A program made the translations under genes and the position numbers. Below, in pieces: positions 1-64,000 of a stretch of 64,000 nt of DNA. The stretch is from contig CBDDIJ010000002.1 in assembly GCA_965228855.1 (NCBI GenBank), positions 96,001 through 160,000 on the forward strand, written 5' to 3'. The DNA comes from Candidatus Obscuribacterales bacterium. Lineage in GTDB: Bacteria > Cyanobacteriota > Vampirovibrionia > Obscuribacterales > Obscuribacteraceae. Under the pieces are notes generated by a model. It did no database searches. It was given only the letters and a program-made list of their open reading frames with translations, and was not told the origin of the DNA. Numbering within the stretch: the stretch's first letter is position 1; each line of letters opens with the position of its first letter.

Positions 1-88
1 GGAACTCTCTTAACCGGGAGTTCCCGTCCTTCGGGGAAGCGATGGCGGTCATCGAAAGATGGCTTCCATCTGCTTCTTTTCCCAAGAT

Positions 89-434
89 CGTCTACTATAC
101 TTTCGCGTATCAGCCAAACCGGGAGAAGCCCTACCAGGCATGGCTTTATAGACTTCCCCCCAAAAGAAGAGCCCCCAATCAACTCTCAGTGTCTACGACA
201 GAACGACGGATTTCAGAAAAATCGTCTACGAGCCATAGACAAACCGACAGACCTGACCGAACACCAGCACGCGAGGAAGTCCGCAAACCCGAAACTGGCA
301 AGCCTTCCGCCCGCTCAGACATCCCTCCCTAGAAACTAAATCCTATAGTAACAGTCCAACGGAAGTCCGCAAACCCAAAGCTGGCTAGCCTTCCGCCCGC
401 TCAGACGCCCCCTAGAAACTAAATCCTATAGTAG
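89..434. repeat. Arm-core-arm palindromic repeat element, locus 1 (duplicated right arm)
   Basis: Left arm CGTCTACTATA 89-99; core TGTCTA-CGACAGA-ACGACG-GATTTCAGAAAAAT-CGTCTA-CGAGCCA-TAGACA 190-241; right arms TATAGTAA 344-351 and TATAGTAG 427-434 within an ~86-bp tandem duplication (275/361). Confidence 0.85.
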
Positions 435-447
435 CGGCCCTCTCCAG

Positions 448-486
448 AAAAAAAGCGGTGCCACACCGCAATTGGTGTGGCACCGC
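448..486 (-). terminator. Rho-independent terminator
   Basis: 13-bp stem GCGGTGCCACACC/GGTGTGGCACCGC with A7 tract (U-tract on minus), just downstream of the 498 stop. Confidence 0.85.
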
Positions 487-497
487 CAAAGGTCACA

Positions 498-932
498 TCA
501 GACCTTGCGCAGCTGCTTGAGCAGCGAAACCAGCGTCTCGACTTCCTGATGGGAAGCCTCGCCGTCGGAGATGACGATCGTCAGACCGCTCGGATGGCCG
601 TTGACCATCGGCGGCATGATGTGCGCGGCGAGTTCGTGAGCGGCATGCAGCGCATAGTCGAGGTCGACGCCGGAGGCGGTGACTTCGATCAGGATGTCGT
701 GCAGCTCGCCGTTGTCCAGCGCCGGCTGGTTGGCGTAGGCGTCGTAGGCGTTGATGTGGTGCTGTGCGACATGAAGGGCCGCAGCATGAAGCCCGCGATG
801 AATGGTCGCCACGATGGCGGTGTTGTCGTGCGCGGCACGAGCAGGCGCGAAGGCCGCAGGGGACGCGACGGGCGCGGTATCGGCCGAACGATCGACGTTC
901 AGGGCGGGGGTCTGCTGTTGGGTTTGGTCCAT
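498..932 (-). CDS. hypothetical protein
   Basis: GC3-biased ORF, GGAGA RBS before ATG, own terminator. Confidence 0.7.
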   Translation of the reverse strand: MDQTQQQTPALNVDRSADTAPVASPAAFAPARAAHDNTAIVATIHRGLHAAALHVAQHHINAYDAYANQPALDNGELHDILIEVTASGVDLDYALHAAHELAAHIMPPMVNGHPSGLTIVISDGEASHQEVETLVSLLKQLRKV

Positions 933-1128
933 CAATTTCTCCAGGTGTGTTCAGGTTGCTTGCAGATAATTGGAAAGCCCGACTTCACTAAGTCGCGCCT
1001 TCCCCAAAGTAAGCTCGGTATCACGACCGCAAAACGCGATCGCTACTTCCGACACGACGTCGCCTGGGCGGCGTCGCAAACGTTAACGGTTCAGAATCAA
1101 AAACGAGACTGAACCGGCAAAGCAGGAA

Positions 1129-1689
1129 TTACCGGTGCGGAGGCTCGCCCGGATTGCGATCCCGGATGTTGGGACGCGAAGCGCCACCACTGCCATCCTT
1201 CTTGCCGACCGCGAGCGCGATCACGAACAGGACGATGGCGAGGAAGACGCCGCCGACACCGATGAAGATGGCGCCCTGAATGAATCCCGCGATGAAGGCG
1301 ATGATCCAGAGAAGCACCGCGGTGAAGGTTCCGTCGACGCCGATCTGCATGTTGACGTGCTCGAGCACGCCGGCACCGAAGGTGGCGACCACGAAGGCCC
1401 AGACGACGTCGGCGGCCAGCGCGACCATCATGATCTTGCGGATCACCGGCGGTGCCTTGGCGAAGGCGATCAGGAGCAGGGTGCCGAAGACGGAGCCGAC
1501 GACGGCGAAGACGGCACCCTGGAAGAGCGCGGCGACGAAGACGATGATCCAGCCGGAGACGCCGGTGAGGCTGCCCGTCGGAACGCCCGCGTAGGCGCTG
1601 AGGATGCTGGTGCCGAATGTGGCGAAGAGCGTCGCCCAGAGCACATCGAGCACGAGAACTGCGAATGCGTACTTTTTCAAGAAGGACAT
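1129..1689 (-). CDS. multi-pass membrane protein with internal two-fold repeat
   Basis: AAGGA RBS; two similar hydrophobic halves (DVLWATLFATFG...WIIVFVAALFQGA / DVVWAFVVATFG...WIIAFIAGFIQGA). Confidence 0.8.
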   Translation of the reverse strand: MSFLKKYAFAVLVLDVLWATLFATFGTSILSAYAGVPTGSLTGVSGWIIVFVAALFQGAVFAVVGSVFGTLLLIAFAKAPPVIRKIMMVALAADVVWAFVVATFGAGVLEHVNMQIGVDGTFTAVLLWIIAFIAGFIQGAIFIGVGGVFLAIVLFVIALAVGKKDGSGGASRPNIRDRNPGEPPHR

Positions 1690-2490
1690 GTTGATTCCTT
1701 TGGAAAGAGGTTTCAATTCACGACAACTCGCGCAAACCCAAACGCCGAACCAGACCCAGAAACAGACGCACGTGCCCTAACCACAAGCCCCGAATGGAAG
1801 CTTGAGTGCTGGAGGTTTCACTGGTGCGGACTGTGTGAGTAAGATTTGGTTTGAAAGAAATTCCGTTTGCGTTCGAGCGAGAAGTGCTTCTGTACTACCA
1901 GGCAACACACGCGCGCACAATATTTATGTGTTAAGAGCTATAAGCGCGCGCTTGATCACAAAGCGCAATAATTGCACCTATGGTTCCTAAACCGCTTACA
2001 GGCACGCGTTCTCCACACGCATATCCGCAGGACATCGACAAACTGTCAGTACACAATCGCGTTTTCGGTTTACATCGATCGTTGAACTCAGGTTCGCACA
2101 GTTAGCGATATTCGCAATAGATGCCCAAACGGTTTAACCCCAGATCATGTTCTAGATGAAGACAGGCTTGACGCCTTATGTTTACGAGTATGAACCACGA
2201 ACCGGAACATCTCGTTACACATCATTTCGTAATCTTTCAGGAGTACCAACTTCCTGATCTTGCTAGAAAAAATGCACCCATATCCCCACTCTCACCCGAA
2301 CCGGACCGCACATCTCTTTCGCCCAGCCTGAATGAAACCGCTCGCGCGCTCGCCCATCTGAGCCGTGCGTTCGATGCTTCGACTCAACACGAGCCGAATC
2401 ACACCGGCTAAGCGAATGATAAGCGTCTGATTGAGAGTCCTTCACACCAACTCCAGTCGGAGCTCACGCCCCGGCCGGAGACCATTTACG

Positions 2491-3567
2491 TTGAGCACGA
2501 AAATGAAACGACAGCGTTTCTTGCGCACCAACGCAAGACAACTTGGCGCTGCTCCGCTTGCGTCTTTGAGCGACAGCGCCATCTGGGAGGTCGCCGTATC
2601 TCCCATGGTCAAAGGTTTTCTCGGTTCGCGCGGCGAAGGTTTTTCGAAAGTCTTTGAGACTACCGAAGGACTTTTTCCCGGCGACAGTCTTTCCAACCTC
2701 AACGGCTGGTCGGTAAACGGCGACGAGACGGCGATTCGCAATCCCGTCGTCGGGCACTACTACCGCACCGCCAATGGTGCCTTCATCGTCAAACGCGACC
2801 ACGTCAAAATCAAGGCATTCGCCTGGTTCGGCGATGTTCTGGGCGGCAAGCCCGGCGAGCTGATCTTCAGCTGGGCGCTCCGCGACAGGCGTTTCGACGG
2901 AACCAAACGCGCCAACGACACGGCGCTGCTCGACTTTCCGTACGACGAGTGGCACAACGCGCCGCTGCTCATCAACGGGAAACAACTCGACGCCACCAGC
3001 GCCGAAACCTCACTGTACTCGTATCTCCCGGGAACCGGCATCGCCAAAGCGTGCGGCGACCAGGAATTCGAGGACTTCGTCGCCAGCCCGTACCGGTACA
3101 TCGACAAGCCGGATGTATTCCTGCGCCTGTTCGAAATCGCCTGGCGCTCCGAACGCTATCCGGGTCAGGTCTCGGTTCCCATCCCTGATGTCGGGAAACT
3201 GGCACACGCGTCGTGGGACAAACTTGCCACCAGATGCGGTTACGACTTTCTCGAAACCGCTCCCAGCCACCTGCACGTCTATGGCTGGAACTGCGCGAAG
3301 GGCTACGCCTGCAACAACAAGGAACAGCAAGCCGTGATCGCCGATTTCCAGGCGCGCGCAGCGAAACTGAAAGCCACCGGCTTCAAACTCTCGCGCCTCC
3401 AGGAATCGTGGCTGTTCGTCATCCAGAGCCTTCCGGCCGAATGCATCCCCGCCCCGCTCCACCTCGGCAGCGGCAAGTGGATGCAAAACAACATCGACCA
3501 GAACAACCTCTGGCTGTACAAACCCCTGAGCGAAAAAGCAAAACAGCTGATCGCCCAGGCCAACTAA
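2491..3567 (+). CDS. hypothetical protein, possible GNAT-like C-terminal segment
   Basis: Long biased ORF, GGAG before TTG 2491 (start uncertain), followed by terminator; PDVGKLAHASWDKLATRCGYDFLE...CAKGY loosely resembles GNAT motifs A/B. Confidence 0.75.
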   Translation: MSTKMKRQRFLRTNARQLGAAPLASLSDSAIWEVAVSPMVKGFLGSRGEGFSKVFETTEGLFPGDSLSNLNGWSVNGDETAIRNPVVGHYYRTANGAFIVKRDHVKIKAFAWFGDVLGGKPGELIFSWALRDRRFDGTKRANDTALLDFPYDEWHNAPLLINGKQLDATSAETSLYSYLPGTGIAKACGDQEFEDFVASPYRYIDKPDVFLRLFEIAWRSERYPGQVSVPIPDVGKLAHASWDKLATRCGYDFLETAPSHLHVYGWNCAKGYACNNKEQQAVIADFQARAAKLKATGFKLSRLQESWLFVIQSLPAECIPAPLHLGSGKWMQNNIDQNNLWLYKPLSEKAKQLIAQAN

Positions 3568-3571
3568 CAAA

Positions 3572-3609
3572 CTAGTCCGGCTCCCCCCAGGATCCGGACT
3601 AGCCTTTTT
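3572..3609 (+). terminator. Rho-independent terminator
   Basis: CTAGTCCGG...CCGGACTAG stem followed by CCTTTTT. Confidence 0.8.
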
Positions 3610-3615
3610 CAAACC

Positions 3616-3990
3616 CGTCTACTATATGCCCGCATTAAACCCGTCTACTATATGCCGACATATCTTCGCAACACCCAAAGCGCAGTACAGGCATGCTTTT
3701 CCACTCCTACGTCACTTCTCAGTTCCACGCAAAACCCGGTTTTGGCTATCCAGCTACGACGGATTTAGGAATTTCCGGCAACGAGAGAGCGCCAGAACCA
3801 TCTACTATATGCCGACATACCCTCGCGACACCCGAAGCGCAGTCTATGCAGGCGTATCCAGCCCTGCATCCCTTTCCAATTTACTTAGAAACCCGGTTTT
3901 GGCTATCCAGCTACGACGGATTTAGGAATTTCCGGCAACGAGAGAGCGCCAAAACGGGATTGCTGCGCGCCTCTACTATACGCCCTCATA
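3616..3990. repeat. Repeat element locus 2: tandem arm-core units (period 157 bp)
   Basis: CTACTATA arms at 3619, 3645, 3802, 3973; identical 52-bp cores at 3743-3794 and 3900-3951, each 98 bp after an arm. Confidence 0.9.
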
Positions 3991-4168
3991 TTCCCAGACT
4001 CACGAAAAACGGCGCCCACAGCCAGGACTATCCTGAACCGTGAGCGCCGAAGTCAGACTTAAGAACAAACACCGCGCATGGGTAGCGCCACGACGGCGTT
4101 TCCAGAAAGAGTGTTCGCGCGGAGCAGGAGCGGAGCAGGCGCTGTCAGCCGCAGCCGCGCTCAAGCCA

Positions 4169-5578
4169 CTAAGCGCGCAGCGTGAACCTATCGATCTCCT
4201 GTCCATCAGTCGTCACCTGACGAACAGTCACACTATCCGCCCCGAAATCCAGCACCGTGAGCGAGTTTCGATCGTCACAGACCTTCAGTGAGTAGGACTC
4301 CTGCTCCAGGTTGGACGGACGAACATCCGGCTCCTGAAGCGAACCTCCAGCGCCGGACACGATATAGATAACGCCCTGAGGCTGACAGTTCGTCATCCCA
4401 TCGAACTGCTCATCGACAGTCACGGTCCCTTGCGGATTACGTTTTCGCCCGGTCGCATCATCATTCAACCGATACCTGATCGGTCGATGCCGCTGATAAA
4501 AGTGGCAGTGACCGCTGAACACGACCTGAACGTCTAACTCCTCGAAGATCGGCGCCAAAACACGCATTCGGCGATCGCTTCTGTACTTCGCATCCCCGTT
4601 GAACCCGGGTTGGTGAAACGACACGAAGCGCCACTTGTAGTTTCGCCCTCGCGAAAGCGTGGTCCGAAGCCACTTTTGCAACTCCGGCTCGCGCCAGTCC
4701 ATGTATTTGTTGGCGTCCAGAATCGTCCACTGCACATCGCCCTGATACAACGCAAAGTTGGAGCGTCGAACAAAATCAGGACCGATGCACCGCAGCAGTT
4801 CGAGCCCCTCCGCGTTCTCGCCAACCATATCGCGAAGCCCCGACGCGCTCAGACGCGGACCATTATTAGCCTGGCGAAATATTCGAAAAAAACCGAATGC
4901 GTCCTCGTCGCTCACCGGCTTGACCTTGTCCGCGTCCTTCGGGAGGCGCACATCGTGGTTGCCTGCCGCCGCGACCACAACCGTAGTGCGCGCAAGCGGA
5001 ACGCCCGAGCTCGGTCCGTTGAAAACCGGCTCGTAGTGCATCTTATACTCGCGCAGCAAACCACTCTTGTACACGATGTCGCCAGAAACCAGCACCATAT
5101 CCGGTGCCAAACCCAGAGCACACTCGGCAATATCGCTCGCGCCCGCCGCTCCATCAGCGAAGTCGCCAAAGAGCACAACACGCTGTTTCAAGGCTCCAAT
5201 CGGAAACTTCGCATGCGACTCGAACACGCGTGCTCCATCGATCTCGAGCCTGTACGCGACGTCCGCATCGCTCTCAAACTCGATCATTGCCTCCAGACGA
5301 TGACATACATCACCCTCCCAGGCAAACGAATCGACTTCACGAACGCGCAGCGGCAGCCACTCGCCACGGTTTCGACTCCAGATCGAAACCGACCAGCGCT
5401 TCCGTCCGGCGAAAGACAACCACACCAACGAAAGGGACTGCTTGCGCCCCTTCCGGTTGGATTTGCCGCCCCATTGCAGCATCGGTTTTAAAACAAAAAC
5501 GCCCGGCGAATCCTCGCTCAAATTACCGTTGAGCGCTGGCGTCGCCAGACTGGAAACTGCTGGTGATGCAGCTTTCAT
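4169..5578 (-). CDS. metallophosphoesterase (purple acid phosphatase-like)
   Basis: Motifs FGDF, SGDIVY, GNHD, SFHQP, FSGHCH, YIVSGAGG; start uncertain (ORF open to 5623). Confidence 0.9.
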   Translation of the reverse strand: MKAASPAVSSLATPALNGNLSEDSPGVFVLKPMLQWGGKSNRKGRKQSLSLVWLSFAGRKRWSVSIWSRNRGEWLPLRVREVDSFAWEGDVCHRLEAMIEFESDADVAYRLEIDGARVFESHAKFPIGALKQRVVLFGDFADGAAGASDIAECALGLAPDMVLVSGDIVYKSGLLREYKMHYEPVFNGPSSGVPLARTTVVVAAAGNHDVRLPKDADKVKPVSDEDAFGFFRIFRQANNGPRLSASGLRDMVGENAEGLELLRCIGPDFVRRSNFALYQGDVQWTILDANKYMDWREPELQKWLRTTLSRGRNYKWRFVSFHQPGFNGDAKYRSDRRMRVLAPIFEELDVQVVFSGHCHFYQRHRPIRYRLNDDATGRKRNPQGTVTVDEQFDGMTNCQPQGVIYIVSGAGGSLQEPDVRPSNLEQESYSLKVCDDRNSLTVLDFGADSVTVRQVTTDGQEIDRFTLRA

Positions 5579-5630
5579 TGTTTCAGGTCCTTTCAGATTG
5601 TCCGTTTGGCTCGAAACCCTCAAGCCCTTT

Positions 5631-6407
5631 TTAGAACTTCACCGACTGCACCACATGCGGTGGCGCCGCGTTTTCCCACTTCAAAATGGCGAGTTCACCG
5701 CTCATGGTCTCGACGAGCGCTGTGCCGTTCTCAACCCAGTCGCCGTCGTTCAGATAAAGCACACCCGGCTTCTCCTTAATGGACGGGTGATGAATGTGCC
5801 CGCAGACGACTCCGTCGGCACCGATCTCGTGAGCATGCCTGACGAGCGCCTCTTCGAAGTTGGTGATAAACTTCACAGCCTCCTTCACGCGACGCTTGAT
5901 GAACGCCGACAAAGACCAATAGGGCAGTCCCGCCTTTCGACGCACGAAATTAAGCCAGCCGTTCAGGATCACGGTCATGTCATACGCCCAGGAACCAACG
6001 TGCGCGAGCCACTTACCATAGCGAACCACGCCGTCAAACTCGTCGCCGTGCATCACGTAAAGACGCTTGCCGCTTGCCGTCACATGCCACGTTGTCAACG
6101 CGACCGGAATGCCGCCAATCACTATCCCATCGTAATCACGCGCGAACTCGTCGTGGTTACCAGGTACAAAAACAACCTTCGTCCCGGCACGCGCCTTTGC
6201 GAAGATCTTCTGAATCACATCATTGTGAGCCTGCGGCCAGTACCAGCGCTGCCTCAATCGCCAACCGTCGACGATGTCGCCGACCAGATATAGATACTCG
6301 GATTCGCTGCGATCAAGGAAGTCGCAAAGTTTTTCACCCTGGCAGCCATAGGTGCCGAGATGAACATCGCTGATGAAGATTGCTCGATAGGCATGAGTGT
6401 CAGTCAT
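5631..6407 (-). CDS. UDP-2,3-diacylglucosamine diphosphatase-like (LpxH/YbbF family) metallophosphoesterase
   Basis: FISDVHLG, LVGDIVDGW, PGNHD, HGDEFD, CGHIH, YLNDGDWVE. Confidence 0.9.
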   Translation of the reverse strand: MTDTHAYRAIFISDVHLGTYGCQGEKLCDFLDRSESEYLYLVGDIVDGWRLRQRWYWPQAHNDVIQKIFAKARAGTKVVFVPGNHDEFARDYDGIVIGGIPVALTTWHVTASGKRLYVMHGDEFDGVVRYGKWLAHVGSWAYDMTVILNGWLNFVRRKAGLPYWSLSAFIKRRVKEAVKFITNFEEALVRHAHEIGADGVVCGHIHHPSIKEKPGVLYLNDGDWVENGTALVETMSGELAILKWENAAPPHVVQSVKF

Positions 6408-6751
6408 GTCGCTTCTCCAGTTCGAGGTTGATCGGACCGCTTCGAATCGGTCGTTTCGGGTTATCGATTGAAGTTTTTGGAATGCCGTATTTGAGAAAAA
6501 ACCGAACGAGAGTTATCGAAGCAGTGCTTCGAGGCTAGCTAATTCGCCGACGCGAAGTACACCAGCCTCCTTAACCGCTTGTTAACCACAAACTACCAAA
6601 ACGCCCGCTCCATGAGCTTCTCAATTGAGATCAAATATAAAATTGCAAACCACTCCACCTAGCGCGGCTCACACACGCCACCACCGGTAACACCAGCACG
6701 TTCGGGTTATGGTGAAGTTAAGGAACGGGAGGAATGAAGAAATCGCAAAGC

Positions 6752-6902
6752 CGTCTACTATATCTTTTAAGATAATATAAATCCGCAAACACGGTTATGG
6801 ACTCCGCTTCCAGCCATTCAATATTCTCGCTCCGTCGATTTCCAGCCAGCTGTCTACGCTGCATAGACGAATTTTCGAAAATCTGTCTACGCCACGCAGA
6901 CA
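6752..6902. repeat. Repeat element locus 3: left half (arm then core) upstream of PLD-HTH gene
   Basis: CTACTATA 6755; core TGTCTA-CGCTGCA-TAGACG-AATTTTCGAAAATC-TGTCTA-CGCCACG-CAGACA 6851-6902. Confidence 0.85.
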
Positions 6903-7073
6903 ACAATCGCGCATTCAGTTTTTAGCTTGAAATTGCCAGCAATCCCAGTGACCATCGAAATCCTGAGAGCGCGCCTGAAAGTTTCTCAAAAAATCTTTGC
7001 CAAAAATTGAACTTTTTAGTTGTCAATTTCGTAGATCAAATTAGACACCATACGAGTTTTTCGAGGAGGCGTT

Positions 7074-7847
7074 ATGATCGCAACCGAGTCAGATATTTTC
7101 ACGGACGAAACCTTCTGGGACCCCTTCTACACCGACCTTGCCAAAGCCCACAAAAGCATCATCATCAGCTGTCCATTCGTGCGACGGTGGCGGCTCGATC
7201 GACTCGAATACCAACTTAAAACAATGATTCGAAACGGAATTTCCGTTTGTATTTTCGTTCAGACCCCGGCTAGTCTTCGCAAAGAGAAGGGCAATCTCTC
7301 AGCAGAAGAAGATCGCGAAATCTGCGACTACGAGCGGGATATTAAACGCATGAGCACCTGGAAAGCACACGTCACCGAACGACCGCGCGCGCATCAAAAG
7401 TTCGCGATAATCGACGGAACGAAGCTCTGGGAGGGGAGCTTGAACATACTGAGCCACAGAGATGGCGCCGAACACATGCGGAGATTCGACTCCAGATATG
7501 AAGCTGAACGCGTGACAAAACTGCATGAGCTGGACCGCTGTTTCGACTGTGAAGTCTTGAGAGCAAAGTATTTTGTCGCCGCGCCCAATGTGGAACTACA
7601 AAGGCAAATGATTGCGCACGCGATTCACTCGCATCGGAAGTACCAGAAATTTTCGTTGCGTGATTTGAGCGCCGCCAGCGGTGTCGCGCACCAACGAATC
7701 AGTCAAATCGAAAACGCCAAGTACTTACGCGCTATAGACCCGCTCTTCGAGATATTCAATGCCTTGGGTCTGCGATTGATTGTCGCTCAAGCGGATGACG
7801 TTTCTGCGGTGTTGAACCAGATTGATATACGAAGTGCAGCTCGGTAA
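7074..7847 (+). CDS. PLD-family nuclease domain fused to XRE-type helix-turn-helix
   Basis: GAGGAGG RBS; single HKD motif HQKFAIID...WEGSLNIL; CFDC linker; C-terminal FSLRDLSAASGVAHQRISQIEN HTH. Confidence 0.9.
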   Translation: MIATESDIFTDETFWDPFYTDLAKAHKSIIISCPFVRRWRLDRLEYQLKTMIRNGISVCIFVQTPASLRKEKGNLSAEEDREICDYERDIKRMSTWKAHVTERPRAHQKFAIIDGTKLWEGSLNILSHRDGAEHMRRFDSRYEAERVTKLHELDRCFDCEVLRAKYFVAAPNVELQRQMIAHAIHSHRKYQKFSLRDLSAASGVAHQRISQIENAKYLRAIDPLFEIFNALGLRLIVAQADDVSAVLNQIDIRSAAR

Positions 7848-7885
7848 TTGGCGATGCAATCGGAGACCTGCTTCAGAACCCCGGT

Positions 7886-8148
7886 TGGCTATCCTGCTAT
7901 GACGGAAATGCGAACATTCGGCATTCCAGGATAGCCAAACCGTACCAAGCTCAATGGCATCCGTCTCGAAACCTCGACCCAGCGCCATGTTCAAGAAAGA
8001 CGCATCATGACTTCATATAGTAGTAAGGATGGGAGAATTCGGCATTCCAGGATAGCCAAACCAGGGCGAGCTCAAGGGGCATCCCACCGAAACCCCCGAC
8101 ACAGAGCCACATCGGAGATAAGCTTACCACGATGTCCTATAGTAGCAA
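7886..8148. repeat. Repeat element locus 4: right halves (core then arm, twice) downstream of PLD-HTH gene
   Basis: Core 7886-7937 (TGGCTATCCTG...CAGGATAGCCA), arm TATAGTAG 8016-8023, half core ending 8058, arm 8138-8145. Confidence 0.85.
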
Positions 8149-8348
8149 AACCTGAAAGCCGAAGCCCCGGAGAAGGCGCGATGCCTACCTCCGGAACTTC
8201 GAGCGACATTCAGATTTGCTTGAGCTTATCCGAAAACCGCTAAGCTGCATGAGCAGCTTGCTTCCACACAACGGCAGCTAAGTGACGCGGTCATGAGAGG
8301 CCGAGTCCTGAGACACCATGCGTGGTGGCGCGCCGGTTGGCGACACGC

Positions 8349-9677
8349 TTACTTGCCGGAGACCATCATCTTGGCGATCTTCAGCGTCGGCGAAGCCACG
8401 CTGGAGCGGAACTCGAGGTCGTTGCCGATCATCTCGATCGACTTGAACATCTCGAGCACGTTGCCCGCCACCGTGATCTTCTCGACCGGGTAGGCGAGTT
8501 CACCGTTCTCGATCCAGATACCGGATGCGCCCATCGAGTAGTCACCGGTGACGGCGTTGAAGCCGGGTCCCGAGACGCTCGTCAGGTACAGACCGTTCTT
8601 CACGGAAGCGATGATCTCCTTCGGCGAGCTCTTGCCGGGCTGGATGAACAGGTTGCAGACCGAGCCGCTGTTCGGAGTCATCCCCAGCTTGCGGCCGGAG
8701 TAGGAGTCGATCAGGTAGCCCTGGAGCTTGCCGTCCTGGACGATGACGCGCCGCGTGTTGGGCAGGCCTTCGTCGTCGAACGGACGCGAGCCGAGCGCGC
8801 CCTTGATCGTACCGTCATCGACGATGACGATGTCCTTGGCGGCGACGACCTCACCGACCTTGCCGGCCAGGAACGAGCTCTTGCGATACACGTGCGAGCC
8901 GTGTGCCGCGCCGATGAGCTGACCGAGCAGACGTGCGGACATGCCCTGGTCGAAGACGACCGGGACTTCCTGCGTCTTCACCTTGGTGGCGCCGAGATGG
9001 CGCAGCGCGCGGCGAGCGGCTTCGGCACCGATCGACTCGGGCGTCTCGAGACCCGCGAAGGTTCGGCTCGAATGCGACCAGCCACCGACCTGCATCGGGC
9101 CGCCGTTCTCCGACGCCAGAACCGAGGCGTGGAGCGAGAAGCGCGAGCTGGCATAGCTGCCGACGAAGCCGCGCGAGTTGGCGAAAACCACGTATCCGCG
9201 GTTGTCCGCGAAACCGGCGCCGTTGGAGTTGGTGATGCGCGGGTCGGCAGCGCGAGCAGCCGCTTCCGCCTTCATCGCCAGCTCGATCTTGGTGTTGACG
9301 TCCACCTTGCTGACCGACGTATCGAACAGGTCGAGCGCCGGCAGCGACTTGGCGAACAGATGCGCTTCGGGCAGACCGGCGAACTTGTCCGGTTCCGAAG
9401 CCTTGGCGATGGCGATCGTGTCCCTCACCATGCGCTTCAGCGAAGCGCGGGTGAAGTCCGAGGTGCTGGTGGTCGCGGAGTTGAAACCGACCAGCGCACG
9501 GAAGCGCATGCCGCGCCCCTGAGCACCGTTGAGTTCCTCCACTTCGCCCAGACGGACGCCGACGTCGACGGAATCGTATTCGGAGATCGTGACTTCGCAG
9601 TCGGTCGCACCGTACCGCTGAGCCTCCGAGACGACAAACGCGGCCAGGGATTCCAGGCGCTGTTGCGTTTTGTTCAT
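8349..9677 (-). CDS. pmbA: TldE/PmbA metalloprotease subunit
   Basis: SRPFDDEG, TGDYSMGASGIWIENGELAYPVEKITVAGN; directly downstream of tldD. Confidence 0.95.
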   Translation of the reverse strand: MNKTQQRLESLAAFVVSEAQRYGATDCEVTISEYDSVDVGVRLGEVEELNGAQGRGMRFRALVGFNSATTSTSDFTRASLKRMVRDTIAIAKASEPDKFAGLPEAHLFAKSLPALDLFDTSVSKVDVNTKIELAMKAEAAARAADPRITNSNGAGFADNRGYVVFANSRGFVGSYASSRFSLHASVLASENGGPMQVGGWSHSSRTFAGLETPESIGAEAARRALRHLGATKVKTQEVPVVFDQGMSARLLGQLIGAAHGSHVYRKSSFLAGKVGEVVAAKDIVIVDDGTIKGALGSRPFDDEGLPNTRRVIVQDGKLQGYLIDSYSGRKLGMTPNSGSVCNLFIQPGKSSPKEIIASVKNGLYLTSVSGPGFNAVTGDYSMGASGIWIENGELAYPVEKITVAGNVLEMFKSIEMIGNDLEFRSSVASPTLKIAKMMVSGK

Positions 9678-9689
9678 AGCGATAACTCC

Positions 9690-11141
9690 TTAGTTTCCGG
9701 TACCACCGACGGTGACATCATCGATGCGGACGGTGGGCATGCCCACGCCGACGGGCACAGTCTGACCCGCCTTTCCGCAGCTTCCGATGCCCTCATCGAG
9801 GCACATGTCGTTGCCGACCATCGACACCTTCTGCATCGCCTCGGGGCCGTTGCCGATCAGCGTGGCACCCTTGAGAGCGCGCGTCAGCTTGCCGTCCTCG
9901 ATGAGGTAGGCGCCCGACGTGGAGAAGGTGAAGTTGCCGTTGGTGATGTCGACCTGGCCGCCAGGGAAGCTGGTGGCGTAGATGCCGTACTTGACCGAGC
10001 GGATGATCTCTTCCGGGGTCGACTGGCCGCCGGCGAGATAGGTGTTCCGCATGCGCGGCATCGGGACGTGCTGGTAGCTCTCGCGACGGCAGTTGCCGGT
10101 CGAGCGCTGACCCATCAGGCCCGCGTTCATGCGGTCCTGCATGTAGCCCTTCAGGATGCCGTTCTCGATGAGGACGGTCTGCTGCGTGGGCGTGCCTTCG
10201 TCGTCGACGTTGAGCGAACCGCGGCGACCCGGCAGAACGCCGTCGTCGACGATGGTGCAGAGAGGCGAAGCGACGCGCTCGCCCATCATCTTGCTGAACG
10301 CCGAAGTGCCCTTGCGGTTGAAGTCGCCTTCCAGACCGTGTCCGACCGCCTCGTGGATGAGGACGCCCGGCCAGCCCGGTCCGAGGATGACGGTCATTTC
10401 GCCCGACGGCGCATCGACTGCGCTGAGCATGTTGACCGCTTCGGTGGCAGCAGCGATGGCATGCTTGCGCCAGCGATCCGAGTCCGTGAAGAACTCGAAT
10501 TCGTAGCGACCGCCGCCGCCCGCCTTGCCCTTCTCCTTGCGACCGTTCTCCTCGGCGATGCACTCGACCGAGAGGTGAATGAGCGGACGCTTGTCGACGA
10601 TCACGTCGCCGAACGAGTTGGCGATCACGATCGTGTGGTCCTGGACGCTGACCGACGCGGTGACGTTGACGATGCGCGGGTCGTAGGCGCGAGCCGCCTC
10701 GTCGATCATCTTCAGCAGCGCGATCTTCTGGTTGAGGTCGGTGTCGGCCGGGCTGACGCCGAGGCTGTACAGGTTGTGCGGGACGCCGTCAGCGTGCGCC
10801 TCGAGCAGCGCCTGCGGCGCGACGTCGGACGTGTGGTCGGCGATGGCGCGAGCCGTCTTGGCTGCACGCTTCAGGTTGGTGACGTTGACGTGGTCTGTGT
10901 AGGAGTAGCCGGTCTTGTCGCCGAAGACGACACGAACGCCGGCACCCTTCACGATGCTCCACGACGGGCGCTTCACGTCGCCCTGGTCGATCATGAGCCC
11001 CTGCGTGCTACCTGCTTGCAGGTAGATGTCGCAGAAGCCGAACCGCTTGTGAATGGCGGAACCGATCACCTGGTCCAGCTGTGTCGAAGACACGCCGAAC
11101 AGTGAAGAAATCAACTTTTCCGTAGATGGAGAGAGGTTCAT
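9690..11141 (-). CDS. tldD: TldD metalloprotease
   Basis: GWPGVLIHEAVGHGLEGDFNRKG, PMPRMRNTY, CGKAGQTVPVGVGMPT. Confidence 0.97.
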   Translation of the reverse strand: MNLSPSTEKLISSLFGVSSTQLDQVIGSAIHKRFGFCDIYLQAGSTQGLMIDQGDVKRPSWSIVKGAGVRVVFGDKTGYSYTDHVNVTNLKRAAKTARAIADHTSDVAPQALLEAHADGVPHNLYSLGVSPADTDLNQKIALLKMIDEAARAYDPRIVNVTASVSVQDHTIVIANSFGDVIVDKRPLIHLSVECIAEENGRKEKGKAGGGGRYEFEFFTDSDRWRKHAIAAATEAVNMLSAVDAPSGEMTVILGPGWPGVLIHEAVGHGLEGDFNRKGTSAFSKMMGERVASPLCTIVDDGVLPGRRGSLNVDDEGTPTQQTVLIENGILKGYMQDRMNAGLMGQRSTGNCRRESYQHVPMPRMRNTYLAGGQSTPEEIIRSVKYGIYATSFPGGQVDITNGNFTFSTSGAYLIEDGKLTRALKGATLIGNGPEAMQKVSMVGNDMCLDEGIGSCGKAGQTVPVGVGMPTVRIDDVTVGGTGN

Positions 11142-11619
11142 GGATGGTGCTCCATTCCTTAGTTTTGTTGGGTGAAGATCAGACCCCGCGTGAGCGGGAT
11201 CCAGTGAGCGACCAGCACTCGGGTGGACAAGCACTTAAGCCCTTGACGGTTTTTGTTGATGCTAGCCGTTTTTGCTTTTAGTGCCTTTTCATTACCCGAG
11301 GACAAACTTGTCAAGAGACACTCTGTTTCTAGCATCGCGAAAAAGACCATACAAGCCTAAGTTTACATGTAAACCCAGGTTACGGTCCGCGCCCGAAGTC
11401 GCCCGCGTGCGCGGAAACCACAACAGGCTGCATGAGATCTTATTTCGCGATGCAGAACAGATAAGAGTTCATTGACTGCAGTTAATATCACAAGCAATTA
11501 GCTTACCTGCGCTAGCCTGAATCAAGAGACTGACGCGAGCTCAGCGAATCGTTCGAAGCTCAAGCCGACCAGTCGCAAACGCTTTGCGCACAATCGCTCC
11601 GGCGACCACACGGTCACCT

Positions 11620-12342
11620 TCAGAGCTGCATCTCGCGAGCTCTTTTCACCAGAGCCTTAAACAGACGCGCGCTCCCCTCGTAGTCGGCTTCGGGATGCCA
11701 CTGCACTCCGAGCGTGAAAGGACGCGTTTCATGTTCGACCGCTTCGATGATGCCATCGTCGGACCAGCCGGTCACGACCAGACCCCGACCGAGGCGATTG
11801 ATGCACTGGTGATGCGAACTGATCGGCCGCTCAACAGCTGCCGAACGGTAGATGCGCCGAAGCTGCGACCCCGCGCTCAGCCGCACCGGATGGCGGGCGA
11901 CGTCCTCGCGATTTCGATGCAGCACACCGTGACCGGGTTTGACCGTCTCGATGTCCTGCGTAAGCGAGCCGCCCAACTTGATGTTGAGCAGCTGGTGACC
12001 GCCGCAAATACCGACAATCGGTTTCGGTTCACCCATGCGATCGCGCGCCTGGAGCGCCAGACGCATGAGTCTGAGGTCGAACTCCTCGCGAATCGGGTGC
12101 AGGGGCTGCACACTCTCGTGCGGCTCCTCCCCGTAAAGCGCGGGCGAATAATCGTTGCCGCCAATGAATACGAAACCGCTCACGAGGTCGAGAATCTGCG
12201 GCAGATCTCTGGTGGGGAGCGGCGCAACCGGCAGCGGGATGCCGCCGGCTTTGCGGATGGCTTCGACATAAGTGCGACCAACGCGCACTTTGCCGGTGCC
12301 AGTGGTTTCAATCTCGCAATTGAGAGCAATGAAAGGTTTCAC
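11620..12342 (-). CDS. gamma-glutamyl-gamma-aminobutyrate hydrolase family (peptidase C26)
   Basis: GICGGHQ nucleophile elbow, SSHHQ, GVQWHPE; GGAG RBS before GTG 12342. Confidence 0.9.
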   Translation of the reverse strand: MKPFIALNCEIETTGTGKVRVGRTYVEAIRKAGGIPLPVAPLPTRDLPQILDLVSGFVFIGGNDYSPALYGEEPHESVQPLHPIREEFDLRLMRLALQARDRMGEPKPIVGICGGHQLLNIKLGGSLTQDIETVKPGHGVLHRNREDVARHPVRLSAGSQLRRIYRSAAVERPISSHHQCINRLGRGLVVTGWSDDGIIEAVEHETRPFTLGVQWHPEADYEGSARLFKALVKRAREMQL

Positions 12343-12637
12343 GGCGTGATCTCCGATTCTTAGTTTTCTTATGGAGATGAGATGCAAGCAGCGGTTAAAC
12401 TGCTTGCGGTGACCCGAACGAACACATTTCGGTTCAGCCGACCGCGCAACGGCGTCGCACGGTCGCGTTCTGCGTGAGTTAAACAGACGCGCCTGGACGC
12501 ATCTGATGAGGATGTCGCCGACGGCATGGACTTGACCCACTCTGCATACCGGCAGCGGAATGCCAAAAGTCAGCATTCCTCTGACGGTATGACTGAGGCA
12601 AGACATCGATACCGTGGCGAGAAGTCCGAGCGAATCG

Positions 12638-14458
12638 TCAGCCGCCGCTCGGCTCCGCCGGAACAGGAGCTGGGGTTTCGTCCTCTTCCGGCTCGTCAAC
12701 CAGAGGCGCACGCGCCGGAGTCTTGCCCTTGCGATCGCCGACGATCCAGTCCTTCAACGCCTCGCCCTTCGGAACACCCCATCCGGTCGGATGATCCCAG
12801 TGGTCACCGGCTTTGAAACCGGGCCCGCGGAAATCACCGTTGTCACCACTGGTGATGTCATGGAAGGTGGAGCCGTAGTCAGCCGAGTCGCCCAGGCGAT
12901 AGAGGGTTTCGACAGGCATGCCGATGCGTTCGCCGGCCGCTTCATCGATGAGCGCCCAGAGAGCAGCCCAGGCCGGAGCGGCGACCGAAGTGCCTCCCCA
13001 GCCTTCCCATTTGCCTTCGAAGTAGAAGGCATAGGCGGTTCCAGGAGCAGCATTGAGCGAAACGTCAGCCGTCGAGCGGAAATCGCCGGCGGGAACGCCA
13101 GCTCCTTTCTGCCACGAGGGACGCTTCCAGTACTCGGAGTTGCCGCCGCCAGAGCCGTACCACGCCCGTTCGGACGTGCGCTTGCCGGAGGACGAGTACA
13201 GGGTCGTGCCACCAACTGCGGTGACGTACGGGTCGGACGAAGGGTAGTCGACCGCCAGATTCACGACCGGCTTCTTCTTGCCGTCCTCGCCTTCTTCCTC
13301 TTCGTGCTTGCAGTCGTAGGCGCCGTCATCGCCGGACGCGGCGAAGATGGCGATGCCCTGCGAGGCCGCTTGCCGGAAGATGTTGTGCTCGGTTTTCATC
13401 TGCCGCTTGCCGGTGTGCTTTTCGCAAAGCCCCCAGCTGATCGACATGATGTCGGCTTTGTTGTCGGTGACGATTCGATTGAACACCAGCGTGAAGTTGG
13501 TGAACTTCGCATCGACGCCAAGGTACATGATCACGTCAGCACCAGGCGCCAAGCCGCTCACCGTCTGCAGGTCCAGCGTCGTCTCCTCGTTGAGCTTCGT
13601 CGCCGTCCCGCCGATGTACTCGTTGGTCAGCGTGCCCGTGCGCTGGATGTTGAACTGCTTCCAGTACGCGTCGATGTCCTTCTGGTCGTACGTATACGCG
13701 GTCGCCACGGCAATGGTTTTGCCTTTGCCGGTCAGCGCCGTGCCCTTCACATTCGGGTTGAGCGTGTTGGGATAATCGTAGACCTTCGAAATCTCCTGCG
13801 GCGAGAAACCGCGAGGCGCTGTCGCATTGGAGTGCGGCTCCTTTGCGCGCATGCGCGACTCGAATTCGGCATACGTGTCCAGCCCCATCACCGATTCGAT
13901 GATCGCCGAAAGGCGAGTCGGGATGACGGGATCACGGTCGTTGGACAGATAGGTTTTGATGCCGCCTTCGGGCAGCTTGACCGTGTACTTGTTGATCGTG
14001 ACGCCGAAAGCCGCTTCGAGCTGGCTTACCGTGCCCTCCGCCTCGACAAGCGTGCGGTTGGGCGAAACATTCGTCACCGACAAACCGCGCTCCTGCAAGA
14101 AGAGAACGACATTGTCGACGTCCTGCGGAAGTGGCGAGAAACGGCCGGCAAAATCGGCCGGGCTGAGATACTTGCGAAAGTTCGGCGACCCGGGGTCGGC
14201 GATCTCGGAGAGCAAGCGGTCGAGACCGGCTTCATCACGCAGCTTGAGCCCGACGACGATTTTCATCGTCTGGCTTTCGTCGGCGTGGTGTTCCAGCGTC
14301 GACTGCTGCACCACGGATGGTGTGTCGCCGGTGAGCTGGAATCGCCCATGAAGGTTCAGTGCCAGAAAGGCGTTGGGCGCAAAAACAGTCAGCAGGAAAA
14401 GACAGGTCAAACCAATCGCCGATGCGACGGCGAAGAGCTTGCGGTTATTGCCTGACAT
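12638..14458 (-). CDS. sedolisin-family (S53) serine peptidase with pro-domain
   Basis: Signal/TM, pro-domain (DPGSPNFRKYLS), ETTLD, SISWG, ASGDDG, GGTS, WDHPTGWG. Confidence 0.95.
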   Translation of the reverse strand: MSGNNRKLFAVASAIGLTCLFLLTVFAPNAFLALNLHGRFQLTGDTPSVVQQSTLEHHADESQTMKIVVGLKLRDEAGLDRLLSEIADPGSPNFRKYLSPADFAGRFSPLPQDVDNVVLFLQERGLSVTNVSPNRTLVEAEGTVSQLEAAFGVTINKYTVKLPEGGIKTYLSNDRDPVIPTRLSAIIESVMGLDTYAEFESRMRAKEPHSNATAPRGFSPQEISKVYDYPNTLNPNVKGTALTGKGKTIAVATAYTYDQKDIDAYWKQFNIQRTGTLTNEYIGGTATKLNEETTLDLQTVSGLAPGADVIMYLGVDAKFTNFTLVFNRIVTDNKADIMSISWGLCEKHTGKRQMKTEHNIFRQAASQGIAIFAASGDDGAYDCKHEEEEGEDGKKKPVVNLAVDYPSSDPYVTAVGGTTLYSSSGKRTSERAWYGSGGGNSEYWKRPSWQKGAGVPAGDFRSTADVSLNAAPGTAYAFYFEGKWEGWGGTSVAAPAWAALWALIDEAAGERIGMPVETLYRLGDSADYGSTFHDITSGDNGDFRGPGFKAGDHWDHPTGWGVPKGEALKDWIVGDRKGKTPARAPLVDEPEEDETPAPVPAEPSGG

Positions 14459-14666
14459 TTTGGAGCTCCTGATATGCGCGAACGCGCCAGACAATTTCCT
14501 GCCTGGCGCGCTGCGTCTTATTTGTTGAGGGTTCGACGAGCACTTCGCGTCACACACCGATTTAGCGCCTGAAACAGACGCGTGGATGTGGTGAAACTAG
14601 CGGCGCACGACGAACAAAGTCACATCCGCCGGAGAAGCGCTTGCAGCGCCTCTCCTGCGCGGAGCG

Positions 14667-15719
14667 TCAGTTGAAGTGCGACGGGCTGTCGACCAGAGGG
14701 TCGTCGTAGGCGGGCTCGTTTTTCACGGCGGGATCGTAGGTCTCGGTGATTTTCTCCGAAGCCTCGTGCTTCACCGTCGTCTTCGTGCCATCGGTCTGAA
14801 CGATCTCCTCGCGCTCGACCGTGCCGTCATAGCGGAAATAACGGGTCTTGGTCGGCTGGCCGTTGGTGATGTCCGTCGCCACCTTCAGGTTGCGGCTGCC
14901 ATAGCGCTCGAACTCGAGCTTGCGCGTCAGAGTGACGCCGTCGGCGCCGAACTCCTCGACCTTCTCGAGCGTGTAATAGCGGTAACTGCTGTACGCGTAG
15001 CGGTAACCGCTCCACGTCTGCGTGTACCGTGGCTTGCCATCGGCACCATGGACGGTGACAAGCATGCGATCGTAGAAAACCTCGCGGGTCTGATCGCGCG
15101 TGCCGTCGAGACGGAAGGTCTCGACTTTGCTGTCGCCGTTCTTCAGCTCGGTCGCGTTCGCCCAGACCGTGGTACCGTCGGCATGGAAGTAGGTCGAGAC
15201 CTTCTTCCCGTCGGGCGCTGTGTCGGTCACGCTGAGACGACGCTTGCCGTCATTGCGGTAACGAACCGTGTGGCTCGAACTGTCAGCCTTGAACTCCGTC
15301 ACTGCATCGACGCCGCCGTCGAGGCGGTAGGTGGTCTCATCGACTTTGGTGGTGCCATCCGGCGCCATCCGCGTAGTCGACTTGACCTTGCCGGTCGAGT
15401 ACGGGTGCATCTCCTGCACCTCCTTGACCGTGCCGTCCGTGCGGTACCACTGCACCTCCGTCCGGCCACCCTGGCGGTACTGAATCTCGAGCTTGTACAG
15501 CGTCACACCATCGGGCAGATAGGTGTAGATGCGCTGCAGCTCTTCCGACTCATCCGGCTTGGGAATGACCTTGACGATGTACTTGGGCTGCGCCGGCTGC
15601 GCTTTCACAGGAGGCGGAGGCGGAACCTCATCCTCCTGCTTGCAGCCGGTGAGCGAAAGAGCAAGCCCAGCAACGAGCGCCGAAACGGCGATGAATCGAC
15701 TCATGGAGAATCGGCTCAT
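14667..15719 (-). CDS. lipoprotein with YD/MORN-like beta-hairpin repeats
   Basis: Lipobox LSLTGC; about 10 [YF]xxDG[TK]-like repeats. Confidence 0.8.
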   Translation of the reverse strand: MSRFSMSRFIAVSALVAGLALSLTGCKQEDEVPPPPPVKAQPAQPKYIVKVIPKPDESEELQRIYTYLPDGVTLYKLEIQYRQGGRTEVQWYRTDGTVKEVQEMHPYSTGKVKSTTRMAPDGTTKVDETTYRLDGGVDAVTEFKADSSSHTVRYRNDGKRRLSVTDTAPDGKKVSTYFHADGTTVWANATELKNGDSKVETFRLDGTRDQTREVFYDRMLVTVHGADGKPRYTQTWSGYRYAYSSYRYYTLEKVEEFGADGVTLTRKLEFERYGSRNLKVATDITNGQPTKTRYFRYDGTVEREEIVQTDGTKTTVKHEASEKITETYDPAVKNEPAYDDPLVDSPSHFN

Positions 15720-15971
15720 TGTTGTTTACTCCGTTGTTTGGGAACGTGCGCTCCGCAGGGCGGAGCACAGTTCCGGGATAGAGACGAATCAGGGACACCG
15801 GCGGCGATACCACAGCCAGCAACGCTTTTCGGTTTAAAACCGATTGCGCCACCAGGAGCGATACCACCACCGGATCCCGATTTAGTCGCAGGAAACTGCT
15901 AACAGGTCTGATGACTCTCAGCGAGTCCGTTTTGAAACGGGCTGCCGAGCAATCGACCTATCGGCGCCAGC

Positions 15972-17018
15972 TCAATACTTCGGAGCCGGACAGGAACCGC
16001 CGTTCATGTATTCGAGCATCTTGACGCGCTCGGACACGGGCGGGTGGGTGAGCTGCAGGTACTTCCAGAACGCCTTCAGGCGGTCCCAGATGCCCCGCGG
16101 CTTCGGGTCGTCAGCGAGCGCGTCGAACAGCGGGTCGACCGTCATCATCGGACGCAGCGCCCGATACATCTCGGCGTCGCGGCCCTTCGGACGGTTTTTC
16201 TCGACATAAGCGACGAGCTTCTTGAGCGCGTTGGCGAGGTCGCAAGGCTTGCCCGTCATCATCGAACCGGACGCGTCGGCGCCCGACTCACGCGAGCGAA
16301 CGACGAACACCTGCACGAGCTTGGTGAGCTGCCCGGTGATCTGGAAGATCACGAACATGATCACCCACTCCAGGATGCCGGTGAAGAAGCCCTTGTTGTT
16401 CGGGTTCATGCCCAGGACCTTCTTGAACCAGCCCAGGGTGCCCAGCAACATGCGCACGCCGCTGTCGACGATCGAGAAGAAGATCATCGAGAGCACGGAC
16501 GTCATCGTGTTGAGCGCGACGTCGTAGTTCTTCACGTGACCGAGTTCGTGGGCGAACACGGCCTCGATTTCATCGTCGGTCATGCCGCAGAGGAACAGCC
16601 CCTTGGTGGCAGCGACGACAGCCTTGCGATGGATCGGTCCGGTCGCGAAGGCGTTGGGCAGCGGGTTGTCGGAGATGTAGACCGGCGGCTTGAACTTCAG
16701 ACCGCTCTTCGCGTAGACGCGATCGACGATCTCGATCAGCCGGCGATGCTCCGGATTGGACGGATCGGCGGGCACCGACTTCGTCATGGCGATCGCGACC
16801 TTGTCGCTGAACCACCACATGACGAGCGGCAGGAACCACCACAACATACCGAAACCGAGCTTGAACTCGTAGGTGAAACCAAAGCCCCAGAGGGCAAGCA
16901 GGACCAGACCACCCATCATGCTGTAGCCGAGGATAGTCTTGAACCAAGCGAACATCATGGCCCGCTTGATTGCCGGATACTTGGGGTCATCCGGCGGGAT
17001 AACTCTGTGTCGCGACAT
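15972..17018 (-). CDS. htpX: M48 zinc metalloprotease, HtpX-like
   Basis: PNAFATG, HELGH, RSRESGAD, THPPVSERV, TM segments. Confidence 0.9.
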   Translation of the reverse strand: MSRHRVIPPDDPKYPAIKRAMMFAWFKTILGYSMMGGLVLLALWGFGFTYEFKLGFGMLWWFLPLVMWWFSDKVAIAMTKSVPADPSNPEHRRLIEIVDRVYAKSGLKFKPPVYISDNPLPNAFATGPIHRKAVVAATKGLFLCGMTDDEIEAVFAHELGHVKNYDVALNTMTSVLSMIFFSIVDSGVRMLLGTLGWFKKVLGMNPNNKGFFTGILEWVIMFVIFQITGQLTKLVQVFVVRSRESGADASGSMMTGKPCDLANALKKLVAYVEKNRPKGRDAEMYRALRPMMTVDPLFDALADDPKPRGIWDRLKAFWKYLQLTHPPVSERVKMLEYMNGGSCPAPKY

Positions 17019-17619
17019 ATGTCACTCCATTTCTTGTTTAGGATTTCTTGGATGAAAGTGATTGGATTGCTCTGCCAGAACCGGCTCCCGAACAGTCGAC
17101 CGTAGCTGGGCTTCGAGTACGCGACCAACCTGCCGCACAAGGTGTGCGCGCACGTTGTGACGAGCGGAACGAAAAGCCTCTAGCGAACAGCCACCTGACG
17201 CGCGAACAAACGTTTAGCGTCGAACACAGAAGAGAACCAGCGATACCACAGACGGTGCCAGTCGCTCCATAACGGCAGCAAATGACAGACGCACAGGCGG
17301 CGCAAGTTGTGATTTCTCTACGTGTTGAAACTAAATGCTTGGTGGCGTTTCTGGATTCGGATATCTAAACAAAACAATCGGCTTGTAAACTACGAATTGT
17401 CAGGATATAGAGACAAGAGATAGAAGAAGCACCAAGGTGCAAATCAGTTCATAAACCAAAAGAAGCTATGGTTCAGATCTCGTTGCCAAGCGATTCTAAC
17501 ACCCGAAAACGGTTTCAAACAAACCCGAAGCAGACCCAATTCTTGACAGCCCTCCTTGTCAAGAACGACTCCCCACGCCATTCTTTAGCCTCTCGCACAG
17601 CTCGCGCGCACACAGAAAA

Positions 17620-17770
17620 TGCCTACTATATGATTTCATATCTTTAAAATCCCGAAACACCGAACGGACAATCACTTCGGGTCCCTCCAGATCAACCATC
17701 CTGATCAAAAATGACTTTTGTCTACGACTCGTTGCCGGATTTCACGAAAAGCGGCAACGCCCCATAGACA
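17620..17770. repeat. Repeat element locus 5: arm then core
   Basis: CTACTATA 17623; core 17719-17770 TGTCTACGACTCG...CCATAGACA. Confidence 0.85.
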
Positions 17771-17933
17771 AGACTTCCGGCATTGCCTTAGAGCTATGCT
17801 GTCCGACAAACCTTCACGCTTCTTCGGCGGACAATCGAGTCTGCTTTACGGAGTCGACATGAATCCGATAGACTCGCTTAGTAAGCACGATAATTGAACA
17901 AAACCGCTGGCAGAGCGCCGATAGGTATAGGTC

Positions 17934-19016
17934 GTGACCGACGACAAAAATTCTCAACACTCCCACTCCACGCCACCGAGCGGCATCGCGTACGGTCTTC
18001 TGTCCGCTCTACTTTTCGGCTTGAGCACTCCATTTGCCAAATTACTCGTCGGCGAAATCGAACCGTTGATGCTGGCCGCGCTTCTGTATCTCGGCTCAGG
18101 CTGCGGATTGTCGCTGTTGTGGCTTGTAAAACGAATGCGCTCACCAGAACGTCTAAATCCGATCAAGCGAAACGAACTACCGTGGCTAATCGGCGCCATC
18201 GCGTTTGGTGGCATCATTTCGCCCGTATTACTGATGTTCGGCTTATCTATTACAATGGGCTCCACGGGCTCACTGTTACTCAATTTAGAGGGCGTCCTGA
18301 CAGCGGTTTTAGCCTGGGTCGTTTTCAAAGAAAACTGCGATCGCCGGATAGTCTTCGGAATGGTCGCCATCGCCCTCGGTGGCATTGTACTTTCAGTCGC
18401 CGGACAAAACGGTTTCGAACTCAGCTGGGGATGCGTCTTGATCGTTCTCGCGTGCCTAGGCTGGGCGATCGACAACAATCTCACCAGACAGATCTCGCAC
18501 GCAGAACCACTTCAAATCGCTCTAACCAAGGGCGTCTGCGCAGGCGCCGTCAACCTCACGCTCGCTTTATCTCTGAGCAATTCGGCACCACCACCGGTGA
18601 CAATTGCTAGCGCAATGCTGGTTGGTTTTCTCGGCTACGGCATCAGCCTGGTGCTGTTCGTTCTTGCCCTGCGGTACGTTGGCACGGCGAGAGCCGGAGC
18701 ATATTTCTCTACCGCTCCGTTCATCGGCGCCTTAGCTGCAATTGTTTTACTTAGAGAGCCGATCTCCTGGAACCTGGCTGTAGCCGCCCTTCTGATGGGC
18801 GTTGGCGTATATCTACACCTCAGCGAAAAACACGAGCACTACCATGTTCACGATGAATTGTTCCACGACCACGAACACATCCACGACGAACATCATCAGC
18901 ACCAACACAACGATGAAGACCCGCATGGTGAGCCGCACACGCACGCCCACCGACACGAGCCTCTAGCTCACGCACACGGACACTACCCGGATCTTCATCA
19001 TCGCCACGAACATTGA
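17934..19016 (+). CDS. DMT/EamA family transporter with His-rich C-terminal tail
   Basis: About 10 TM, two EamA repeats, tail HEHYHVHDELFHDHEH...PDLHHRHEH. Confidence 0.92.
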   Translation: MTDDKNSQHSHSTPPSGIAYGLLSALLFGLSTPFAKLLVGEIEPLMLAALLYLGSGCGLSLLWLVKRMRSPERLNPIKRNELPWLIGAIAFGGIISPVLLMFGLSITMGSTGSLLLNLEGVLTAVLAWVVFKENCDRRIVFGMVAIALGGIVLSVAGQNGFELSWGCVLIVLACLGWAIDNNLTRQISHAEPLQIALTKGVCAGAVNLTLALSLSNSAPPPVTIASAMLVGFLGYGISLVLFVLALRYVGTARAGAYFSTAPFIGALAAIVLLREPISWNLAVAALLMGVGVYLHLSEKHEHYHVHDELFHDHEHIHDEHHQHQHNDEDPHGEPHTHAHRHEPLAHAHGHYPDLHHRHEH

Positions 19017-19032
19017 GCAAGAGAAACGCTGC

Positions 19033-19842
19033 TCAGTCCCACCAGAGAAGAATCTTAGCGCCTTTCTCAAGCCCATGAACGAAGGCCTCATAGTTCCTCA
19101 CTTCCGTGCGATTGGGTTTTATATTCGGAAATTCATCCGGGCAATATGCCGGATGCAGCTCAGGACAAACTTTCAGTATGAGCTTAGCCAATTTGTATTT
19201 ATCGGCGGGAGTCTTCCTGAGTGAAAAAGTCAAAGTGTCAAAACATGCCTGACTAATGTCTATGCCAGCGTAACGATCGACAGCCTGCAAGCGTGTTATA
19301 ACGTCGCCCGTAGTCATAGAATAATTGACCGGCTCAGTGCCTGCCAACTTCACGATGTCGAATTGAGAACTACCCGGACCGACGGCCAGCTCCAAACGCG
19401 CGATCTCGACCTCTCCTCGCCGCTGACCTGCACGACTCCAACCACTATGCAGAAATCGATTTGTACCAACAAACGCAACAAATCCTGGCGGCAGAACGGT
19501 CCGAAGCCGCCTGAGAGCAGCGTTCGCCTTCTGGTATAGCAATGACATTGTCTTCCCACCGCCAAAATCCACATTTCTGAGGTAAGCAGCCTGGTAAACA
19601 ACGCAGATTGTTTCGGGCTGTGCCTGACGTCCAAAGTCTAGATATCCATGCTGTAAAACCTTCTCGCCTGTCACTTTTCCAAGAATGGGGGTTAAGACCT
19701 TTTTCCAGGGGCGCGCATTGGGCGATACTACTTGCGGTGGCACGTCGTCACTGGCGAACGACGAAGCAGAGCATGAAAACAACACAAAATACGCTAAGGA
19801 CGCGGTCAGGGAAGACGAGTTAAAAGAACTTCTCTTTAACAT
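19033..19842 (-). CDS. DUF4253-like domain protein, secreted
   Basis: Signal peptide; GTEPVNY...FDTLTF...VCPE...LLWWD C-terminus. Confidence 0.75.
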   Translation of the reverse strand: MLKRSSFNSSSLTASLAYFVLFSCSASSFASDDVPPQVVSPNARPWKKVLTPILGKVTGEKVLQHGYLDFGRQAQPETICVVYQAAYLRNVDFGGGKTMSLLYQKANAALRRLRTVLPPGFVAFVGTNRFLHSGWSRAGQRRGEVEIARLELAVGPGSSQFDIVKLAGTEPVNYSMTTGDVITRLQAVDRYAGIDISQACFDTLTFSLRKTPADKYKLAKLILKVCPELHPAYCPDEFPNIKPNRTEVRNYEAFVHGLEKGAKILLWWD

Positions 19843-19852
19843 CTTCCGAACG

Positions 19853-20473
19853 TTACGTCGACGATCCAGTCTGCATTGTTTCCCAGCGCCCTGTGCGGCT
19901 CATGGTGTCCGTTTCCTTGGTGCGCAAAATCTTTTCCTTGATGCGGTAGGCCTCATCCTTGCGCCCGTGATCTTCCAAGAACTTGATGTAGTGCGTCTGC
20001 AGCTTAATCACCTGCGGATCTTTTTCGCCGAGCAAATGTGTTTTCGCTTCAATCGCTTCTTTGAAGTACCGCTCGGCCTCTTCTTTCTTGCCCCAGTAGT
20101 GGTAGAGAAGTGCAGCGTTTTGAACTATCGTCGAAGTCTCCACACTTTTCGCGCCGGTGAGCCGGGTGTAGACCTTGATCAGCCGTTTAAGAACCGGCGC
20201 GCCGTTTTTGTACCGCTCTGTCGCATAGTAAATACGGCTCAGCGTCTGCAAAGTTTGAATCAAACGCGGATCGCTGTCGTCATACTCTTCCATCAGCTCC
20301 ATGGCAAAAAGCGCCAGATCCTCAGCCTCAGCATACTGTTTCGCAGCCATCGCCTGCTCAATCGAACGCGCCAAAACCGGCCACTTCCTGTCCGCTTCTG
20401 TATATGGGTCCTGCGTTTTCTGTTCCTTGGTCGCCACTTTCCCCGAGCACCAATCCCCTGAGGTATCTCCCAC
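19853..20473 (-). CDS. tetratricopeptide repeat protein
   Basis: Kinesin-light-chain-like TPRs (ALLYHYWGKKEEAERYFKEAI...LGEKDP). Confidence 0.85.
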   Translation of the reverse strand: MGDTSGDWCSGKVATKEQKTQDPYTEADRKWPVLARSIEQAMAAKQYAEAEDLALFAMELMEEYDDSDPRLIQTLQTLSRIYYATERYKNGAPVLKRLIKVYTRLTGAKSVETSTIVQNAALLYHYWGKKEEAERYFKEAIEAKTHLLGEKDPQVIKLQTHYIKFLEDHGRKDEAYRIKEKILRTKETDTMSRTGRWETMQTGSST

Positions 20474-20531
20474 AGACTATATTCCTGCATTCGCCCCATC
20501 GCTAACACTTTCGGGACAAATTTCCTCAACG

Positions 20532-20930
20532 TCAGATAGTTTCGCCTGTAGAATCAGCTGGAGGGAATGTAAGAATCAGCCACCGAGCTGTCAGATCGAA
20601 AAGAAGAGCAACACAGACAGCAAACCGATATGCCTGAAATCGAGCCATCCAATTCGGTGTCGAGGCCTTTAAACACCAAAACAGCAGGAGCCGTACAAGC
20701 AAAAAAGGCGTCAAAACACAATCACCGGGAAGGACCTGACTTGACCAAAATACTCCCAAGGCAATGGATAAACACACTATCACCGACGTCACGATGAAGA
20801 TCCGACTCTGTTTTAGAATCAAAACGAGCTCTACGAGCGCCGCACAAGCGACACCGACATAAGAAGTCCAAAGCAAGAGGCCAGGACCTAGATATAAGAG
20901 ACCAGAGAAAAGGTCTGCCATGAAGATCAC
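20532..20930 (-). CDS. small membrane protein
   Basis: About 4 hydrophobic segments; similar to 21068..21457. Confidence 0.6.
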   Translation of the reverse strand: MIFMADLFSGLLYLGPGLLLWTSYVGVACAALVELVLILKQSRIFIVTSVIVCLSIALGVFWSSQVLPGDCVLTPFLLVRLLLFWCLKASTPNWMARFQAYRFAVCVALLFDLTARWLILTFPPADSTGETI

Positions 20931-20987
20931 CGAATCAACGCTCTAATCAATCATAACACCGAGCAGAAGCCAACTTCAGAAGCCGGA

Positions 20988-21047
20988 ACTGTTTCGCAAC
21001 CACTGCCTGCTCAATCGAACGCGCCAAACCGGCCACTTCCTGTTCGC
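20988..21047 (-). pseudogene. duplicated fragment of the TPR gene 5' region
   Basis: Near-identical to 20335-20395 with a 1-bp deletion. Confidence 0.75.
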
Positions 21048-21067
21048 ACAACATCAGATAGTTTTCT

Positions 21068-21457
21068 CTAGGAGGTGAACGACGGATCGACAGGTGGAAA
21101 CCTGCTAGTTGGGTCAATAAATGCGTCGCCCGACAGAAGGGAAAATAGGGATACAAACGTCAGAAGAAAAACCGCGCCTCGGTAAATCATCGAGCGGTTC
21201 ATCCAGTCAGTCTTATCTCCGATTCGGCGCGACCAGACTATCGTGCGAATCAACGGTGGAAGAATCTGAAACCAGGTGGTCGCTTGAGCAAAGGACAGCC
21301 CATTCATCCACAACCAACCGACCAAGAACGCAATCCCGATACAGACTCCAGCGACGACATGAAGTGGAGCGCGGGTAAGCATCAGAAACATATCCGTGAT
21401 GATCAAAAGCAACACGAGAGCGATGAGCAGAATGAAAACGACCAGAACCGCCTGCAC
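21068..21457 (-). CDS. small membrane protein (paralog of 20532..20930)
   Basis: AGGAGG RBS before GTG; shared WMxR...YR.AV and FPPxD motifs. Confidence 0.65.
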   Translation of the reverse strand: MQAVLVVFILLIALVLLLIITDMFLMLTRAPLHVVAGVCIGIAFLVGWLWMNGLSFAQATTWFQILPPLIRTIVWSRRIGDKTDWMNRSMIYRGAVFLLTFVSLFSLLSGDAFIDPTSRFPPVDPSFTS

Positions 21458-22019
21458 AATTCCTCCTGTTTAATTTCCATAATACCTGCCCGCCAAGGGG
21501 CTCAGAGGCAACACCAACCAAGCTGGGTCATCACACACAGCTGGGAAATTCCTGCTCGCTAGCACGCGCTAGCGCTAACAAAATTTCAACAACTGTAGCC
21601 ACAAACCCTCGCCTGGTGCGGACCTCCTTATGAGCGCGCGATAATGTTACGAGCTCGAAACCCGCCACCTGTGCAGCTTAGCAAACCTACACTTAATACC
21701 CCTTGAGAACCAACAAGCATAACACCTAAGTTCTCCGTATCCACAGTTTTTCCCAATTGTTCATCTAGCTTCCGACTTCAAAACTACAGCAATCACCTGA
21801 ATTTTCACTCGCGAGCCACCCACACCAGGCTCTCGGGGAGAAACAGTCACAGTGCTCAGCGGCAGTCAGCGAGAGGCGCGCGCGGTTTCTACCTCGTGCA
21901 GCCTGTCGCCATGCTGTCCCGCTGCAGTTCTCAGTGATCTGACAGTGAGAGTTGCCTCGTTTGCACGCGAAGCGGATGTTCACTTACCGAGTCGCCAAGC
22001 CGACTCCTGGAGGTTTCTT

Positions 22020-22781
22020 ATGACCACAATATTAGCGACCATCGTCACAGGCGGAGGCAGGGGCATCGGACGTGCCATTGCCAAACGCATGGCGTCACTG
22101 ACGCCTGTTTTAGTAGTGGGGCGCACTCAAAGCGATCTCGAGAGCGTCTGCAAGGAGATCACCGCCCTTGGTGGCACTGCCGATTTCATTGTCGGCGATG
22201 TCTCAGACCCGGCAACAGCGACGGCCGCCGTCGCACAGCTCGCCGCAGCCGGTCTCTCCGTCGGCAACCTCGTGTGCAACGCAGGCATCGGAACCTCCGG
22301 CGCCGCGCACACGATGGACCAAAAGGCTTGGAAGGACATGTTCGCCGTCAACGTCGACGGTGCAATGTGGTTCATCCAGGCGTGTTTGCCGCAGATGATC
22401 GAGCGCAAGTCCGGCTCCATCTGCGTGATTTCGAGCGTTGCCGGCGTGAAAGGTTTCAAATACCAGACCGCTTACTGCGCCACCAAGCACGCGCTTGTCG
22501 GCATGGCACGCGCGATTGCGCTCGAGGTCGCGAAGCACAACATTCAGGTGGTGCCGATTTGCCCCTCGTTCGTCGAGAGCGAGATGACCGACCGCACCAT
22601 CGCCGGACTCGTGAAGCACCGCAGCATCAGCACTGCCGAAGCTCGAACCATCGTCGAGAACACAAACCCGCAGAAGCGCATCATCCCCGCCGAAGAAGTG
22701 GCGGAGTTGGTCGCGACCGTGTGTCAGGGTCTCGTCAAATCTCTCAACGGTCAGCCGCTCATGATGACCGGCGGCGAATAA
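22020..22781 (+). CDS. short-chain dehydrogenase/reductase (SDR)
   Basis: TGGGRGIG, CNAG, YCATK; GGAGG RBS. Confidence 0.95.
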   Translation: MTTILATIVTGGGRGIGRAIAKRMASLTPVLVVGRTQSDLESVCKEITALGGTADFIVGDVSDPATATAAVAQLAAAGLSVGNLVCNAGIGTSGAAHTMDQKAWKDMFAVNVDGAMWFIQACLPQMIERKSGSICVISSVAGVKGFKYQTAYCATKHALVGMARAIALEVAKHNIQVVPICPSFVESEMTDRTIAGLVKHRSISTAEARTIVENTNPQKRIIPAEEVAELVATVCQGLVKSLNGQPLMMTGGE

Positions 22782-22791
22782 GGAGCAACCC

Positions 22792-23463
22792 ATGGACATC
22801 GGAATTTCGTTCATGCTCACCGAGCTGAAGAAGTGGGTTCGCCAAACAGCTGCGCAGTCCAACGGGCTGCTCGTGCCCGTTTCCGGCGGCTCCGATTCGG
22901 CGCTCGCGTTTCACATCCTGAGTTCGGTTTACCCCGAGAAGACCGTCGGCGTCTTCGTCGGCAAAGATCTGCGCGCGCGCGAGTGGTTCGAATCCGAGGG
23001 CAACATCCGCTACCTGCCCGCCCTCGCATCGCGTAATCACGCAGAGGTCGAGCGCAACGCCGTCTTCCAGAAGCTCGCCCTCGACGAGAACCGCTGGCTG
23101 GTCGGCACGCGCAACCGCACCGAGAACACCTTCGGCACTTTCAGCCTGGCAAGCCGGGTCGCGACCTACTTGCCGATCGTCGGTCTCTGGAAAACCGACA
23201 TCATGCAACTCTGCTCGCTGATCGGCGTGCCGGAGGAAGTGATGGCATCCAGTCGCCGAGCCGATCCCGATTGTGGACGCCCGGCCGAACTCGCCGAGAT
23301 CCCGCTCGAACAGATCGACATTTTCCTCAAGGTTCGCATCGGACTCTTGGGCGAAGAAGCGCTCACGAGCCTGACTTCGGCGCAAGTTGCTTACCTCGAC
23401 AAGGCGTACAAGGGCAACAAGTGGCGCACCGGTCTGCCCACGGAAGGTCCTCAGCTTGATTGA
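22792..23463 (+). CDS. NH3-dependent NAD+ synthetase-like protein (PP-loop)
   Basis: VSGGSDSA, LVGTRNRTE, LPIVGLWKTDI; short and divergent relative to NadE. Confidence 0.75.
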   Translation: MDIGISFMLTELKKWVRQTAAQSNGLLVPVSGGSDSALAFHILSSVYPEKTVGVFVGKDLRAREWFESEGNIRYLPALASRNHAEVERNAVFQKLALDENRWLVGTRNRTENTFGTFSLASRVATYLPIVGLWKTDIMQLCSLIGVPEEVMASSRRADPDCGRPAELAEIPLEQIDIFLKVRIGLLGEEALTSLTSAQVAYLDKAYKGNKWRTGLPTEGPQLD

Positions 23464-23535
23464 GAAGAACTGCAACGCCACGCTCGACCTCGTCAATTCT
23501 CAACGCATACAGTCTAACCGTAAGGATTTCCCTTC

Positions 23536-24096
23536 ATGGTGAAAAAGACCGTCGAACTGTTTTGCGCCTGCACAGCCGCAGCCATCCTCTGGCTGTGGCT
23601 GTTGCCGGCGATTGGCATAACGTCTTACCTGGTACATGGCGGCATCATCGTCGTCGTCGCCTGGTACACGCTTCGACTCGTTGGCGTCACGGACCGGCTG
23701 CTCGACAAGATTCTGCCCCCGCGAACCAAGGTCGTCGAGATCACCGCCGATGGTGTCATCATTTTCGATGCCCGGGAGAGCTGGCGCTCCAAAGAGCTCA
23801 CGCTCTGGAAGTCCAACGCTCGTCCCGTTCTCGTAGAACCGGATCGCCTCGATAGCGCCGTCGTCGACTACCAACTCGCCGTCGATGAGGCTAGGCACGG
23901 CAGCGTCGAGGCCTGCGAAAAGCTCATCGACCTCGCCATCCCTGAGCTTCGGTGGGTGCCCACGCAAGCAAAGCTGCTTGCCGCGCCGATCGTCATGATG
24001 CAGAGCTTCGAAGCGAGCGGGGACAGAGCGAAAGCCGCGGAGTTCAAAGCCCAAGTCAACCGGCTGGCAGACGTGTTTGACGTCCCGTCGTTCTGA
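23536..24096 (+). CDS. hypothetical membrane-anchored protein
   Basis: Two N-terminal hydrophobic helices; AAGGA RBS. Confidence 0.7.
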   Translation: MVKKTVELFCACTAAAILWLWLLPAIGITSYLVHGGIIVVVAWYTLRLVGVTDRLLDKILPPRTKVVEITADGVIIFDARESWRSKELTLWKSNARPVLVEPDRLDSAVVDYQLAVDEARHGSVEACEKLIDLAIPELRWVPTQAKLLAAPIVMMQSFEASGDRAKAAEFKAQVNRLADVFDVPSF

Positions 24097-24297
24097 TTCG
24101 GCAGCGTAACTCACATCAATAGAAGTCAGTTTTCCGACCTGACGCCAAGATTGGCTTGCAGAGCGTATCTGCAAGCCAGTTTTGCTCGAAACTGTTCTTT
24201 TATATCGGATAGTACAACATCGCAGCATCAAAAACGTTCGAAACCAGCCAGAACACCCGCAAACGCATGTGCAATGTCCGAGCCCATCGAACGCCAG

Positions 24298-24350
24298 AAG
24301 AAGAAGAAGAAGAAGAAGAAAAGTGCGCTAACGCCCGAAGGCGTTAGCGC
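24298..24350 (-). terminator. UUCG-tetraloop terminator with (CTT)n tail
   Basis: GCGCTAACGCC-TTCG-GGCGTTAGCGC on minus, then ACTTTT(CTT)n. Confidence 0.8.
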
Positions 24351-24373
24351 TTATCGTCAGACCGAAACGCCGC

Positions 24374-24640
24374 TTACGGCAGCCCGGACTTCCGCTTGTG
24401 CAGCGCCTCGTTGAAGAGGTCCTGCGAAGCGGGAGTCGCGAGATCGGTTCCGTAGCCCAGCGACAACCAGTGCGGAGGCGCGTCGACGATTTCGTCGGCG
24501 ACCGACTGGGTGAGCTGGTCAGCCATGGTGGGCGGTTCCGAAAATGCGGGCATCATCGGAAACACATCCCGCCACAGCGAGTTCGACAGAGCGTCGGCAA
24601 GACTCATACCTCGCCGCTCGTCGTCGTCGAAGATGCTCAT
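24374..24640 (-). CDS. hypothetical protein
   Basis: AAGGAG RBS, biased codons, terminator downstream. Confidence 0.7.
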   Translation of the reverse strand: MSIFDDDERRGMSLADALSNSLWRDVFPMMPAFSEPPTMADQLTQSVADEIVDAPPHWLSLGYGTDLATPASQDLFNEALHKRKSGLP

Positions 24641-24724
24641 GGTTGCTCCTTCATCAAGAGAAGTTGGAACAATCCCGACTCGGCAGAATTGCCGAGCCGG
24701 GTCCTGGTCGATGAGCCGTGGAGC

Positions 24725-25546
24725 TCAGCCGAGCAGGTTCAGCGTGGTGCGCGCCGGCACCCAGTCACTTGCCGTGCCATCGCAGCGGCAGTCTTCGAAG
24801 CCGCAGGCATGGCAGTTGACCGGCTTGGTCGGCAGGTGGTTCCAGATCGACTCGACCTCGTTGTCGAAGTCGCTCCGGTCCGATTCCTCGCAGTCGCAGT
24901 CATGGTCGCAACCACAGCCGCAGCCGGAGTACGAACCGTAACCATCGTCCGCGAAGTACCAGTCGTCGTTGCGCTCGAAGCCCATGTTCGGCGTCGCATG
25001 ACGGAACTCGGCATACGCAGCGCTCTTCGGCTTCGTCGTGCGGAACGGCATGACCAGCCGCGGACGCCCGACGCAGACCATCTTGCCGCTGCGGTCGATG
25101 ACGATCTTGATCGCAGTCGACGACGTCGCCTCGACGATGCGAGCGAAGTACACCGTCTGTTTCGGGTTCTCGCCGACAATCTGGAACTGCCAGACCTTGC
25201 CGTCATTCTGAGGCTGCGGACCACGGCGCTCGGGGAAAACGACACGACCGCCGACCTTGATGGCAGCCATCAGCCCGCCCGAATTCGCCGCGACGAACTT
25301 GGAGCTGTGCGTGACGGTCTTCATGAAGCCGGTGATGGCGTCCTTCTTCGAAATCACCGTGACCGGCTTGGAGGCGCGGCGCGGACCGCCGGTCTGTGCG
25401 TTGTTGCGCGAGCCGCGATTCTGCAGACCATGGCGCCACGAGCCACTGTTCTGCGGTCCCCACGACTGACCACCACGGTTGCCGTTGTGATTGCCGCGAG
25501 CGCCATGCTGGTTGCGGGACGCGGGACGGGAAGAAATCTTGGACAT
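24725..25546 (-). CDS. hypothetical protein, basic low-complexity N-terminus and Cys/Asp-rich C-terminus
   Basis: GGAGA RBS; SGCGCGCDHDCDCEE and CHACGFEDCRC. Confidence 0.75.
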   Translation of the reverse strand: MSKISSRPASRNQHGARGNHNGNRGGQSWGPQNSGSWRHGLQNRGSRNNAQTGGPRRASKPVTVISKKDAITGFMKTVTHSSKFVAANSGGLMAAIKVGGRVVFPERRGPQPQNDGKVWQFQIVGENPKQTVYFARIVEATSSTAIKIVIDRSGKMVCVGRPRLVMPFRTTKPKSAAYAEFRHATPNMGFERNDDWYFADDGYGSYSGCGCGCDHDCDCEESDRSDFDNEVESIWNHLPTKPVNCHACGFEDCRCDGTASDWVPARTTLNLLG

Positions 25547-26194
25547 GAGGTTCTCCATTGCTGTCCAAAAAATTAGTAACGCCCCTCCGAGTGTCCATCC
25601 ACACACGCAAACCGCCGACGCCCCTAAGGTCGCAGGAAAGTTCGGATGTGCTTGGCTAAAGTACTAGCTGATGGAATCTCGTGAAAAGGAGAGTTACGGT
25701 GAGGTCTTATGCGTACACTTTGGCTCTCAGCAAAGACAACTCTTTTTAACACTCACTATGTATTAAACAGACGCGCGCCGATCCTCTGCACAGCACGACC
25801 GACCAGGATACTCCTGAACTACCGGCGGAAAAACTATTTACGAATCTCGGCTAGCGCGCCCCGCTCACACGTAGAAACCCATTAAGTTTTTTGCGATTGT
25901 TGCGCGATGTATAACCGCATCGTGACGGCACACGCGACATGCGTCAATCAGCCATGCCGACGAACCGATTCTAGACCGCTCGATGCTCGTCCGTCTACTA
26001 CCCCTCCTCGTAGCCGTGATCTCAAAACCGAGCCAAGAAGAGGGAGGCGGCATGACGCAGCACCTCCCTCTCGTTTGACTCTAGTCTCAGCCTCCCTACG
26101 CCTGTCCTCCTCAAGCATTGAAACTGCCGGCTGTTGCGGTTTCAGCTTGGATAGCTCCTGTTATTGCGGCTTCGGGCTGGTCGGCACCGACGTA

Positions 26195-26572
26195 TCAGGC
26201 GTCGTCTTTGCCGTCCTTCTTGTCGCCGCCCTCGCCCTGGTTCTTGCCGCCGCCCTTGCCATCACCGTCCGGCTTCTTGGGCTTCTTCGGCGTAAACATG
26301 ATGTACATGCGATAAACCTCACCGGCAAAAGCCATGCCGCCCAAAAGCAGCATGAGGAGGATGTTCCACGGCGCGCCGCCCAGCTTGTTTCCGAGCCACA
26401 TGCCGACGAAGCCGAACAGTACAGTCCCGATCGTCAGCGTGTAGGCGAATTGCGAAGCCGCAATCATGTTCACGTTTTCTCGGGCGCGCTCTTCCGGCGT
26501 CTTCGTCGGCGGCGACTCAGGCGACTTCGAGCCGTCTGATTGCCCCTCCTTACTGGTGTTCTCGTCTTTCAT
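26195..26572 (-). CDS. AtpZ/AtpI-family membrane protein
   Basis: Two TM, GFVGMWLGNKLGGAPW pattern. Confidence 0.65.
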   Translation of the reverse strand: MKDENTSKEGQSDGSKSPESPPTKTPEERARENVNMIAASQFAYTLTIGTVLFGFVGMWLGNKLGGAPWNILLMLLLGGMAFAGEVYRMYIMFTPKKPKKPDGDGKGGGKNQGEGGDKKDGKDDA

Positions 26573-26607
26573 GGCATTTCCTTTCCTAGACAATTCACCC
26601 GGTTGCG

Positions 26608-26832
26608 TTACTGATAGTTGATCGTCCAGACCTCAGCGGAGAGCGCCTTGGCGCCCTGCGAGACCAGGTACTCGGCAAAACTTTTACCACTGCTGTCGCC
26701 GCCGGAGGCGAACCAGGCAGCCTCTTCCTGCGCGACATCCATAGTCGCCGGAATCTCCAGAAACTCCTGCTTGTCCACATTGCCGGTCCACTGCTCAAGA
26801 GCCTGGACGACGAGGATGCGGGGCTGAGACAT
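26608..26832 (-). CDS. hypothetical protein
   Basis: AAGGA RBS, biased codons. Confidence 0.6.
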   Translation of the reverse strand: MSQPRILVVQALEQWTGNVDKQEFLEIPATMDVAQEEAAWFASGGDSSGKSFAEYLVSQGAKALSAEVWTINYQ

Positions 26833-26994
26833 GGGATGCGTGTCCTTATTTGCAAACCGAAAAGGTAGAGCCGCCCACTATGAGCGACTCTACCCACCTA
26901 TTCGGTTCTATTTCAATAAACCGCGAACGCTTGCCGCGCAGCGGAAACTAGCCATCAGCCTAACAAATGGCAGACACAGTTTCCGTTCAGAGAA

Positions 26995-27801
26995 CTAGCG
27001 CCCGCGAGGCTTCGAGCTGGCGAGACGAGCCGCCGAAGCGCTCTTCCCGCGCCCCGAGGCTTTCGCCTTGGCAGCGTCGATGAGCCCACGCACGGCGAGT
27101 TCCTCGATGACCGAGTCGACCAGGAAGTTACGCAGCGAAACGAGGCGTTCTTCCTCAGTGCCGAAAGTGGCGGTGTAATCAGCCATGCTGCGGCGAATCA
27201 CTTCCTCCGCTTCCTTGCGACCGTAGACTGCCCGAATCTCGACGACTTGCTTCCGAGAGTTGCTGCCCGGCGGGCGCTTGTAACTCAGGAAGTAGTGCTG
27301 GAGCCGCTCGATCAAGCCGGGCGGCGCGTCCTTGATGTCGCGGATGCCACCATATGCGATGTCGTTTTCCATCACCGCGATAATCTTGTCGTCCGCCTGG
27401 CCCTTGTCGACCATGCGGAGACCGCCGATGGGGCGCGCCGAGACGAGGATGTCGCCATGAGCGAAATCCTTCTCGGTCATGATGCAGATGTCGAGCGGGT
27501 CGCCGTCACCGGTGACTTTCTTGAGCCCGGTCTTCTGCATGCAAAACTCAGCGATGGTTTCACCGCAGTAGGTCTGCGGGACGAAACCATAAAGCATCGG
27601 ACAGAGTGACGAAAACCGCTGCGGGCGGTCGACGTGCAAGTGTCCGGTGGCCTTCGCGACCTCCAGCTTGACGGCACTGGTCGGGACAATCTCGATGTAA
27701 GACTGAACGATCTCCGGCGCAGACGCACCTGCAGACACACCGTGCCAGGGATGCGATTTGTACTGGGTCGATAGAAGCCTTTTGAATTCTTCGTGGATCA
27801 T
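26995..27801 (-). CDS. ppa: inorganic pyrophosphatase (family I)
   Basis: HPWHG, YGFVPQT, DGDPLDI, DDKIIAV, HYFLSYK. Confidence 0.95.
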   Translation of the reverse strand: MIHEEFKRLLSTQYKSHPWHGVSAGASAPEIVQSYIEIVPTSAVKLEVAKATGHLHVDRPQRFSSLCPMLYGFVPQTYCGETIAEFCMQKTGLKKVTGDGDPLDICIMTEKDFAHGDILVSARPIGGLRMVDKGQADDKIIAVMENDIAYGGIRDIKDAPPGLIERLQHYFLSYKRPPGSNSRKQVVEIRAVYGRKEAEEVIRRSMADYTATFGTEEERLVSLRNFLVDSVIEELAVRGLIDAAKAKASGRGKSASAARLASSKPRGR

Positions 27802-27910
27802 GAGAGCTCCGTAGCGCTGGTGCGCTTCACAGACGATAAGAGCGGCGTGTGTTTCAGTCGCGCTCGAACTGCTCGAGCGAACTTCAACAGCCGCCTAAGA
27901 TAAAGGATTT

Positions 27911-28140
27911 GAGCGGACATAGCAATGCCGTCACCTGTTCCTGCGGAGATGAGCGGAACGACGATGCCGTCACCGCTTCTGCTGAGATGACAGGAACGGC
28001 AACGCCGGACCCACTTCTGCGGGGATTAAGTGAACGGCATTGCCGAGACCCACTTCTGCGGGACTGAAAGGAACGGCAACGTCGGCACCCACTTCAGCGG
28101 GACTGAGCGGAACGGCATTGCCGAGACCCGTTTCTGACAT
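27911..28140. repeat. tandem array of six 38-40 bp degenerate units
   Basis: Consensus about GAGCGGAACGGCAWYGCCGAGACCCACTTCTGCGGGACT; units start near 27911, 27951, 27989, 28027, 28066, 28105. Confidence 0.85.
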
Positions 28141-28179
28141 CCGACCGGAACCGGCGAATGCCGGTCCGGTTTGAGTCGT

Positions 28180-30168
28180 TCAGTCGCCCGCCTTGTCCGT
28201 ATTCGCGACCAGCGAGGTGATGAAGCACTCGATCATGAAGGTCGACAGCCCAGTCGGGTCTTTGACACCGTTCTTGGCTTTGCTCACGCCGATGACGCTG
28301 TGATCGACGCCGTTGACCGTGACGATGGTCGGCTCGAAGAAACGCTCGGCAAGCTCAGGGACGGCAGCAATCAGGGTCATCGGATCGTAGAGCTGAAAGC
28401 TCTGAATCAGATCCCAGATGTCGTCGTCGCCGTTGCGGTCGAGCCCCTGCCCGGCGCAGAAGGTATTGCAGAACCACTCCTTGTTGCAGCGTTCCGGCAG
28501 CTTGTTGCGGCGCGGATCGTCGCCTGCCATGTTGGCACGCACCCAGACGTCCTGGATGGCATGACGCTGAGTGCGCTGCAACTTCACACCGACGGGATGA
28601 CCGGTGGCGGCCATTCGGTCGTAGAGGTCGCGCGGAACCGGCGCCGCGTAAGCCGCTTCACGAGTCAGGATCGTTGTCGGGATGCAGAGTTCTTGAACTC
28701 GGCGGTAGAAATACTTAGCCGCGTCCATGTCGAACTTGTTGTTGGCGGCGCTGTCGGGAACCATGTACCCGTCGTCGTCTTTGACGACTGCGTTGTCTTT
28801 CTGCTCGACACCGCCCATGATGGCAACCAGTGCGACCTTGCTTTGAACCAGCTCGTCATGATCACGCAAGAGGGCGGCAGCATCGGTCAGACCAGAGATG
28901 AGGAGCAGAATCACGGAACCGTCGTCAGCCGACTCGAGCGAACGCACGAGCAAGTCGGCGCCCGGTTCGAGGTCATCGGCGCCGGCGAGGTACGTGACGC
29001 CTTCGAATTCCTTTTCGTGACCATCGGCACGCAGACCGCAGTCGGTGCCGACGCCGACGGGAACATCGGGGCGCCCCAGAAGCCGCAAGGTGCCCTTGGC
29101 GAGCCGCCCGCGCTGGGCTGCCGGAGCCAGATTCGCGATCACGGCGAGCATCTCGAAAAGCTCTTGCCGGCGCGAGCCATGTGTACTGACGACCTGGTGC
29201 CGATTGATGCCGTCCGACAGCACGAGCGTGTCTTCGTCGTCCATGTCCTTGCCGAAGTCGCCGATCATGATGAGCGAAAACGGCGCGGTTTCAGCGGCGA
29301 CGATTGCCGTGCCGCCATCGACGCGCTGACGGTCCGGTTCCGGCTGTGCCTCGAGTACGGAAGCGGTCGCGTCCGTCGTGGCCACAGTGGGCGCGCTCGT
29401 CGCATCCAGAGTCGGCTGCCGCGCAGTCACCGTTTGATCCGTACCAGCTCCAGCCGGCGCGTCTGTCACAAGCGCAGTCTTCGCCGAACTGGCCGCAGTC
29501 TGCGCGTCCGTTTCAGCCCCGGTCGACGAGTCCGCCTGTTTGCCACCCTTCGCGAAGATATCGTGGACATGCGGAGAGAAGCACGTCGTCTTGCGCGGCG
29601 TATCCACGAAAACCGGGTCAGGCAGACCGTTGTTCCCGGCGAGCGGGCTGGGCCGTCCCGGAATGCAGGTGTCGGTCTGAGGGACGGGAAGCGGTTTCGC
29701 CGTATGCAGTTTCGCAGCCGAATCGCCGATCAGTCCATCGACCACCAGAGCCGGAACGGATGGCGACTGGGGGGCACGGAAACGGTGAATTCGCCTGCGA
29801 CTCTCATCATGCATTCGCGCCGTCCACTCCTTGTCATTGCAGATCGATGCGGTCAAACCGACCGACAATACGGAAAGCGTAATGAGAATCAAACAGCCGA
29901 TGGACAGGCTGCTAGCCGGCTGTAGGAACGGGCTGAGTGCGAGAAAGGTCAGGCCATAGATAGCCAGGATGAAAATGGCCAGACGCTTCTGGCGCTTGTC
30001 GAGACCGAAGTAGGTCTCCCGAGCATGCATGACAGCGTCGCCGTCTGTCTCGAGCAAGACGCGATAGGCGGTCAGCGTGCGGAGACGCAAAACGATGTAC
30101 CCGATACCACATGCAGTGGCACAGACGGATAGGGTTCCTAAGAGAACCGTCAGAAATTGTGGATTCAT
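28180..30168 (-). CDS. membrane-anchored nucleoside hydrolase-like (IU-NH) protein
   Basis: Three N-terminal TM, Ala/Thr-rich linker, GDFGKDMDDED, IMGG, NNKFD, YDPMT. Confidence 0.8.
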   Translation of the reverse strand: MNPQFLTVLLGTLSVCATACGIGYIVLRLRTLTAYRVLLETDGDAVMHARETYFGLDKRQKRLAIFILAIYGLTFLALSPFLQPASSLSIGCLILITLSVLSVGLTASICNDKEWTARMHDESRRRIHRFRAPQSPSVPALVVDGLIGDSAAKLHTAKPLPVPQTDTCIPGRPSPLAGNNGLPDPVFVDTPRKTTCFSPHVHDIFAKGGKQADSSTGAETDAQTAASSAKTALVTDAPAGAGTDQTVTARQPTLDATSAPTVATTDATASVLEAQPEPDRQRVDGGTAIVAAETAPFSLIMIGDFGKDMDDEDTLVLSDGINRHQVVSTHGSRRQELFEMLAVIANLAPAAQRGRLAKGTLRLLGRPDVPVGVGTDCGLRADGHEKEFEGVTYLAGADDLEPGADLLVRSLESADDGSVILLLISGLTDAAALLRDHDELVQSKVALVAIMGGVEQKDNAVVKDDDGYMVPDSAANNKFDMDAAKYFYRRVQELCIPTTILTREAAYAAPVPRDLYDRMAATGHPVGVKLQRTQRHAIQDVWVRANMAGDDPRRNKLPERCNKEWFCNTFCAGQGLDRNGDDDIWDLIQSFQLYDPMTLIAAVPELAERFFEPTIVTVNGVDHSVIGVSKAKNGVKDPTGLSTFMIECFITSLVANTDKAGD

Positions 30169-30249
30169 TCGTGTCAACTTTCCCTGTTCGCGGTGAAAAA
30201 CAGGCGCTCCGAAGTGGAGCGCCTGCAAGAGCGAGAGAACAACTGGCGT

Positions 30250-31344
30250 TTACTTGCCGAGCCGAGCCAGGGCAGCCAGGAAGAGCTTCTTGTGGTCGAA
30301 AGCGAGTTCGAGCCCCTTCAGTTCGCTGGCGCGAACGAAACGAGCCGAGCCCTCTTTGGCGTCGTCGCCGGCGTTGAGCTTCGCGAACACCTCCGCCTGC
30401 TTGTCGGGCGGGATGAACCAGGCGAAGCCATGGTCCACGACATGACCACGTTCGTCACGGTCAGGCTCGGAGCGCACGTCGATCAGCAGCATGTCGCTCG
30501 CGGCGACCTTGTAGGTGAACTTGTCGTGGTCGCCAGTGGCGTCCTTGTTGACGAAACACTCCTCCATGAGTTCGCGAGCCGCGCACTCGGGAAGGCTCTC
30601 GAGCTGAACGTTCAGGAAGCCTCCGGGGAAGCTCTCCATGTCCTTGAACGGCGCTGCGCCGCGCACCATCGTCAGAACGAGCGGGTCGTCCTTGTCGATG
30701 TCGGCGAACACAGCGATAGTCGTCGTCGAGTCCGCTTTCGGGAAGCGGTAAACCATGAGGTGATTGCCGGTGACCAGCATCTTGAGCGCACCGGTCACGA
30801 CCATCTCGACCGCTTGTTCGTTGAGCTTCTCGAGCGTGGGCAGCAGTTGCGTCAGCCCCTCGAGCGCGTCGACGACTACGATGACGTCGTGACCGAGATT
30901 CTTCAGCACCTTGATTCCATCACGCAGCTGATCGCCCGTCGGAGAGCCGGCAATCAGGATGATCGAATCGAGACGAATCTTGTCGATCGGCCATTCGACG
31001 TCGCACATCATCGTGTCAGGCGTCGGACCGACGAGAGCGCCCTGGTCGTGAATCTTCAGCCCCTGAGCGGCGGCGAGAGCCTTGAGCGCGGTAACGCGCT
31101 CCTGCCACTTGGCGCCCTGGCGAGCACCACTGGCAGTACCATGATCGACGGCGGGGTGAGGAGCAGAAGCTCCTGCGGCAGGCACGGTTTCAGCGCTCGA
31201 CGCAACCGCTACGGAACCGTCGCTCGATGCAGCGGAGGCGACGATGCCTTCGGCGGCAGCAGTGCCAGCAGCGGCAGCGGTGGTGGCATGAACAGAAGAC
31301 CCGGCAGCGCCGGTGAAAATGAGCAGTTCGAAAGTGCGTTTCAC
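30250..31344 (-). CDS. Nudix hydrolase (ADP-ribose pyrophosphatase/NrtR-like) with N-terminal extension
   Basis: PGGF...ECAARELMEE Nudix box, PDRDERGHVV, LAFDH. Confidence 0.88.
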   Translation of the reverse strand: MKRTFELLIFTGAAGSSVHATTAAAAGTAAAEGIVASAASSDGSVAVASSAETVPAAGASAPHPAVDHGTASGARQGAKWQERVTALKALAAAQGLKIHDQGALVGPTPDTMMCDVEWPIDKIRLDSIILIAGSPTGDQLRDGIKVLKNLGHDVIVVVDALEGLTQLLPTLEKLNEQAVEMVVTGALKMLVTGNHLMVYRFPKADSTTTIAVFADIDKDDPLVLTMVRGAAPFKDMESFPGGFLNVQLESLPECAARELMEECFVNKDATGDHDKFTYKVAASDMLLIDVRSEPDRDERGHVVDHGFAWFIPPDKQAEVFAKLNAGDDAKEGSARFVRASELKGLELAFDHKKLFLAALARLGK

Positions 31345-31760
31345 TTGTGATGTCCCCGTTAGTTACCGAAATTATCGCGCGAAAGTGCTCGTGAGGTGAG
31401 CGCGCGACATCTCTGAGCGTCTCGATGTTCCGAAACCCGTGCAGCGTTGCCCCCTCGAATCAAACGAGTGACAAACGATGACAAAGCTGGAAGCACAGAG
31501 ACTGTATACGGAAAGAACTGTGACCTCACATCACAGACCGAAAAATTGGAACGTCAAATACTAGTAACCTTCAGAATCTGATGACAAGTGCTCAAATCTG
31601 AAATGATCTGAAAGATATCACCACCCGAGCTCTAAAGGCTTATGAACAGGAGTTTCAAAGTGGTAGCACACCTAGCGCGACCTGCTCCGATGTATATATT
31701 AGGAGCTGCTAAACTGCCACTGCGTTGCGGACTAAAGCGCTCTAGTACCATCAGCGAGTC

Positions 31761-32723
31761 CTACAGCGACCGCATCGACCCGGTTAAGCGCTCATACTGC
31801 TTCTGATCTTTTCCAGCCATATCAAAGCGACCAAGGCGCTCATAAGCCTGCGCACGATGAAGATAGGCATTAACAGACTCAGGGTCCAGCGCAATCGCTT
31901 TCGTAAAATCATCGATTGCCTTTTCGTGCCGCCCAAGCTCTGCATTGCCCAGACCACGCATGAAATAAGCATCCGAACGACTCTGGTCCTTGTTGATCAA
32001 AATCGTCAAATCAGCAATCGCACGTCCAAGTTTTTCTGTCTGAAAATACGCCTGAGCGCGCAAGTAGTAAATCTCGGTGATTTCCGGTCCGAGATCAATT
32101 GCTTTATTGAAGTCGACCAGAGCCTCGTCAAACTTACCAAGTGCAAGGTGTGATGTGCCTCTTCCGATATAGCCAATAACAAAATTCGGATCTAATTCAA
32201 GACAACGATCATATTTCTGAACAGCAGCATCATGCGCTCCTTCGGAAACAAATTCGACGGCCTCGTTGAAAACGCCCTCAACATCAGCGGTTTCCGCTCC
32301 ACTTGTAACAGGCAACGGAGTTTTCTCGATTTGCTCCAGACGAAACTGAAGGTCGCGAACGGTTTTCAGCCAATCGCCTGCAGCTGAAGTTCCATCCCAG
32401 AGGTCACGCAATTCCGAGGTAGATAAAATTCGACCGGTTATAGCCGCAGCCCGTGCCGCCAGCGCATCCGGAGCCTGGTATCTCTGCGACTTAATCCACA
32501 GAGCAACCTCCGTCGGCAGCTTCGCCGAGGGAAACTCGCGAGAGGCAGCGATAACTTCTGAGGCAGCCACGGCTCTTTCAGCATCCCCGGCGTCGATGAA
32601 ATTGTCGGCACCGTCAACAATATCAATTGCTTCGCGCACCGGGTCGCCGGTTTTTGAAACAAGCAAGATCTGGAGCCAATCTTTCGCTCCATCATTTCCG
32701 AAACTGCTGGTATCCCATTCCAT
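31761..32723 (-). CDS. DUF4259-like domain plus TPR protein
   Basis: WDTSSFGNDGAKDWL...SELRDLW N-domain; about 5 canonical TPRs. Confidence 0.8.
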   Translation of the reverse strand: MEWDTSSFGNDGAKDWLQILLVSKTGDPVREAIDIVDGADNFIDAGDAERAVAASEVIAASREFPSAKLPTEVALWIKSQRYQAPDALAARAAAITGRILSTSELRDLWDGTSAAGDWLKTVRDLQFRLEQIEKTPLPVTSGAETADVEGVFNEAVEFVSEGAHDAAVQKYDRCLELDPNFVIGYIGRGTSHLALGKFDEALVDFNKAIDLGPEITEIYYLRAQAYFQTEKLGRAIADLTILINKDQSRSDAYFMRGLGNAELGRHEKAIDDFTKAIALDPESVNAYLHRAQAYERLGRFDMAGKDQKQYERLTGSMRSL

Positions 32724-32951
32724 TTGCGCTTCACTCGTTGCTAGGTCGACGTCTAGTTTATCAATTCCCCATAAGCCGGATCTGCCCCGAAATCGGACAA
32801 ATTTCACCAACTCACAAACTTGACTACAGACCGAGGTTGCCCCGGTCGCAAACGCTTACGTATGCCGTGCCTGACATCCAGAAGCCGGGGGGCGAGAAAG
32901 GTGATATGTTATAACTTTGCGTCAACAGTTCCGTGATTTGGTTAACTGATA

Positions 32952-33404
32952 ATGAGCGATTCAATCATCGTCCTGGAAACCATCGCCAATCAACAAGATA
33001 TTGCTGCAGTCGGCGCCATGTTGAACGACTACAACACGGAGCAGGGATTGGTTTTCAACCCGCAGTCTCTTGCGGTTTTTATTCGAAACAACGATACCGG
33101 TCGCGTGATCGCCGGTCTGAAAGGATCGACTCACTGGGAATGGTTGCGGATCAAACTGCTTGCCGTGCATAAATCGGCTCGCAATAAAGGTTTCGGCACG
33201 CAGCTGCTGAATGCGGCCGAGAAGGAAGCGATCGATCGTGGCTGTAAATTCGCATTCGTAGACACTTACAGCTTCCAGGCGCTGCCGTTTTATAAAAAAT
33301 GCGGCTATGAAGTTTTCGGTGAATTGCCGGAATATCCAAGTGGTCACAGCAGATTTTTTCTGCGCAAAACACTCGTGAATTCTTCCCCAACCGACAAGAA
33401 TTGA
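32952..33404 (+). CDS. GNAT N-acetyltransferase
   Basis: RNKGFGTQLL, DTYSFQALPFYKKCGY. Confidence 0.93.
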   Translation: MSDSIIVLETIANQQDIAAVGAMLNDYNTEQGLVFNPQSLAVFIRNNDTGRVIAGLKGSTHWEWLRIKLLAVHKSARNKGFGTQLLNAAEKEAIDRGCKFAFVDTYSFQALPFYKKCGYEVFGELPEYPSGHSRFFLRKTLVNSSPTDKN

Positions 33405-33419
33405 TAGGAAACAGTATCG

Positions 33420-34430
33420 GTGCGCCTTTTCGCCTGCTCGCTTTTTGCCATACTCATCGCATCATTCGCCTCTCCGATAAAAGGGGAAACAACCCTGGCG
33501 CGCGGCGTTACGACCAAACCAGCCGTTCGCTATCACGTCAAAATGAAAACCAAAGTCGTCATTCCGGCATCAGGACCGGCGTGCAAGCAAGTGCGCGTTT
33601 GGCACGCGCTGCCGACGACGCGCCCCTGGAGCAAAACAACTGCAGTCCCAGGCGTAACGGCGCTCAGCTACTTGCCTAAAACCGGAAAGCTGGAGCTGGA
33701 AAAGGACAGGCTGTCCGCGCATGTTTACTTCGAGGACAATTCGCAGTTTCGCCCCAATGATGTACGTTATTTCCAGTCGGAATTTTATGTTTATTCAAGC
33801 GACCGAGATTTTGATCCGGGCAGCCGAGCCGTGATCTGGAACCGCTACACGGCAAACGATCACGTCGGTGCTGAGAAAATTCCTGCCGTGAGAGCGGAAG
33901 TGGCGACCATCGCGGACGAACTAAAATCCAATCGAAACCCCGTTGAATTCGTGATCGAGGCGTCGAAGTGGATTAGAAACGAACTCGCTTATGACGCCGG
34001 CGTCGGCTACGGTCCCGACGATGTCGCGTCGGTTATGCGCTACAGGCGAGGACATTGCGGGCATCAGCAAGCGGTTTTCAAACAAATGTGCGCGCGCGCG
34101 GGCATTCCCTACAAGCCGGTTTTGGGCTTATTTCTGCACGCTCCGGACGGAAAGGACTCTTTGAGCAACGTGCGTCCGGACTTCGCCAATAACCACACCT
34201 GGTGCCAGGTTTGCTTTCCGGAGATAGGTTGGGTCGAGGTCGATCCCGGAGCCGGAGAAAAATGTTTCAAGATTCCATCTACCTTGATTCAAAACAACAC
34301 CGCCTTTGAAAATTACTCCGTCTGGGTCTCAGAACCAGGTCGCGCCTCTCGCGAACCCACCTGGACCTGGGTCGGCGGCAAATTCGTCTGCGACTACGGC
34401 GTCGAAAACAGCATCACCTTCCGCGACTAA
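33420..34430 (+). CDS. secreted transglutaminase-like domain protein
   Basis: GHCG, HTWCQV...GWVEVDP Cys-His-Asp triad; signal peptide. Confidence 0.88.
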   Translation: MRLFACSLFAILIASFASPIKGETTLARGVTTKPAVRYHVKMKTKVVIPASGPACKQVRVWHALPTTRPWSKTTAVPGVTALSYLPKTGKLELEKDRLSAHVYFEDNSQFRPNDVRYFQSEFYVYSSDRDFDPGSRAVIWNRYTANDHVGAEKIPAVRAEVATIADELKSNRNPVEFVIEASKWIRNELAYDAGVGYGPDDVASVMRYRRGHCGHQQAVFKQMCARAGIPYKPVLGLFLHAPDGKDSLSNVRPDFANNHTWCQVCFPEIGWVEVDPGAGEKCFKIPSTLIQNNTAFENYSVWVSEPGRASREPTWTWVGGKFVCDYGVENSITFRD

Positions 34431-34475
34431 CCGCCCCAGCCAAACCCTGCCTACACCGGAAGAACCCGCCAAACC

Positions 34476-34783
34476 CGCCTACTATATGCCAACGTATCCT
34501 CGGACTCCCAAAACCCTTCCCAGGCAGTCTTCTTCGAGGACTACTCCCGTCCCATAGCCTTGTTTTGCTCACTTTGGCTACGGTGGAATGACGGATTTTC
34601 GAAAATCCGGCAACGTACCGTAGACAAAACCCTGCTTACTATATGCCGACGTATCCTCCAATTCACGAAAACCTCTCTAGCCGGTCTTTTTCAAGGACAG
34701 CTCCTTGCTCGCCCTCTCGTTTTGCTCACTTTGGCTACGGTGGAATGACGGATTTTCGAAAATCCGGCAACGTACCGTAGACA
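34476..34783. repeat. Repeat element locus 6: tandem arm-core units (period 157 bp)
   Basis: Arms 34479 and 34636; identical cores 34575-34626 and 34732-34783, each 96 bp after its arm. Confidence 0.9.
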
Positions 34784-35222
34784 AAAGAATTCTTGACAAG
34801 AACACCTCGCGAACTCTTGACGACACGAACAATATCAATTGTCTCAAGCAAGCATCGCAGACGGTTTAAAGGACGATTAGACAAACTCAATGGAAAAACT
34901 CTTCAACTAGCTTGAAATAGCTCGCGGTCAATTCATAGGGTAAGCAGTCAAATCTTTTCTCTCAGTTTGAAACCGTTCACGCCAAAATCGCTGTTCCACT
35001 TCCAGTTGCACAAAGTTTCTCTGCCAGACGAGCAGCGGATAGAGAGAAGATTTTGATATTCAGCATTGACACCAGATACGGTGCAGTGCATCTCCAGCGA
35101 CTTTCGCAACACTTGCGACAAAATCGCGCAGTGCTGCTGTTTGAATGCATTGTTATCGGGCACGAATTGAAACTTCCATCGTCTGGGAGTTCAAGGTGCT
35201 CGAAGAACCCGGAGCCAAAAAC

Positions 35223-35963
35223 ATGTCCAGCAAAGCCAAAACCATCCTTGGGATTATCGCCGTGACGGCGTTCCTCGCGCTCGCCATCAACGTGCTCTTC
35301 TTCGACAAGGGACCGACGCCCCCGGTCACGACCTCGGCGAACGTCGTCGAAGTGACGGACAAGAACTTCCAGAGCGAAGTTCTCGACTCGAAGATTCCCG
35401 TGCTCATCGACTTCAACGCCACCTGGTGCGGTCCCTGCAAGACCTACTCGCCGATCTTCCACAAGGTCGCCGACCAGTACGCGGGTAAGGTGAAGTTCGT
35501 CAGCATCGACGTCGACAAGGCGCCGGCTGTGGCGAATCTTTTCGGCATCACCGCCATTCCCGCCACCGTTTTCCTGAGCGAAACCAATGGCGTCATCAGC
35601 GCCGGCGCAGCCTCGGGCGCTCTCGACGAAGCCACACTCAAGAAGCTCGTCGACTATTGCCTGACGCCTGGCGCGAAGCTCATTCCGCTCTTTGAACGCA
35701 AGAAGCCCGGTGATGCAAACGACCCCGCCGTCGCCGACCCGAACGCGCCTGCGGTGAGCGACCCGGTGACGAGCGACCCGGCGACGCCCGACCCGAACGG
35801 CGCGACGCCCAAAACGGAGGACCCGACGCCTATCATCCCGAAGGAGAACAACGCGACGCCGAAATTCGAATCGATCCCCTTCGATAAGGAGCTGCCGCGC
35901 GTCGACCCGCTCCCGAAGAACGACGGACCGCCGAAAACCGAACAAATCGTCCCGACCCACTAA
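35223..35963 (+). CDS. membrane-anchored thioredoxin with Pro-rich tail
   Basis: TM anchor, DFNATWCGPCK. Confidence 0.92.
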   Translation: MSSKAKTILGIIAVTAFLALAINVLFFDKGPTPPVTTSANVVEVTDKNFQSEVLDSKIPVLIDFNATWCGPCKTYSPIFHKVADQYAGKVKFVSIDVDKAPAVANLFGITAIPATVFLSETNGVISAGAASGALDEATLKKLVDYCLTPGAKLIPLFERKKPGDANDPAVADPNAPAVSDPVTSDPATPDPNGATPKTEDPTPIIPKENNATPKFESIPFDKELPRVDPLPKNDGPPKTEQIVPTH

Positions 35964-35994
35964 GCGGTCGCCCTGACCTGAACTAACCCCATCA

Positions 35995-36033
35995 AGTCCT
36001 CCCGGAAACCGCATCCGGGAGGACTCTTCTCTT
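35995..36033 (+). terminator. Rho-independent terminator
   Basis: AGTCCTCCCGGA/TCCGGGAGGACT stem plus pyrimidine tail. Confidence 0.75.
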
Positions 36034-36052
36034 CCAATTCCGCCTACAAACC

Positions 36053-36306
36053 CGCCTACTATACCCCGAAGTATCCGCATCATCCGGAGACCTCCCGCAG
36101 GGCTGGCATTCTCAGGATCAGTACTCAACGTTTCCTCACCAAAACCCTCGCTTTGGCTATCCTGCAATGACGGAATCGGCTAAATCCGTCATCGCAGGAT
36201 AGCCAAAGACTTCTTTTTCAGAAGGCGCCAAAGCGATTAAGAGCCTAAAAACCCCACCATGAGCTACTTGCCGGGATTTACGAGATACGCCCGCATATAG
36301 TAGTAT
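36053..36306. repeat. Repeat element locus 7: symmetric arm-core-arm element
   Basis: CTACTATA 36056, core 36154-36205, TATAGTAG ending 36303 (98 bp each side); extra right arm 36385-36392. Confidence 0.92.
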
Positions 36307-36478
36307 ATCGGGAGACGCCAGAGCAAAAAAAGCCCGAAAAGATGCCGTGGCGGGCGTTGCTCGATGCGCGTCTCCACGCCTGCATATAGTAACAAAACCG
36401 CACAAAAGCAATCAGAGCCGCATTACTGCGGATGATTGCCTTGAGTCCGACTGGACTCGTGCGACCTGCTAAGCATGC

Positions 36479-37138
36479 CTAAAAGCCGAGCTCTCCGCGC
36501 ACGCGGTCCAGGTTTTCCTGAACTGTCACGGCGATGTTCTTGCAGTAGTTCGGCCACTCTTCGCACACCTGCTCAGCCTGCCACCAGATCTCACGAGCCT
36601 CCACGAAGTTGCCGCGCTCGTACGTCAGGCACGCGAGTTGGTTCAGCACCTCAGCGCAGAACCAGTGATCGCGGCGAAGATGACTCTCAACCTCAGCCAT
36701 CGCGCGGTCGACGTGAGCCTGCGCCTCCTCCCAGCGATGTTGCCGGCGCGCAGCGTCGCAGGCACTGTTATGCCGCCGAGCGCGTTCCAGCGCCGCATTC
36801 ACCTCTCGGCGACTACAATGAACCGGTTCCGGCTCGACGGTGAAGTTCATGGTCGTCAACCACGAACCATTCACGCGGAGACCGTTTGCATCCGGGTGCA
36901 GGATCAACGCGGTTCCGGGCCCACTCTTACGCGGCGCCACCGCCGGCGGCACCACCACGTTAGCAGGCTTCTCAGCCTCACACCCGCCATCCTTGACGCC
37001 AGGCTTGACACCGAGCATCTGCCGCAGATGCCGGAAGTGCCGCTCTTGCTTCCGGTCTTCCCGCTTTCGCAGAAACTGCCGCACACCCACCGCCGCTAAA
37101 CCGAACAACGCTGCCGCTCCGATCAGATAGTTTCTCAT
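36479..37138 (-). CDS. membrane-anchored TPR-like protein
   Basis: AAGGAG RBS, N-terminal TM, AEVLNQLACLTYERGNFVEARE. Confidence 0.75.
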   Translation of the reverse strand: MRNYLIGAAALFGLAAVGVRQFLRKREDRKQERHFRHLRQMLGVKPGVKDGGCEAEKPANVVVPPAVAPRKSGPGTALILHPDANGLRVNGSWLTTMNFTVEPEPVHCSRREVNAALERARRHNSACDAARRQHRWEEAQAHVDRAMAEVESHLRRDHWFCAEVLNQLACLTYERGNFVEAREIWWQAEQVCEEWPNYCKNIAVTVQENLDRVRGELGF

Positions 37139-37215
37139 CTGATGCTCCTTTTCGCCTGAAGTTTGTAAAAGTAACTGGTACTGAAATCTTGCCGCGAAAT
37201 GACCGCAGCACAAGC

Positions 37216-38166
37216 CTAGCCGTCGAAGGCTTCGGCTGTTCCGATAGCGAAGGTGAACGGTCCCGCCTCCATCGCGGCGTAAACCGCAGCGAGTTCATCA
37301 CCGTTCAGATCGACTTCGACACGCGTGCGCGTGTTGAGATCGTAGACTTCCGCGCCGCTGTCGCCGATCACGATCACCTTCATGTCTTTGAGAAACTGCA
37401 CCCGGCGGACATAGACCCGGTGCCCCGTTTCAATTCGCACACTGACACCCTTGTCCAGATCAGCAATCCAGAGATTGCATCGTCCGGTAGCCCTGTAGGT
37501 GGAGCCGGCGAAAACAGCAATTCTACCCACCGGGTGGATGGCATGGGCCCAGCACTCGAAGTCGAGATCCTCGTCCGCGCCGACAAAAGCACGCTCCAGT
37601 GAGTCTCCCGTTTCCACATCCACACAATAGACGGCACCACCCGCGGTGAGCGCCAGCACGGATTCACCTTGCCCGGTGAACATCACCCGCACGATCGCTG
37701 AGCTGCAGACTTTCCGGAGAAACCGCTCTTTGCGCACAGTCCCGTTGTTCAGATCAACCACGGCAACGCTGCCGGTCGAGGTTCCAACGGCGAGCTTGTC
37801 CCCCTGCTGGCTGTAGGCGACGGACTGGGCACGAGCGAGCGGCATCGGTTTCAGCCAGGCACCGAGAGCAACATCGTAGAACTCCACGGAGTTCACCTTG
37901 TCACCATATACGATGGCACACTCTTGGTTGCGAGCGCCGTTGATCTCGGTCTTGAGCACCGGTCGAAAAGCCATACCGAGACACGCCACAGCGTTCGGCA
38001 CTTCGACTGACACGCCGGTTTCCGTGTCAATCAACCATGGAGGCTCACCGCGCGCAACCACGCCGAGCACTCCCTTGTTAGAACCAGGCGCCGGCGAAAC
38101 CAGGTCACGAACCAGGCTCCCGCGCGCGTCGATGGCGAACTTCGTAATCGAAAAAGTTCGAGTCAT
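37216..38166 (-). CDS. WD40-like beta-propeller protein
   Basis: AAGGAG RBS; SVAYSQQGDKLAVGTSTGSVAVVD-type repeats. Confidence 0.75.
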   Translation of the reverse strand: MTRTFSITKFAIDARGSLVRDLVSPAPGSNKGVLGVVARGEPPWLIDTETGVSVEVPNAVACLGMAFRPVLKTEINGARNQECAIVYGDKVNSVEFYDVALGAWLKPMPLARAQSVAYSQQGDKLAVGTSTGSVAVVDLNNGTVRKERFLRKVCSSAIVRVMFTGQGESVLALTAGGAVYCVDVETGDSLERAFVGADEDLDFECWAHAIHPVGRIAVFAGSTYRATGRCNLWIADLDKGVSVRIETGHRVYVRRVQFLKDMKVIVIGDSGAEVYDLNTRTRVEVDLNGDELAAVYAAMEAGPFTFAIGTAEAFDG

Positions 38167-38571
38167 GAGAAACTCCTTGTGTTGGCACCCGCACATTCGG
38201 CGAGTGTAATGCCTCTGAAAACATGAAAATCTCCTGCCCGCGCGAATCCCAACGACCATAGTCGGGCTCCTAATTAACTGCTGTAGTCTGCTTATCTGCT
38301 TGCGGCGTTTGTTGTTTCAAACAAAATTCCAGGGATTAAAACCAACCTAACAGTCCCCACCGAATTCACCAAGATCTTTTTAGGCTATAAACAGAATCAA
38401 GCATCAACGTGGAGAAGCTCACCAGAAGCAAGAATCAAGCATTCGAGAACATAAAAACTCTTAAGCGCTAGTTTGTGCCACTAAGAATTAAACTGGGAAC
38501 CAGGTAACAACTTAAGCCCGCGAGCACTACCGATATTGAAAATAAACGAAACTACTTCGCACAACACGACC

Positions 38572-38824
38572 TGCCTACTATATACCACAGCATAAGCCAA
38601 ACCGACAAAAGCCATTACCCGCATGGTTTTCAGCCAATCTTCAAGCTCACTCTTGATCGAAACCCGACAGTTTGGCTATCCCACTACGACGGAATTCGCA
38701 AAATCCGGCATTCCCTGATAGACACCGAGCCGAAAATCGACCCGCTTGAAGGTACAAAAACTTCGAAAACCACCACTGAGAAGCCATCGGGCAAAACCGT
38801 TTATACTGCCTTTTATAGTAGACT
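38572..38824. repeat. Repeat element locus 8: symmetric arm-core-arm element
   Basis: CTACTATA 38575, core 38673-38724, TATAGTAG ending 38821 (98/97 bp). Confidence 0.9.
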
Positions 38825-38902
38825 TCAGGTGAAGAAGCATCGACGCGGAGAGGCACCATTGCTGGTGCCTCCCTTTGTCGATGTTCCCCTCACGCCTTGG
38901 CG

Positions 38903-40777
38903 TTAGGCGGCTTTGGAAAGCCGCTGGAAGCCGGTCGTGAAGTACTCCAGTTCACGCCGAGACTTGCTCGACAGGTACTTCGGAGTGAAGAAGCGGTCCT
39001 GCCACTTCGCCGTGGGCTCCAGGCTGGCCTCGAACGTGCCCCCGTCGTTGCGGACCATCGACCGGAACCGGTAGTGGTCGTAGACGTCGAGGATGTGCGC
39101 GAGGTACGCAGCAGCGAGGCGATGGTTGCCACGAACGATGAGGAGGTTCTCGTCGTTGGAGTAGCTCGCCTTGAAGCCCAGGTTGTGGCTGCCGAGGATG
39201 ACCACCGGGTCGTCGCCGAACGGGTCGACCACCACGATTTTGTCGTGAATGATCGAGTGGGCTTCCGGAAGCTTCAGAAGCTCCTTCTGCCACTTGCCGA
39301 CCGCCGTTTCCAGCGAATCGGCGGCGATGATCACCGGCCGCTTCTTGTCGTGGTGGAAGATCTGAACCGGGGCTGCCACTTGCGCGGCGGCGGTCAGATC
39401 CGCGAAGGTCCCGCTCACGTCCGGCGAGATGATGCCAGCCGCAGAGCCGTCAGCCGAACTCGCCGGGACCAGCAGACCCGATTCACCGCGAACGAAGCGG
39501 TTGGGCTGCTGAGGCGTGAACGGCTTGGGCAGAGCCTGCGGGCTGGACACCGCGCCGCGGTAGAACAGGTGCTTCTTCCCGAACTGCATCCCGTTGATCT
39601 TGCTGATGATCGAGGGGAAGCCCGGGTAGAACGCGAGGAAGTAGACGCCTTCCTTCGCGCCGTCGATCGCGTCGAAGACTTCGCCCATGTCCACGGGAAC
39701 GGGAGGCTTGGTCTTCGGCTTCACCTTCTCGACGGTGTTGGGCGAGAACCACGCCTGAATGCGCGTCCCGTCCTTGAGCACGACTTCCTTCGGCTTCTTG
39801 CGATTGAAATCGCGGAGCGCCGTGCCCTGCAGTTCGCCCTTGTCGGTGTCTTCCTTGAGGGCGTCCCAGGCCGCGCCGTAGATCTCGCCGAGTTCCTCGG
39901 AGATGACCGACAGCGCGTTGTTGGACTGGCAGCAGAGACCCGTGAACGTCGAGTTCGCACTCGCCGTCAGAACCTCCACCGGGCGACCAGCCTTGTTGTA
40001 CCGCACGTGGGACTTGTTGTGCGGCAGCGACGACTTGGGCAGGATGCGGTCGTGAACTTCCGCTTCCGCCTCATGCAGACGCTTGCGGGCATCCGCGTTG
40101 GTCTCGTCGTTCTCGCCGGCGTTGCCGAGGATGAGGCTGAACACGTCCGTGTTCGCCAGCAGGAAGTCGACGATCTCGGGGTCGGCAAGCTCATAGAGCG
40201 CCGAGTACACGTGACCGTCTTCCGCCTTGGCTCGCTCGAACACGCCCTTGATGAAGCCAGGCAGTTCGCCGGCGAGCATCGTGCGAATCGGGCTGTCCGG
40301 CTTCTTCAGCTCCTCGATGAGCTTCTCGGGGTCGGGACTGCCGTCCTCGAGCTTGGGCAGCATCGACGCCAGCTTCTGCGTGGACAGGATGCCGCGGTTG
40401 AAGCAGGCCTTCATCTGGTCGCTGATCTCGGTCGAGCGCGTCACTTCGTTGGTCGTGACCGCCATCTCGGCGAGAGGCTTGAGATTGTCGGGCTCGCCGA
40501 CCATCGGCACGATTTCGTACTTGTAGGTCTCGCCGGTCTTGCCGCCGAAATCCTTCCACTTGAAACCCTGAATGGGCCACTCGTCCGTGGTACGCGAAGT
40601 CCAGCCTTCGCCGTCCTTCTTCTGGCTGGGGAACGGCAAGTACGCCGGAAGCGTAAACTTCTCGCCGGTCGCGACGTTGATGCGGCGCACCGAGAAGCCG
40701 AGGCAGTTCTCGATGGCCTTGTCGGTCAACCAAACGATGACCGAGCAGGTGTTGTTTCCGAATGCTACAGCTTTCAT
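38903..40777 (-). CDS. phospholipase D-like protein with two HxK motifs
   Basis: HNK...SANST...QSNNA and HDKIVVVD...GSHN...NDEN; AAGGAG RBS. Confidence 0.9.
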   Translation of the reverse strand: MKAVAFGNNTCSVIVWLTDKAIENCLGFSVRRINVATGEKFTLPAYLPFPSQKKDGEGWTSRTTDEWPIQGFKWKDFGGKTGETYKYEIVPMVGEPDNLKPLAEMAVTTNEVTRSTEISDQMKACFNRGILSTQKLASMLPKLEDGSPDPEKLIEELKKPDSPIRTMLAGELPGFIKGVFERAKAEDGHVYSALYELADPEIVDFLLANTDVFSLILGNAGENDETNADARKRLHEAEAEVHDRILPKSSLPHNKSHVRYNKAGRPVEVLTASANSTFTGLCCQSNNALSVISEELGEIYGAAWDALKEDTDKGELQGTALRDFNRKKPKEVVLKDGTRIQAWFSPNTVEKVKPKTKPPVPVDMGEVFDAIDGAKEGVYFLAFYPGFPSIISKINGMQFGKKHLFYRGAVSSPQALPKPFTPQQPNRFVRGESGLLVPASSADGSAAGIISPDVSGTFADLTAAAQVAAPVQIFHHDKKRPVIIAADSLETAVGKWQKELLKLPEAHSIIHDKIVVVDPFGDDPVVILGSHNLGFKASYSNDENLLIVRGNHRLAAAYLAHILDVYDHYRFRSMVRNDGGTFEASLEPTAKWQDRFFTPKYLSSKSRRELEYFTTGFQRLSKAA

Positions 40778-41166
40778 AATCTGGCACTCCTTTCAGTGCT
40801 CTCCAGTCGTTGAGCGCGGCTCTCGACCAGAGTTTTGGGATGTGCGAACGCGGCAAACCGGAGTTGAGTCCAATTCGCCGTGAGCGCGTGATTAGAAATC
40901 TGTGTTGCTACATCAGCCACTTAGCTGCGAGAAACACAATCTGATTTTTGGTGGAGCTTGTCGTTTTGTTTTGTTTGAGCTCTCTTTTTTGCCAAAAATG
41001 GAAGATAACTAGCCCTACCGGAATTGCTGTCACGCGCGCAATAGATTTGGAGAAACAGATACTTTTGGCAATAGGTGAGATTAAGAGCCGAAGGTCGGGA
41101 TTTTTAAAAGCATTTCAGATGCTTGGAAGAAAAACGAGCTGAGATTATCCTTTGATGTAATTAGTG

Positions 41167-41463
41167 AATCTACGATAAATCGCAAGGTCTCCTAACTCGC
41201 GCGAGAGGGTCAACGCGAACAATCACGAAGCTCGCGCGCCGTCTAATCTTCCTCCCCGTCAACGAGCCAGCGACAAAATTCACCAGATCCGTCGCTCTCT
41301 GATTGACAGGGCTCCCGTCGGACAACTCTAAACTCGACCTGTCAACGAGCCAGCGACAAAATACACCAAATCCGTCGCTCTCTGATTGACAGCGCGCCTC
41401 AAAATCCATTTTGTCAACGAGCCGGCGACGAAATCCGCAAAATCCGTCGTGACGAGGAAGGTT
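41167..41463. repeat. Repeat element locus 9: one arm plus three variant cores
   Basis: CTACGATA 41170; cores YGTCAACGAGCC...GATTGACA at 41257-41308 and 41340-41391; partial core from 41412. Confidence 0.8.
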
Positions 41464-42169
41464 CGCGCCTTCAATCCATACGAGATTCGCCGCGATCAAC
41501 GACTCATGTCACGCGGCCGTCACACGAGGTCTGTAATCTCTGAATCGGCGAAAGCATTACTATTTAAAACCTAAACCCCGCTCGCAACCACAGTTTCGAG
41601 CGCGTTTCATTGTCCACAAACAAAATGCGGACAGAAGACCACGCACCACCCATGGTGCCAAACGCGCCCAAACTTCGACTTTCGATTGGTTGCGTCCCCA
41701 GAAGCGATGCTTGCAATTGCACCTGCATGCGCGTTTCAGCCACTTTCGTCCCATTCAAACCAATCACGTCCTCACTCAACTCAGCTTATAAAACCATATC
41801 GATCAAACTCGATATATTGTTCCCGTCGTCCGGATTCACATCCTTTTCGACATAAGCCCGTTCCATTACCACAAACGGTTCAATCTCCACCCCTTCTGAT
41901 TGATCTCAGATGTTTCAAGTCGCGACTAAATCGTCGCGTCTTTCATCATGGACAGAATTCCAGACTGGAAGCGGCGTTACGTTGATTTCGCTGACTAAGG
42001 CGCTGCGAACTTCACCTGCTCCAGAGCGAAAAACCTTCACCTATACAGCTCAAAACGCACAACCGGTGTTCTAATCGTGCACCCACAAATCCTGCATCCA
42101 TCAGAATCCTACCGACACTCGCGTTCAAACCACTCGCATTCGTACTTCCCCAAACTCACGGAGTCACTC

Positions 42170-43081
42170 ATGGCAAATCTCGAGAACCAAACCAAAAGCA
42201 ATGATCGCGTTTCCGAAGGCAATCAATTAAACGACATCCCAGCCGCGCGAACCGAAGCTTACAACTCCTTTCAATACAGCCAGAACAGCGACTCTACGAG
42301 AGCGGCCACGGAGAAGCAGGTAGCTCTGGGAAATTTGCCTTCGTTCAGCATTGACACCGGCATTGGTGGCACAGCCGACAATGCACGCGGTGGCGCCGAT
42401 GGTGCCAATCGTTTTCAAGCGTTAAGCGATACTGGTTTCGGACAAAATGAGCCGGGCGGTGACGCAACCTTCCAGCTTGCCGCAGCAGGCTCACGAACCG
42501 AGACGAGAGAGGCGAGAACGTCACGCGGAGACCGCCACCGACACGACCACGGCGAGCCCGACGGTCGTCCGCCGGTAGACGCGCGCGCTTCTGAGAGGTT
42601 TAAATCGGAACACGACAGAACCGTCCAGTCCGTCAGAGACCAGATGCCGGAAAGCGTTCGCGACACTTTGAAAGACATCAAAACAACTCCAGTACGTTCG
42701 ATACTGCACGGCGAGGCTGGCGGCGTCTATGATCCAGACTCGAAAGAACTGCTGCTTGCAGAAAAACGCCCGGGCAATGTCAGCCTGGAAAGCGTCGTGA
42801 AACATGAGTTCGGGCACGCCTACGACTTCAACCAGAAAGACGGCAAGCCATTGTCGGAAGACAAGGAGTTTCGCAAAATGGTCGACGATTACACTAAAAA
42901 GCACCCGGACCTTCGTATGCAGAAAACGGCTCAGGGCGACAATTACTATGGTGAGGTCTTCGCCGACCTGTTCGCTGCCAACCTCAACGCGCCCGGCAAG
43001 GACCTCGCCGCACCGCATGTCGACAGACAAATGCCGGCTGCCAAAGAATGGGTCCGCAGAAAAATGATGCGAAGCAATTAG
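42170..43081 (+). CDS. HEXXH zinc metallopeptidase-like protein (lethal-factor-like) with low-complexity N-terminus
   Basis: GGVYDP, KHEFGHAYD, GEVFADLFA. Confidence 0.7.
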   Translation: MANLENQTKSNDRVSEGNQLNDIPAARTEAYNSFQYSQNSDSTRAATEKQVALGNLPSFSIDTGIGGTADNARGGADGANRFQALSDTGFGQNEPGGDATFQLAAAGSRTETREARTSRGDRHRHDHGEPDGRPPVDARASERFKSEHDRTVQSVRDQMPESVRDTLKDIKTTPVRSILHGEAGGVYDPDSKELLLAEKRPGNVSLESVVKHEFGHAYDFNQKDGKPLSEDKEFRKMVDDYTKKHPDLRMQKTAQGDNYYGEVFADLFAANLNAPGKDLAAPHVDRQMPAAKEWVRRKMMRSN

Positions 43082-43148
43082 TCAAATCCCCTCAATCCAC
43101 CTGCCAACGGTCAGCTTTCCGCCTTTAAAGGCTCGCGAAAGCTGCCCG

Positions 43149-43213
43149 TTGACAGAGCGCAATAACATCTGCTAAGTTGATGTTATTGTCATATTACGAT
43201 TTCTGCATATGTT
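43149..43213 (+). promoter_or_regulatory. sigma70-type promoter plus degenerate 12-2-12 operator
   Basis: TTGACA 43149; GTCATATTACGA-TT-TCTGCATATGTT 43188-43213 resembles the 45757 palindrome. Confidence 0.55.
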
Positions 43214-43416
43214 TAATCTTTCGGCCGACCACACTCGGCATCGTTGATGCTAGAAGCTAAACAGCCAACCTGCAACCCCCCAGGGTGGTCAATTCAGCTT
43301 CGCTCGCCGAAATTAACAAACCGGCAAAAAAATCATCAGTACGCTTTTGAAAATTCCCTTTCAAAAGCATCGTTGCATAAAACCTTCGCGATCAATCGTA
43401 TACATCGGAGTCATCA

Positions 43417-44991
43417 ATGACTACTTCAGCGCTCGACCCTTCAACTGCCACGGAGAAAACCGACCGAAAGAAACAACTCACCACTGAGCTTTGCGCTGCG
43501 ATTGTCCTCCTCTGTATCGCATTGCCGCTCAACGTCGGCGTCGCCATCGCATCCGGCGTCCCAGCTGAATTCGGCATCATATCCGGTGCCATCGCATCGC
43601 TAGTCACCGGCTTCGTCACCGGCTCGTCGGCTCTAGTATCCGGACCTGATGCTGGTATCGGCGTTCTGGTATTCGACCTTGTTCAGCAATATGGTTTAAA
43701 AAATCTCGGAGTGATCGTTGTCGTCACTGGACTGATACAGCTAGCTATCGGTTTGACACGGTCCGCCAAGTGGTTCCGAGCGGTATCACCCGCGGTGGTC
43801 AACGGTATGCTCGCAGGCATGGGACTGATCATCATCTTTACTCAGTTCCATATAATGCTGGACGACAAGCCGAAAAGCACCGGCTTGATGAACATGCTTC
43901 TCATGCCCGAAGCACTACTGAAAGGGATCACTCCAAATGAGAGCACGTCGCACCAGGAAGCAGCGATTCTTGCGCTGGCGACGATCGCCGTAGCCGTCGC
44001 ATGGACTCGCTGGGCACCGGCAAAGCTCAAAATTGTTCCGAACGCTCTGGTAGGAATCGCCACAGTCACGCTAGCCGCCATGTTCTTCGACATGCCCGTG
44101 AAATATGTCACCATCCCGGCTTCACTGACTCAAAACATCTCCCTTGTTTCAATCGATTCAGTCATCGCGGCATTTCAAAATCCCGAGATGCTCGGGGCGG
44201 CTGGAATGTTGGCATTCATTTGCAGTGCGCAATCACTGATCACGCTGAGCGCGGTCGATGACACGGCATTGCGACGTGGCGGTTTGTATGATCGAGAGCT
44301 GATCGCGCAGGGCGTCGGTAATATCGCATGTGGTGCCATCGGTGCGCTGCCGATCGTCGGCGTTCTCTTGCGCAGCATGGCGAACAAACAGAATGGTGCC
44401 GTCACACGCATCCCTAACGTGCTTCACGGCATCTTGATGATTTCAACTATCATTTGCCTCCCCTGGCTTCTCACCTCGATTCCAACGAGTGTGCTCGCCG
44501 CCATCCTGGTTTTAACCGGGACGAGAATGGTGCTCGGAATTTGGAAGTCGGTGAAAACATACGAGAAGCGCGAGCTGCAGATACTTGCCCTGACAGCGGT
44601 TGCGATTATTTCAACCAATCTATTTACCGGCGTGCTGATCGGTTTCGTCGCTGCACTGTTAAAACAACTCTATACACTTTCACACCTGGATATGCGTTTG
44701 GAAACACAGCGCAACAGCAATATCGCGATCCTTCACATGCGCGGTGCCGCTACGTTTCTGCAACTTCCTCGCATAGAAAGCATGCTCGCTCAAATTCCGG
44801 ATCACACCGAACTCCATGTCAGACTCGATGAGATTCGATATATAGATCATGCATGTCTTCTAAACCTCGTTCAATGGGAACGCCATCACAGAGGGCGCCT
44901 CGTGATTGACTGGAGTCGAAGCGGTATGCAATTTCGCAGATATCCGATGCGCACCAGTCAGCTCGAAGCAGATCTCGCCAATCAAAACTAA
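43417..44991 (+). CDS. SulP family anion transporter with STAS-like tail
   Basis: IALPLNVGVAIASG, VSGP, RELIAQGVGN, RSMAN. Confidence 0.93.
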   Translation: MTTSALDPSTATEKTDRKKQLTTELCAAIVLLCIALPLNVGVAIASGVPAEFGIISGAIASLVTGFVTGSSALVSGPDAGIGVLVFDLVQQYGLKNLGVIVVVTGLIQLAIGLTRSAKWFRAVSPAVVNGMLAGMGLIIIFTQFHIMLDDKPKSTGLMNMLLMPEALLKGITPNESTSHQEAAILALATIAVAVAWTRWAPAKLKIVPNALVGIATVTLAAMFFDMPVKYVTIPASLTQNISLVSIDSVIAAFQNPEMLGAAGMLAFICSAQSLITLSAVDDTALRRGGLYDRELIAQGVGNIACGAIGALPIVGVLLRSMANKQNGAVTRIPNVLHGILMISTIICLPWLLTSIPTSVLAAILVLTGTRMVLGIWKSVKTYEKRELQILALTAVAIISTNLFTGVLIGFVAALLKQLYTLSHLDMRLETQRNSNIAILHMRGAATFLQLPRIESMLAQIPDHTELHVRLDEIRYIDHACLLNLVQWERHHRGRLVIDWSRSGMQFRRYPMRTSQLEADLANQN

Positions 44992-45093
44992 CTCGCAAGA
45001 CATCGATGGTCAGCGCCATCTAGCGCGAACAAACTCCGTCGAACTCACTTGATAATCAAACTCAGTCTATTGTTTCGGTAATTACATGTTAGG

Positions 45094-45519
45094 ATGAAGC
45101 GGTCAATGGTAATTTGTCTATTCGAAAAAATGGATCGAAAAGTCGTTTCGGAAGAACTTTCGCGCTTCTTTGGAGTGCTGGCTCACCCATTGCGCGTCTT
45201 GATTGTGGAAGAATTGCGAAACGGCGAATTGACGGTCACCGACCTCAAGGATGCCCTTAAGGTGCCCCAAGCCTCAGTCTCACAGCATCTGGGTATTTTG
45301 CGCGCCAACAGAATCGTGTTGGAGCGCAGAGATGGACGCCACGTTTACTATCATTTGCGCCAGCAAGACCTGGCAGAACTCGTTGTCGAATGCATCAAAT
45401 TTGTATTGCCGGACGACAAAGAGTCAAAACGCATTATGTCGGCACTGGATCTGGCGAAATCCACCTGGTCTCAAGAGAAGACGCAGGTCAAATCGATCAA
45501 GCGCAAGACATCGCGCTAG
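45094..45519 (+). CDS. ArsR/SmtB family transcriptional regulator
   Basis: LAHPLRVLI...SVSQHLGILR...RDGRHVYY. Confidence 0.93.
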   Translation: MKRSMVICLFEKMDRKVVSEELSRFFGVLAHPLRVLIVEELRNGELTVTDLKDALKVPQASVSQHLGILRANRIVLERRDGRHVYYHLRQQDLAELVVECIKFVLPDDKESKRIMSALDLAKSTWSQEKTQVKSIKRKTSR

Positions 45520-45718
45520 TGCGCTATTACTAAACAACGATAGAACATCGTGCCAATTACACGTCGACTGAACAACTCGCAACCACCGCACCGATTTCGT
45601 CAGGACTGAGCCGAGTCGCACCGGTTTGTTGTGTTTACGCTAAGTTTAAACACAACCACCGGCTCCGCCCTCAATAGCCGCGACTTCCACCAACCTTGCG
45701 GTTTTCGGACCTCTAATC

Positions 45719-45782
45719 TTGACACCTTCCCCTCCTGATGATAAAGTATTTATATCGACATATTGCAACATTGCAATATGTC
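45719..45782 (+). promoter_or_regulatory. promoter plus perfect 12-2-12 operator
   Basis: TTGACA-17 bp-TAAAGT (with TG extension); GACATATTGCAA-CA-TTGCAATATGTC 45757-45782. Confidence 0.8.
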
Positions 45783-45855
45783 AACTTGTCCGACTGGGTG
45801 ATTTACTAAACACGCACTCCACACGGCGCGGTGCAACCGCCAACGGTGCGGGAGA

Positions 45856-46416
45856 GTGACGATGCTATTCAATAAAAGAAACCGAGACAACACCAATAGC
45901 GATACCGCACATCCATCCGGAAAAGGTGTCGATAAGTATGGTTTGCGCATCGTCGTGCCAATTCAGGACGAAGAGCAAGGTCGGCTTGCCGTCAACGTTT
46001 TGAAAGGCAGCAATCATTCAAGATTTTCAGTCATCCGACTTTTTCACTGCGTTCCCAATCTCCATTTCACTAACAGCTGGATCAATCCTATGGAAGTGAT
46101 TCAGATGCACGACAGCCAGGTCGCGGATCAGGAGAAAGCTCGCAATCAGCTTAAGGAGCTCGCTAGGGAGCTGGCGGCGGCCCTACCGGGAGTACGAATC
46201 ACGTTTAACTCGGTAGTCCATGAATCGGTCGCCGATGCGATCGCAGACGAAGCGAATAATCTAGACGCCAATATGATTCTTATGGTCAACGATCCGAAGC
46301 GCAAGAAGCATTGGCTATTTCCTGGCGTGAGCAACCGCATTCTTCGGACCGCAAAGTGCCCGGTTCAAATCATCAAACCCGCAGATCATCACGACGGCAT
46401 GGTTTTCGTTGCATGA
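45856..46416 (+). CDS. universal stress protein
   Basis: RIVVPI, VADAIADEA...ANMILM, GVSNRILRTAKCPVQII. Confidence 0.88.
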   Translation: MTMLFNKRNRDNTNSDTAHPSGKGVDKYGLRIVVPIQDEEQGRLAVNVLKGSNHSRFSVIRLFHCVPNLHFTNSWINPMEVIQMHDSQVADQEKARNQLKELARELAAALPGVRITFNSVVHESVADAIADEANNLDANMILMVNDPKRKKHWLFPGVSNRILRTAKCPVQIIKPADHHDGMVFVA

Positions 46417-46802
46417 GTCGACTCAAAAAGTGCCTACTGCTGCTGTTGTTCCTCGTTATCGGTTTAACCGGTCTCGATTTCAACATCGCTCTGGCAAACA
46501 CGAGTGGACATCAGTCCAATATGGCCTTCGAAGCGCAGCCACTGGAGCCGGAAGAGCTGGACTGTCCTGAAGGTCCTCGCCATCGCCACCACACAAAACT
46601 GGTGATTGCCAGTACAGTTCATATCTCGCATTCGTCCAGTTCATGCGCCCCTTCATCAGCGCCGCCCCTTTCTATAATTGCGTACGCCGGTCAGTGTCCC
46701 ACGCAAGCATTGCTTGAATCATGGCGCGACAAGCGCGAAGAACACTTCAGTGCACTAAAATCCGAGCCCCTCTGGCTGAGGTACAACGTCCTTCTGATTT
46801 GA
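46413..46802 (+). CDS. hypothetical secreted protein
   Basis: ATGA overlap with the usp stop; signal peptide. Confidence 0.5.
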   Translation: MSRLKKCLLLLLFLVIGLTGLDFNIALANTSGHQSNMAFEAQPLEPEELDCPEGPRHRHHTKLVIASTVHISHSSSSCAPSSAPPLSIIAYAGQCPTQALLESWRDKREEHFSALKSEPLWLRYNVLLI

Positions 46803-46913
46803 ACGAAACATCGGCTGCAAGCGGTTTTTAAACAGAAACCGCTATTCCGTTTCGTTTAGAGTCTGACGGCAAAGCTTTATGTTTTGCCGGAAGCATAGCA
46901 GAGGGATGTTTTT

Positions 46914-47552
46914 ATGTGCCAAAGTCAAACCACGAAGTCGCAAGACTTCCAGCGTACCTACTCGCTTTCTGTTCCGACCCATCGGCTCTCTGAGGTTCGC
47001 ACAGTCGTGATCGCCTGCTCCGAAATTGGTGCTTTGCCTCGTTTACGCGAACTAGACATGCTCGAACCTGTCGCGTATCTGACGATGCCCGGCGGCACTC
47101 TGCAGCTCGCCTATGAACAGGAGCCGGATGAAGACGTCGTCCGCTTTTTAGAGTCCCTTTTGATGAGCGCGAGTCAAGCCGAGTTCATCGTCACATGCCT
47201 GCACACCAAGTGCGCTCATTTCCTGGATGGAAAGGCGTCTCCGCATCTAGCGCTCGTTGGCGCCGAATCTGAAGATGAACATAACTCTCACAAGTCGACG
47301 AAACAGCCGAGTGACGAAGAGTCGGATCTGAATCTTTCGGCAGCTGCCGAGCCCATGCCGCAGCAGGAGATGGTTAAGAGTCAGCTTCTCGGTTTGAGGA
47401 GGCTTCTCAAGGCGAGCAAACCGCTCGCCTCACGAAAACTGACCGTGAGCGGTTGGTTGTACGAAACAGAAATCGATTGGATTTCCTTCTACGACAACGA
47501 AACCGACCTGTTTCTCCCACTCAGCGCCAAAGTCGAACTCTATTGCGAGTAG
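46914..47552 (+). CDS. degenerate beta-carbonic anhydrase-like protein
   Basis: VIACSE, HTKC, LTVSGWLYE; near SulP. Confidence 0.6.
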   Translation: MCQSQTTKSQDFQRTYSLSVPTHRLSEVRTVVIACSEIGALPRLRELDMLEPVAYLTMPGGTLQLAYEQEPDEDVVRFLESLLMSASQAEFIVTCLHTKCAHFLDGKASPHLALVGAESEDEHNSHKSTKQPSDEESDLNLSAAAEPMPQQEMVKSQLLGLRRLLKASKPLASRKLTVSGWLYETEIDWISFYDNETDLFLPLSAKVELYCE

Positions 47553-47805
47553 CATCAGGCAGGAAAGTTTCTACATAGGTAGCGTTATAGTCCGAGTTCA
47601 CCTTAAGCACGTTTCAACTGAAAAGGTGGTGCGGTTTTTGACTTGTGTTTTGCAAACGCCAACTCTGTTTATGTTTCGAGATTCAATTCAAGATAATTGC
47701 GATAACCTAATGATTCTCAAGAGGCCTTAAGAAATCGTAGTACAAATTGAGTGTTGGATATACAACGGGCACCACTTAATTCTGCAAACATAAGGAGTAC
47801 CGGAG

Positions 47806-48939
47806 ATGACGGGAATCTTCTACGACCTGAATAGCTATGGTCACGAACAAGTTTCGTTCTTTCACGACAGAGAAACCGGATTGAAAGCCATCATCGGCAT
47901 TCACAGCACTGTTCTCGGACCATCGCTTGGTGGCTGCAGAATGTGGAAGTACAACGACGAACAAGAAGCGCTTCGCGATGTACTTAGATTGTCACGCGGA
48001 ATGACCTACAAAGCCGCGCTAGCAGGGCTCAACCTCGGCGGCGGAAAGGCAGTCATCATCGGCGATTCCCGTCAAGACAAAACCGATGAGATGCTCAAAG
48101 TGTTTGGTCGCGCTGTCGACTCACTCGGTGGACGCTACATCACCGCGGAAGACGTCGGCATGACAGTCAAAGATATCGACACCATCAGAACAGTAACCAG
48201 CCACGCAGTCGGCGGCAGCAACGAAGGTGGCTCCGGCGATCCGTCAGTGATGACCGCATTCGGCGTATTCCAGGGCATGAAGGCAGCTCTCAAGGCAGCA
48301 GGCATGGGCGAGTCGCTCGAAGGTCTCCGCGTCGCAATCCAGGGCGTAGGCAACGTCGGCTACCACCTCTGCAGCTACCTCTCAGCAGCAGGCGCAGAGC
48401 TGGTCATCACCGACATCTATCCGAATCAGGTCGAAAAGGTCGTCCAGGAATTCGGCGCGGACGTCGTATCGCCTGACCAGATCTACTCTACGAACTGCGA
48501 CATCTTCGCTCCTTGCGCATTAGGTGCAATTCTGAACGCTCGCACCATTCCGCAATTGAAGTGCAAAGTTGTTGCCGGTTCCGCCAACAACCAGCTGGAA
48601 ACCGAGAAAGACGGTTTCGAACTCTTCAATCGTGGTATCACATACGCACCGGACTATGCTATCAACTCAGGCGGTCTGGTCAACGTCGCAGCCGAGCTCG
48701 AGGGCTACGACCAGAAGAAGGTGATGGACAAAGTCGCCACCGTATACAACACCATTGCTGAAGTTCTCGACAAGAGCAAGCGCGAAGACATCCCGCCGCA
48801 TGAAGCGGCAGATGCTCTGGCTGAGCAACGTCTCGACGAGGCTCGAAAAACGAACCGCCGCAAAAGCAACACCGAATTGAGAAGTGAGTATCTCACCAAG
48901 CTCAACAAATCGATCGAGCTGACCGGGGCGTCCAACTAA
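47806..48939 (+). CDS. leucine dehydrogenase (Glu/Leu/Phe/Val dehydrogenase family)
   Basis: RGMTYK, GGGKAVI, YITAEDVG, QGVGNVG, GSANNQL. Confidence 0.95.
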   Translation: MTGIFYDLNSYGHEQVSFFHDRETGLKAIIGIHSTVLGPSLGGCRMWKYNDEQEALRDVLRLSRGMTYKAALAGLNLGGGKAVIIGDSRQDKTDEMLKVFGRAVDSLGGRYITAEDVGMTVKDIDTIRTVTSHAVGGSNEGGSGDPSVMTAFGVFQGMKAALKAAGMGESLEGLRVAIQGVGNVGYHLCSYLSAAGAELVITDIYPNQVEKVVQEFGADVVSPDQIYSTNCDIFAPCALGAILNARTIPQLKCKVVAGSANNQLETEKDGFELFNRGITYAPDYAINSGGLVNVAAELEGYDQKKVMDKVATVYNTIAEVLDKSKREDIPPHEAADALAEQRLDEARKTNRRKSNTELRSEYLTKLNKSIELTGASN

Positions 48940-48940
48940 C

Positions 48941-49282
48941 ATGAGTTTCAACACTCTTGAAGGTGGTCTGGTTTGCCCTCACTGCAAGGCAGATATCATC
49001 TCGGGAGTTGGATTCAGACTAGGAAGTATTGCGAGTCTCCGATATAAGGTCGGGGACTCGCTTTCTTGGGAGGGCGACTATTGCCGCCCGAAAACCCGAC
49101 CCACCGCCATAGTTATCAAAACGGTCGGCTACTTCAACTGCGACAACATCAAATGCAAATCCTGGCAGGACTGCTATCCGGATGTGCAGCTCGGCTTGAT
49201 CACCGTTGAAGACAACGTGATCACCAAAGTGGAACCATACACCGGTCCCGAGCCCGAAACCGAATTCGCGATTATCGACTAA
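48941..49282 (+). CDS. small Cys-rich hypothetical protein
   Basis: CPHC and CDNIKC; starts 1 bp after the dehydrogenase stop. Confidence 0.7.
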   Translation: MSFNTLEGGLVCPHCKADIISGVGFRLGSIASLRYKVGDSLSWEGDYCRPKTRPTAIVIKTVGYFNCDNIKCKSWQDCYPDVQLGLITVEDNVITKVEPYTGPEPETEFAIID

Positions 49283-49289
49283 CGAAAAA

Positions 49290-49502
49290 TGTCTACTAGC
49301 TCATTCAGGGAAATGCCTACTAACTCATTCAGTATCACTTTTCTGCGCCAGTATGCGTTTTCAAGCTTCAAAATCCTACTAGCTCATTCAGTATCATTTT
49401 TCAGCGCCAGTAAGCATTTCGGGCTTTCGAGCCCCTACCAAGAGAGGGCTTGTCTACGACCGATAGACGGATTTCGGAAAAAGCGTCAATCAGTCGTAGA
49501 CA
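49290..49502. repeat. Repeat element locus 10: three arm variants plus core
   Basis: CTACTARCTCATTCAG at 49293, 49317, 49376; core 49451-49502. Confidence 0.85.
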
Positions 49503-49596
49503 ACCGGTGGAAACCTGACCAAGTTTCTTCTACGATTCGTCGCCATGAGCCTATCTAAGAAATCAGTGGCAGCCATCCGGGCTGCGCGTTGTCTCC

Positions 49597-49864
49597 CGCG
49601 CAGGTCGCTGCAATCTTGATTGCAGGTTTCCAAAGAAAAGCTGCAAACTAATTTGCAGCTCCCTGAATTTCGACTCGAACGTCAACGACTTGGTGCTTCG
49701 CGCAGGTCGCTGCAATCTTGATTGCAGGTTTCCAAAGAAAAGCTGCAAACTAATTTGCAACTGCCTGAATTTCGACTCGAACGTCAACGACTTGGTGCTT
49801 CGCGCAAGTCGCTGCAATCTTGATTGCAGGTTTCCAAAGAAAAGCTGCAAACTAATTTGCAGCT
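49597..49864. repeat. 102-bp tandem repeat (about 2.6 copies) with two palindromes per unit
   Basis: Units at 49597, 49699, 49801; CTGCAATC-TT-GATTGCAG and AGCTGCAAA-CTAA-TTTGCAGCT. Confidence 0.9.
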
Positions 49865-49875
49865 GCAACTTCCTT

Positions 49876-50442
49876 TTACTTCTTATGACCACCCTTGCCG
49901 CTCCAGTGAATTTCCCAATTCGACCGTGGTATCGAAATCGGAAATCGTTGATTACGCATCGACAAAACCATCTTCTGGCCGCTCTCGAATGCCTTGGTTC
50001 GCCTCCCATTTTTCACGTACGTTTTGGCAAAGACATTCAATTCATCGGGGCGCCGAACTTGAAACTCCACACCGCGCCAGACCGAATAGTCCATCAAAAG
50101 ACTCACGTGACGAACAATCATATCGCCAGACGTCAGGTTCAGCCCTCTTAGCCCCTCCGGAACGTCCGCGAGCTGCTCTACGGAAACCGTCCCCTCACAA
50201 TCAGGCGCGATCAGCCGAACAAGAAGATAAGGGCAGTTCGGATCTCCTTCCTTGTAAACGCACGTGATTCGTTTCACATACGCTCCCGTTTCAGATCGAT
50301 CCAGGTAGGACTGAAGTTCCTCAAGTTTCATCGGCCGCTGCGGTAGGTTTTCCTCCGCAGAAAAACCGAACAAGAGACCGCCGAACACGGCGATGCCTGC
50401 CGACGCACAGGCGAATATCAAAAGCTGCTTACCTTTTCTCAT
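49876..50442 (-). CDS. membrane-anchored hypothetical protein, paralog family A
   Basis: TM then MKLEEL...VKRITC...LLVRLIAP. Confidence 0.7.
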   Translation of the reverse strand: MRKGKQLLIFACASAGIAVFGGLLFGFSAEENLPQRPMKLEELQSYLDRSETGAYVKRITCVYKEGDPNCPYLLVRLIAPDCEGTVSVEQLADVPEGLRGLNLTSGDMIVRHVSLLMDYSVWRGVEFQVRRPDELNVFAKTYVKNGRRTKAFESGQKMVLSMRNQRFPISIPRSNWEIHWSGKGGHKK

Positions 50443-50993
50443 TACGGCTTAGCCTTGAGCCAGGTAGTGACGTAGCCCGGATCATTAATCAGGCAAAGCG
50501 GTACATGCTCAGGATAAGGACCTAAAGCCTTACCATCTTTAATTACATCCTCAGTCCACTTTGAGCGGTGAAACGATACCTCAAAATGAATATTCTCGCG
50601 GAAGTCCACTCTTACCGAATCACATCGTCGAAAAACCCACTCAATTCTAGGATTCACGGGAAAGTCCGCTCGTACCAGACTACACGAAGAGCCAGGGGAC
50701 AGGGCAAACGGCAACTGGTCGGCACCAACCTTAACCACGCGTTCCGGCTCCACCAGCTCCACAACTAAGCTTGGGTAGTCCTTACTTGGATAATTAGAAC
50801 TGTTGCAAGTTACTCGCTTGACCCGTCGCTTAGCGACATCATCCTTTTCAAGAATCGCCTTGATGAGCTCCTGCCACTCGAGTCGAGGCATAAAGAAGTC
50901 TGGCGATGCGCTTAAACCGAAAGCAAACCCCCCGCCCGCCGAAAGCAGTGCGACCCAGCACACGCCACTGAAATATGTTTTTCGGCTCAACAT
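50442..50993 (-). CDS. membrane-anchored hypothetical protein, paralog family A
   Basis: TM then LEWQEL...VKRVTC...LVVELVEP; stop/start overlap with next gene. Confidence 0.7.
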   Translation of the reverse strand: MLSRKTYFSGVCWVALLSAGGGFAFGLSASPDFFMPRLEWQELIKAILEKDDVAKRRVKRVTCNSSNYPSKDYPSLVVELVEPERVVKVGADQLPFALSPGSSCSLVRADFPVNPRIEWVFRRCDSVRVDFRENIHFEVSFHRSKWTEDVIKDGKALGPYPEHVPLCLINDPGYVTTWLKAKP

Positions 50994-51101
50994 AATTCCA
51001 CTCTACCGCGCATCGAATTCCAACGCGAATTAATCTAAATCGGTTGAACTTTTTGGTCGCTCAAAACGTATTACATTTTAGAACCCGCTGGAGGATACGT
51101 G

Positions 51102-52178
51102 ATGCAATTACACCGGACCGCCGTTTTGTGCGCCCTGGCGGCGCTTACAGTGCTGTCTACAAACAGTTCCGTGCGCGCCAATGCAAGGGCTGCGGATGCG
51201 GTTTCAACCTCAGTCGCGACCGACCTCCAGGATTGGAAGGATGCGAAACGCAACCGCATCGTGCCGGTCAAACTCTATCTTCCGACCTCAAAGCAAGGTG
51301 GTCCGTCCCCGGTTCTCATCTTCTCGCACGGTCTGGGCGGCAGTCGTGACGCCGCTCAATACCTCGGTGAATATCTCGCAAAGAAAGGCTACATCTGCGT
51401 GCACGTGCAGCACCCCGGAAGCGATACCGCAGTAGCAAGAGCCGCAATTTTCTCAAACAAAGGCGCCGCCGGTGGTGGCGGACTCAATGCACTTCGCGAA
51501 ATGCGTAATGGGTTCAGCAAAGAAAAATTTAGCGGCGTCAGAGCCGAACTCGGCAAAGCCGCGAATGGTCAAAACCTGATTCTGCGCGTTCAAGATATTT
51601 CGTTCGTTATTGACGAACTCGAACGCAGAAATAAAACAGATCCGCTCCTTGCGAAACGGCTTGATTTGTCGAAAATCGCTGTTGCCGGTCATTCATTCGG
51701 CGCAGGAACAGCGCTCGCGATTTGTGGACAAAACTATGGAACAGCAGCGAATCCTCGCACGGCTACAGACCCAAGAGTTAAGGCAGGCATTTATCTCAGC
51801 GCGCCGGTAAACGTCCGCGGCCGCGAACTCTCCGACGTCTACGGTCACGTGAAAGTCCCGGGCATAGTGATGACCGGCACCGAAGATTCGAGTCCGATTG
51901 GAAACACAAGTGCCGAAGCCAGACGAATCCCATTCGACGGAATATCAGCTCCGCATCAGTATCTCGTCAACTTCATCGGCGGAGACCACGCCATTTTCGG
52001 AGGACGTTCTTTCCGTCCGCAGAAATCCGGAGACGAACAATTTCATCAACAGATCAATCAAATCGTCGGCGAATTTCTGGACGCCTACTTGCTAGGCGAC
52101 AAGTCGGCGCAAGCATGGCTTGACGGCGACGGCGCGAAAAACTACTTCTCCAAATCGGCGAAATTCGAGCGAAAGTAA
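51102..52178 (+). CDS. secreted alpha/beta hydrolase (PAF-acetylhydrolase/dienelactone hydrolase-like)
   Basis: SHGLGGS, GHSFG, TGTED, DHAIF. Confidence 0.9.
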   Translation: MQLHRTAVLCALAALTVLSTNSSVRANARAADAVSTSVATDLQDWKDAKRNRIVPVKLYLPTSKQGGPSPVLIFSHGLGGSRDAAQYLGEYLAKKGYICVHVQHPGSDTAVARAAIFSNKGAAGGGGLNALREMRNGFSKEKFSGVRAELGKAANGQNLILRVQDISFVIDELERRNKTDPLLAKRLDLSKIAVAGHSFGAGTALAICGQNYGTAANPRTATDPRVKAGIYLSAPVNVRGRELSDVYGHVKVPGIVMTGTEDSSPIGNTSAEARRIPFDGISAPHQYLVNFIGGDHAIFGGRSFRPQKSGDEQFHQQINQIVGEFLDAYLLGDKSAQAWLDGDGAKNYFSKSAKFERK

Positions 52179-52195
52179 TCCACAGAAATTCCAAG

Positions 52196-52774
52196 TCACC
52201 AACGACCCGGCGCTTCAGCCGCTGGTCCGAGCAGCGCTTTATCGCCACCACCCAAACGCATCGCATATTCGACGTCTTCAAACGTTGTTGTTGTTCTCGC
52301 GACCTCAGGTTTCGTGATTCTGAGCGGAGCTGGCGGGTCCATTCGGAATAAAATGTTGTTTTTCAACACAATCGGAACGATCATCGCTATTCCAGCGTTG
52401 GCGGGTCTGACTATGTCCTGCGCGGGCTGCCGCATGCGCCCTGGAAAATTCACTCGTCCGACGTGCGCGAGGTCAGCCAGCGGCATCTCCTTTGCCGGGA
52501 CTACTTTCGTACACCGCGGCTCCTTAAACTCTACAAGAAAGTCCACCGCATGCGGAGCGACGACAGACCCAGTTCGGCATGTGATGCTCTTGATGTTTTT
52601 GCCGTGCTCTTTTCCAACCGCTTTGAGCAACTCCGAGAAAGTCATCGTTCCAGCATCGAAGACTGCAGGAGGTTGACTCTTCGGACCAAACATCAAAACG
52701 CCGTATGCAAGCCCCGAAACTATCGCGACGGTTCCGACGATCAAAGTCATACTTGTTAGCGAATTCTTTTGCAT
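52196..52774 (-). CDS. membrane-anchored hypothetical protein, paralog family A
   Basis: TM then MTFSELL...IKSITC...FLVEFKEP; start uncertain. Confidence 0.65.
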   Translation of the reverse strand: MQKNSLTSMTLIVGTVAIVSGLAYGVLMFGPKSQPPAVFDAGTMTFSELLKAVGKEHGKNIKSITCRTGSVVAPHAVDFLVEFKEPRCTKVVPAKEMPLADLAHVGRVNFPGRMRQPAQDIVRPANAGIAMIVPIVLKNNILFRMDPPAPLRITKPEVARTTTTFEDVEYAMRLGGGDKALLGPAAEAPGRW

Positions 52775-52971
52775 AGTTCTTTTTACCAATTCCTGCTCAA
52801 AGCGAAACAGCAAAAGATCACCCAAAGATCACCCCCCAATTCCGTTTTAAAAGTAGGCACATGCGGGAAAATCTCAGGTTCAAGATTTTGGACAGCTTCA
52901 AAACTCAGCGAATTTAAACACAGACCTCCAAAACTGCACAATCTCCTCCTGGCACCACATCCGGTATTATA

Positions 52972-55197
52972 ATGCGAAAGAACTCGAAATCGGTCCCTAT
53001 CACAATCGCAGTGCTAATCGGCATGGCGGCTTTGCCCACAGCCGCCCAATGCGCAGACCAATCCAATGTTGGCGAGTCCAATAAAGCGATTGGAAAAATG
53101 ATGGATCAGATATTACTTCCGAGCTTTTCTGAGGAGCAAAAGAAAAAGCTGGAGAAGGCCGTCCGTGATTCACTCGACATAAGAACGCTCATAAATCAGG
53201 GCGACACTGCTTTTTCCGCAGAAGACTATTGCAAGTCGGCTAATTTTTACAGACGAGCTTTCTATGCAGGAAAACTGCTCGGGGAATACGATCATAAGCT
53301 TGGAAAGACGTTGGACTCTCTGCTAACCATAGACTTCAGGCTGAAGCTCGCAAAAAGCGAAATGTTGATGGCCAGCTACACCCAAGCATTGGAAAACTTG
53401 GAGGAACTGCGAAAAGACTTACCGGGCAATGAGTTGAACTCAGTGAAAACATTGAACGCAATCGCAGAAATTCACTACACAAACGGTCGATTTGAAGACG
53501 CGCAAGAGTCCTTAAATCTATCGACAAAGATCGCAGTGGACAACAAACTGTCCGATGCGTCTGTGGTCGAAACAAAACTTCTCGCTGCTATTATCGAACT
53601 TGCAGCAGACTCTCCCTTAGGTGGAATCAAACGATTTACAGAAATTGCGTCTGAAGCGGAACCGTTTGGCAAACCCGGAAAACAAGTTCAAGTAAGGGCA
53701 GCACTGGAACAAGCTAAACTCTACGAATCACGGTACCTTCTATCCAAGGCGAAAGAACGCGCTCAATTCGCATTGGAACTGAGCACCAAAGCGTTTGGTT
53801 CAAACAGTCTCGAAGCCGCAGACTGCATGACTTTTCTTGGCCTCCTTCTTCCACCGCTCGAGGGTAAAACACTCATTTCGAAAGCCGCTTCCATTCAGGC
53901 GCTTCATTTAGAAACAATGAGTCATCCTGCCGTGGCAAACACAATCCTCGCTCTGTCTGAGAACAAATCATTTAACTGCCGAGAAACTGAACTACTTTGT
54001 ACATCGGCTCTCGCTTCTATCGATGGAGTAATCAGCGACGAGAGCCCGCTACGTCAACATGGGTTGAGATTGCTGGCGTATGCTCAACTCAATGCTGATA
54101 AGAATCTGCAAGCGCTGAACACTTCCAAACTAAATTTACAGATAACGGAAAAGCTCTATAGCACTGAATCTCTGAAGTACGCCCGAGCACTTATAGACAG
54201 AGCAGTGTGTCTCGAAAAGTCAAATTTTTACACAAGCTCCACCGCTCGAATCGAAGGTGCAAAAGATGATACAGAAACTGAGGCAGCGCAGTCTGAGGGA
54301 GTCCAGCTTGCGGATCAAGCATACGAACTTATTCAGAAACTCACCGGAGCTGAGAGCTTAAATAGCGCCTCATGTCTAAGTACAAAATCCTGGATGCTGC
54401 TGTTGGCGAAAGAAAGAACTGATGCTAAGGAAGCAGCAAAACAAGCATTGAGGATCTGTGACAAGAGTCCGGATGCTGCCGGTGCGTCAACTGTTAGAGG
54501 ACGTGTAACCGCAGTAATCAGGCACATCGCAATAGAAGACAAAGACTGGAAATTAGCGCAAGAAGGACTAGCATCAAGCATGCTTGGAACCATCGAGCAA
54601 TTCGGAATTTGCAGCAAGAATTTCTTTGACATCCTAAAAGACTCGAACAAAATCCAGGAGAGCCTGAGCATCGCGAAAGACGAAGGCGAAGAAGAGGAAG
54701 TCGAAGAAGCCGAAGATGGTTCGCGACGTACGATAATTAAAGAGTCACTATCACTTCTTATCCTTCAGACGCTACCAACCGAGGAAACGGGCCTCGCGGG
54801 TTCAATGTCAATGCTCGCGAATTACTACGGAGGATTCGGCAAAGGCGAACCAGCTGCCAAAAGAGAAGCATCCCTGAAATCGCTTCTCAAAGGCGAACAA
54901 AAAGTCTATGGACCAGATAGCCCAAGACTAACTCGGCAACTCGTAGATCTAGGAAGTTTCTACCAATCGCAAAAGAAATTCGCTATGTCAGAGGAGTACT
55001 TTGCTAAAGCTGAGATGAATATCCAGTTGGGTCTTGGCGCCGACCATCCTGAACTACTGCTCGTCCTTCCCAAATACGCAGCGATGCTGCGAGAAAAAGG
55101 AGACCAGAAAGGCGCTGATTCAAAAGAACTCCTCGCAGACAGCATTCGCACCAAGTACGAAATCCCGAAGCCTAAACCTCGGATAATTCCAGAGTAG
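52972..55197 (+). CDS. secreted TPR-repeat protein
   Basis: Signal peptide, many TPR-like helices (YGPDSP, LGADHP). Confidence 0.85.
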   Translation: MRKNSKSVPITIAVLIGMAALPTAAQCADQSNVGESNKAIGKMMDQILLPSFSEEQKKKLEKAVRDSLDIRTLINQGDTAFSAEDYCKSANFYRRAFYAGKLLGEYDHKLGKTLDSLLTIDFRLKLAKSEMLMASYTQALENLEELRKDLPGNELNSVKTLNAIAEIHYTNGRFEDAQESLNLSTKIAVDNKLSDASVVETKLLAAIIELAADSPLGGIKRFTEIASEAEPFGKPGKQVQVRAALEQAKLYESRYLLSKAKERAQFALELSTKAFGSNSLEAADCMTFLGLLLPPLEGKTLISKAASIQALHLETMSHPAVANTILALSENKSFNCRETELLCTSALASIDGVISDESPLRQHGLRLLAYAQLNADKNLQALNTSKLNLQITEKLYSTESLKYARALIDRAVCLEKSNFYTSSTARIEGAKDDTETEAAQSEGVQLADQAYELIQKLTGAESLNSASCLSTKSWMLLLAKERTDAKEAAKQALRICDKSPDAAGASTVRGRVTAVIRHIAIEDKDWKLAQEGLASSMLGTIEQFGICSKNFFDILKDSNKIQESLSIAKDEGEEEEVEEAEDGSRRTIIKESLSLLILQTLPTEETGLAGSMSMLANYYGGFGKGEPAAKREASLKSLLKGEQKVYGPDSPRLTRQLVDLGSFYQSQKKFAMSEEYFAKAEMNIQLGLGADHPELLLVLPKYAAMLREKGDQKGADSKELLADSIRTKYEIPKPKPRIIPE

Positions 55198-55219
55198 AAT
55201 ATGAACGAGAAATGAACCT

Positions 55220-55870
55220 TCAACTCCTGCCAGGAGCGCCTGACAGTCCTGACAGCGCAAAGTCAGTAAGCCGCATCAGCGCCTCGTCTACATTGAATTC
55301 GGACGCATCAGCATACCGCTCACGAATCAACTTTTGCCGCGTCAAAAAACATACTATTAAACTGAGCATAAACTCAAATCGCCACTCGTGATCAGCCTCT
55401 TCGAGAGTCGGATTCACTCGTCGAAACGCATCGATAAATCTGTTACGACAAGCCGCAAAGTTTTTGTCTACTAATGTGTAAACGGGTTCCGGCTCCATCT
55501 GCGCTCTTCCAAGGAATTGAGCAAGAACTTCTCCGCTCTTCCCACGCTTTTTCACCATCCGAATCGGCGGTTCGTAAAACGCTTGTATGACATCAACGAG
55601 CTTGATCCGCTTGCGAGCCAGAACCTCGTCAAGCCGCTTCAGCTGTTCCTCTACAACTGGAGCAGCGAATCGTTCCACGACCGCGACGAACAAATCCTCC
55701 TTGTCACCAAAGTGATAAGCAATCGCGGCAACGTTTACATCAGCATCCTTAATGATGCCTCTCAGCGAAGTCCCGACGTAGCCGAAATTCGCAAAGTGAC
55801 GTTCTGCAACATTGAGAATATGTTCTCGCGTGCTAGCTTTTGACTGCGTCTTCACTGAGTGCTGCTCCAA
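55220..55870 (-). CDS. TetR/AcrR family regulator (PsrA-like)
   Basis: TREHILNVAERHFANFG...VNVAAIAYHFGDKEDL. Confidence 0.93.
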   Translation of the reverse strand: MEQHSVKTQSKASTREHILNVAERHFANFGYVGTSLRGIIKDADVNVAAIAYHFGDKEDLFVAVVERFAAPVVEEQLKRLDEVLARKRIKLVDVIQAFYEPPIRMVKKRGKSGEVLAQFLGRAQMEPEPVYTLVDKNFAACRNRFIDAFRRVNPTLEEADHEWRFEFMLSLIVCFLTRQKLIRERYADASEFNVDEALMRLTDFALSGLSGAPGRS

Positions 55871-55922
55871 ATTGTTGAAAACAGTTTAGCACCTATTGTC
55901 AATTAGATGATTCAAGCGTATG

Positions 55923-55942
55923 ATTCAATCATCCGATTGAAT
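55923..55942. promoter_or_regulatory. candidate TetR operator
   Basis: ATTCAATC-ATCC-GATTGAAT palindrome in the divergent intergenic region. Confidence 0.65.
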
Positions 55943-56026
55943 TTCACCAGGCACGGGCACCACCCTTGCCGCCTGCCGCGCTCTGGCACAATTCCATGCG
56001 CGGCGACACACCAGCACGGAGGGCAC

Positions 56027-57079
56027 ATGAACACATCCATAAGCCGACGAGATGAACGCGGTCGCATTCTCGACGAAAACACAGCCAGGTATAAGCTAAA
56101 CGATATCTTCTGCGCTGCCTGGTTAAGCCACGCCCTAACTGCATTGATTGACAATAACGTCTTTGACACCATTGAAGATAAACCGATGAGCGCCGATGAA
56201 ATCGCACAGAAGAACGGCTTGCACGCCCCATCGCTGTACCGCGCGATGCGAGCCGCAGCCGCCAACGGAATTCTGGTGGAACACGAAGATGGGGTGTTTG
56301 AGCACAATGACGGGTCCCGCCTGCTTCAAAGCAATCATCCGCATAGCTGGAAAGGCATGGCGAAGATGTGGAATCACAAGTCATGCCTAGCTGCATGGGG
56401 AGAGCTTTCCAGCGTTCTAAAGGACGGACAAAGTGGAATAAAACACGCATTCGGCAAAACTCTCTATGAACATCTTGCAGAAGTTGAAGGAGGCACCAAT
56501 GCCTTCTCCGATGCAATGATCAGTAACTCCACCCACACATCAATGGCAATCGCGAAAGCATTTCCGTTCAGTAGATTCAAAACGGTGCTAGACCTTGGTG
56601 GCGGCATTGGAACCTTACTGGCTGCCATTCTCGAAGAACACAAACACATCGAGGGAATCAATTTTGAAATACCGGAACTGCAACAAGCCGCAGAAGAATA
56701 TCTTGGACAGCGACGTCTGCGAGATCGATTGAAAACAGTGGTAGGCAATTTCCTGGAAAACATACCGCCTGATGTCGATCTCTACATGATCAAAAACTCG
56801 CTCTGGAACTGGGATGACGAGAACTGCAAGATAATAGTTCAGAACGTTCGCGACGCGATTGGCGACAATCGCGACAGTCGGTTTCTCATAATTGAATACA
56901 TCATAGATGAACAGAACGCGCCGTGGACGACGCTATACGACTTGCAGATTCTCAACATGCCCGGCGGTCGCGCACGAACAATCGAAGAGTATATGGAACT
57001 TCTTGCTCGCAAAGGCTTCCTCGTCGAATCAGTTGAATTTGTCCAGGACCAAACGCTCTTGCTTGCCAGACCAATCTAA
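56027..57079 (+). CDS. SAM-dependent O-methyltransferase with dimerisation domain
   Basis: LDLGGGIG, VGNF, DLYMIKNSLWNWDD, GGRART; GGAGG RBS. Confidence 0.93.
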   Translation: MNTSISRRDERGRILDENTARYKLNDIFCAAWLSHALTALIDNNVFDTIEDKPMSADEIAQKNGLHAPSLYRAMRAAAANGILVEHEDGVFEHNDGSRLLQSNHPHSWKGMAKMWNHKSCLAAWGELSSVLKDGQSGIKHAFGKTLYEHLAEVEGGTNAFSDAMISNSTHTSMAIAKAFPFSRFKTVLDLGGGIGTLLAAILEEHKHIEGINFEIPELQQAAEEYLGQRRLRDRLKTVVGNFLENIPPDVDLYMIKNSLWNWDDENCKIIVQNVRDAIGDNRDSRFLIIEYIIDEQNAPWTTLYDLQILNMPGGRARTIEEYMELLARKGFLVESVEFVQDQTLLLARPI

Positions 57080-57340
57080 AAGCCATGAGCCGGTCAAGCA
57101 AACTGCGGCAGCGCTTTATGAACGTCGTCCTCTGCACTTGAACAGGTCGGACTCCCGCGACGAGCGCGCGGCGTGACGGCGCGTAACGTTTGCTTTCGTA
57201 CTGCGACACCGGAGCGCCTTACCGATTTATAATCATTGCCTCTCCAGTCGACGGAGTGTTCGCAACTTGGGCGGTCAGTGCCGCGGTTCAGGCGATGAAC
57301 ACCCTCTCTGGACGTTCATCGCACGCCCTAAGGAGGCACC

Positions 57341-58465
57341 ATGCCGAGCATCGAACGCGAATTCCTCATGATTCCTGGTCCGACACCTGTTCCGGATCGA
57401 GTCCTCGCCGCTATCGCGAAGCACCCGCTGGGTCACCGCAGCCCGGACTTCTCCGATATCTTGATGGAAGCAATCGACGGTCTCAAGTGGTTCGGCGACA
57501 CACAAAACGAGCCCCTCATCCTCACTTCGTCGGGAACAGGCGGAATGGACGGCGCGATCGCGAACACTGTGAATCGTGGCGAAAAGGTATTAAGCCTGGT
57601 TTGCGGAGTATTCGGCGAACGTTTCGCAAAAATCTCCGAAGCCTACGGCGCTGACGTAACCAGACTGAAAGCCGAATACGGTAAACCGATCGATCCCGAG
57701 GCAGTAAGAGAAGCGCTAGCCAAGGACACAAAGAAAGAGATCAAAGCTGTCACAGTCACACATAATGAAACATCGACCGGCGTAATCAATGATTTAAAAA
57801 CCATCGCTCAAATCGTAAAAGAGCATGGCGCCTTGATCCTCGTCGACGCAGTTACGAGTTTCGGCGCGACACCTGTTCCGATCGACGAGTGGAAACTCGA
57901 CATTGTCGTGACTGGAAGCCAGAAAGCGCTGATGCTTCCGCCTGGTCTCGGCTTCGCATTCGTGAGCGAAGACGCCTGGAAAGCAGTCGAGAAGTCGACA
58001 CAGCCGCGTTTTTATCTCGACTTCAAAAAATATTTAAAGTCTCAGAAGGAACGCACAACACCGTTCACGCCTAACGTTTCATTCATCGCCGGTTTGACCG
58101 AATCGATCAAAATGATGAAAGAAGAAGGCAAAGAAAATATCTTCAAACGCCATCTGCATCTTCGCGATACTCTCAGAGCGGGCGTTCGCGAACTCGGTTT
58201 AAAAACCGTTGTAGACGATTCGTGCGCATCGCCAACTATTACATCGATCTGGCCACCAGATTCAATCGATGTACCGACCATTCGAAAACAGCTCAAGGAG
58301 CGCTTCCGCATCACCGTCGCAGACGGACAGGAAGAGCTAAAGGGCAAAATTTTCCGCATGGGACACATGGGATATGTTTTCGAACGAGACCTGGGAATGG
58401 CTCTCTATGCGCTTAAGCAGATAGTTGGTAAACCAGCGGCGAAGAAAGAAGAAGCGCACGTTTAA
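57341..58465 (+). CDS. class V PLP aminotransferase (alanine-glyoxylate/serine-pyruvate family)
   Basis: MIPGPTPVP, HNETSTG, DAVTS, GSQKALMLPPG, FRMGHMG. Confidence 0.95.
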   Translation: MPSIEREFLMIPGPTPVPDRVLAAIAKHPLGHRSPDFSDILMEAIDGLKWFGDTQNEPLILTSSGTGGMDGAIANTVNRGEKVLSLVCGVFGERFAKISEAYGADVTRLKAEYGKPIDPEAVREALAKDTKKEIKAVTVTHNETSTGVINDLKTIAQIVKEHGALILVDAVTSFGATPVPIDEWKLDIVVTGSQKALMLPPGLGFAFVSEDAWKAVEKSTQPRFYLDFKKYLKSQKERTTPFTPNVSFIAGLTESIKMMKEEGKENIFKRHLHLRDTLRAGVRELGLKTVVDDSCASPTITSIWPPDSIDVPTIRKQLKERFRITVADGQEELKGKIFRMGHMGYVFERDLGMALYALKQIVGKPAAKKEEAHV

Positions 58466-58613
58466 AATCTGCGCCGAAGCAAATCAGATTTTGATATCTA
58501 ATCAGTTTGGTTCAGAAACTTTCTGGGTCGAATAGTCGTGACTGTTTAGCTCCGAAAGGGCTGTTTTTGGGCACAATAATGGAACACCGCCTATTACCCG
58601 GAGCGCCCATAAA

Positions 58614-59159
58614 ATGACCGGAGATTCGAGAAAGGATGCACCGCCGCCGATGTCCCTGAAAGAGTATCAGGAGTACCAGCAAGCCGAGAAAGACATCGAG
58701 CGCATCAAAGACATGGTGATCAATTTGGCGCATGAGCACGCGTCGAAGTATCTTGGTCCACCGGATTTGAACTTGTGGAAGCAAGAGTTGGCGTACCTGA
58801 AGAAAAATCCACTCGATCCGGAGCGGCGCGAATTGCTTTTGACACTGGCGAAATCAGCTAGCTTCATGCCCATGTCGTGGAAAGACTTTCCGGAAAGTTA
58901 CGCGGTGCGATCCTATTTTTCGGAAAATTTAGAGCGATTGATCGGTGAGTTTGGTCATGAAGAGGTTCATCAACTCTTGCTCGAATATTTTGCTGGTGCG
59001 ATCCGCCTTGAGGAAAACCGCGACGACAAGTCGGCGACGGTTTTCTCCAACAAGAAGTTGTGTGCCGCATTTCGGCTGGTCATGAGCGTCGGCGCATGTG
59101 ACGCGGTAAAACAAATTTACGCGACTGAATATGAGGCGCCAGAGGCGGAAGAAACATAG
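58614..59159 (+). CDS. hypothetical protein
   Basis: GGAG RBS, helical ORF. Confidence 0.65.
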   Translation: MTGDSRKDAPPPMSLKEYQEYQQAEKDIERIKDMVINLAHEHASKYLGPPDLNLWKQELAYLKKNPLDPERRELLLTLAKSASFMPMSWKDFPESYAVRSYFSENLERLIGEFGHEEVHQLLLEYFAGAIRLEENRDDKSATVFSNKKLCAAFRLVMSVGACDAVKQIYATEYEAPEAEET

Positions 59160-59275
59160 TGATCGAACGGTGATCGCAGGTCGATGTTATTTGTTAAACG
59201 TTCGCGCAAAGGCTATACTGCTGAGGTAATCGGTATTACAATCACCTTGAAACCTTGCAGGTCACGGGGCCAAAT

Positions 59276-60316
59276 ATGAAGAGGTTTAAGAGCAGCAAAC
59301 GCTCGACGCAAAACCGCAAACAGCGCCTCAAGCCGCTTCTGCAGATAGCGACCGTAGTCGCCGGCGCGCTGCTCGTCGCGGGCGGCGCCCCACAGCCAGC
59401 AAACGCCTATTACTACTACCCGTTCTATTACCGTGGCATTTCGAATCTTCTGTATCCACTGAGATACGCTTCGTACGGGCTTTTCGGACTGGGCGGACCT
59501 GTGAGTTCGTGGACTTCGGCGTCGCCGTATCGCCTCGCGACCGGCAGGTTGACTGGCTATCCGTATATGTACGGTCCGCAGACAATGATGAATTATCAGG
59601 ACCCCGAACCCTACTATCAGCCGAGAAACCGCGTCAAACAGAAGCGTCTCGGGCAAGAATTCGGCGTTGATGAAGTCAACCATGCGCAATGGGCGGACGG
59701 AAACGACGACGCCCGACTCGCCACAGCGCCACCGCAGGCGGTGCAAGGCGGTTACGCTCAAGGCGCGACTCCCGGTCAGATTTCGTACAGTGGTGCGCCT
59801 CCTATATATCCAGCTGGAGCAGGTTTGCCCACGGCGACTCCCACTCAGTTCGGCATTCCCGCCGGCTATTCCCTGGTGCCAAATGGTTTGCCGACTACTC
59901 CAACTCCAGGACCCGACGGCATGCCGCCCACGCCACCGCCCATGGTATCAAAGGGTCCGGTGTCGCTTGCGCCGAACGCGCATGATCTATCTCCAATCGC
60001 AGCGGGTGGAACACCGAGAGCCCCACTAGCAGACGGTTTCGTTAATCACGTCAACACTCAATTTGGCGGCAATATAGAAACAGCACTCTTTGATCCATCC
60101 ACTCGAAAATATGCAAAAGTTTTAGGTCTTGTTTCCGACGACAACTTATTCGGCATGGACTTCACGAACACGCGAGTCGAACTCATCAAACAGATTTTCA
60201 ATGACACGTCGATTGACAGCGTCAGCAAACTAGGCGCAATCAAGATTTTGTTGAACGGTAGCGCAGCAAACTCAGCGCCCGCGAAGAACACCAATGGCGC
60301 GAACCGCGCTAAGTAG
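59276..60316 (+). CDS. secreted Tyr/Pro-rich hypothetical protein
   Basis: Basic N-region plus signal (ANA), Pro-rich linker. Confidence 0.75.
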   Translation: MKRFKSSKRSTQNRKQRLKPLLQIATVVAGALLVAGGAPQPANAYYYYPFYYRGISNLLYPLRYASYGLFGLGGPVSSWTSASPYRLATGRLTGYPYMYGPQTMMNYQDPEPYYQPRNRVKQKRLGQEFGVDEVNHAQWADGNDDARLATAPPQAVQGGYAQGATPGQISYSGAPPIYPAGAGLPTATPTQFGIPAGYSLVPNGLPTTPTPGPDGMPPTPPPMVSKGPVSLAPNAHDLSPIAAGGTPRAPLADGFVNHVNTQFGGNIETALFDPSTRKYAKVLGLVSDDNLFGMDFTNTRVELIKQIFNDTSIDSVSKLGAIKILLNGSAANSAPAKNTNGANRAK

Positions 60317-60649
60317 CACAGATTAGAACTTAGCTGAGAAGTAGGTAATGGCAGGTTAATCAAGGCTGGCATTGCAGCGCTCCACCTCTTTACAGCCGCT
60401 TCAAACAGGCAACTGGCGCGGTCCCGGCAAATAGGTTTCCAGCGACGAAGTTTTTCGCAGACAGTCAGCCCTAATTGAATACAGTAGATGCCTGTAATTA
60501 GACTGATGATACTTATTTCGTTTCTGATTCAAAAACCTGACTTTCTAATAGCTCACAACTAGGCATCCTCCACCTCGAAGAACCACCAATCATGCGGCTT
60601 AGCGCTTGATTGGACTTGTCGTGGTCGCTGCAAATCGAAAGGAACCCTC

Positions 60650-61285
60650 ATGTCCGCGCCGAAAGACCGCTTCGCGAGTCTTCCGGCTTTGATGTCCGAG
60701 CTTTCGGAAAACAAAGACTTCGTCATCCGCTCCCGCAAAAGGCGCAGCAAGGTGACGGTAATCTCTCCCCACGGCGGCTACATCGAACCTGGTACTTCTG
60801 CAATCGCGGAAGCTGTCGCGGGGCGGACTTTCAACTTCTTCGACTTCCAGGGGCTCCAGGTTGAAAAACCATGGGAACTCCATGTGACGTCGACGAAGTT
60901 CCGCCATCCGACGCTTGATGTGCTGCTTTCGCGGTCGGTGCATGCGGTTTCGATTCACGGGATGGGAAAGGTCGACAGCTGGAACATCTGGCTGGGCGGT
61001 CTCAACACCTCGCTGAAAACCCGCATCGCAGAGTCGCTCACGAAGGAAGGCTTCGCGGTTCTCACTGAATTTCCGAAGTACAAGGGCGCCAATCCACGCA
61101 ACGTCGTGAACCTCGCCCAGAATAAAGGTGTTCAGCTCGAGCTGCCGTGCGACCTCATCGACGCAATGTTCGTCAAGGGAGAAACGTTTTCCGGTCCCGG
61201 CACAAAGCCAAAGACCACCCAACTGTTCAAGCGTTTCGTAAAAGCACTACGAACCGCCATTCTTGCCGAAACAGGGGCGCGCTGA
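60650..61285 (+). CDS. poly-gamma-glutamate hydrolase family protein (DUF867/PghP-like)
   Basis: PHGGYIEPGTS, LHVTSTKF, SIHG, GVQLEL. Confidence 0.88.
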   Translation: MSAPKDRFASLPALMSELSENKDFVIRSRKRRSKVTVISPHGGYIEPGTSAIAEAVAGRTFNFFDFQGLQVEKPWELHVTSTKFRHPTLDVLLSRSVHAVSIHGMGKVDSWNIWLGGLNTSLKTRIAESLTKEGFAVLTEFPKYKGANPRNVVNLAQNKGVQLELPCDLIDAMFVKGETFSGPGTKPKTTQLFKRFVKALRTAILAETGAR

Positions 61286-61327
61286 TGATGATGCTAAGGC
61301 ATCTCCCGCGCCCCTCACCACAACATT

Positions 61328-61612
61328 TTCCTACTATATGCCGAAGTTTCTCCTTTCTCCCAAATCGCCTGCAAACAGGGCGTTTCGAGCAATGCCCTCC
61401 GCACCCGCCCCTTCTTTGTCTACGCCAGAGCGCCGGATTTCGCCAAATCCGTCTACGCCAGAGCGCCAAGACATTCTACTATATCCCCAAGTATCTACCT
61501 TCTCCAGGAGAGCCCGTGTCTAGAGCGTTTCGAGCAATGCCCTCCTCCGTTCCCCTCCTTTGTCTACGCCAGAGCGCCGGATTTCGCCAAATCCGTCTAC
61601 GCCAGACCGCCA
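61328..61612. repeat. Repeat element locus 11: tandem arm-core units (period about 144 bp)
   Basis: Arms 61331 and 61476; cores 61417-61468 and 61561-61612 (86/85 bp after their arms). Confidence 0.9.
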
Positions 61613-61634
61613 AACCCGAGTCCCAGGACGTAAC

Positions 61635-63191
61635 TCAACGCGTTCGCTCGCGCGCAACTTCGCTCCAAGCGGCGAGTTCCGCCTTCGAAGCGGTACTCGT
61701 GCGCGCCGCCTTCGCGTTTTTCATAACCCGAAGAAACTCCCCGTAAAACCTCTTCGCCTCCGCATGTCGCTTCAACGCCTCAAGCGCCTGTGCTTTGAAG
61801 AAGTAACCTTCAACCCAGTTCTCGTCCCAGAAAAGCGCTCCATTACAAGCCCAAAGCGCATGCTGAAATTCTTTGTTGCGATAAAACGCGATTGCGATCA
61901 ACCGCGACACCTGCTCCGCCATCGTCGAGTCAGAATGCGCAACCCAGATGAAATCAGCGATTGCACCGTCGTAATCGTGCATGTCCATCAAGATCTTGCC
62001 ATGCTGGTGGCGCGCCGACGCATCCGTCGGAGACTGTTTTAGCGCCTTATCTAGAACGCTCAAAGCGCCCTTATAGTCGCCCTTTTCACGCAATTTAAAG
62101 GCTTCCCGCATTCTCGAATCAAACTTTGAAGCGCCTGCGCCCCCACCGCCTTCTGCACCACCATCAGTGGCACCGCTACGTCCAAGAGCACCGCTCTTAG
62201 TACCACTCTTTTGAACACTGGCAACGGCATTTTCCACACTGGAAGAGTAAAAACCTACCGCCATATCTGGTTCATTAATAGACGCCAATTCGAGGTCACG
62301 ACTAGCTTTCGCCTTATCACCCACTTTTTCGTAAGCAAGCGCTCGCAACAAATAGATTCGCCAATAGCCCTTATTATTCTCCAGCGCGAGCGTATAATCT
62401 TTGATAGCTTTCTGGTAGTTCTTCAGAATGTAATAGCAGCGCCCGCGTATCATGTAAGCCAGACCATGCCTCGGATTCATCGCAAGCGTCTTGGTGTAGG
62501 CGTCAATTGCATCGTTAAGTCGATCGAGGTTTATGTACGTAGCGCCGCTAGTGAAAAACATCTGCGCATGCGGCTTTAGTGAACGCGCTTTCTCCAAATC
62601 ACGCAGCCCCAACTCCATGTCAAAAACATATGCGCGACTCGTACCCCGCCAATAAAGCGCGGCAACGTTGTTTGGCTCGAGCGCGAGAATGCGATCGCAG
62701 TCAGCCACTGCATTTTTAAAATCCTTACTGAGCACATAGCTCTTCGCCCTATAGACCAGAGCAGTAGTGCTTTTCGGATTACGTCGTATGATTGCACTAA
62801 AGTCCTTAATCGCAGAACCAAAACGCTCTTCCTGAAGAAAAATGCGTCCTCGCACCATCAACGCCTGGTCATCATCCGGCTTTTCCTTGAGTATGTTTTC
62901 TAAAACAGAAAGCGCTCGATCGATTTTTTTCTTATTGGCCAATGCAACGGCTAGTTGAAGCCGAGGGTTGAGCGGGATCGGTTTCCGGCTTTGCAGTTGC
63001 ACCTGCTGCAGTTTGTCCGGCGATAGATGCGACTCCTTTTTACTGAACTCGGTTCCAACGGACGCGGACCGCTCTCCAGCGTCCGAAGTTGCCTTTGCCA
63101 CCACCGGCGATGACACGATCGTTCCACCAGCCAGTAGCATAAATGCAAACGGCACAATGGGACACTTCACAAATGCTAGCAATTTTTCCAT
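61635..63191 (-). CDS. secreted TPR-repeat protein
   Basis: About 10 TPRs; start near 63191 (the ORF extension to 63362 runs into a repeat core). Confidence 0.85.
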   Translation of the reverse strand: MEKLLAFVKCPIVPFAFMLLAGGTIVSSPVVAKATSDAGERSASVGTEFSKKESHLSPDKLQQVQLQSRKPIPLNPRLQLAVALANKKKIDRALSVLENILKEKPDDDQALMVRGRIFLQEERFGSAIKDFSAIIRRNPKSTTALVYRAKSYVLSKDFKNAVADCDRILALEPNNVAALYWRGTSRAYVFDMELGLRDLEKARSLKPHAQMFFTSGATYINLDRLNDAIDAYTKTLAMNPRHGLAYMIRGRCYYILKNYQKAIKDYTLALENNKGYWRIYLLRALAYEKVGDKAKASRDLELASINEPDMAVGFYSSSVENAVASVQKSGTKSGALGRSGATDGGAEGGGGAGASKFDSRMREAFKLREKGDYKGALSVLDKALKQSPTDASARHQHGKILMDMHDYDGAIADFIWVAHSDSTMAEQVSRLIAIAFYRNKEFQHALWACNGALFWDENWVEGYFFKAQALEALKRHAEAKRFYGEFLRVMKNAKAARTSTASKAELAAWSEVARERTR

Positions 63192-63340
63192 ACCACTCAA
63201 ATGATTTAAGTGTACACCGTCGTATTCGCTCTGGCGAAGTTCGGACCCCGTCCTACATGCCGGTCGCTGCCGGTGAAACGTGATCATTTCAGGTTTCTCA
63301 GACGCCGTTCGTTGTACGCGCCAAACAGAGTCACGCATTT

Positions 63341-63481
63341 TGTCTACGTTGCTATGACGCAATCGGCGAAATCCGGCATCGCCACGTAGCCAAACTTAAC
63401 CCACCCGAACGACCAAACCGACCAATCCCTCTCCCCCAGCCCGATTCCGGAACCCGTTTCTATGATTTTCTATAGTAGTAG
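63341..63481. repeat. Repeat element locus 12: right half (core then arm)
   Basis: Core 63341-63392; TATAGTAG 63471-63478 (86 bp). Confidence 0.85.
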
Positions 63482-63492
63482 AGCTTGAGAAA

Positions 63493-63518
63493 GTGTGATG
63501 GGCTGAAGCCCATCACAC
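63493..63518 (-). terminator. hairpin, probable terminator
   Basis: GTGTGATGGGCT-GA-AGCCCATCACAC followed by TTTC on minus, downstream of the 63526 stop. Confidence 0.65.
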
Positions 63519-63525
63519 CCCGCGT

Positions 63526-63990
63526 TTAGTGGCTGTGGTTGAAGCCGAAACGCACCTCGACCTCGCCCTCGTCGGTGTCGACGGAGATGACGCGGTCGAA
63601 CTTCTCGCAGCAGCCGCCCTCGAGCGTCTTCGCGTAGCGCGCCTCTTCCGCCTCGTTGCCGACGCGTGCGATGCGCAGGTTGTTGGCGTGCGGCCACTTC
63701 TTCCACGCGAAGAACTCGCTGTGGACGAGACGCATGGCGGCCGAAACCAGCTCGCTGGACCACCCCCAGCTCTTCAGCTTGTCCTCGATGCCGGGACCGC
63801 CGAGACACTTGAAGTCGTCCTGGCGCGCGAAGTTGCGCACGTAGTCCGGGCGACCGTTCGGGCCGAGGACCTTGCAGCCGAGCCGGCGCTGCTCGAGCGC
63901 GGCGGACTGCTCCTCGAGCGTCGACCATTCGCCATCGAAACATACGCGCTGCACGCCGTACTCGACGTAGCCCACGCGCTCTTCCAGCAT
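63526..63990 (-). CDS. hypothetical protein (may start beyond the window)
   Basis: Strong GC3 bias; frame open to the window edge. Confidence 0.7.
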   Translation of the reverse strand: MLEERVGYVEYGVQRVCFDGEWSTLEEQSAALEQRRLGCKVLGPNGRPDYVRNFARQDDFKCLGGPGIEDKLKSWGWSSELVSAAMRLVHSEFFAWKKWPHANNLRIARVGNEAEEARYAKTLEGGCCEKFDRVISVDTDEGEVEVRFGFNHSH

Positions 63991-64000
63991 CCGCGCCGCC

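Follow-up and report, generated by a model that had tools for sequence, protein, structure and literature searches.

A dispersed two-box repeat in an Obscuribacterales genome, probably bound and propagated by a PLD-XRE protein

The genome of an uncultured relative of cyanobacteria from the Obscuribacterales (G000) contains a non-autonomous repeat that is copied as a unit running from a short arm to the end of a 52-bp core, and that is probably bound and propagated by a protein encoded at 7074-7847 of the 64-kb stretch of DNA analysed here (the window). This protein combines a phospholipase-D-type (PLD/HKD) nuclease domain with an XRE helix-turn-helix (HTH). Repeat and protein are best read as a REPIN/RAYT-like system whose enzyme is a PLD-XRE nickase, which would bind and cut double-stranded DNA, and the pair is likely an undescribed kind of enzyme-repeat partnership.

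The repeat family and its distribution

An earlier note on this DNA had described 16 full cores at 12 loci of the window. All 16 lie where it placed them, each being 52 bp long (two 19-bp boxes around a 14-bp spacer), the count of loci is correct, and both partial copies, ending at 8058 and starting at 41412, are present. The genome scan that it called for, performed with a matrix built from the 16 window cores, identified 210 cores at 161 loci, scoring 31-66 bits with none between 14 and 31; the reversed genome yielded none with the same matrix. The fixed geometry extends genome-wide, as 194 of the 196 cores with both halves strong measure 52 bp. In agreement with an undescribed family, no Rfam match was found. 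The proposed density of one locus per 5 kb holds inside the origin domain and fails elsewhere: 175 of the 210 cores occupy 14% of the genome, in a 1.13-Mb domain that surrounds oriC and extends from -712 to +420 kb relative to dnaA. This domain is rich in GC3; the repeat was rejected as the cause, because GC3 is almost equal in congeners lacking the repeat, so that the domain is the older of the two.

Nearly all cores (204/210) are located outside the genes called in this analysis, and 199/210 are distinct in sequence. Of the convergent intergenic regions 55 of 82 carry a core, compared with 10 of 135 divergent ones. In its numerous extragenic copies, its 3'/convergent bias and its tandem amplification the family conforms to REP/REPIN sequences. 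The host range is one tight clade, its congeners lacking the repeat; contigs of four sequencing runs show that related strains carry the locus, and viral contigs contained neither the core nor the PLD-XRE protein. In the invariant columns of the boxes 1 of 240 bases was changed in 30 one-to-one orthologs and 3 of 504 in 63 best pairs, compared with 11.5% of four-fold sites; purifying selection acts on the box bases. A small ORF inside the core was dismissed, its start and stop codons resulting from one fixed G.

The copied unit and its arm

The fixed part of the arm is CTACTA(TA), with C preceding TACTATA in 186 of 194 arms. It had been taken for a third copy of the box, which proved wrong: just 1 of 192 arms fits YGKC-N11-GMCR. 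Arm-core spacing steps by 11 bp (75/86/98/108), phased offsets holding 185 exact and 55 one-mismatch arms and the troughs 2 and 3; the arm is thus helically phased relative to the core. For DNA looping in vivo a helical repeat of 11.1-11.6 bp has been described (PMC1762422). The linker carries phased A/T tracts, and length differences between homologous linkers are 0-3 bp in 372 pairs and 21-23 bp in four pairs (two events), never 4-20.

The copied unit spans the CTACTA arm to the core end, approximately 140-150 bp. Ectopic copies reveal its ends: in five groups of distant copies the common stretch is limited to this interval, with flanks at 10-43%. Duplication within a locus is one-ended: 29/35 and 18/24 of the local duplicates begin no more than 12 bp from the arm (expected 8.0 and 4.6). 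The tandem spacers between cores are locus-specific duplicates; the lengths of duplications show a weak periodicity of 10.4 bp in G000 (p about 0.03). A strong hairpin ends 12-24 bp before the outermost arm in 87/178 cases, vs about 10 in shuffles and 35/400 at random intergenic points.

The window illustrates these arrangements. At the first locus (92-241, plus strand) the arm is present, beginning at 92 (92-99) rather than 89 as had been noted, with the core at 190-241 and an upstream hairpin ending 15 bp before the arm; two opposite-strand arms from a duplicated arm-linker (344-434, minus) face this core. A terminator-like hairpin at 3572-3602 (plus) ends 16 bp before arm 3619, the first of a tandem array with a 157-bp period (3619-3980, plus; arms 3619, 3645, 3802 and 3973, cores 3743-3794 and 3900-3951). 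Further plus-strand units are a single one at 17623-17770 (arm 17623, core 17719-17770) and tandem pairs at 34479-34783 (arms 34479 and 34636, cores 34575 and 34732) and 61331-61612 (arms 61331 and 61476, cores 61417 and 61561). Two cores are double-armed: 36154-36205 (feature 36056-36392; arm 36056 on the plus, 36296 and 36385 on the minus strand) and 38673-38724 (feature 38575-38821; offsets 98 and 97 bp). The minus-strand unit 63341-63478 has its core at 63341-63392 and its arm, at 86 bp, at 63471-63478; the core at 49451-49502 has no exact arm. An armless array of a TGTCAA..TTGACA subfamily occupies 41257-41463 in 83/72-bp steps, its third copy being partial. A second two-box family, with TGCA boxes, a 33-bp period and a 102-bp unit, is located at 49608-49862; elsewhere an array of this family adjoins another PLD-XRE paralog. 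The earlier note had overlooked this family, as well as the phasing of the arm, both ends of the unit, the one-endedness of duplications and the flanked PLD-XRE gene.

Several other readings of the arm were rejected. TACTATA fits a sigma-70 -10 element on both strands, yet no -35 is conserved, and the top in-phase variants, CTACTAGA (19/55) and CTACTAAA (6/55), alter the base critical for both -10s. Likeness to the DnaA-trio amounts to two triplets with no AT-rich region. The stretch preceding the arm was considered as a hypermutable zone (17%, against 4-6% at more upstream positions), but changes at a rate near those of the linker and four-fold sites.

The PLD-XRE gene and its relatives

The gene at 7074-7847 (plus strand; 257 aa, PLD(HKD)-CxxC-XRE/HTH, Pfam PLDc_2 and HTH_3) encodes the likely cognate enzyme. 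It is situated between two inverted repeat units, 172 and 41 bp away: a left one at 6755-6902 (plus; arm 6755-6762, offset 96 bp, core 6851-6902) and a right one at 7886-8145 (minus; core 7886-7937, arm 8016-8023 at 86 bp), the latter including a one-ended duplicate formed by the half-core ending at 8058 and arm 8138-8145. The gene and these units likely represent the master locus of the repeat; double flanking is not unique to it, 4 of the 789 genes in the domain having cores within 200 bp on both sides.

The HxKxxxxD and GSxN motifs and a PLD fold, by which single-HKD PLD nucleases are recognized, were both found. H107, K109, D114, G121, S122 and N124 are invariant in an alignment of 32 rows, the HKD motif is present in 28/28 frames extracted from homologs, and pN/pS of the gene is 0.05. 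The structure model (pLDDT 92) has a predicted fold like those of NucT, Nuc and Zucchini; fold matches also include the archaeal chromatin protein TrmBL2, with a PLD-like fold, a point against the proposed system, and the PLD half alone gave no significant match to PDB sequences. The HTH is closest to HipB and C-proteins. The protein resembles BfiI, Nuc, NucT and Zucchini in having one HxKxxxxD-GSxN motif per chain, and BfiI in the coupling of a DNA-recognition domain to the PLD domain; unlike in BfiI, an XRE HTH and CxxC replace the recognition domain, no methyltransferase was seen beside the gene, and dispersed cognate repeats adjoin it. HipB and C-proteins are XRE dimers acting on short tandem palindromic boxes near their own genes. 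The PLD-XRE boxes are likewise in tandem near the gene but may be up- or downstream (5 vs 4 of the 9 loci checked) and are dispersed genome-wide.

The homolog family comprises 364 clusters at E up to 1e-30. In other Obscuribacterales a different two-box core, again of ~33-bp period, adjoins the gene in 11/23 homologous loci (controls 0/23); in a set of 25 homologs, such cores adjoin 13, vs 0/23 control loci and 0/25 shuffles. Each is dispersed only in its own genome (58, 15, 5, 4 and 1 copies). As related genes across genera thus lie beside their own dispersed two-box repeats, the enzyme family likely binds and spreads repeats. Against this pairing, 12/25 homologous loci and 3/4 of the other PLD-XRE paralogs of G000 have no two-box core, and two positive loci (L264, L281) resemble short tandem repeats. 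In other genera the boxes lie on one side of the gene only, and one core is single-copy, as for a plain operator; the CTACTA arm is absent from the other families. In genome G007 a paralog (54%) that is missing from G000 is flanked at 40 and 108 bp by the TGTCAA subfamily. This subfamily numbers 45 cores in G007, in arrays with as many as 6 members that are not independent of one another, whereas the corresponding range of G000 has 7, all singletons. As main-type tandems are also more numerous in G007 (111 vs 87), the contrast may be inflated by assembly or strain effects.

Mechanism, alternatives and meaning

In the proposed mechanism, XRE dimers would sit on the two palindromic boxes along one face of the helix, and the bent linker would bring a dimeric PLD active site to the arm. 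Dimers of single-HKD PLD enzymes form a 5'-phosphohistidine and release a 3'-OH (PMC2853115), and a nick near the arm could proceed through such an intermediate, as in BfiI chemistry. Strand-displacement synthesis would start from the free 3'-OH and yield tandem copies; in rare cases a copy would insert at another site, frequently just downstream of a terminator hairpin. Selection retains individual copies, most likely because the bound protein acts for the host as a roadblock or insulator at gene 3' ends, which is the weakest step of the scheme. The PLD-XRE reading does not account for the bias of cores to the origin domain.

The earlier note had also suggested a REP/REPIN-like element, and the repeat behaves as one, being intergenic, biased to 3' ends, tandemly amplified and targeted by IS110. 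With REPIN-RAYT and REP-BIME systems (REPtron), as described in the cited work (PMC3333891, 10.1101/2021.07.10.451892, PMC11208160), it shares hundreds of short intergenic palindromic repeats with 3'/convergent bias, locus-specific tandem amplification, an adjacent single-copy enzyme gene, one repeat family per enzyme and IS110 targeting. It differs in its enzyme, a PLD nuclease with an XRE HTH instead of a HUH Y1 transposase, in its unit of about 140-150 bp, in the presence or absence of PLD-XRE genes between sister genomes, and in recognition that appears double-stranded (boxes 33 bp apart and a phased arm) rather than directed at a GTAG-footed single-strand hairpin. REPs are defined as 20-40-bp stem-loops with a GTAG or CGTC tag at the foot (PMC3733652); the core here has 52 bp and two variable-centred boxes, the GTAG of the arm being 75-110 bp off with no adjoining hairpin. 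Amplification by a lost or missed HUH (RAYT-type) transposase, with the arm as a C|TAC cut site, is improbable: TnpA-REP cuts within CTAC, and a nick-primed model accounts for tandem BIMEs (PMC3333891), in line with the conserved C of the arm and the IS110 targeting, but PF01797 and NF047646 gave no significant Y1/RAYT match in G000 or G007 (95% and 91% complete) while controls matched, the phased arm and the weak covariation of the hairpin speak for double-stranded DNA, and the cognate boxes beside PLD-XRE genes are unaccounted for. Y2 transposases (IS91/ISCR) were found in 0/5 genomes, the control likewise matching nowhere, and no serine resolvase was found. The repeat is non-autonomous, short and dispersed like MITEs, but has no terminal inverted repeats or target-site duplication (five ectopic pairs, six filled/empty alignments); CRISPR arrays combine identical repeats with unique spacers, which its distinct cores and duplicated, locus-specific spacers do not fit. 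Two IS110 bridge-RNA elements target the core in 8/8 copies (7 and 1); both have DEDD and Tnp20 domains and a long left end whose guides match both target and donor around a core, and in one family the target core is GT and the donor core to which it is joined CT. In common with IS621-type bridge recombinases they have a circle-junction promoter and target guides, which here match the core of the repeat. Their small number and recent arrival rule them out as its replicator; they are later parasites of the repeat.

Of the note's other suggestions, protein binding of the cores is supported, while the attC-like reading falls: attC sites have RYYYAAC..GTTRRRY ends and form cassette arrays, and the core ends in YGKC..GMCR, its copies being dispersed between ordinary genes. 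The suggested complementarity of the N7 spacers exceeds chance (p<0.001) but is modest (3.57 of 7 pairs, 2.85 by chance). That the cores act as transcribed RNA hairpins, stabilising or terminating mRNAs, is hardly credible, even though N7 sites change less when paired (5% vs 12%, p about 0.02). A 52-nt hairpin as the functional form is not supported, fold energy equalling that of random half-recombinants (-16.7 vs -16.0 kcal/mol); a single compensatory change was seen in 63 ortholog pairs, with no Rfam covariance-model match, a separate terminator-like hairpin usually lies ~100 bp before the core, and 11-bp phasing is a property of DNA. The protein might also be a regulator or chromatin protein, its cores operators that came to serve as roadblocks or loop anchors at gene 3' ends, with other machinery spreading the repeats and the nuclease domain having another substrate. 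We consider this unlikely; the HipB-like HTH, TrmBL2, the convergent bias and the hairpins before arms, resembling Pol I terminators of the hairpin-plus-roadblock type (PMC12366685), favour it, but it leaves unaccounted for the sharp unit ends, the one-ended duplications and the intact HKD, and arms are almost equally frequent on the gene-start side (42/69 vs 53/69). Centromere-like or topoisomerase-loading sites organising the origin domain would suit the location of the cores, the phased A/T tracts and the absence of ParB_N from the main contigs of the five genomes searched. This is very improbable, as congeners also have no ParB_N match yet lack the repeat, the gyrase motif is described as degenerate and 10.75-bp periodic (PMC6379681) whereas the boxes are invariant, and the GC3-rich domain predates the repeat.

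The PLD-XRE reading, tentatively extended, would define a new class of repeat-mobilising enzymes, HTH-guided nickases that loop double-stranded DNA, nick in phase and copy their own sites, with private repeats per paralog, here domesticated as roadblocks behind terminators across the origin domain. To our knowledge, where the dedicated replicator of a bacterial repeat population is known, it is an HUH or DDE transposase; a PLD nuclease, independent of metal, in this role would, if true, open a new route to mobile DNA, and the family would offer naturally diversified site-specific nickase candidates with binding sites readable beside each gene. The IS110 elements are a natural record of bridge RNAs retargeting to a single repeat, and the repeat provides an independent system for asking why REPIN-like populations persist, through host benefit or selfishness.

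The two-box core and its phased arm

The two-box repeat is real. All 16 cores claimed by the earlier note are present in the window, at 12 loci and with the 19-14-19 geometry (19-bp box, 14-bp spacer, 19-bp box). A matrix built from them retrieved 210 cores (161 loci, 199 distinct sequences) from the 8.2-Mb genome of origin (G000), with scores clearly separated from background, and none from the reversed genome. Invariant bases are G2, C4, G16 and C18 and their mirror positions; the suggested 52-nt hairpin received slight support.

An arm, CTACTA(TA)-N7-GTA, was found for 175 of the 187 main-type cores, on both sides in 59. It is phased with the core, preceding it by 74-76, 84-88, 94-100 or 107-111 bp in 172/172 arms (one per locus and side), and a motif-free offset scan gave 240 matches at 19 phased offsets versus 5 at 26 trough offsets. 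Homologous linkers differ in length by 0-3 or 21-23 bp, never by 4-20 bp, and contain A-tracts and T-tracts at constant offsets. The linker step agrees with the repeat of 11.1-11.6 bp described for DNA looping in vivo (PMC1762422, in part). The arm had been taken for a third box copy, but only 1 of 192 arms fits the box pattern. A strong hairpin lies 12-24 bp (mode 14-15) upstream of 87 of the 178 outermost arms, and a stop codon precedes 82 of these hairpins, gene-relative counts being only approximate because genes were called with our own dicodon model, which makes errors (tldD/pmbA were put on the wrong strand). Arms facing gene starts also occur. Five tandem copies of 38-39 bp at 27922-28136, adjoining a hairpin, are unrelated to the core.

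PLD-XRE genes and their putative cognate boxes

The gene at 7074-7847 (forward strand), encoding PLD, CxxC and XRE-HTH segments, is located between two inverted units (arm to core end), with the caveat of chance that four G000 genes have a core within 200 bp on both sides. The model of its protein (pLDDT 92) has fold matches to NucT, Nuc and Zucchini as well as to TrmBL2; PADLOC and NCBIfam gave domain-level matches only, all below cutoff, and pN/pS is 0.05. A second PLD-domain gene (38903-40777, 624 aa, ortholog in congener G002) has a core on either side, at 179 and 479 bp, a placement that is probably coincidental.

Pairing of gene and boxes recurs among paralogs. In G007, the second repeat-carrying genome, arrays of a 73-bp subfamily (TGTCAA) lie on both sides of a paralog of 54% identity; G000 lacks this paralog and has the subfamily as singletons only (7 vs 45 in G007, same range). 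A separate two-box family with TGCA boxes spaced 33 bp forms a 102-bp tandem repeat at 49597-49902; it has 26 strict matches at 9 loci of G000, one of them in the window, and one array adjoins the PLD-XRE paralog at 1043k of G000 contig C2. No two-box core was found beside three further G000 paralogs. One of them, at locus L146 (C2:1001.9-1003.8k), is carried by a 1.9-kb insertion that displaced a core present in G007 and left both arms in place, much as a homing or cassette-swap event would.

The PLD-XRE family was detected in 57 of 104 family genomes (single-protein search; PLD-helicase fusions included) and in 0/150 other genomes sampled from the phylum. A pair of palindromic boxes spaced 31-35 bp was detected no more than 700 bp from 13/25 homologs (11/23 excluding G000 and G007, two of these doubtful), compared with 0/23 control loci and 0/25 shuffles. 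Five homolog-associated cores, with 58, 15, 5, 4 and 1 copies, are each confined to their own genome (5-8 genomes searched); the G013 family has an accessory motif about 36 bp out that differs from CTACTA.

Distribution, conservation and copying

Among the 104 family genomes, the repeat is numerous only in G000 (199) and G007 (183). G006 has one true core copy, on a 2.4-kb contig 86% like G000 that is probably misbinned, and six further single matches are at control level. The species collection yielded 48 matching stretches, of which 46 belong to one Obscuribacterales record and two to a contig 92-93% like G000. Two metagenome assemblies contribute 70 more, which map to G000, for the most part at 78-98%. 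None of the matching stretches is of viral origin.

Within G000, 175 of 210 cores lie at C2:77 kb-1.215 Mb, around dnaA (793 kb) and the skew minimum (789 kb). GC3 is high in this domain, as it is for orthologs in congeners without the repeat; over the origin-centred C2:0-1.2 Mb it is 0.62-0.81 vs 0.52-0.57 elsewhere, a pattern common to congeners, and five of five G000 PLD-XRE paralogs lie inside this domain or at its edge. A ParB_N search of G000, G007, G002, G005 and G006 gave a single match (a 727-aa frame on G000 contig C4) and no chromosomal ParB. Congeners carry palindromic repeats of their own (L023:5537-5716 in G005; G002:C1 21.9k, 28.2k and 51.6k), one of which occupies the same pmbA 3' site as the G000 locus of gene 7074-7847.

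All 64 G000 loci that could be mapped to G007 carry the repeat there as well (97 further loci unmappable; 1.26 Mb of G007 compared), and 63 of 67 mappable G007 loci do so in G000 (12 unmappable). Single copies are under selection: in one-to-one pairs, 1 of 240 sites in the invariant columns differs, against a divergence of 11.5% for four-fold sites and 13% for linkers. Amplification is one-ended, tandem duplications starting at the arm and stopping anywhere downstream (29/35 and 18/24). Ectopic copying is seen in five groups of distant copies, which lack target duplication and share exactly the stretch from arm to core end; this stretch is the copied unit.

Known systems, insertion targets and possible role

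The earlier reading of a REP/REPIN-like element stands in part: the repeat behaves like REPIN-RAYT systems but without their defining features (10.1101/2021.07.10.451892; PMC3733652; both in part). Profile searches of G000 and G007 found no RAYT, the HUH Y1 transposase of such systems, and a resolvase was sought and not found; congener G002 does have a RAYT.

Cores, 0.13% of the genome, contain all IS110 insertions (7/7 in G000, 1/1 in G007), made by two IS621-like elements (G000 C2:774.7k, 858.6k, 1120.8k, 197k and 988k; contig C5:861k and 1461k; L150). Their bridge-RNA guides aim at two separate core positions, the left ends carrying guides to the outer half-site in one family and the inner in the other. 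In one element a GT core in the target is joined to a CT core in the donor; the left guide of this element differs among copies, tracking some of their targets. IS621 insertion in REPs (PMC11208160, in part) and ISPpu10 (10.64898/2026.03.19.712850, in part) are parallels. A related IS110 at L151 (G014) has the same non-coding scaffold and different target guides.

No paper dealing with repeats of Obscuribacterales, or with PLD-XRE genes paired with cognate repeats, was found in a search covering few subscription journals and main texts only; these IS could already be listed in supplementary tables of IS110 targets. As far as searched, the repeat is undescribed, with a candidate enzyme in the window.

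XRE dimers might bind both boxes of the core, while a single-HKD PLD dimer would nick near the arm, across a DNA loop; in the single-HKD PLD dimer BfiI, a 5'-phosphohistidine is formed and a 3'-OH released (PMC2853115, in part). Primed strand displacement, of the sort proposed for TnpA-REP and BIMEs (PMC3333891, in part), could then produce duplications starting at the arm. Selection on single copies implies that individual copies have a role for the host; our best guess is that they may act as a roadblock behind weak-tailed hairpins, modelled on Pol I termination at a hairpin with a roadblock (PMC12366685, in part) and on bacterial collisions (PMC13082048, in part).

Follow-up and report, generated by a model that had tools for sequence, protein, structure and literature searches.

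To our knowledge, every enzyme so far known to mobilise bacterial repeats relies on HUH, DDE, tyrosine, serine or DEDD chemistry. In the REPIN-RAYT systems, hundreds of short extragenic palindromes per genome accompany a single-copy, position-stable gene flanked by its own repeats, several gene-repeat pairs coexist in one genome, and turnover is slow with vertical inheritance (bioRxiv 10.1101/2021.07.10.451892; PMC3479197). The REP unit is a GTAG/CGTC tag (PMC3733652) at the foot of a short hairpin, with two units inverted. Among enzymes of the PLD family, BfiI transesterifies DNA and makes hairpins, and both BfiI and Nuc have one HKD motif per chain and one active site per dimer (PMC2475615). 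The vaccinia PLD-family protein K4 is annotated as a DNA nicking-joining enzyme (PMC11980589), and the operators of HipB are given as TATCC-N8-GGATA (PMC3376134).

The locus described here lies in a 64-kb window (G000:C2:96001-160000) of the source genome (G000), that of a bacterium related to the cyanobacteria but non-photosynthetic, which was compared with a related genome (G007) that is ~95% identical. It contains a gene for a PLD-HTH protein bracketed by inward-facing repeats of a family named A (Table 1). The core of this repeat is 52 bp long and consists of two GKC-N11-GMC boxes 33 bp apart, the half-sites being the invariant positions. The left arm, CTACTATA at 6755, is a degenerate TAC-N11-GTA / ACTA-N7-TAGT dyad. 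An arm was found 90-145 bp from the core centre in 207 of the 392 half-elements of the source genome, with peaks of the distance at 101, 112, 123-124 and 135 bp, that is, in steps of one helical turn, and the linker length is quantised in ~11-bp steps across the family. When hairpin folding was evaluated, the left core was weak (z -1.9) and the right core reached z -5.9. The invariant GKC/GMC half-sites together with the weak fold of the left core favour a double-stranded readout, and the boxes thus point to recognition of double-stranded DNA rather than of a hairpin.

Table 1. Coordinates of the features at the PLD-HTH locus (positions within the 64-kb window).
Feature	Position	Strand	Evidence or remark
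Left arm, CTACTATA-N6-xGAT	6755..6774	+	Start of arm-linker-core block; ~123 bp from core centre
Left linker	6775..6850	+	Locus-specific sequence
Left core, two 19-bp boxes 33 bp apart	6851..6902	.	GKC-N11-GMC boxes around A/T-tract spacer
24-bp pseudo-palindrome upstream of the gene	7005..7028	.	Sequence; possible promoter/operator
Shine-Dalgarno-like GAGGAGG	7063..7069	+	Sequence
ORF, 257-aa PLD-HTH protein	7074..7847	+	ORF call, Pfam, profile matches, AF2 fold matches
Right core, complete two-box palindrome	7886..7937	.	Core profile
Right linker and arm (arm 8016-8023)	7938..8023	-	Arm ~111 bp from core centre, pointing at core
Local tandem duplicate: half core 8036-8058, linker, second right arm 8138-8145	8036..8145	-	Sequence; rearranged in related strains

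The inward-facing bracket reported in the first-pass annotation is real, as arms and cores were located on both sides of the gene and the core profile found 221 cores in the genome but not a single one once the genome had been shuffled. That annotation had supposed one element divided by the gene, which is incorrect, since a whole two-box core stands on each side. The annotation's reading of two successive core-then-arm units on the right (7886-8148) holds for the first copy, which has a whole core, but not for the second, which has a half core. The bracket by itself does not single out this gene because, in the source genome, 6 of the 19 gaps of up to 2.2 kb are bracketed in the same way, namely the focal gene and five other small loci. 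A TPR-protein gene (61638-63362) also lies within an inward arm>core / core<arm pair (window 61416-63393). Other repeats in the window include 72-83-bp tandem arrays of a GTCAAT subtype of the core (41257-41450, and elsewhere L020:1042-2647) and five tandem 38-39-bp repeats at 27935-28136. No Rfam family was found in the window; the integron attC and telomere-resolvase readings of core and arm were dropped for want of an Rfam or integrase link, and a sigma-70 promoter reading of the arm for want of a conserved -35 upstream of it.

The protein has a single-HKD PLD nuclease-type domain (residues ~1-150), a CxxC pair (C156/C159) and an XRE/HipB-like HTH (179-235), in which H206 opens the predicted recognition helix. 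The motif HxKx4Dx6GSxN (H107, K109, D114, G121, S122, N124) is present on a PLD fold in both the sequence and the AF2 model (pLDDT 83.6), which matches SauUSI, PLD3/4, Zucchini, Nuc and NucT by fold, and the C-terminal part of which matches HipB (8EZT). The Pfam scores were found just below their cut-offs (PLDc_2, 24.6 bits against 27; HTH_3, 21.8 bits against 23). Taken with the motif residues and the fold, these near-misses bear out the composition of single-HKD PLD, CxxC and XRE HTH assigned earlier. The best profile match of the PLD domain was Mokosh MkoC (E 1.7e-8; 6/6 aligned members), confined to the PLD stretch, and helicase-fused PLD domains are also near; the best HTH match was the HipB-type TIGR03070, with 31 bits against a curated cut-off of 71.65. 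A sequence search of solved structures gave no match below E 0.1, and the ESM Atlas returned just generic HTH clusters (<=0.82).

The gene was described as lower in GC, which is true relative to its neighbours (0.51 against 0.56 and 0.64) but not relative to the genome background (0.50-0.53), which it equals. Its neighbours are metallophosphoesterase and PmbA/TldD genes. Compared with its counterpart in the related genome, it has 25 synonymous and 5 non-synonymous codon differences. The 24-bp pseudo-palindrome upstream of it recurs upstream of a 54%-identical paralogue in the related genome. No methylase or HipA gene adjoins it, no helicase partner is fused or adjacent to it, a DISARM operon is likewise absent, and the 64-kb window shows no defence-island context. 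No transposase or integrase was found in the window either, as had been stated: Pfam families of these kinds had 0 matches among the 51 ORFs scanned (20 of them without any match), and PF00589 and PF01797 had none inside the window. A second PLD-domain protein of 624 aa (window 38906-40777) is unrelated to the focal protein by tblastn, and its gene lies just beyond a type-A element (38672-38725).

A search with the PLD-HTH family profile gave 243 clusters at E<=1e-30, including some PLD-only fusions. The profile matched 56 of the 107 genomes of the order, helicase-fused PLD domains included, and at 1e-45 none of 200 other genomes of the phylum. Among the best 15 named records, nearly all full-length, the sources were Ca. 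Obscuribacterales, Obscuribacteraceae or Melainabacteria, with one Bryobacterales, and other taxa matched the PLD part only. By these searches, the family is confined to Obscuribacterales-like genomes. It belongs to the Obscuribacterales and is undescribed; a search of open-access text found no description of the family or its repeat. Of the 71 proteins aligned, 70 retain H107 and K109, all 71 retain D114 and N124, and 69-70 retain the CxxC. In viral contigs, 28 pattern matches were obtained with none confirmed and no viral relative found, and in a metagenome scan 2 of 80 loci were full-length, the remainder being PLD domains of other proteins. Tandem PLD-HTH gene pairs with one member truncated to the PLD part were observed at L012/L027 (G003:C770) and L220 (G013:C13).

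The closest PLD profile matches are thus Mokosh MkoB/MkoC and DISARM DrmC, and helicase-fused relatives occur within the same order; unlike those systems, the PLD-HTH protein has a fused HTH and no helicase partner, and the helicase-fused genes lack double boxes (0/15). With one HKD per chain, as in BfiI, Nuc and Zucchini, one active site per dimer would be expected by analogy, and phospho-His chemistry allows rejoining. BfiI, a restriction enzyme, recognises an asymmetric site of 6 bp and has another type of binding domain; in contrast, the cognate sites in the focal host are long and number in the hundreds, and the PLD-HTH gene has no methylase gene next to it. Vaccinia K4, likewise of the PLD family and annotated as nicking-joining DNA, is likened to the focal protein by description only; it is viral, and we know of no HTH or repeat family associated with it.

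In the source genome, 180 of the 221 cores lie in C2 0-1.2 Mb, around dnaA (793 kb) and the GC-skew flip, with 132 clusters in 1.25 Mb or about one cluster per 9.5 kb. The cores are extragenic in the window and at the inspected sites. The core pattern was found in 2 of 41 genomes and a stricter pattern in 2 of 107, both times in G000 and G007, and homologues at least 54% identical occur only in these two among the 41 protein-searched genomes. In these searches, core and close homologues thus share the same two genomes, which counts as one event and not two, because the two genomes are ~95% identical. The origin-proximal region (G000:C2:1-1200000) has a GC content of 0.53-0.59 against ~0.50 in the rest of the genome. 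IS110-like transposase ORFs are inserted at type-A cores at G000:C2:774710, 858571, 988081 and 1120780 and are absent at the same sites of G007.

The type-A repeat is absent beside homologues of 25-40% identity. A sequence-blind detector for two palindromic boxes, built on four half-sites, found double boxes beside homologues, nearly all 32-33 bp apart. For validation, its settings were fixed at a spacing of 32-34 and a score of 19, and the scan covered 15 helicase-PLD loci together with 65 full-length loci drawn from 26 genomes, with G000, G007, a tiny contig and broken or partial copies set aside. Double boxes were found within 700 bp of the gene at 16 of 46 validation loci and 6 of 19 previously seen loci. 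The corresponding figures were 1 of 461 for distal windows and 0 of 15 for the helicase-fused PLD genes; control spacings off this geometry gave 3/46 and 5/46 validation loci. By intergenic region, a box was present in 16 of 91 adjacent and 1 of 144 other regions (p=1e-6, with kin not independent). Many boxes sit just past the stop codon of the PLD-HTH gene, mostly on one side, with strict boxes on both sides at 1 of 46 validation loci. In the origin region of the source genome, a spacing scan over 27-40 bp gave a single peak at 33 bp (45 matches against 0-10).

Six of these boxes were searched genome-wide, and the copies numbered 10 and 43 in G013, 4 in G016, 16 in G010, 25 in G012 and 5 in G005 (with one more in G006). 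Each was a dispersed family in one genome of the 5-26 searched, one family being shared by two congeners, and neither the remaining genomes searched for a given box nor the reversed controls contained a copy. The expectation that homologues are flanked by the repeat was therefore borne out in part: 16 of the 46 validation loci lie near a double box of their own, whereas 30 have no strict box and the more distant homologues lack type A itself. The double palindromes beside homologues, together with residue-base covariation, give good support to a cognate pairing of gene and repeat, and, judged from sequence, the pairing of homologues with genome-specific double palindromes of their own is well supported.

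The covariation was examined in 27 protein-box pairs (22 from the detector and 5 hand-placed), with 24 HTH columns against 10 box positions giving 240 column-position pairs. The top pair was residue 206 with the base 7-7.5 from the box centre (-7/-7.5), with z 8.05 against 4.14 for the next. The combinations were Q-A 14, Q-T 1, R-G 5, R-A 1, H/F/V-T 5 and L-A 1, and Gln-adenine and Arg-guanine are classic contacts. With one row per clade, clades being taken from a quick IQ-TREE search, 16-17 of 19 clades agree (p 5e-5 to 1e-4), and correction of the better p for 240 pairs gives 0.012. Two paralogues outside the test also fit, one with Arg and G in all four half-sites and the other with Gln and A. 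Because one amino acid tracks one box base, each protein likely binds its own repeat. This covariation is the strongest evidence for the HTH reading the boxes; it strongly suggests direct binding, and the protein very probably binds them. Many boxes of Gln members resemble the HipB operator TATCC-N8-GGATA (PMC3376134). The XRE HTH of similar fold, the paired 18-bp palindromic boxes and the TAT-type half-sites in Gln members are all HipB-like, but, unlike in HipBA, where the operators are confined to the promoter of the gene, the boxes are scattered over the whole genome and often follow the gene, there is no HipA partner, and a nuclease is fused.

The source genome has five paralogues, all in C2 0.07-1.04 Mb. 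Paralogues are 26-54% identical, and three of those in the source genome are found with three different dispersed families of 221, 46 and 23 copies. The second family (46 copies, 11 clusters) brackets one paralogue and one extra gene, and the third (23 copies, 8 clusters) lies upstream of another. Beside a further paralogue lie four double boxes with a spacing of 28-29 bp, of which 1-3 more occur elsewhere, and the paralogue whose HKD is dead has no more than three repeats, all of them local. In the related genome, the 54%-identical paralogue of the focal protein sits between 6 and 4 type-A cores of the GTCAAT subtype; the source genome lacks this paralogue but has the arrays. Besides the focal gene, three PLD-HTH units occur in one genome of the pair but not in its relative, which carries type-A repeats at the corresponding site. 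In the window, the second family (CTGCAA-N6-TTGCAG, 33 bp) is represented by three copies at 49608-49862 (G000:C2:145608-145862), 161 bp from a type-A core, and arrays of this family differ between the two genomes at several sites. The 28-29-bp (C-type) double box has a lone match at window 12546-12590 (G000:C2:108546), 900 kb from its PLD-HTH gene. An SDR gene lies between type-A elements in the related genome only (L045:5949-7639, G007:C3), where the source genome has a B-family array. Thirty scattered single-box matches to the E pattern were uncontrolled and were excluded from the results.

Sixteen pairs of related but distant elements were aligned. Their resemblance begins at CTACTA: identity is at chance upstream of it (0.16-0.35 against 0.25-0.32), reaches 0.84-0.90 across the core against 0.60-0.63 in random pairs, and has returned to chance ~10 bp beyond the core. 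The likeness of the linkers is partly due to the choice of pairs, which were picked for alike linkers. This profile implies that the copied unit is arm-linker-core with a fixed start. The copying is slow and the sites are old. All 59 anchored clusters of the source genome have a core in the related genome and 61 of 66 do in the reverse direction (two of the misses being artefacts of the anchors), and 33 of the 59 have the same number of copies in both genomes; at 23 sites the cores are 96% and the linkers 87% identical. The focal gene is single-copy and occupies the same place in the related genome and in contigs of three other studies, with flanks rearranged at core edges. Five sites aligned between the two genomes showed no clean empty site or target duplication, and one junction fell inside a core and one at a core edge. 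A phased arm shared by all families was not found, CTACTA being near 1 of 22 boxes of other families; in G012, 5 of 40 half-elements have a similar but unphased CTACTA-N7-TAGT dyad at a distance of 51-103 bp, placed after terminators. The limitation of the phased arm to family A and the similar dyad in G012 suggest that the arm is possibly a host site used as target.

Alternative catalysts were also looked for. Y1/RAYT (PF01797) had no match in the two genomes, against 6 of 14 control genomes. Seventeen tyrosine-recombinase matches and the IS110 copies inside cores are without a specific link to cores; tyrosine recombinases 1.4 and 2.0 kb from a core are within chance at the observed cluster density.

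The system works like REPIN-RAYT yet falls outside it by its enzyme and repeat anatomy. Shared features are the 221 short palindromic extragenic cores, several gene-repeat pairs per genome, slow turnover, a gene flanked by its own repeats (on both sides at the focal locus and the G007 paralogue, mostly on one side in other homologues), and a single-copy gene with a position kept in the lineage, although three other PLD-HTH units do differ between the two genomes. In contrast, the enzyme is a PLD (HKD) with an XRE HTH and not the HUH/Y1 of RAYT; specificity apparently comes from double-stranded boxes via the HTH rather than from a single-stranded hairpin; the repeat is a 33-bp double box with GKC/GMC half-sites, GTAG occurring in arm and box; and family A has a helically phased arm and crowds at the origin. 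Insertion sequences with MITE derivatives have a multi-copy transposase gene, terminal repeats, target duplications and empty sites; here the gene is single-copy, the blocks have a fixed CTACTA start, and the five aligned sites showed neither duplication nor clean empty site.

We consider it moderately probable that the gene encodes a PLD nuclease-HTH whose HTH binds its own double palindrome and whose PLD domain nicks DNA so that the repeat is slowly copied. In such a mechanism, two dimers would sit on the two boxes on the same helix face, since 33 bp make three turns, would be in phase with the arm at a distance of 7-10 turns, and would loop to the arm or make an aligned contact with it. The shared HKD site would then make a phospho-His nick, and host repair or PLD transesterification would paste the arm-linker-core block at a CTACTA-type site or onto another core. 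The gene would rarely move, as with RAYT, and new paralogues would arise in repeat slots, each founding a new repeat family. The copying step, which we infer to be nuclease-driven, is moderately probable.

In the main rival explanation, the protein binds the boxes but serves another purpose. It would organise the chromosome or act as a regulator in the origin region, the repeats would spread through host recombination or a different recombinase, and the PLD site would have another task, such as breaking down DNA or RNA during stress or phage infection, like the PLD proteins of Mokosh or DISARM DrmC. The crowding of cores around dnaA fits this reading, although about half of the genomes of the order have no family match, unlike a housekeeping centromere system. 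Stable positions and cores better conserved than linkers fit it also, but even close genera differ in their box sequences, and a single genome can contain several families. A HipB-like HTH and boxes resembling its operator (PMC3376134) would suit a regulator; many boxes, however, lie just past a stop codon, where an operator would not act. The proximity of the PLD domain to MkoC and helicase-fused PLD domains would suit a defence task, against which stands the absence of a defence-island context in the window. On balance, we hold this reading to be doubtful.

A further alternative is that the bracketed gene is an autonomous transposon-like unit, that arm>core<arm elements are its deletion derivatives, and that core-by-core recombination also moves cargo as in a cassette system. 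The three PLD-HTH units that differ between the genomes at type-A repeats, the SDR gene found between repeats in the related genome only, and the junctions within a core and at a core edge agree with it, and the evidence for cassette mobilisation is anecdotal. The constant position of the focal gene, its single copy, paralogues too diverged to be recent copies (26-54% identity) and the lack of a target duplication, clean empty site or viral relative in the comparisons above argue against such a unit, which we regard as improbable. A last possibility is that another agent made the repeats and the gene merely lies among them as passive cargo. The dense repeats near the origin, the five other loci bracketed likewise and the 25-40% identical homologues without type A would allow it, but chance position explains neither why boxes are enriched next to homologues in 26 genomes nor the residue-base covariation, and we regard it as highly unlikely.

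Nicking by a box-bound PLD-HTH protein remains the preferred reading, and a bolder form of it is put forward tentatively. The protein could be a PLD nicking-joining replicator, selfish or domesticated, in which one HTH residue change re-programs the site and founds a repeat family, and arm-linker-core blocks, at times with their own gene or cargo, are copied by phospho-histidine strand transfer; it might then be the first PLD transposase-like enzyme. PLD-HTH proteins are compact 250-aa predicted nucleases with long predicted sites, and with its 243 clusters the family supplies hundreds of natural pairings of HTH and site that follow a readable residue-base rule. If true, a PLD repeat mobiliser would extend the known catalytic classes by one, and the RAYT/REP lifestyle would have arisen twice, from unrelated components.
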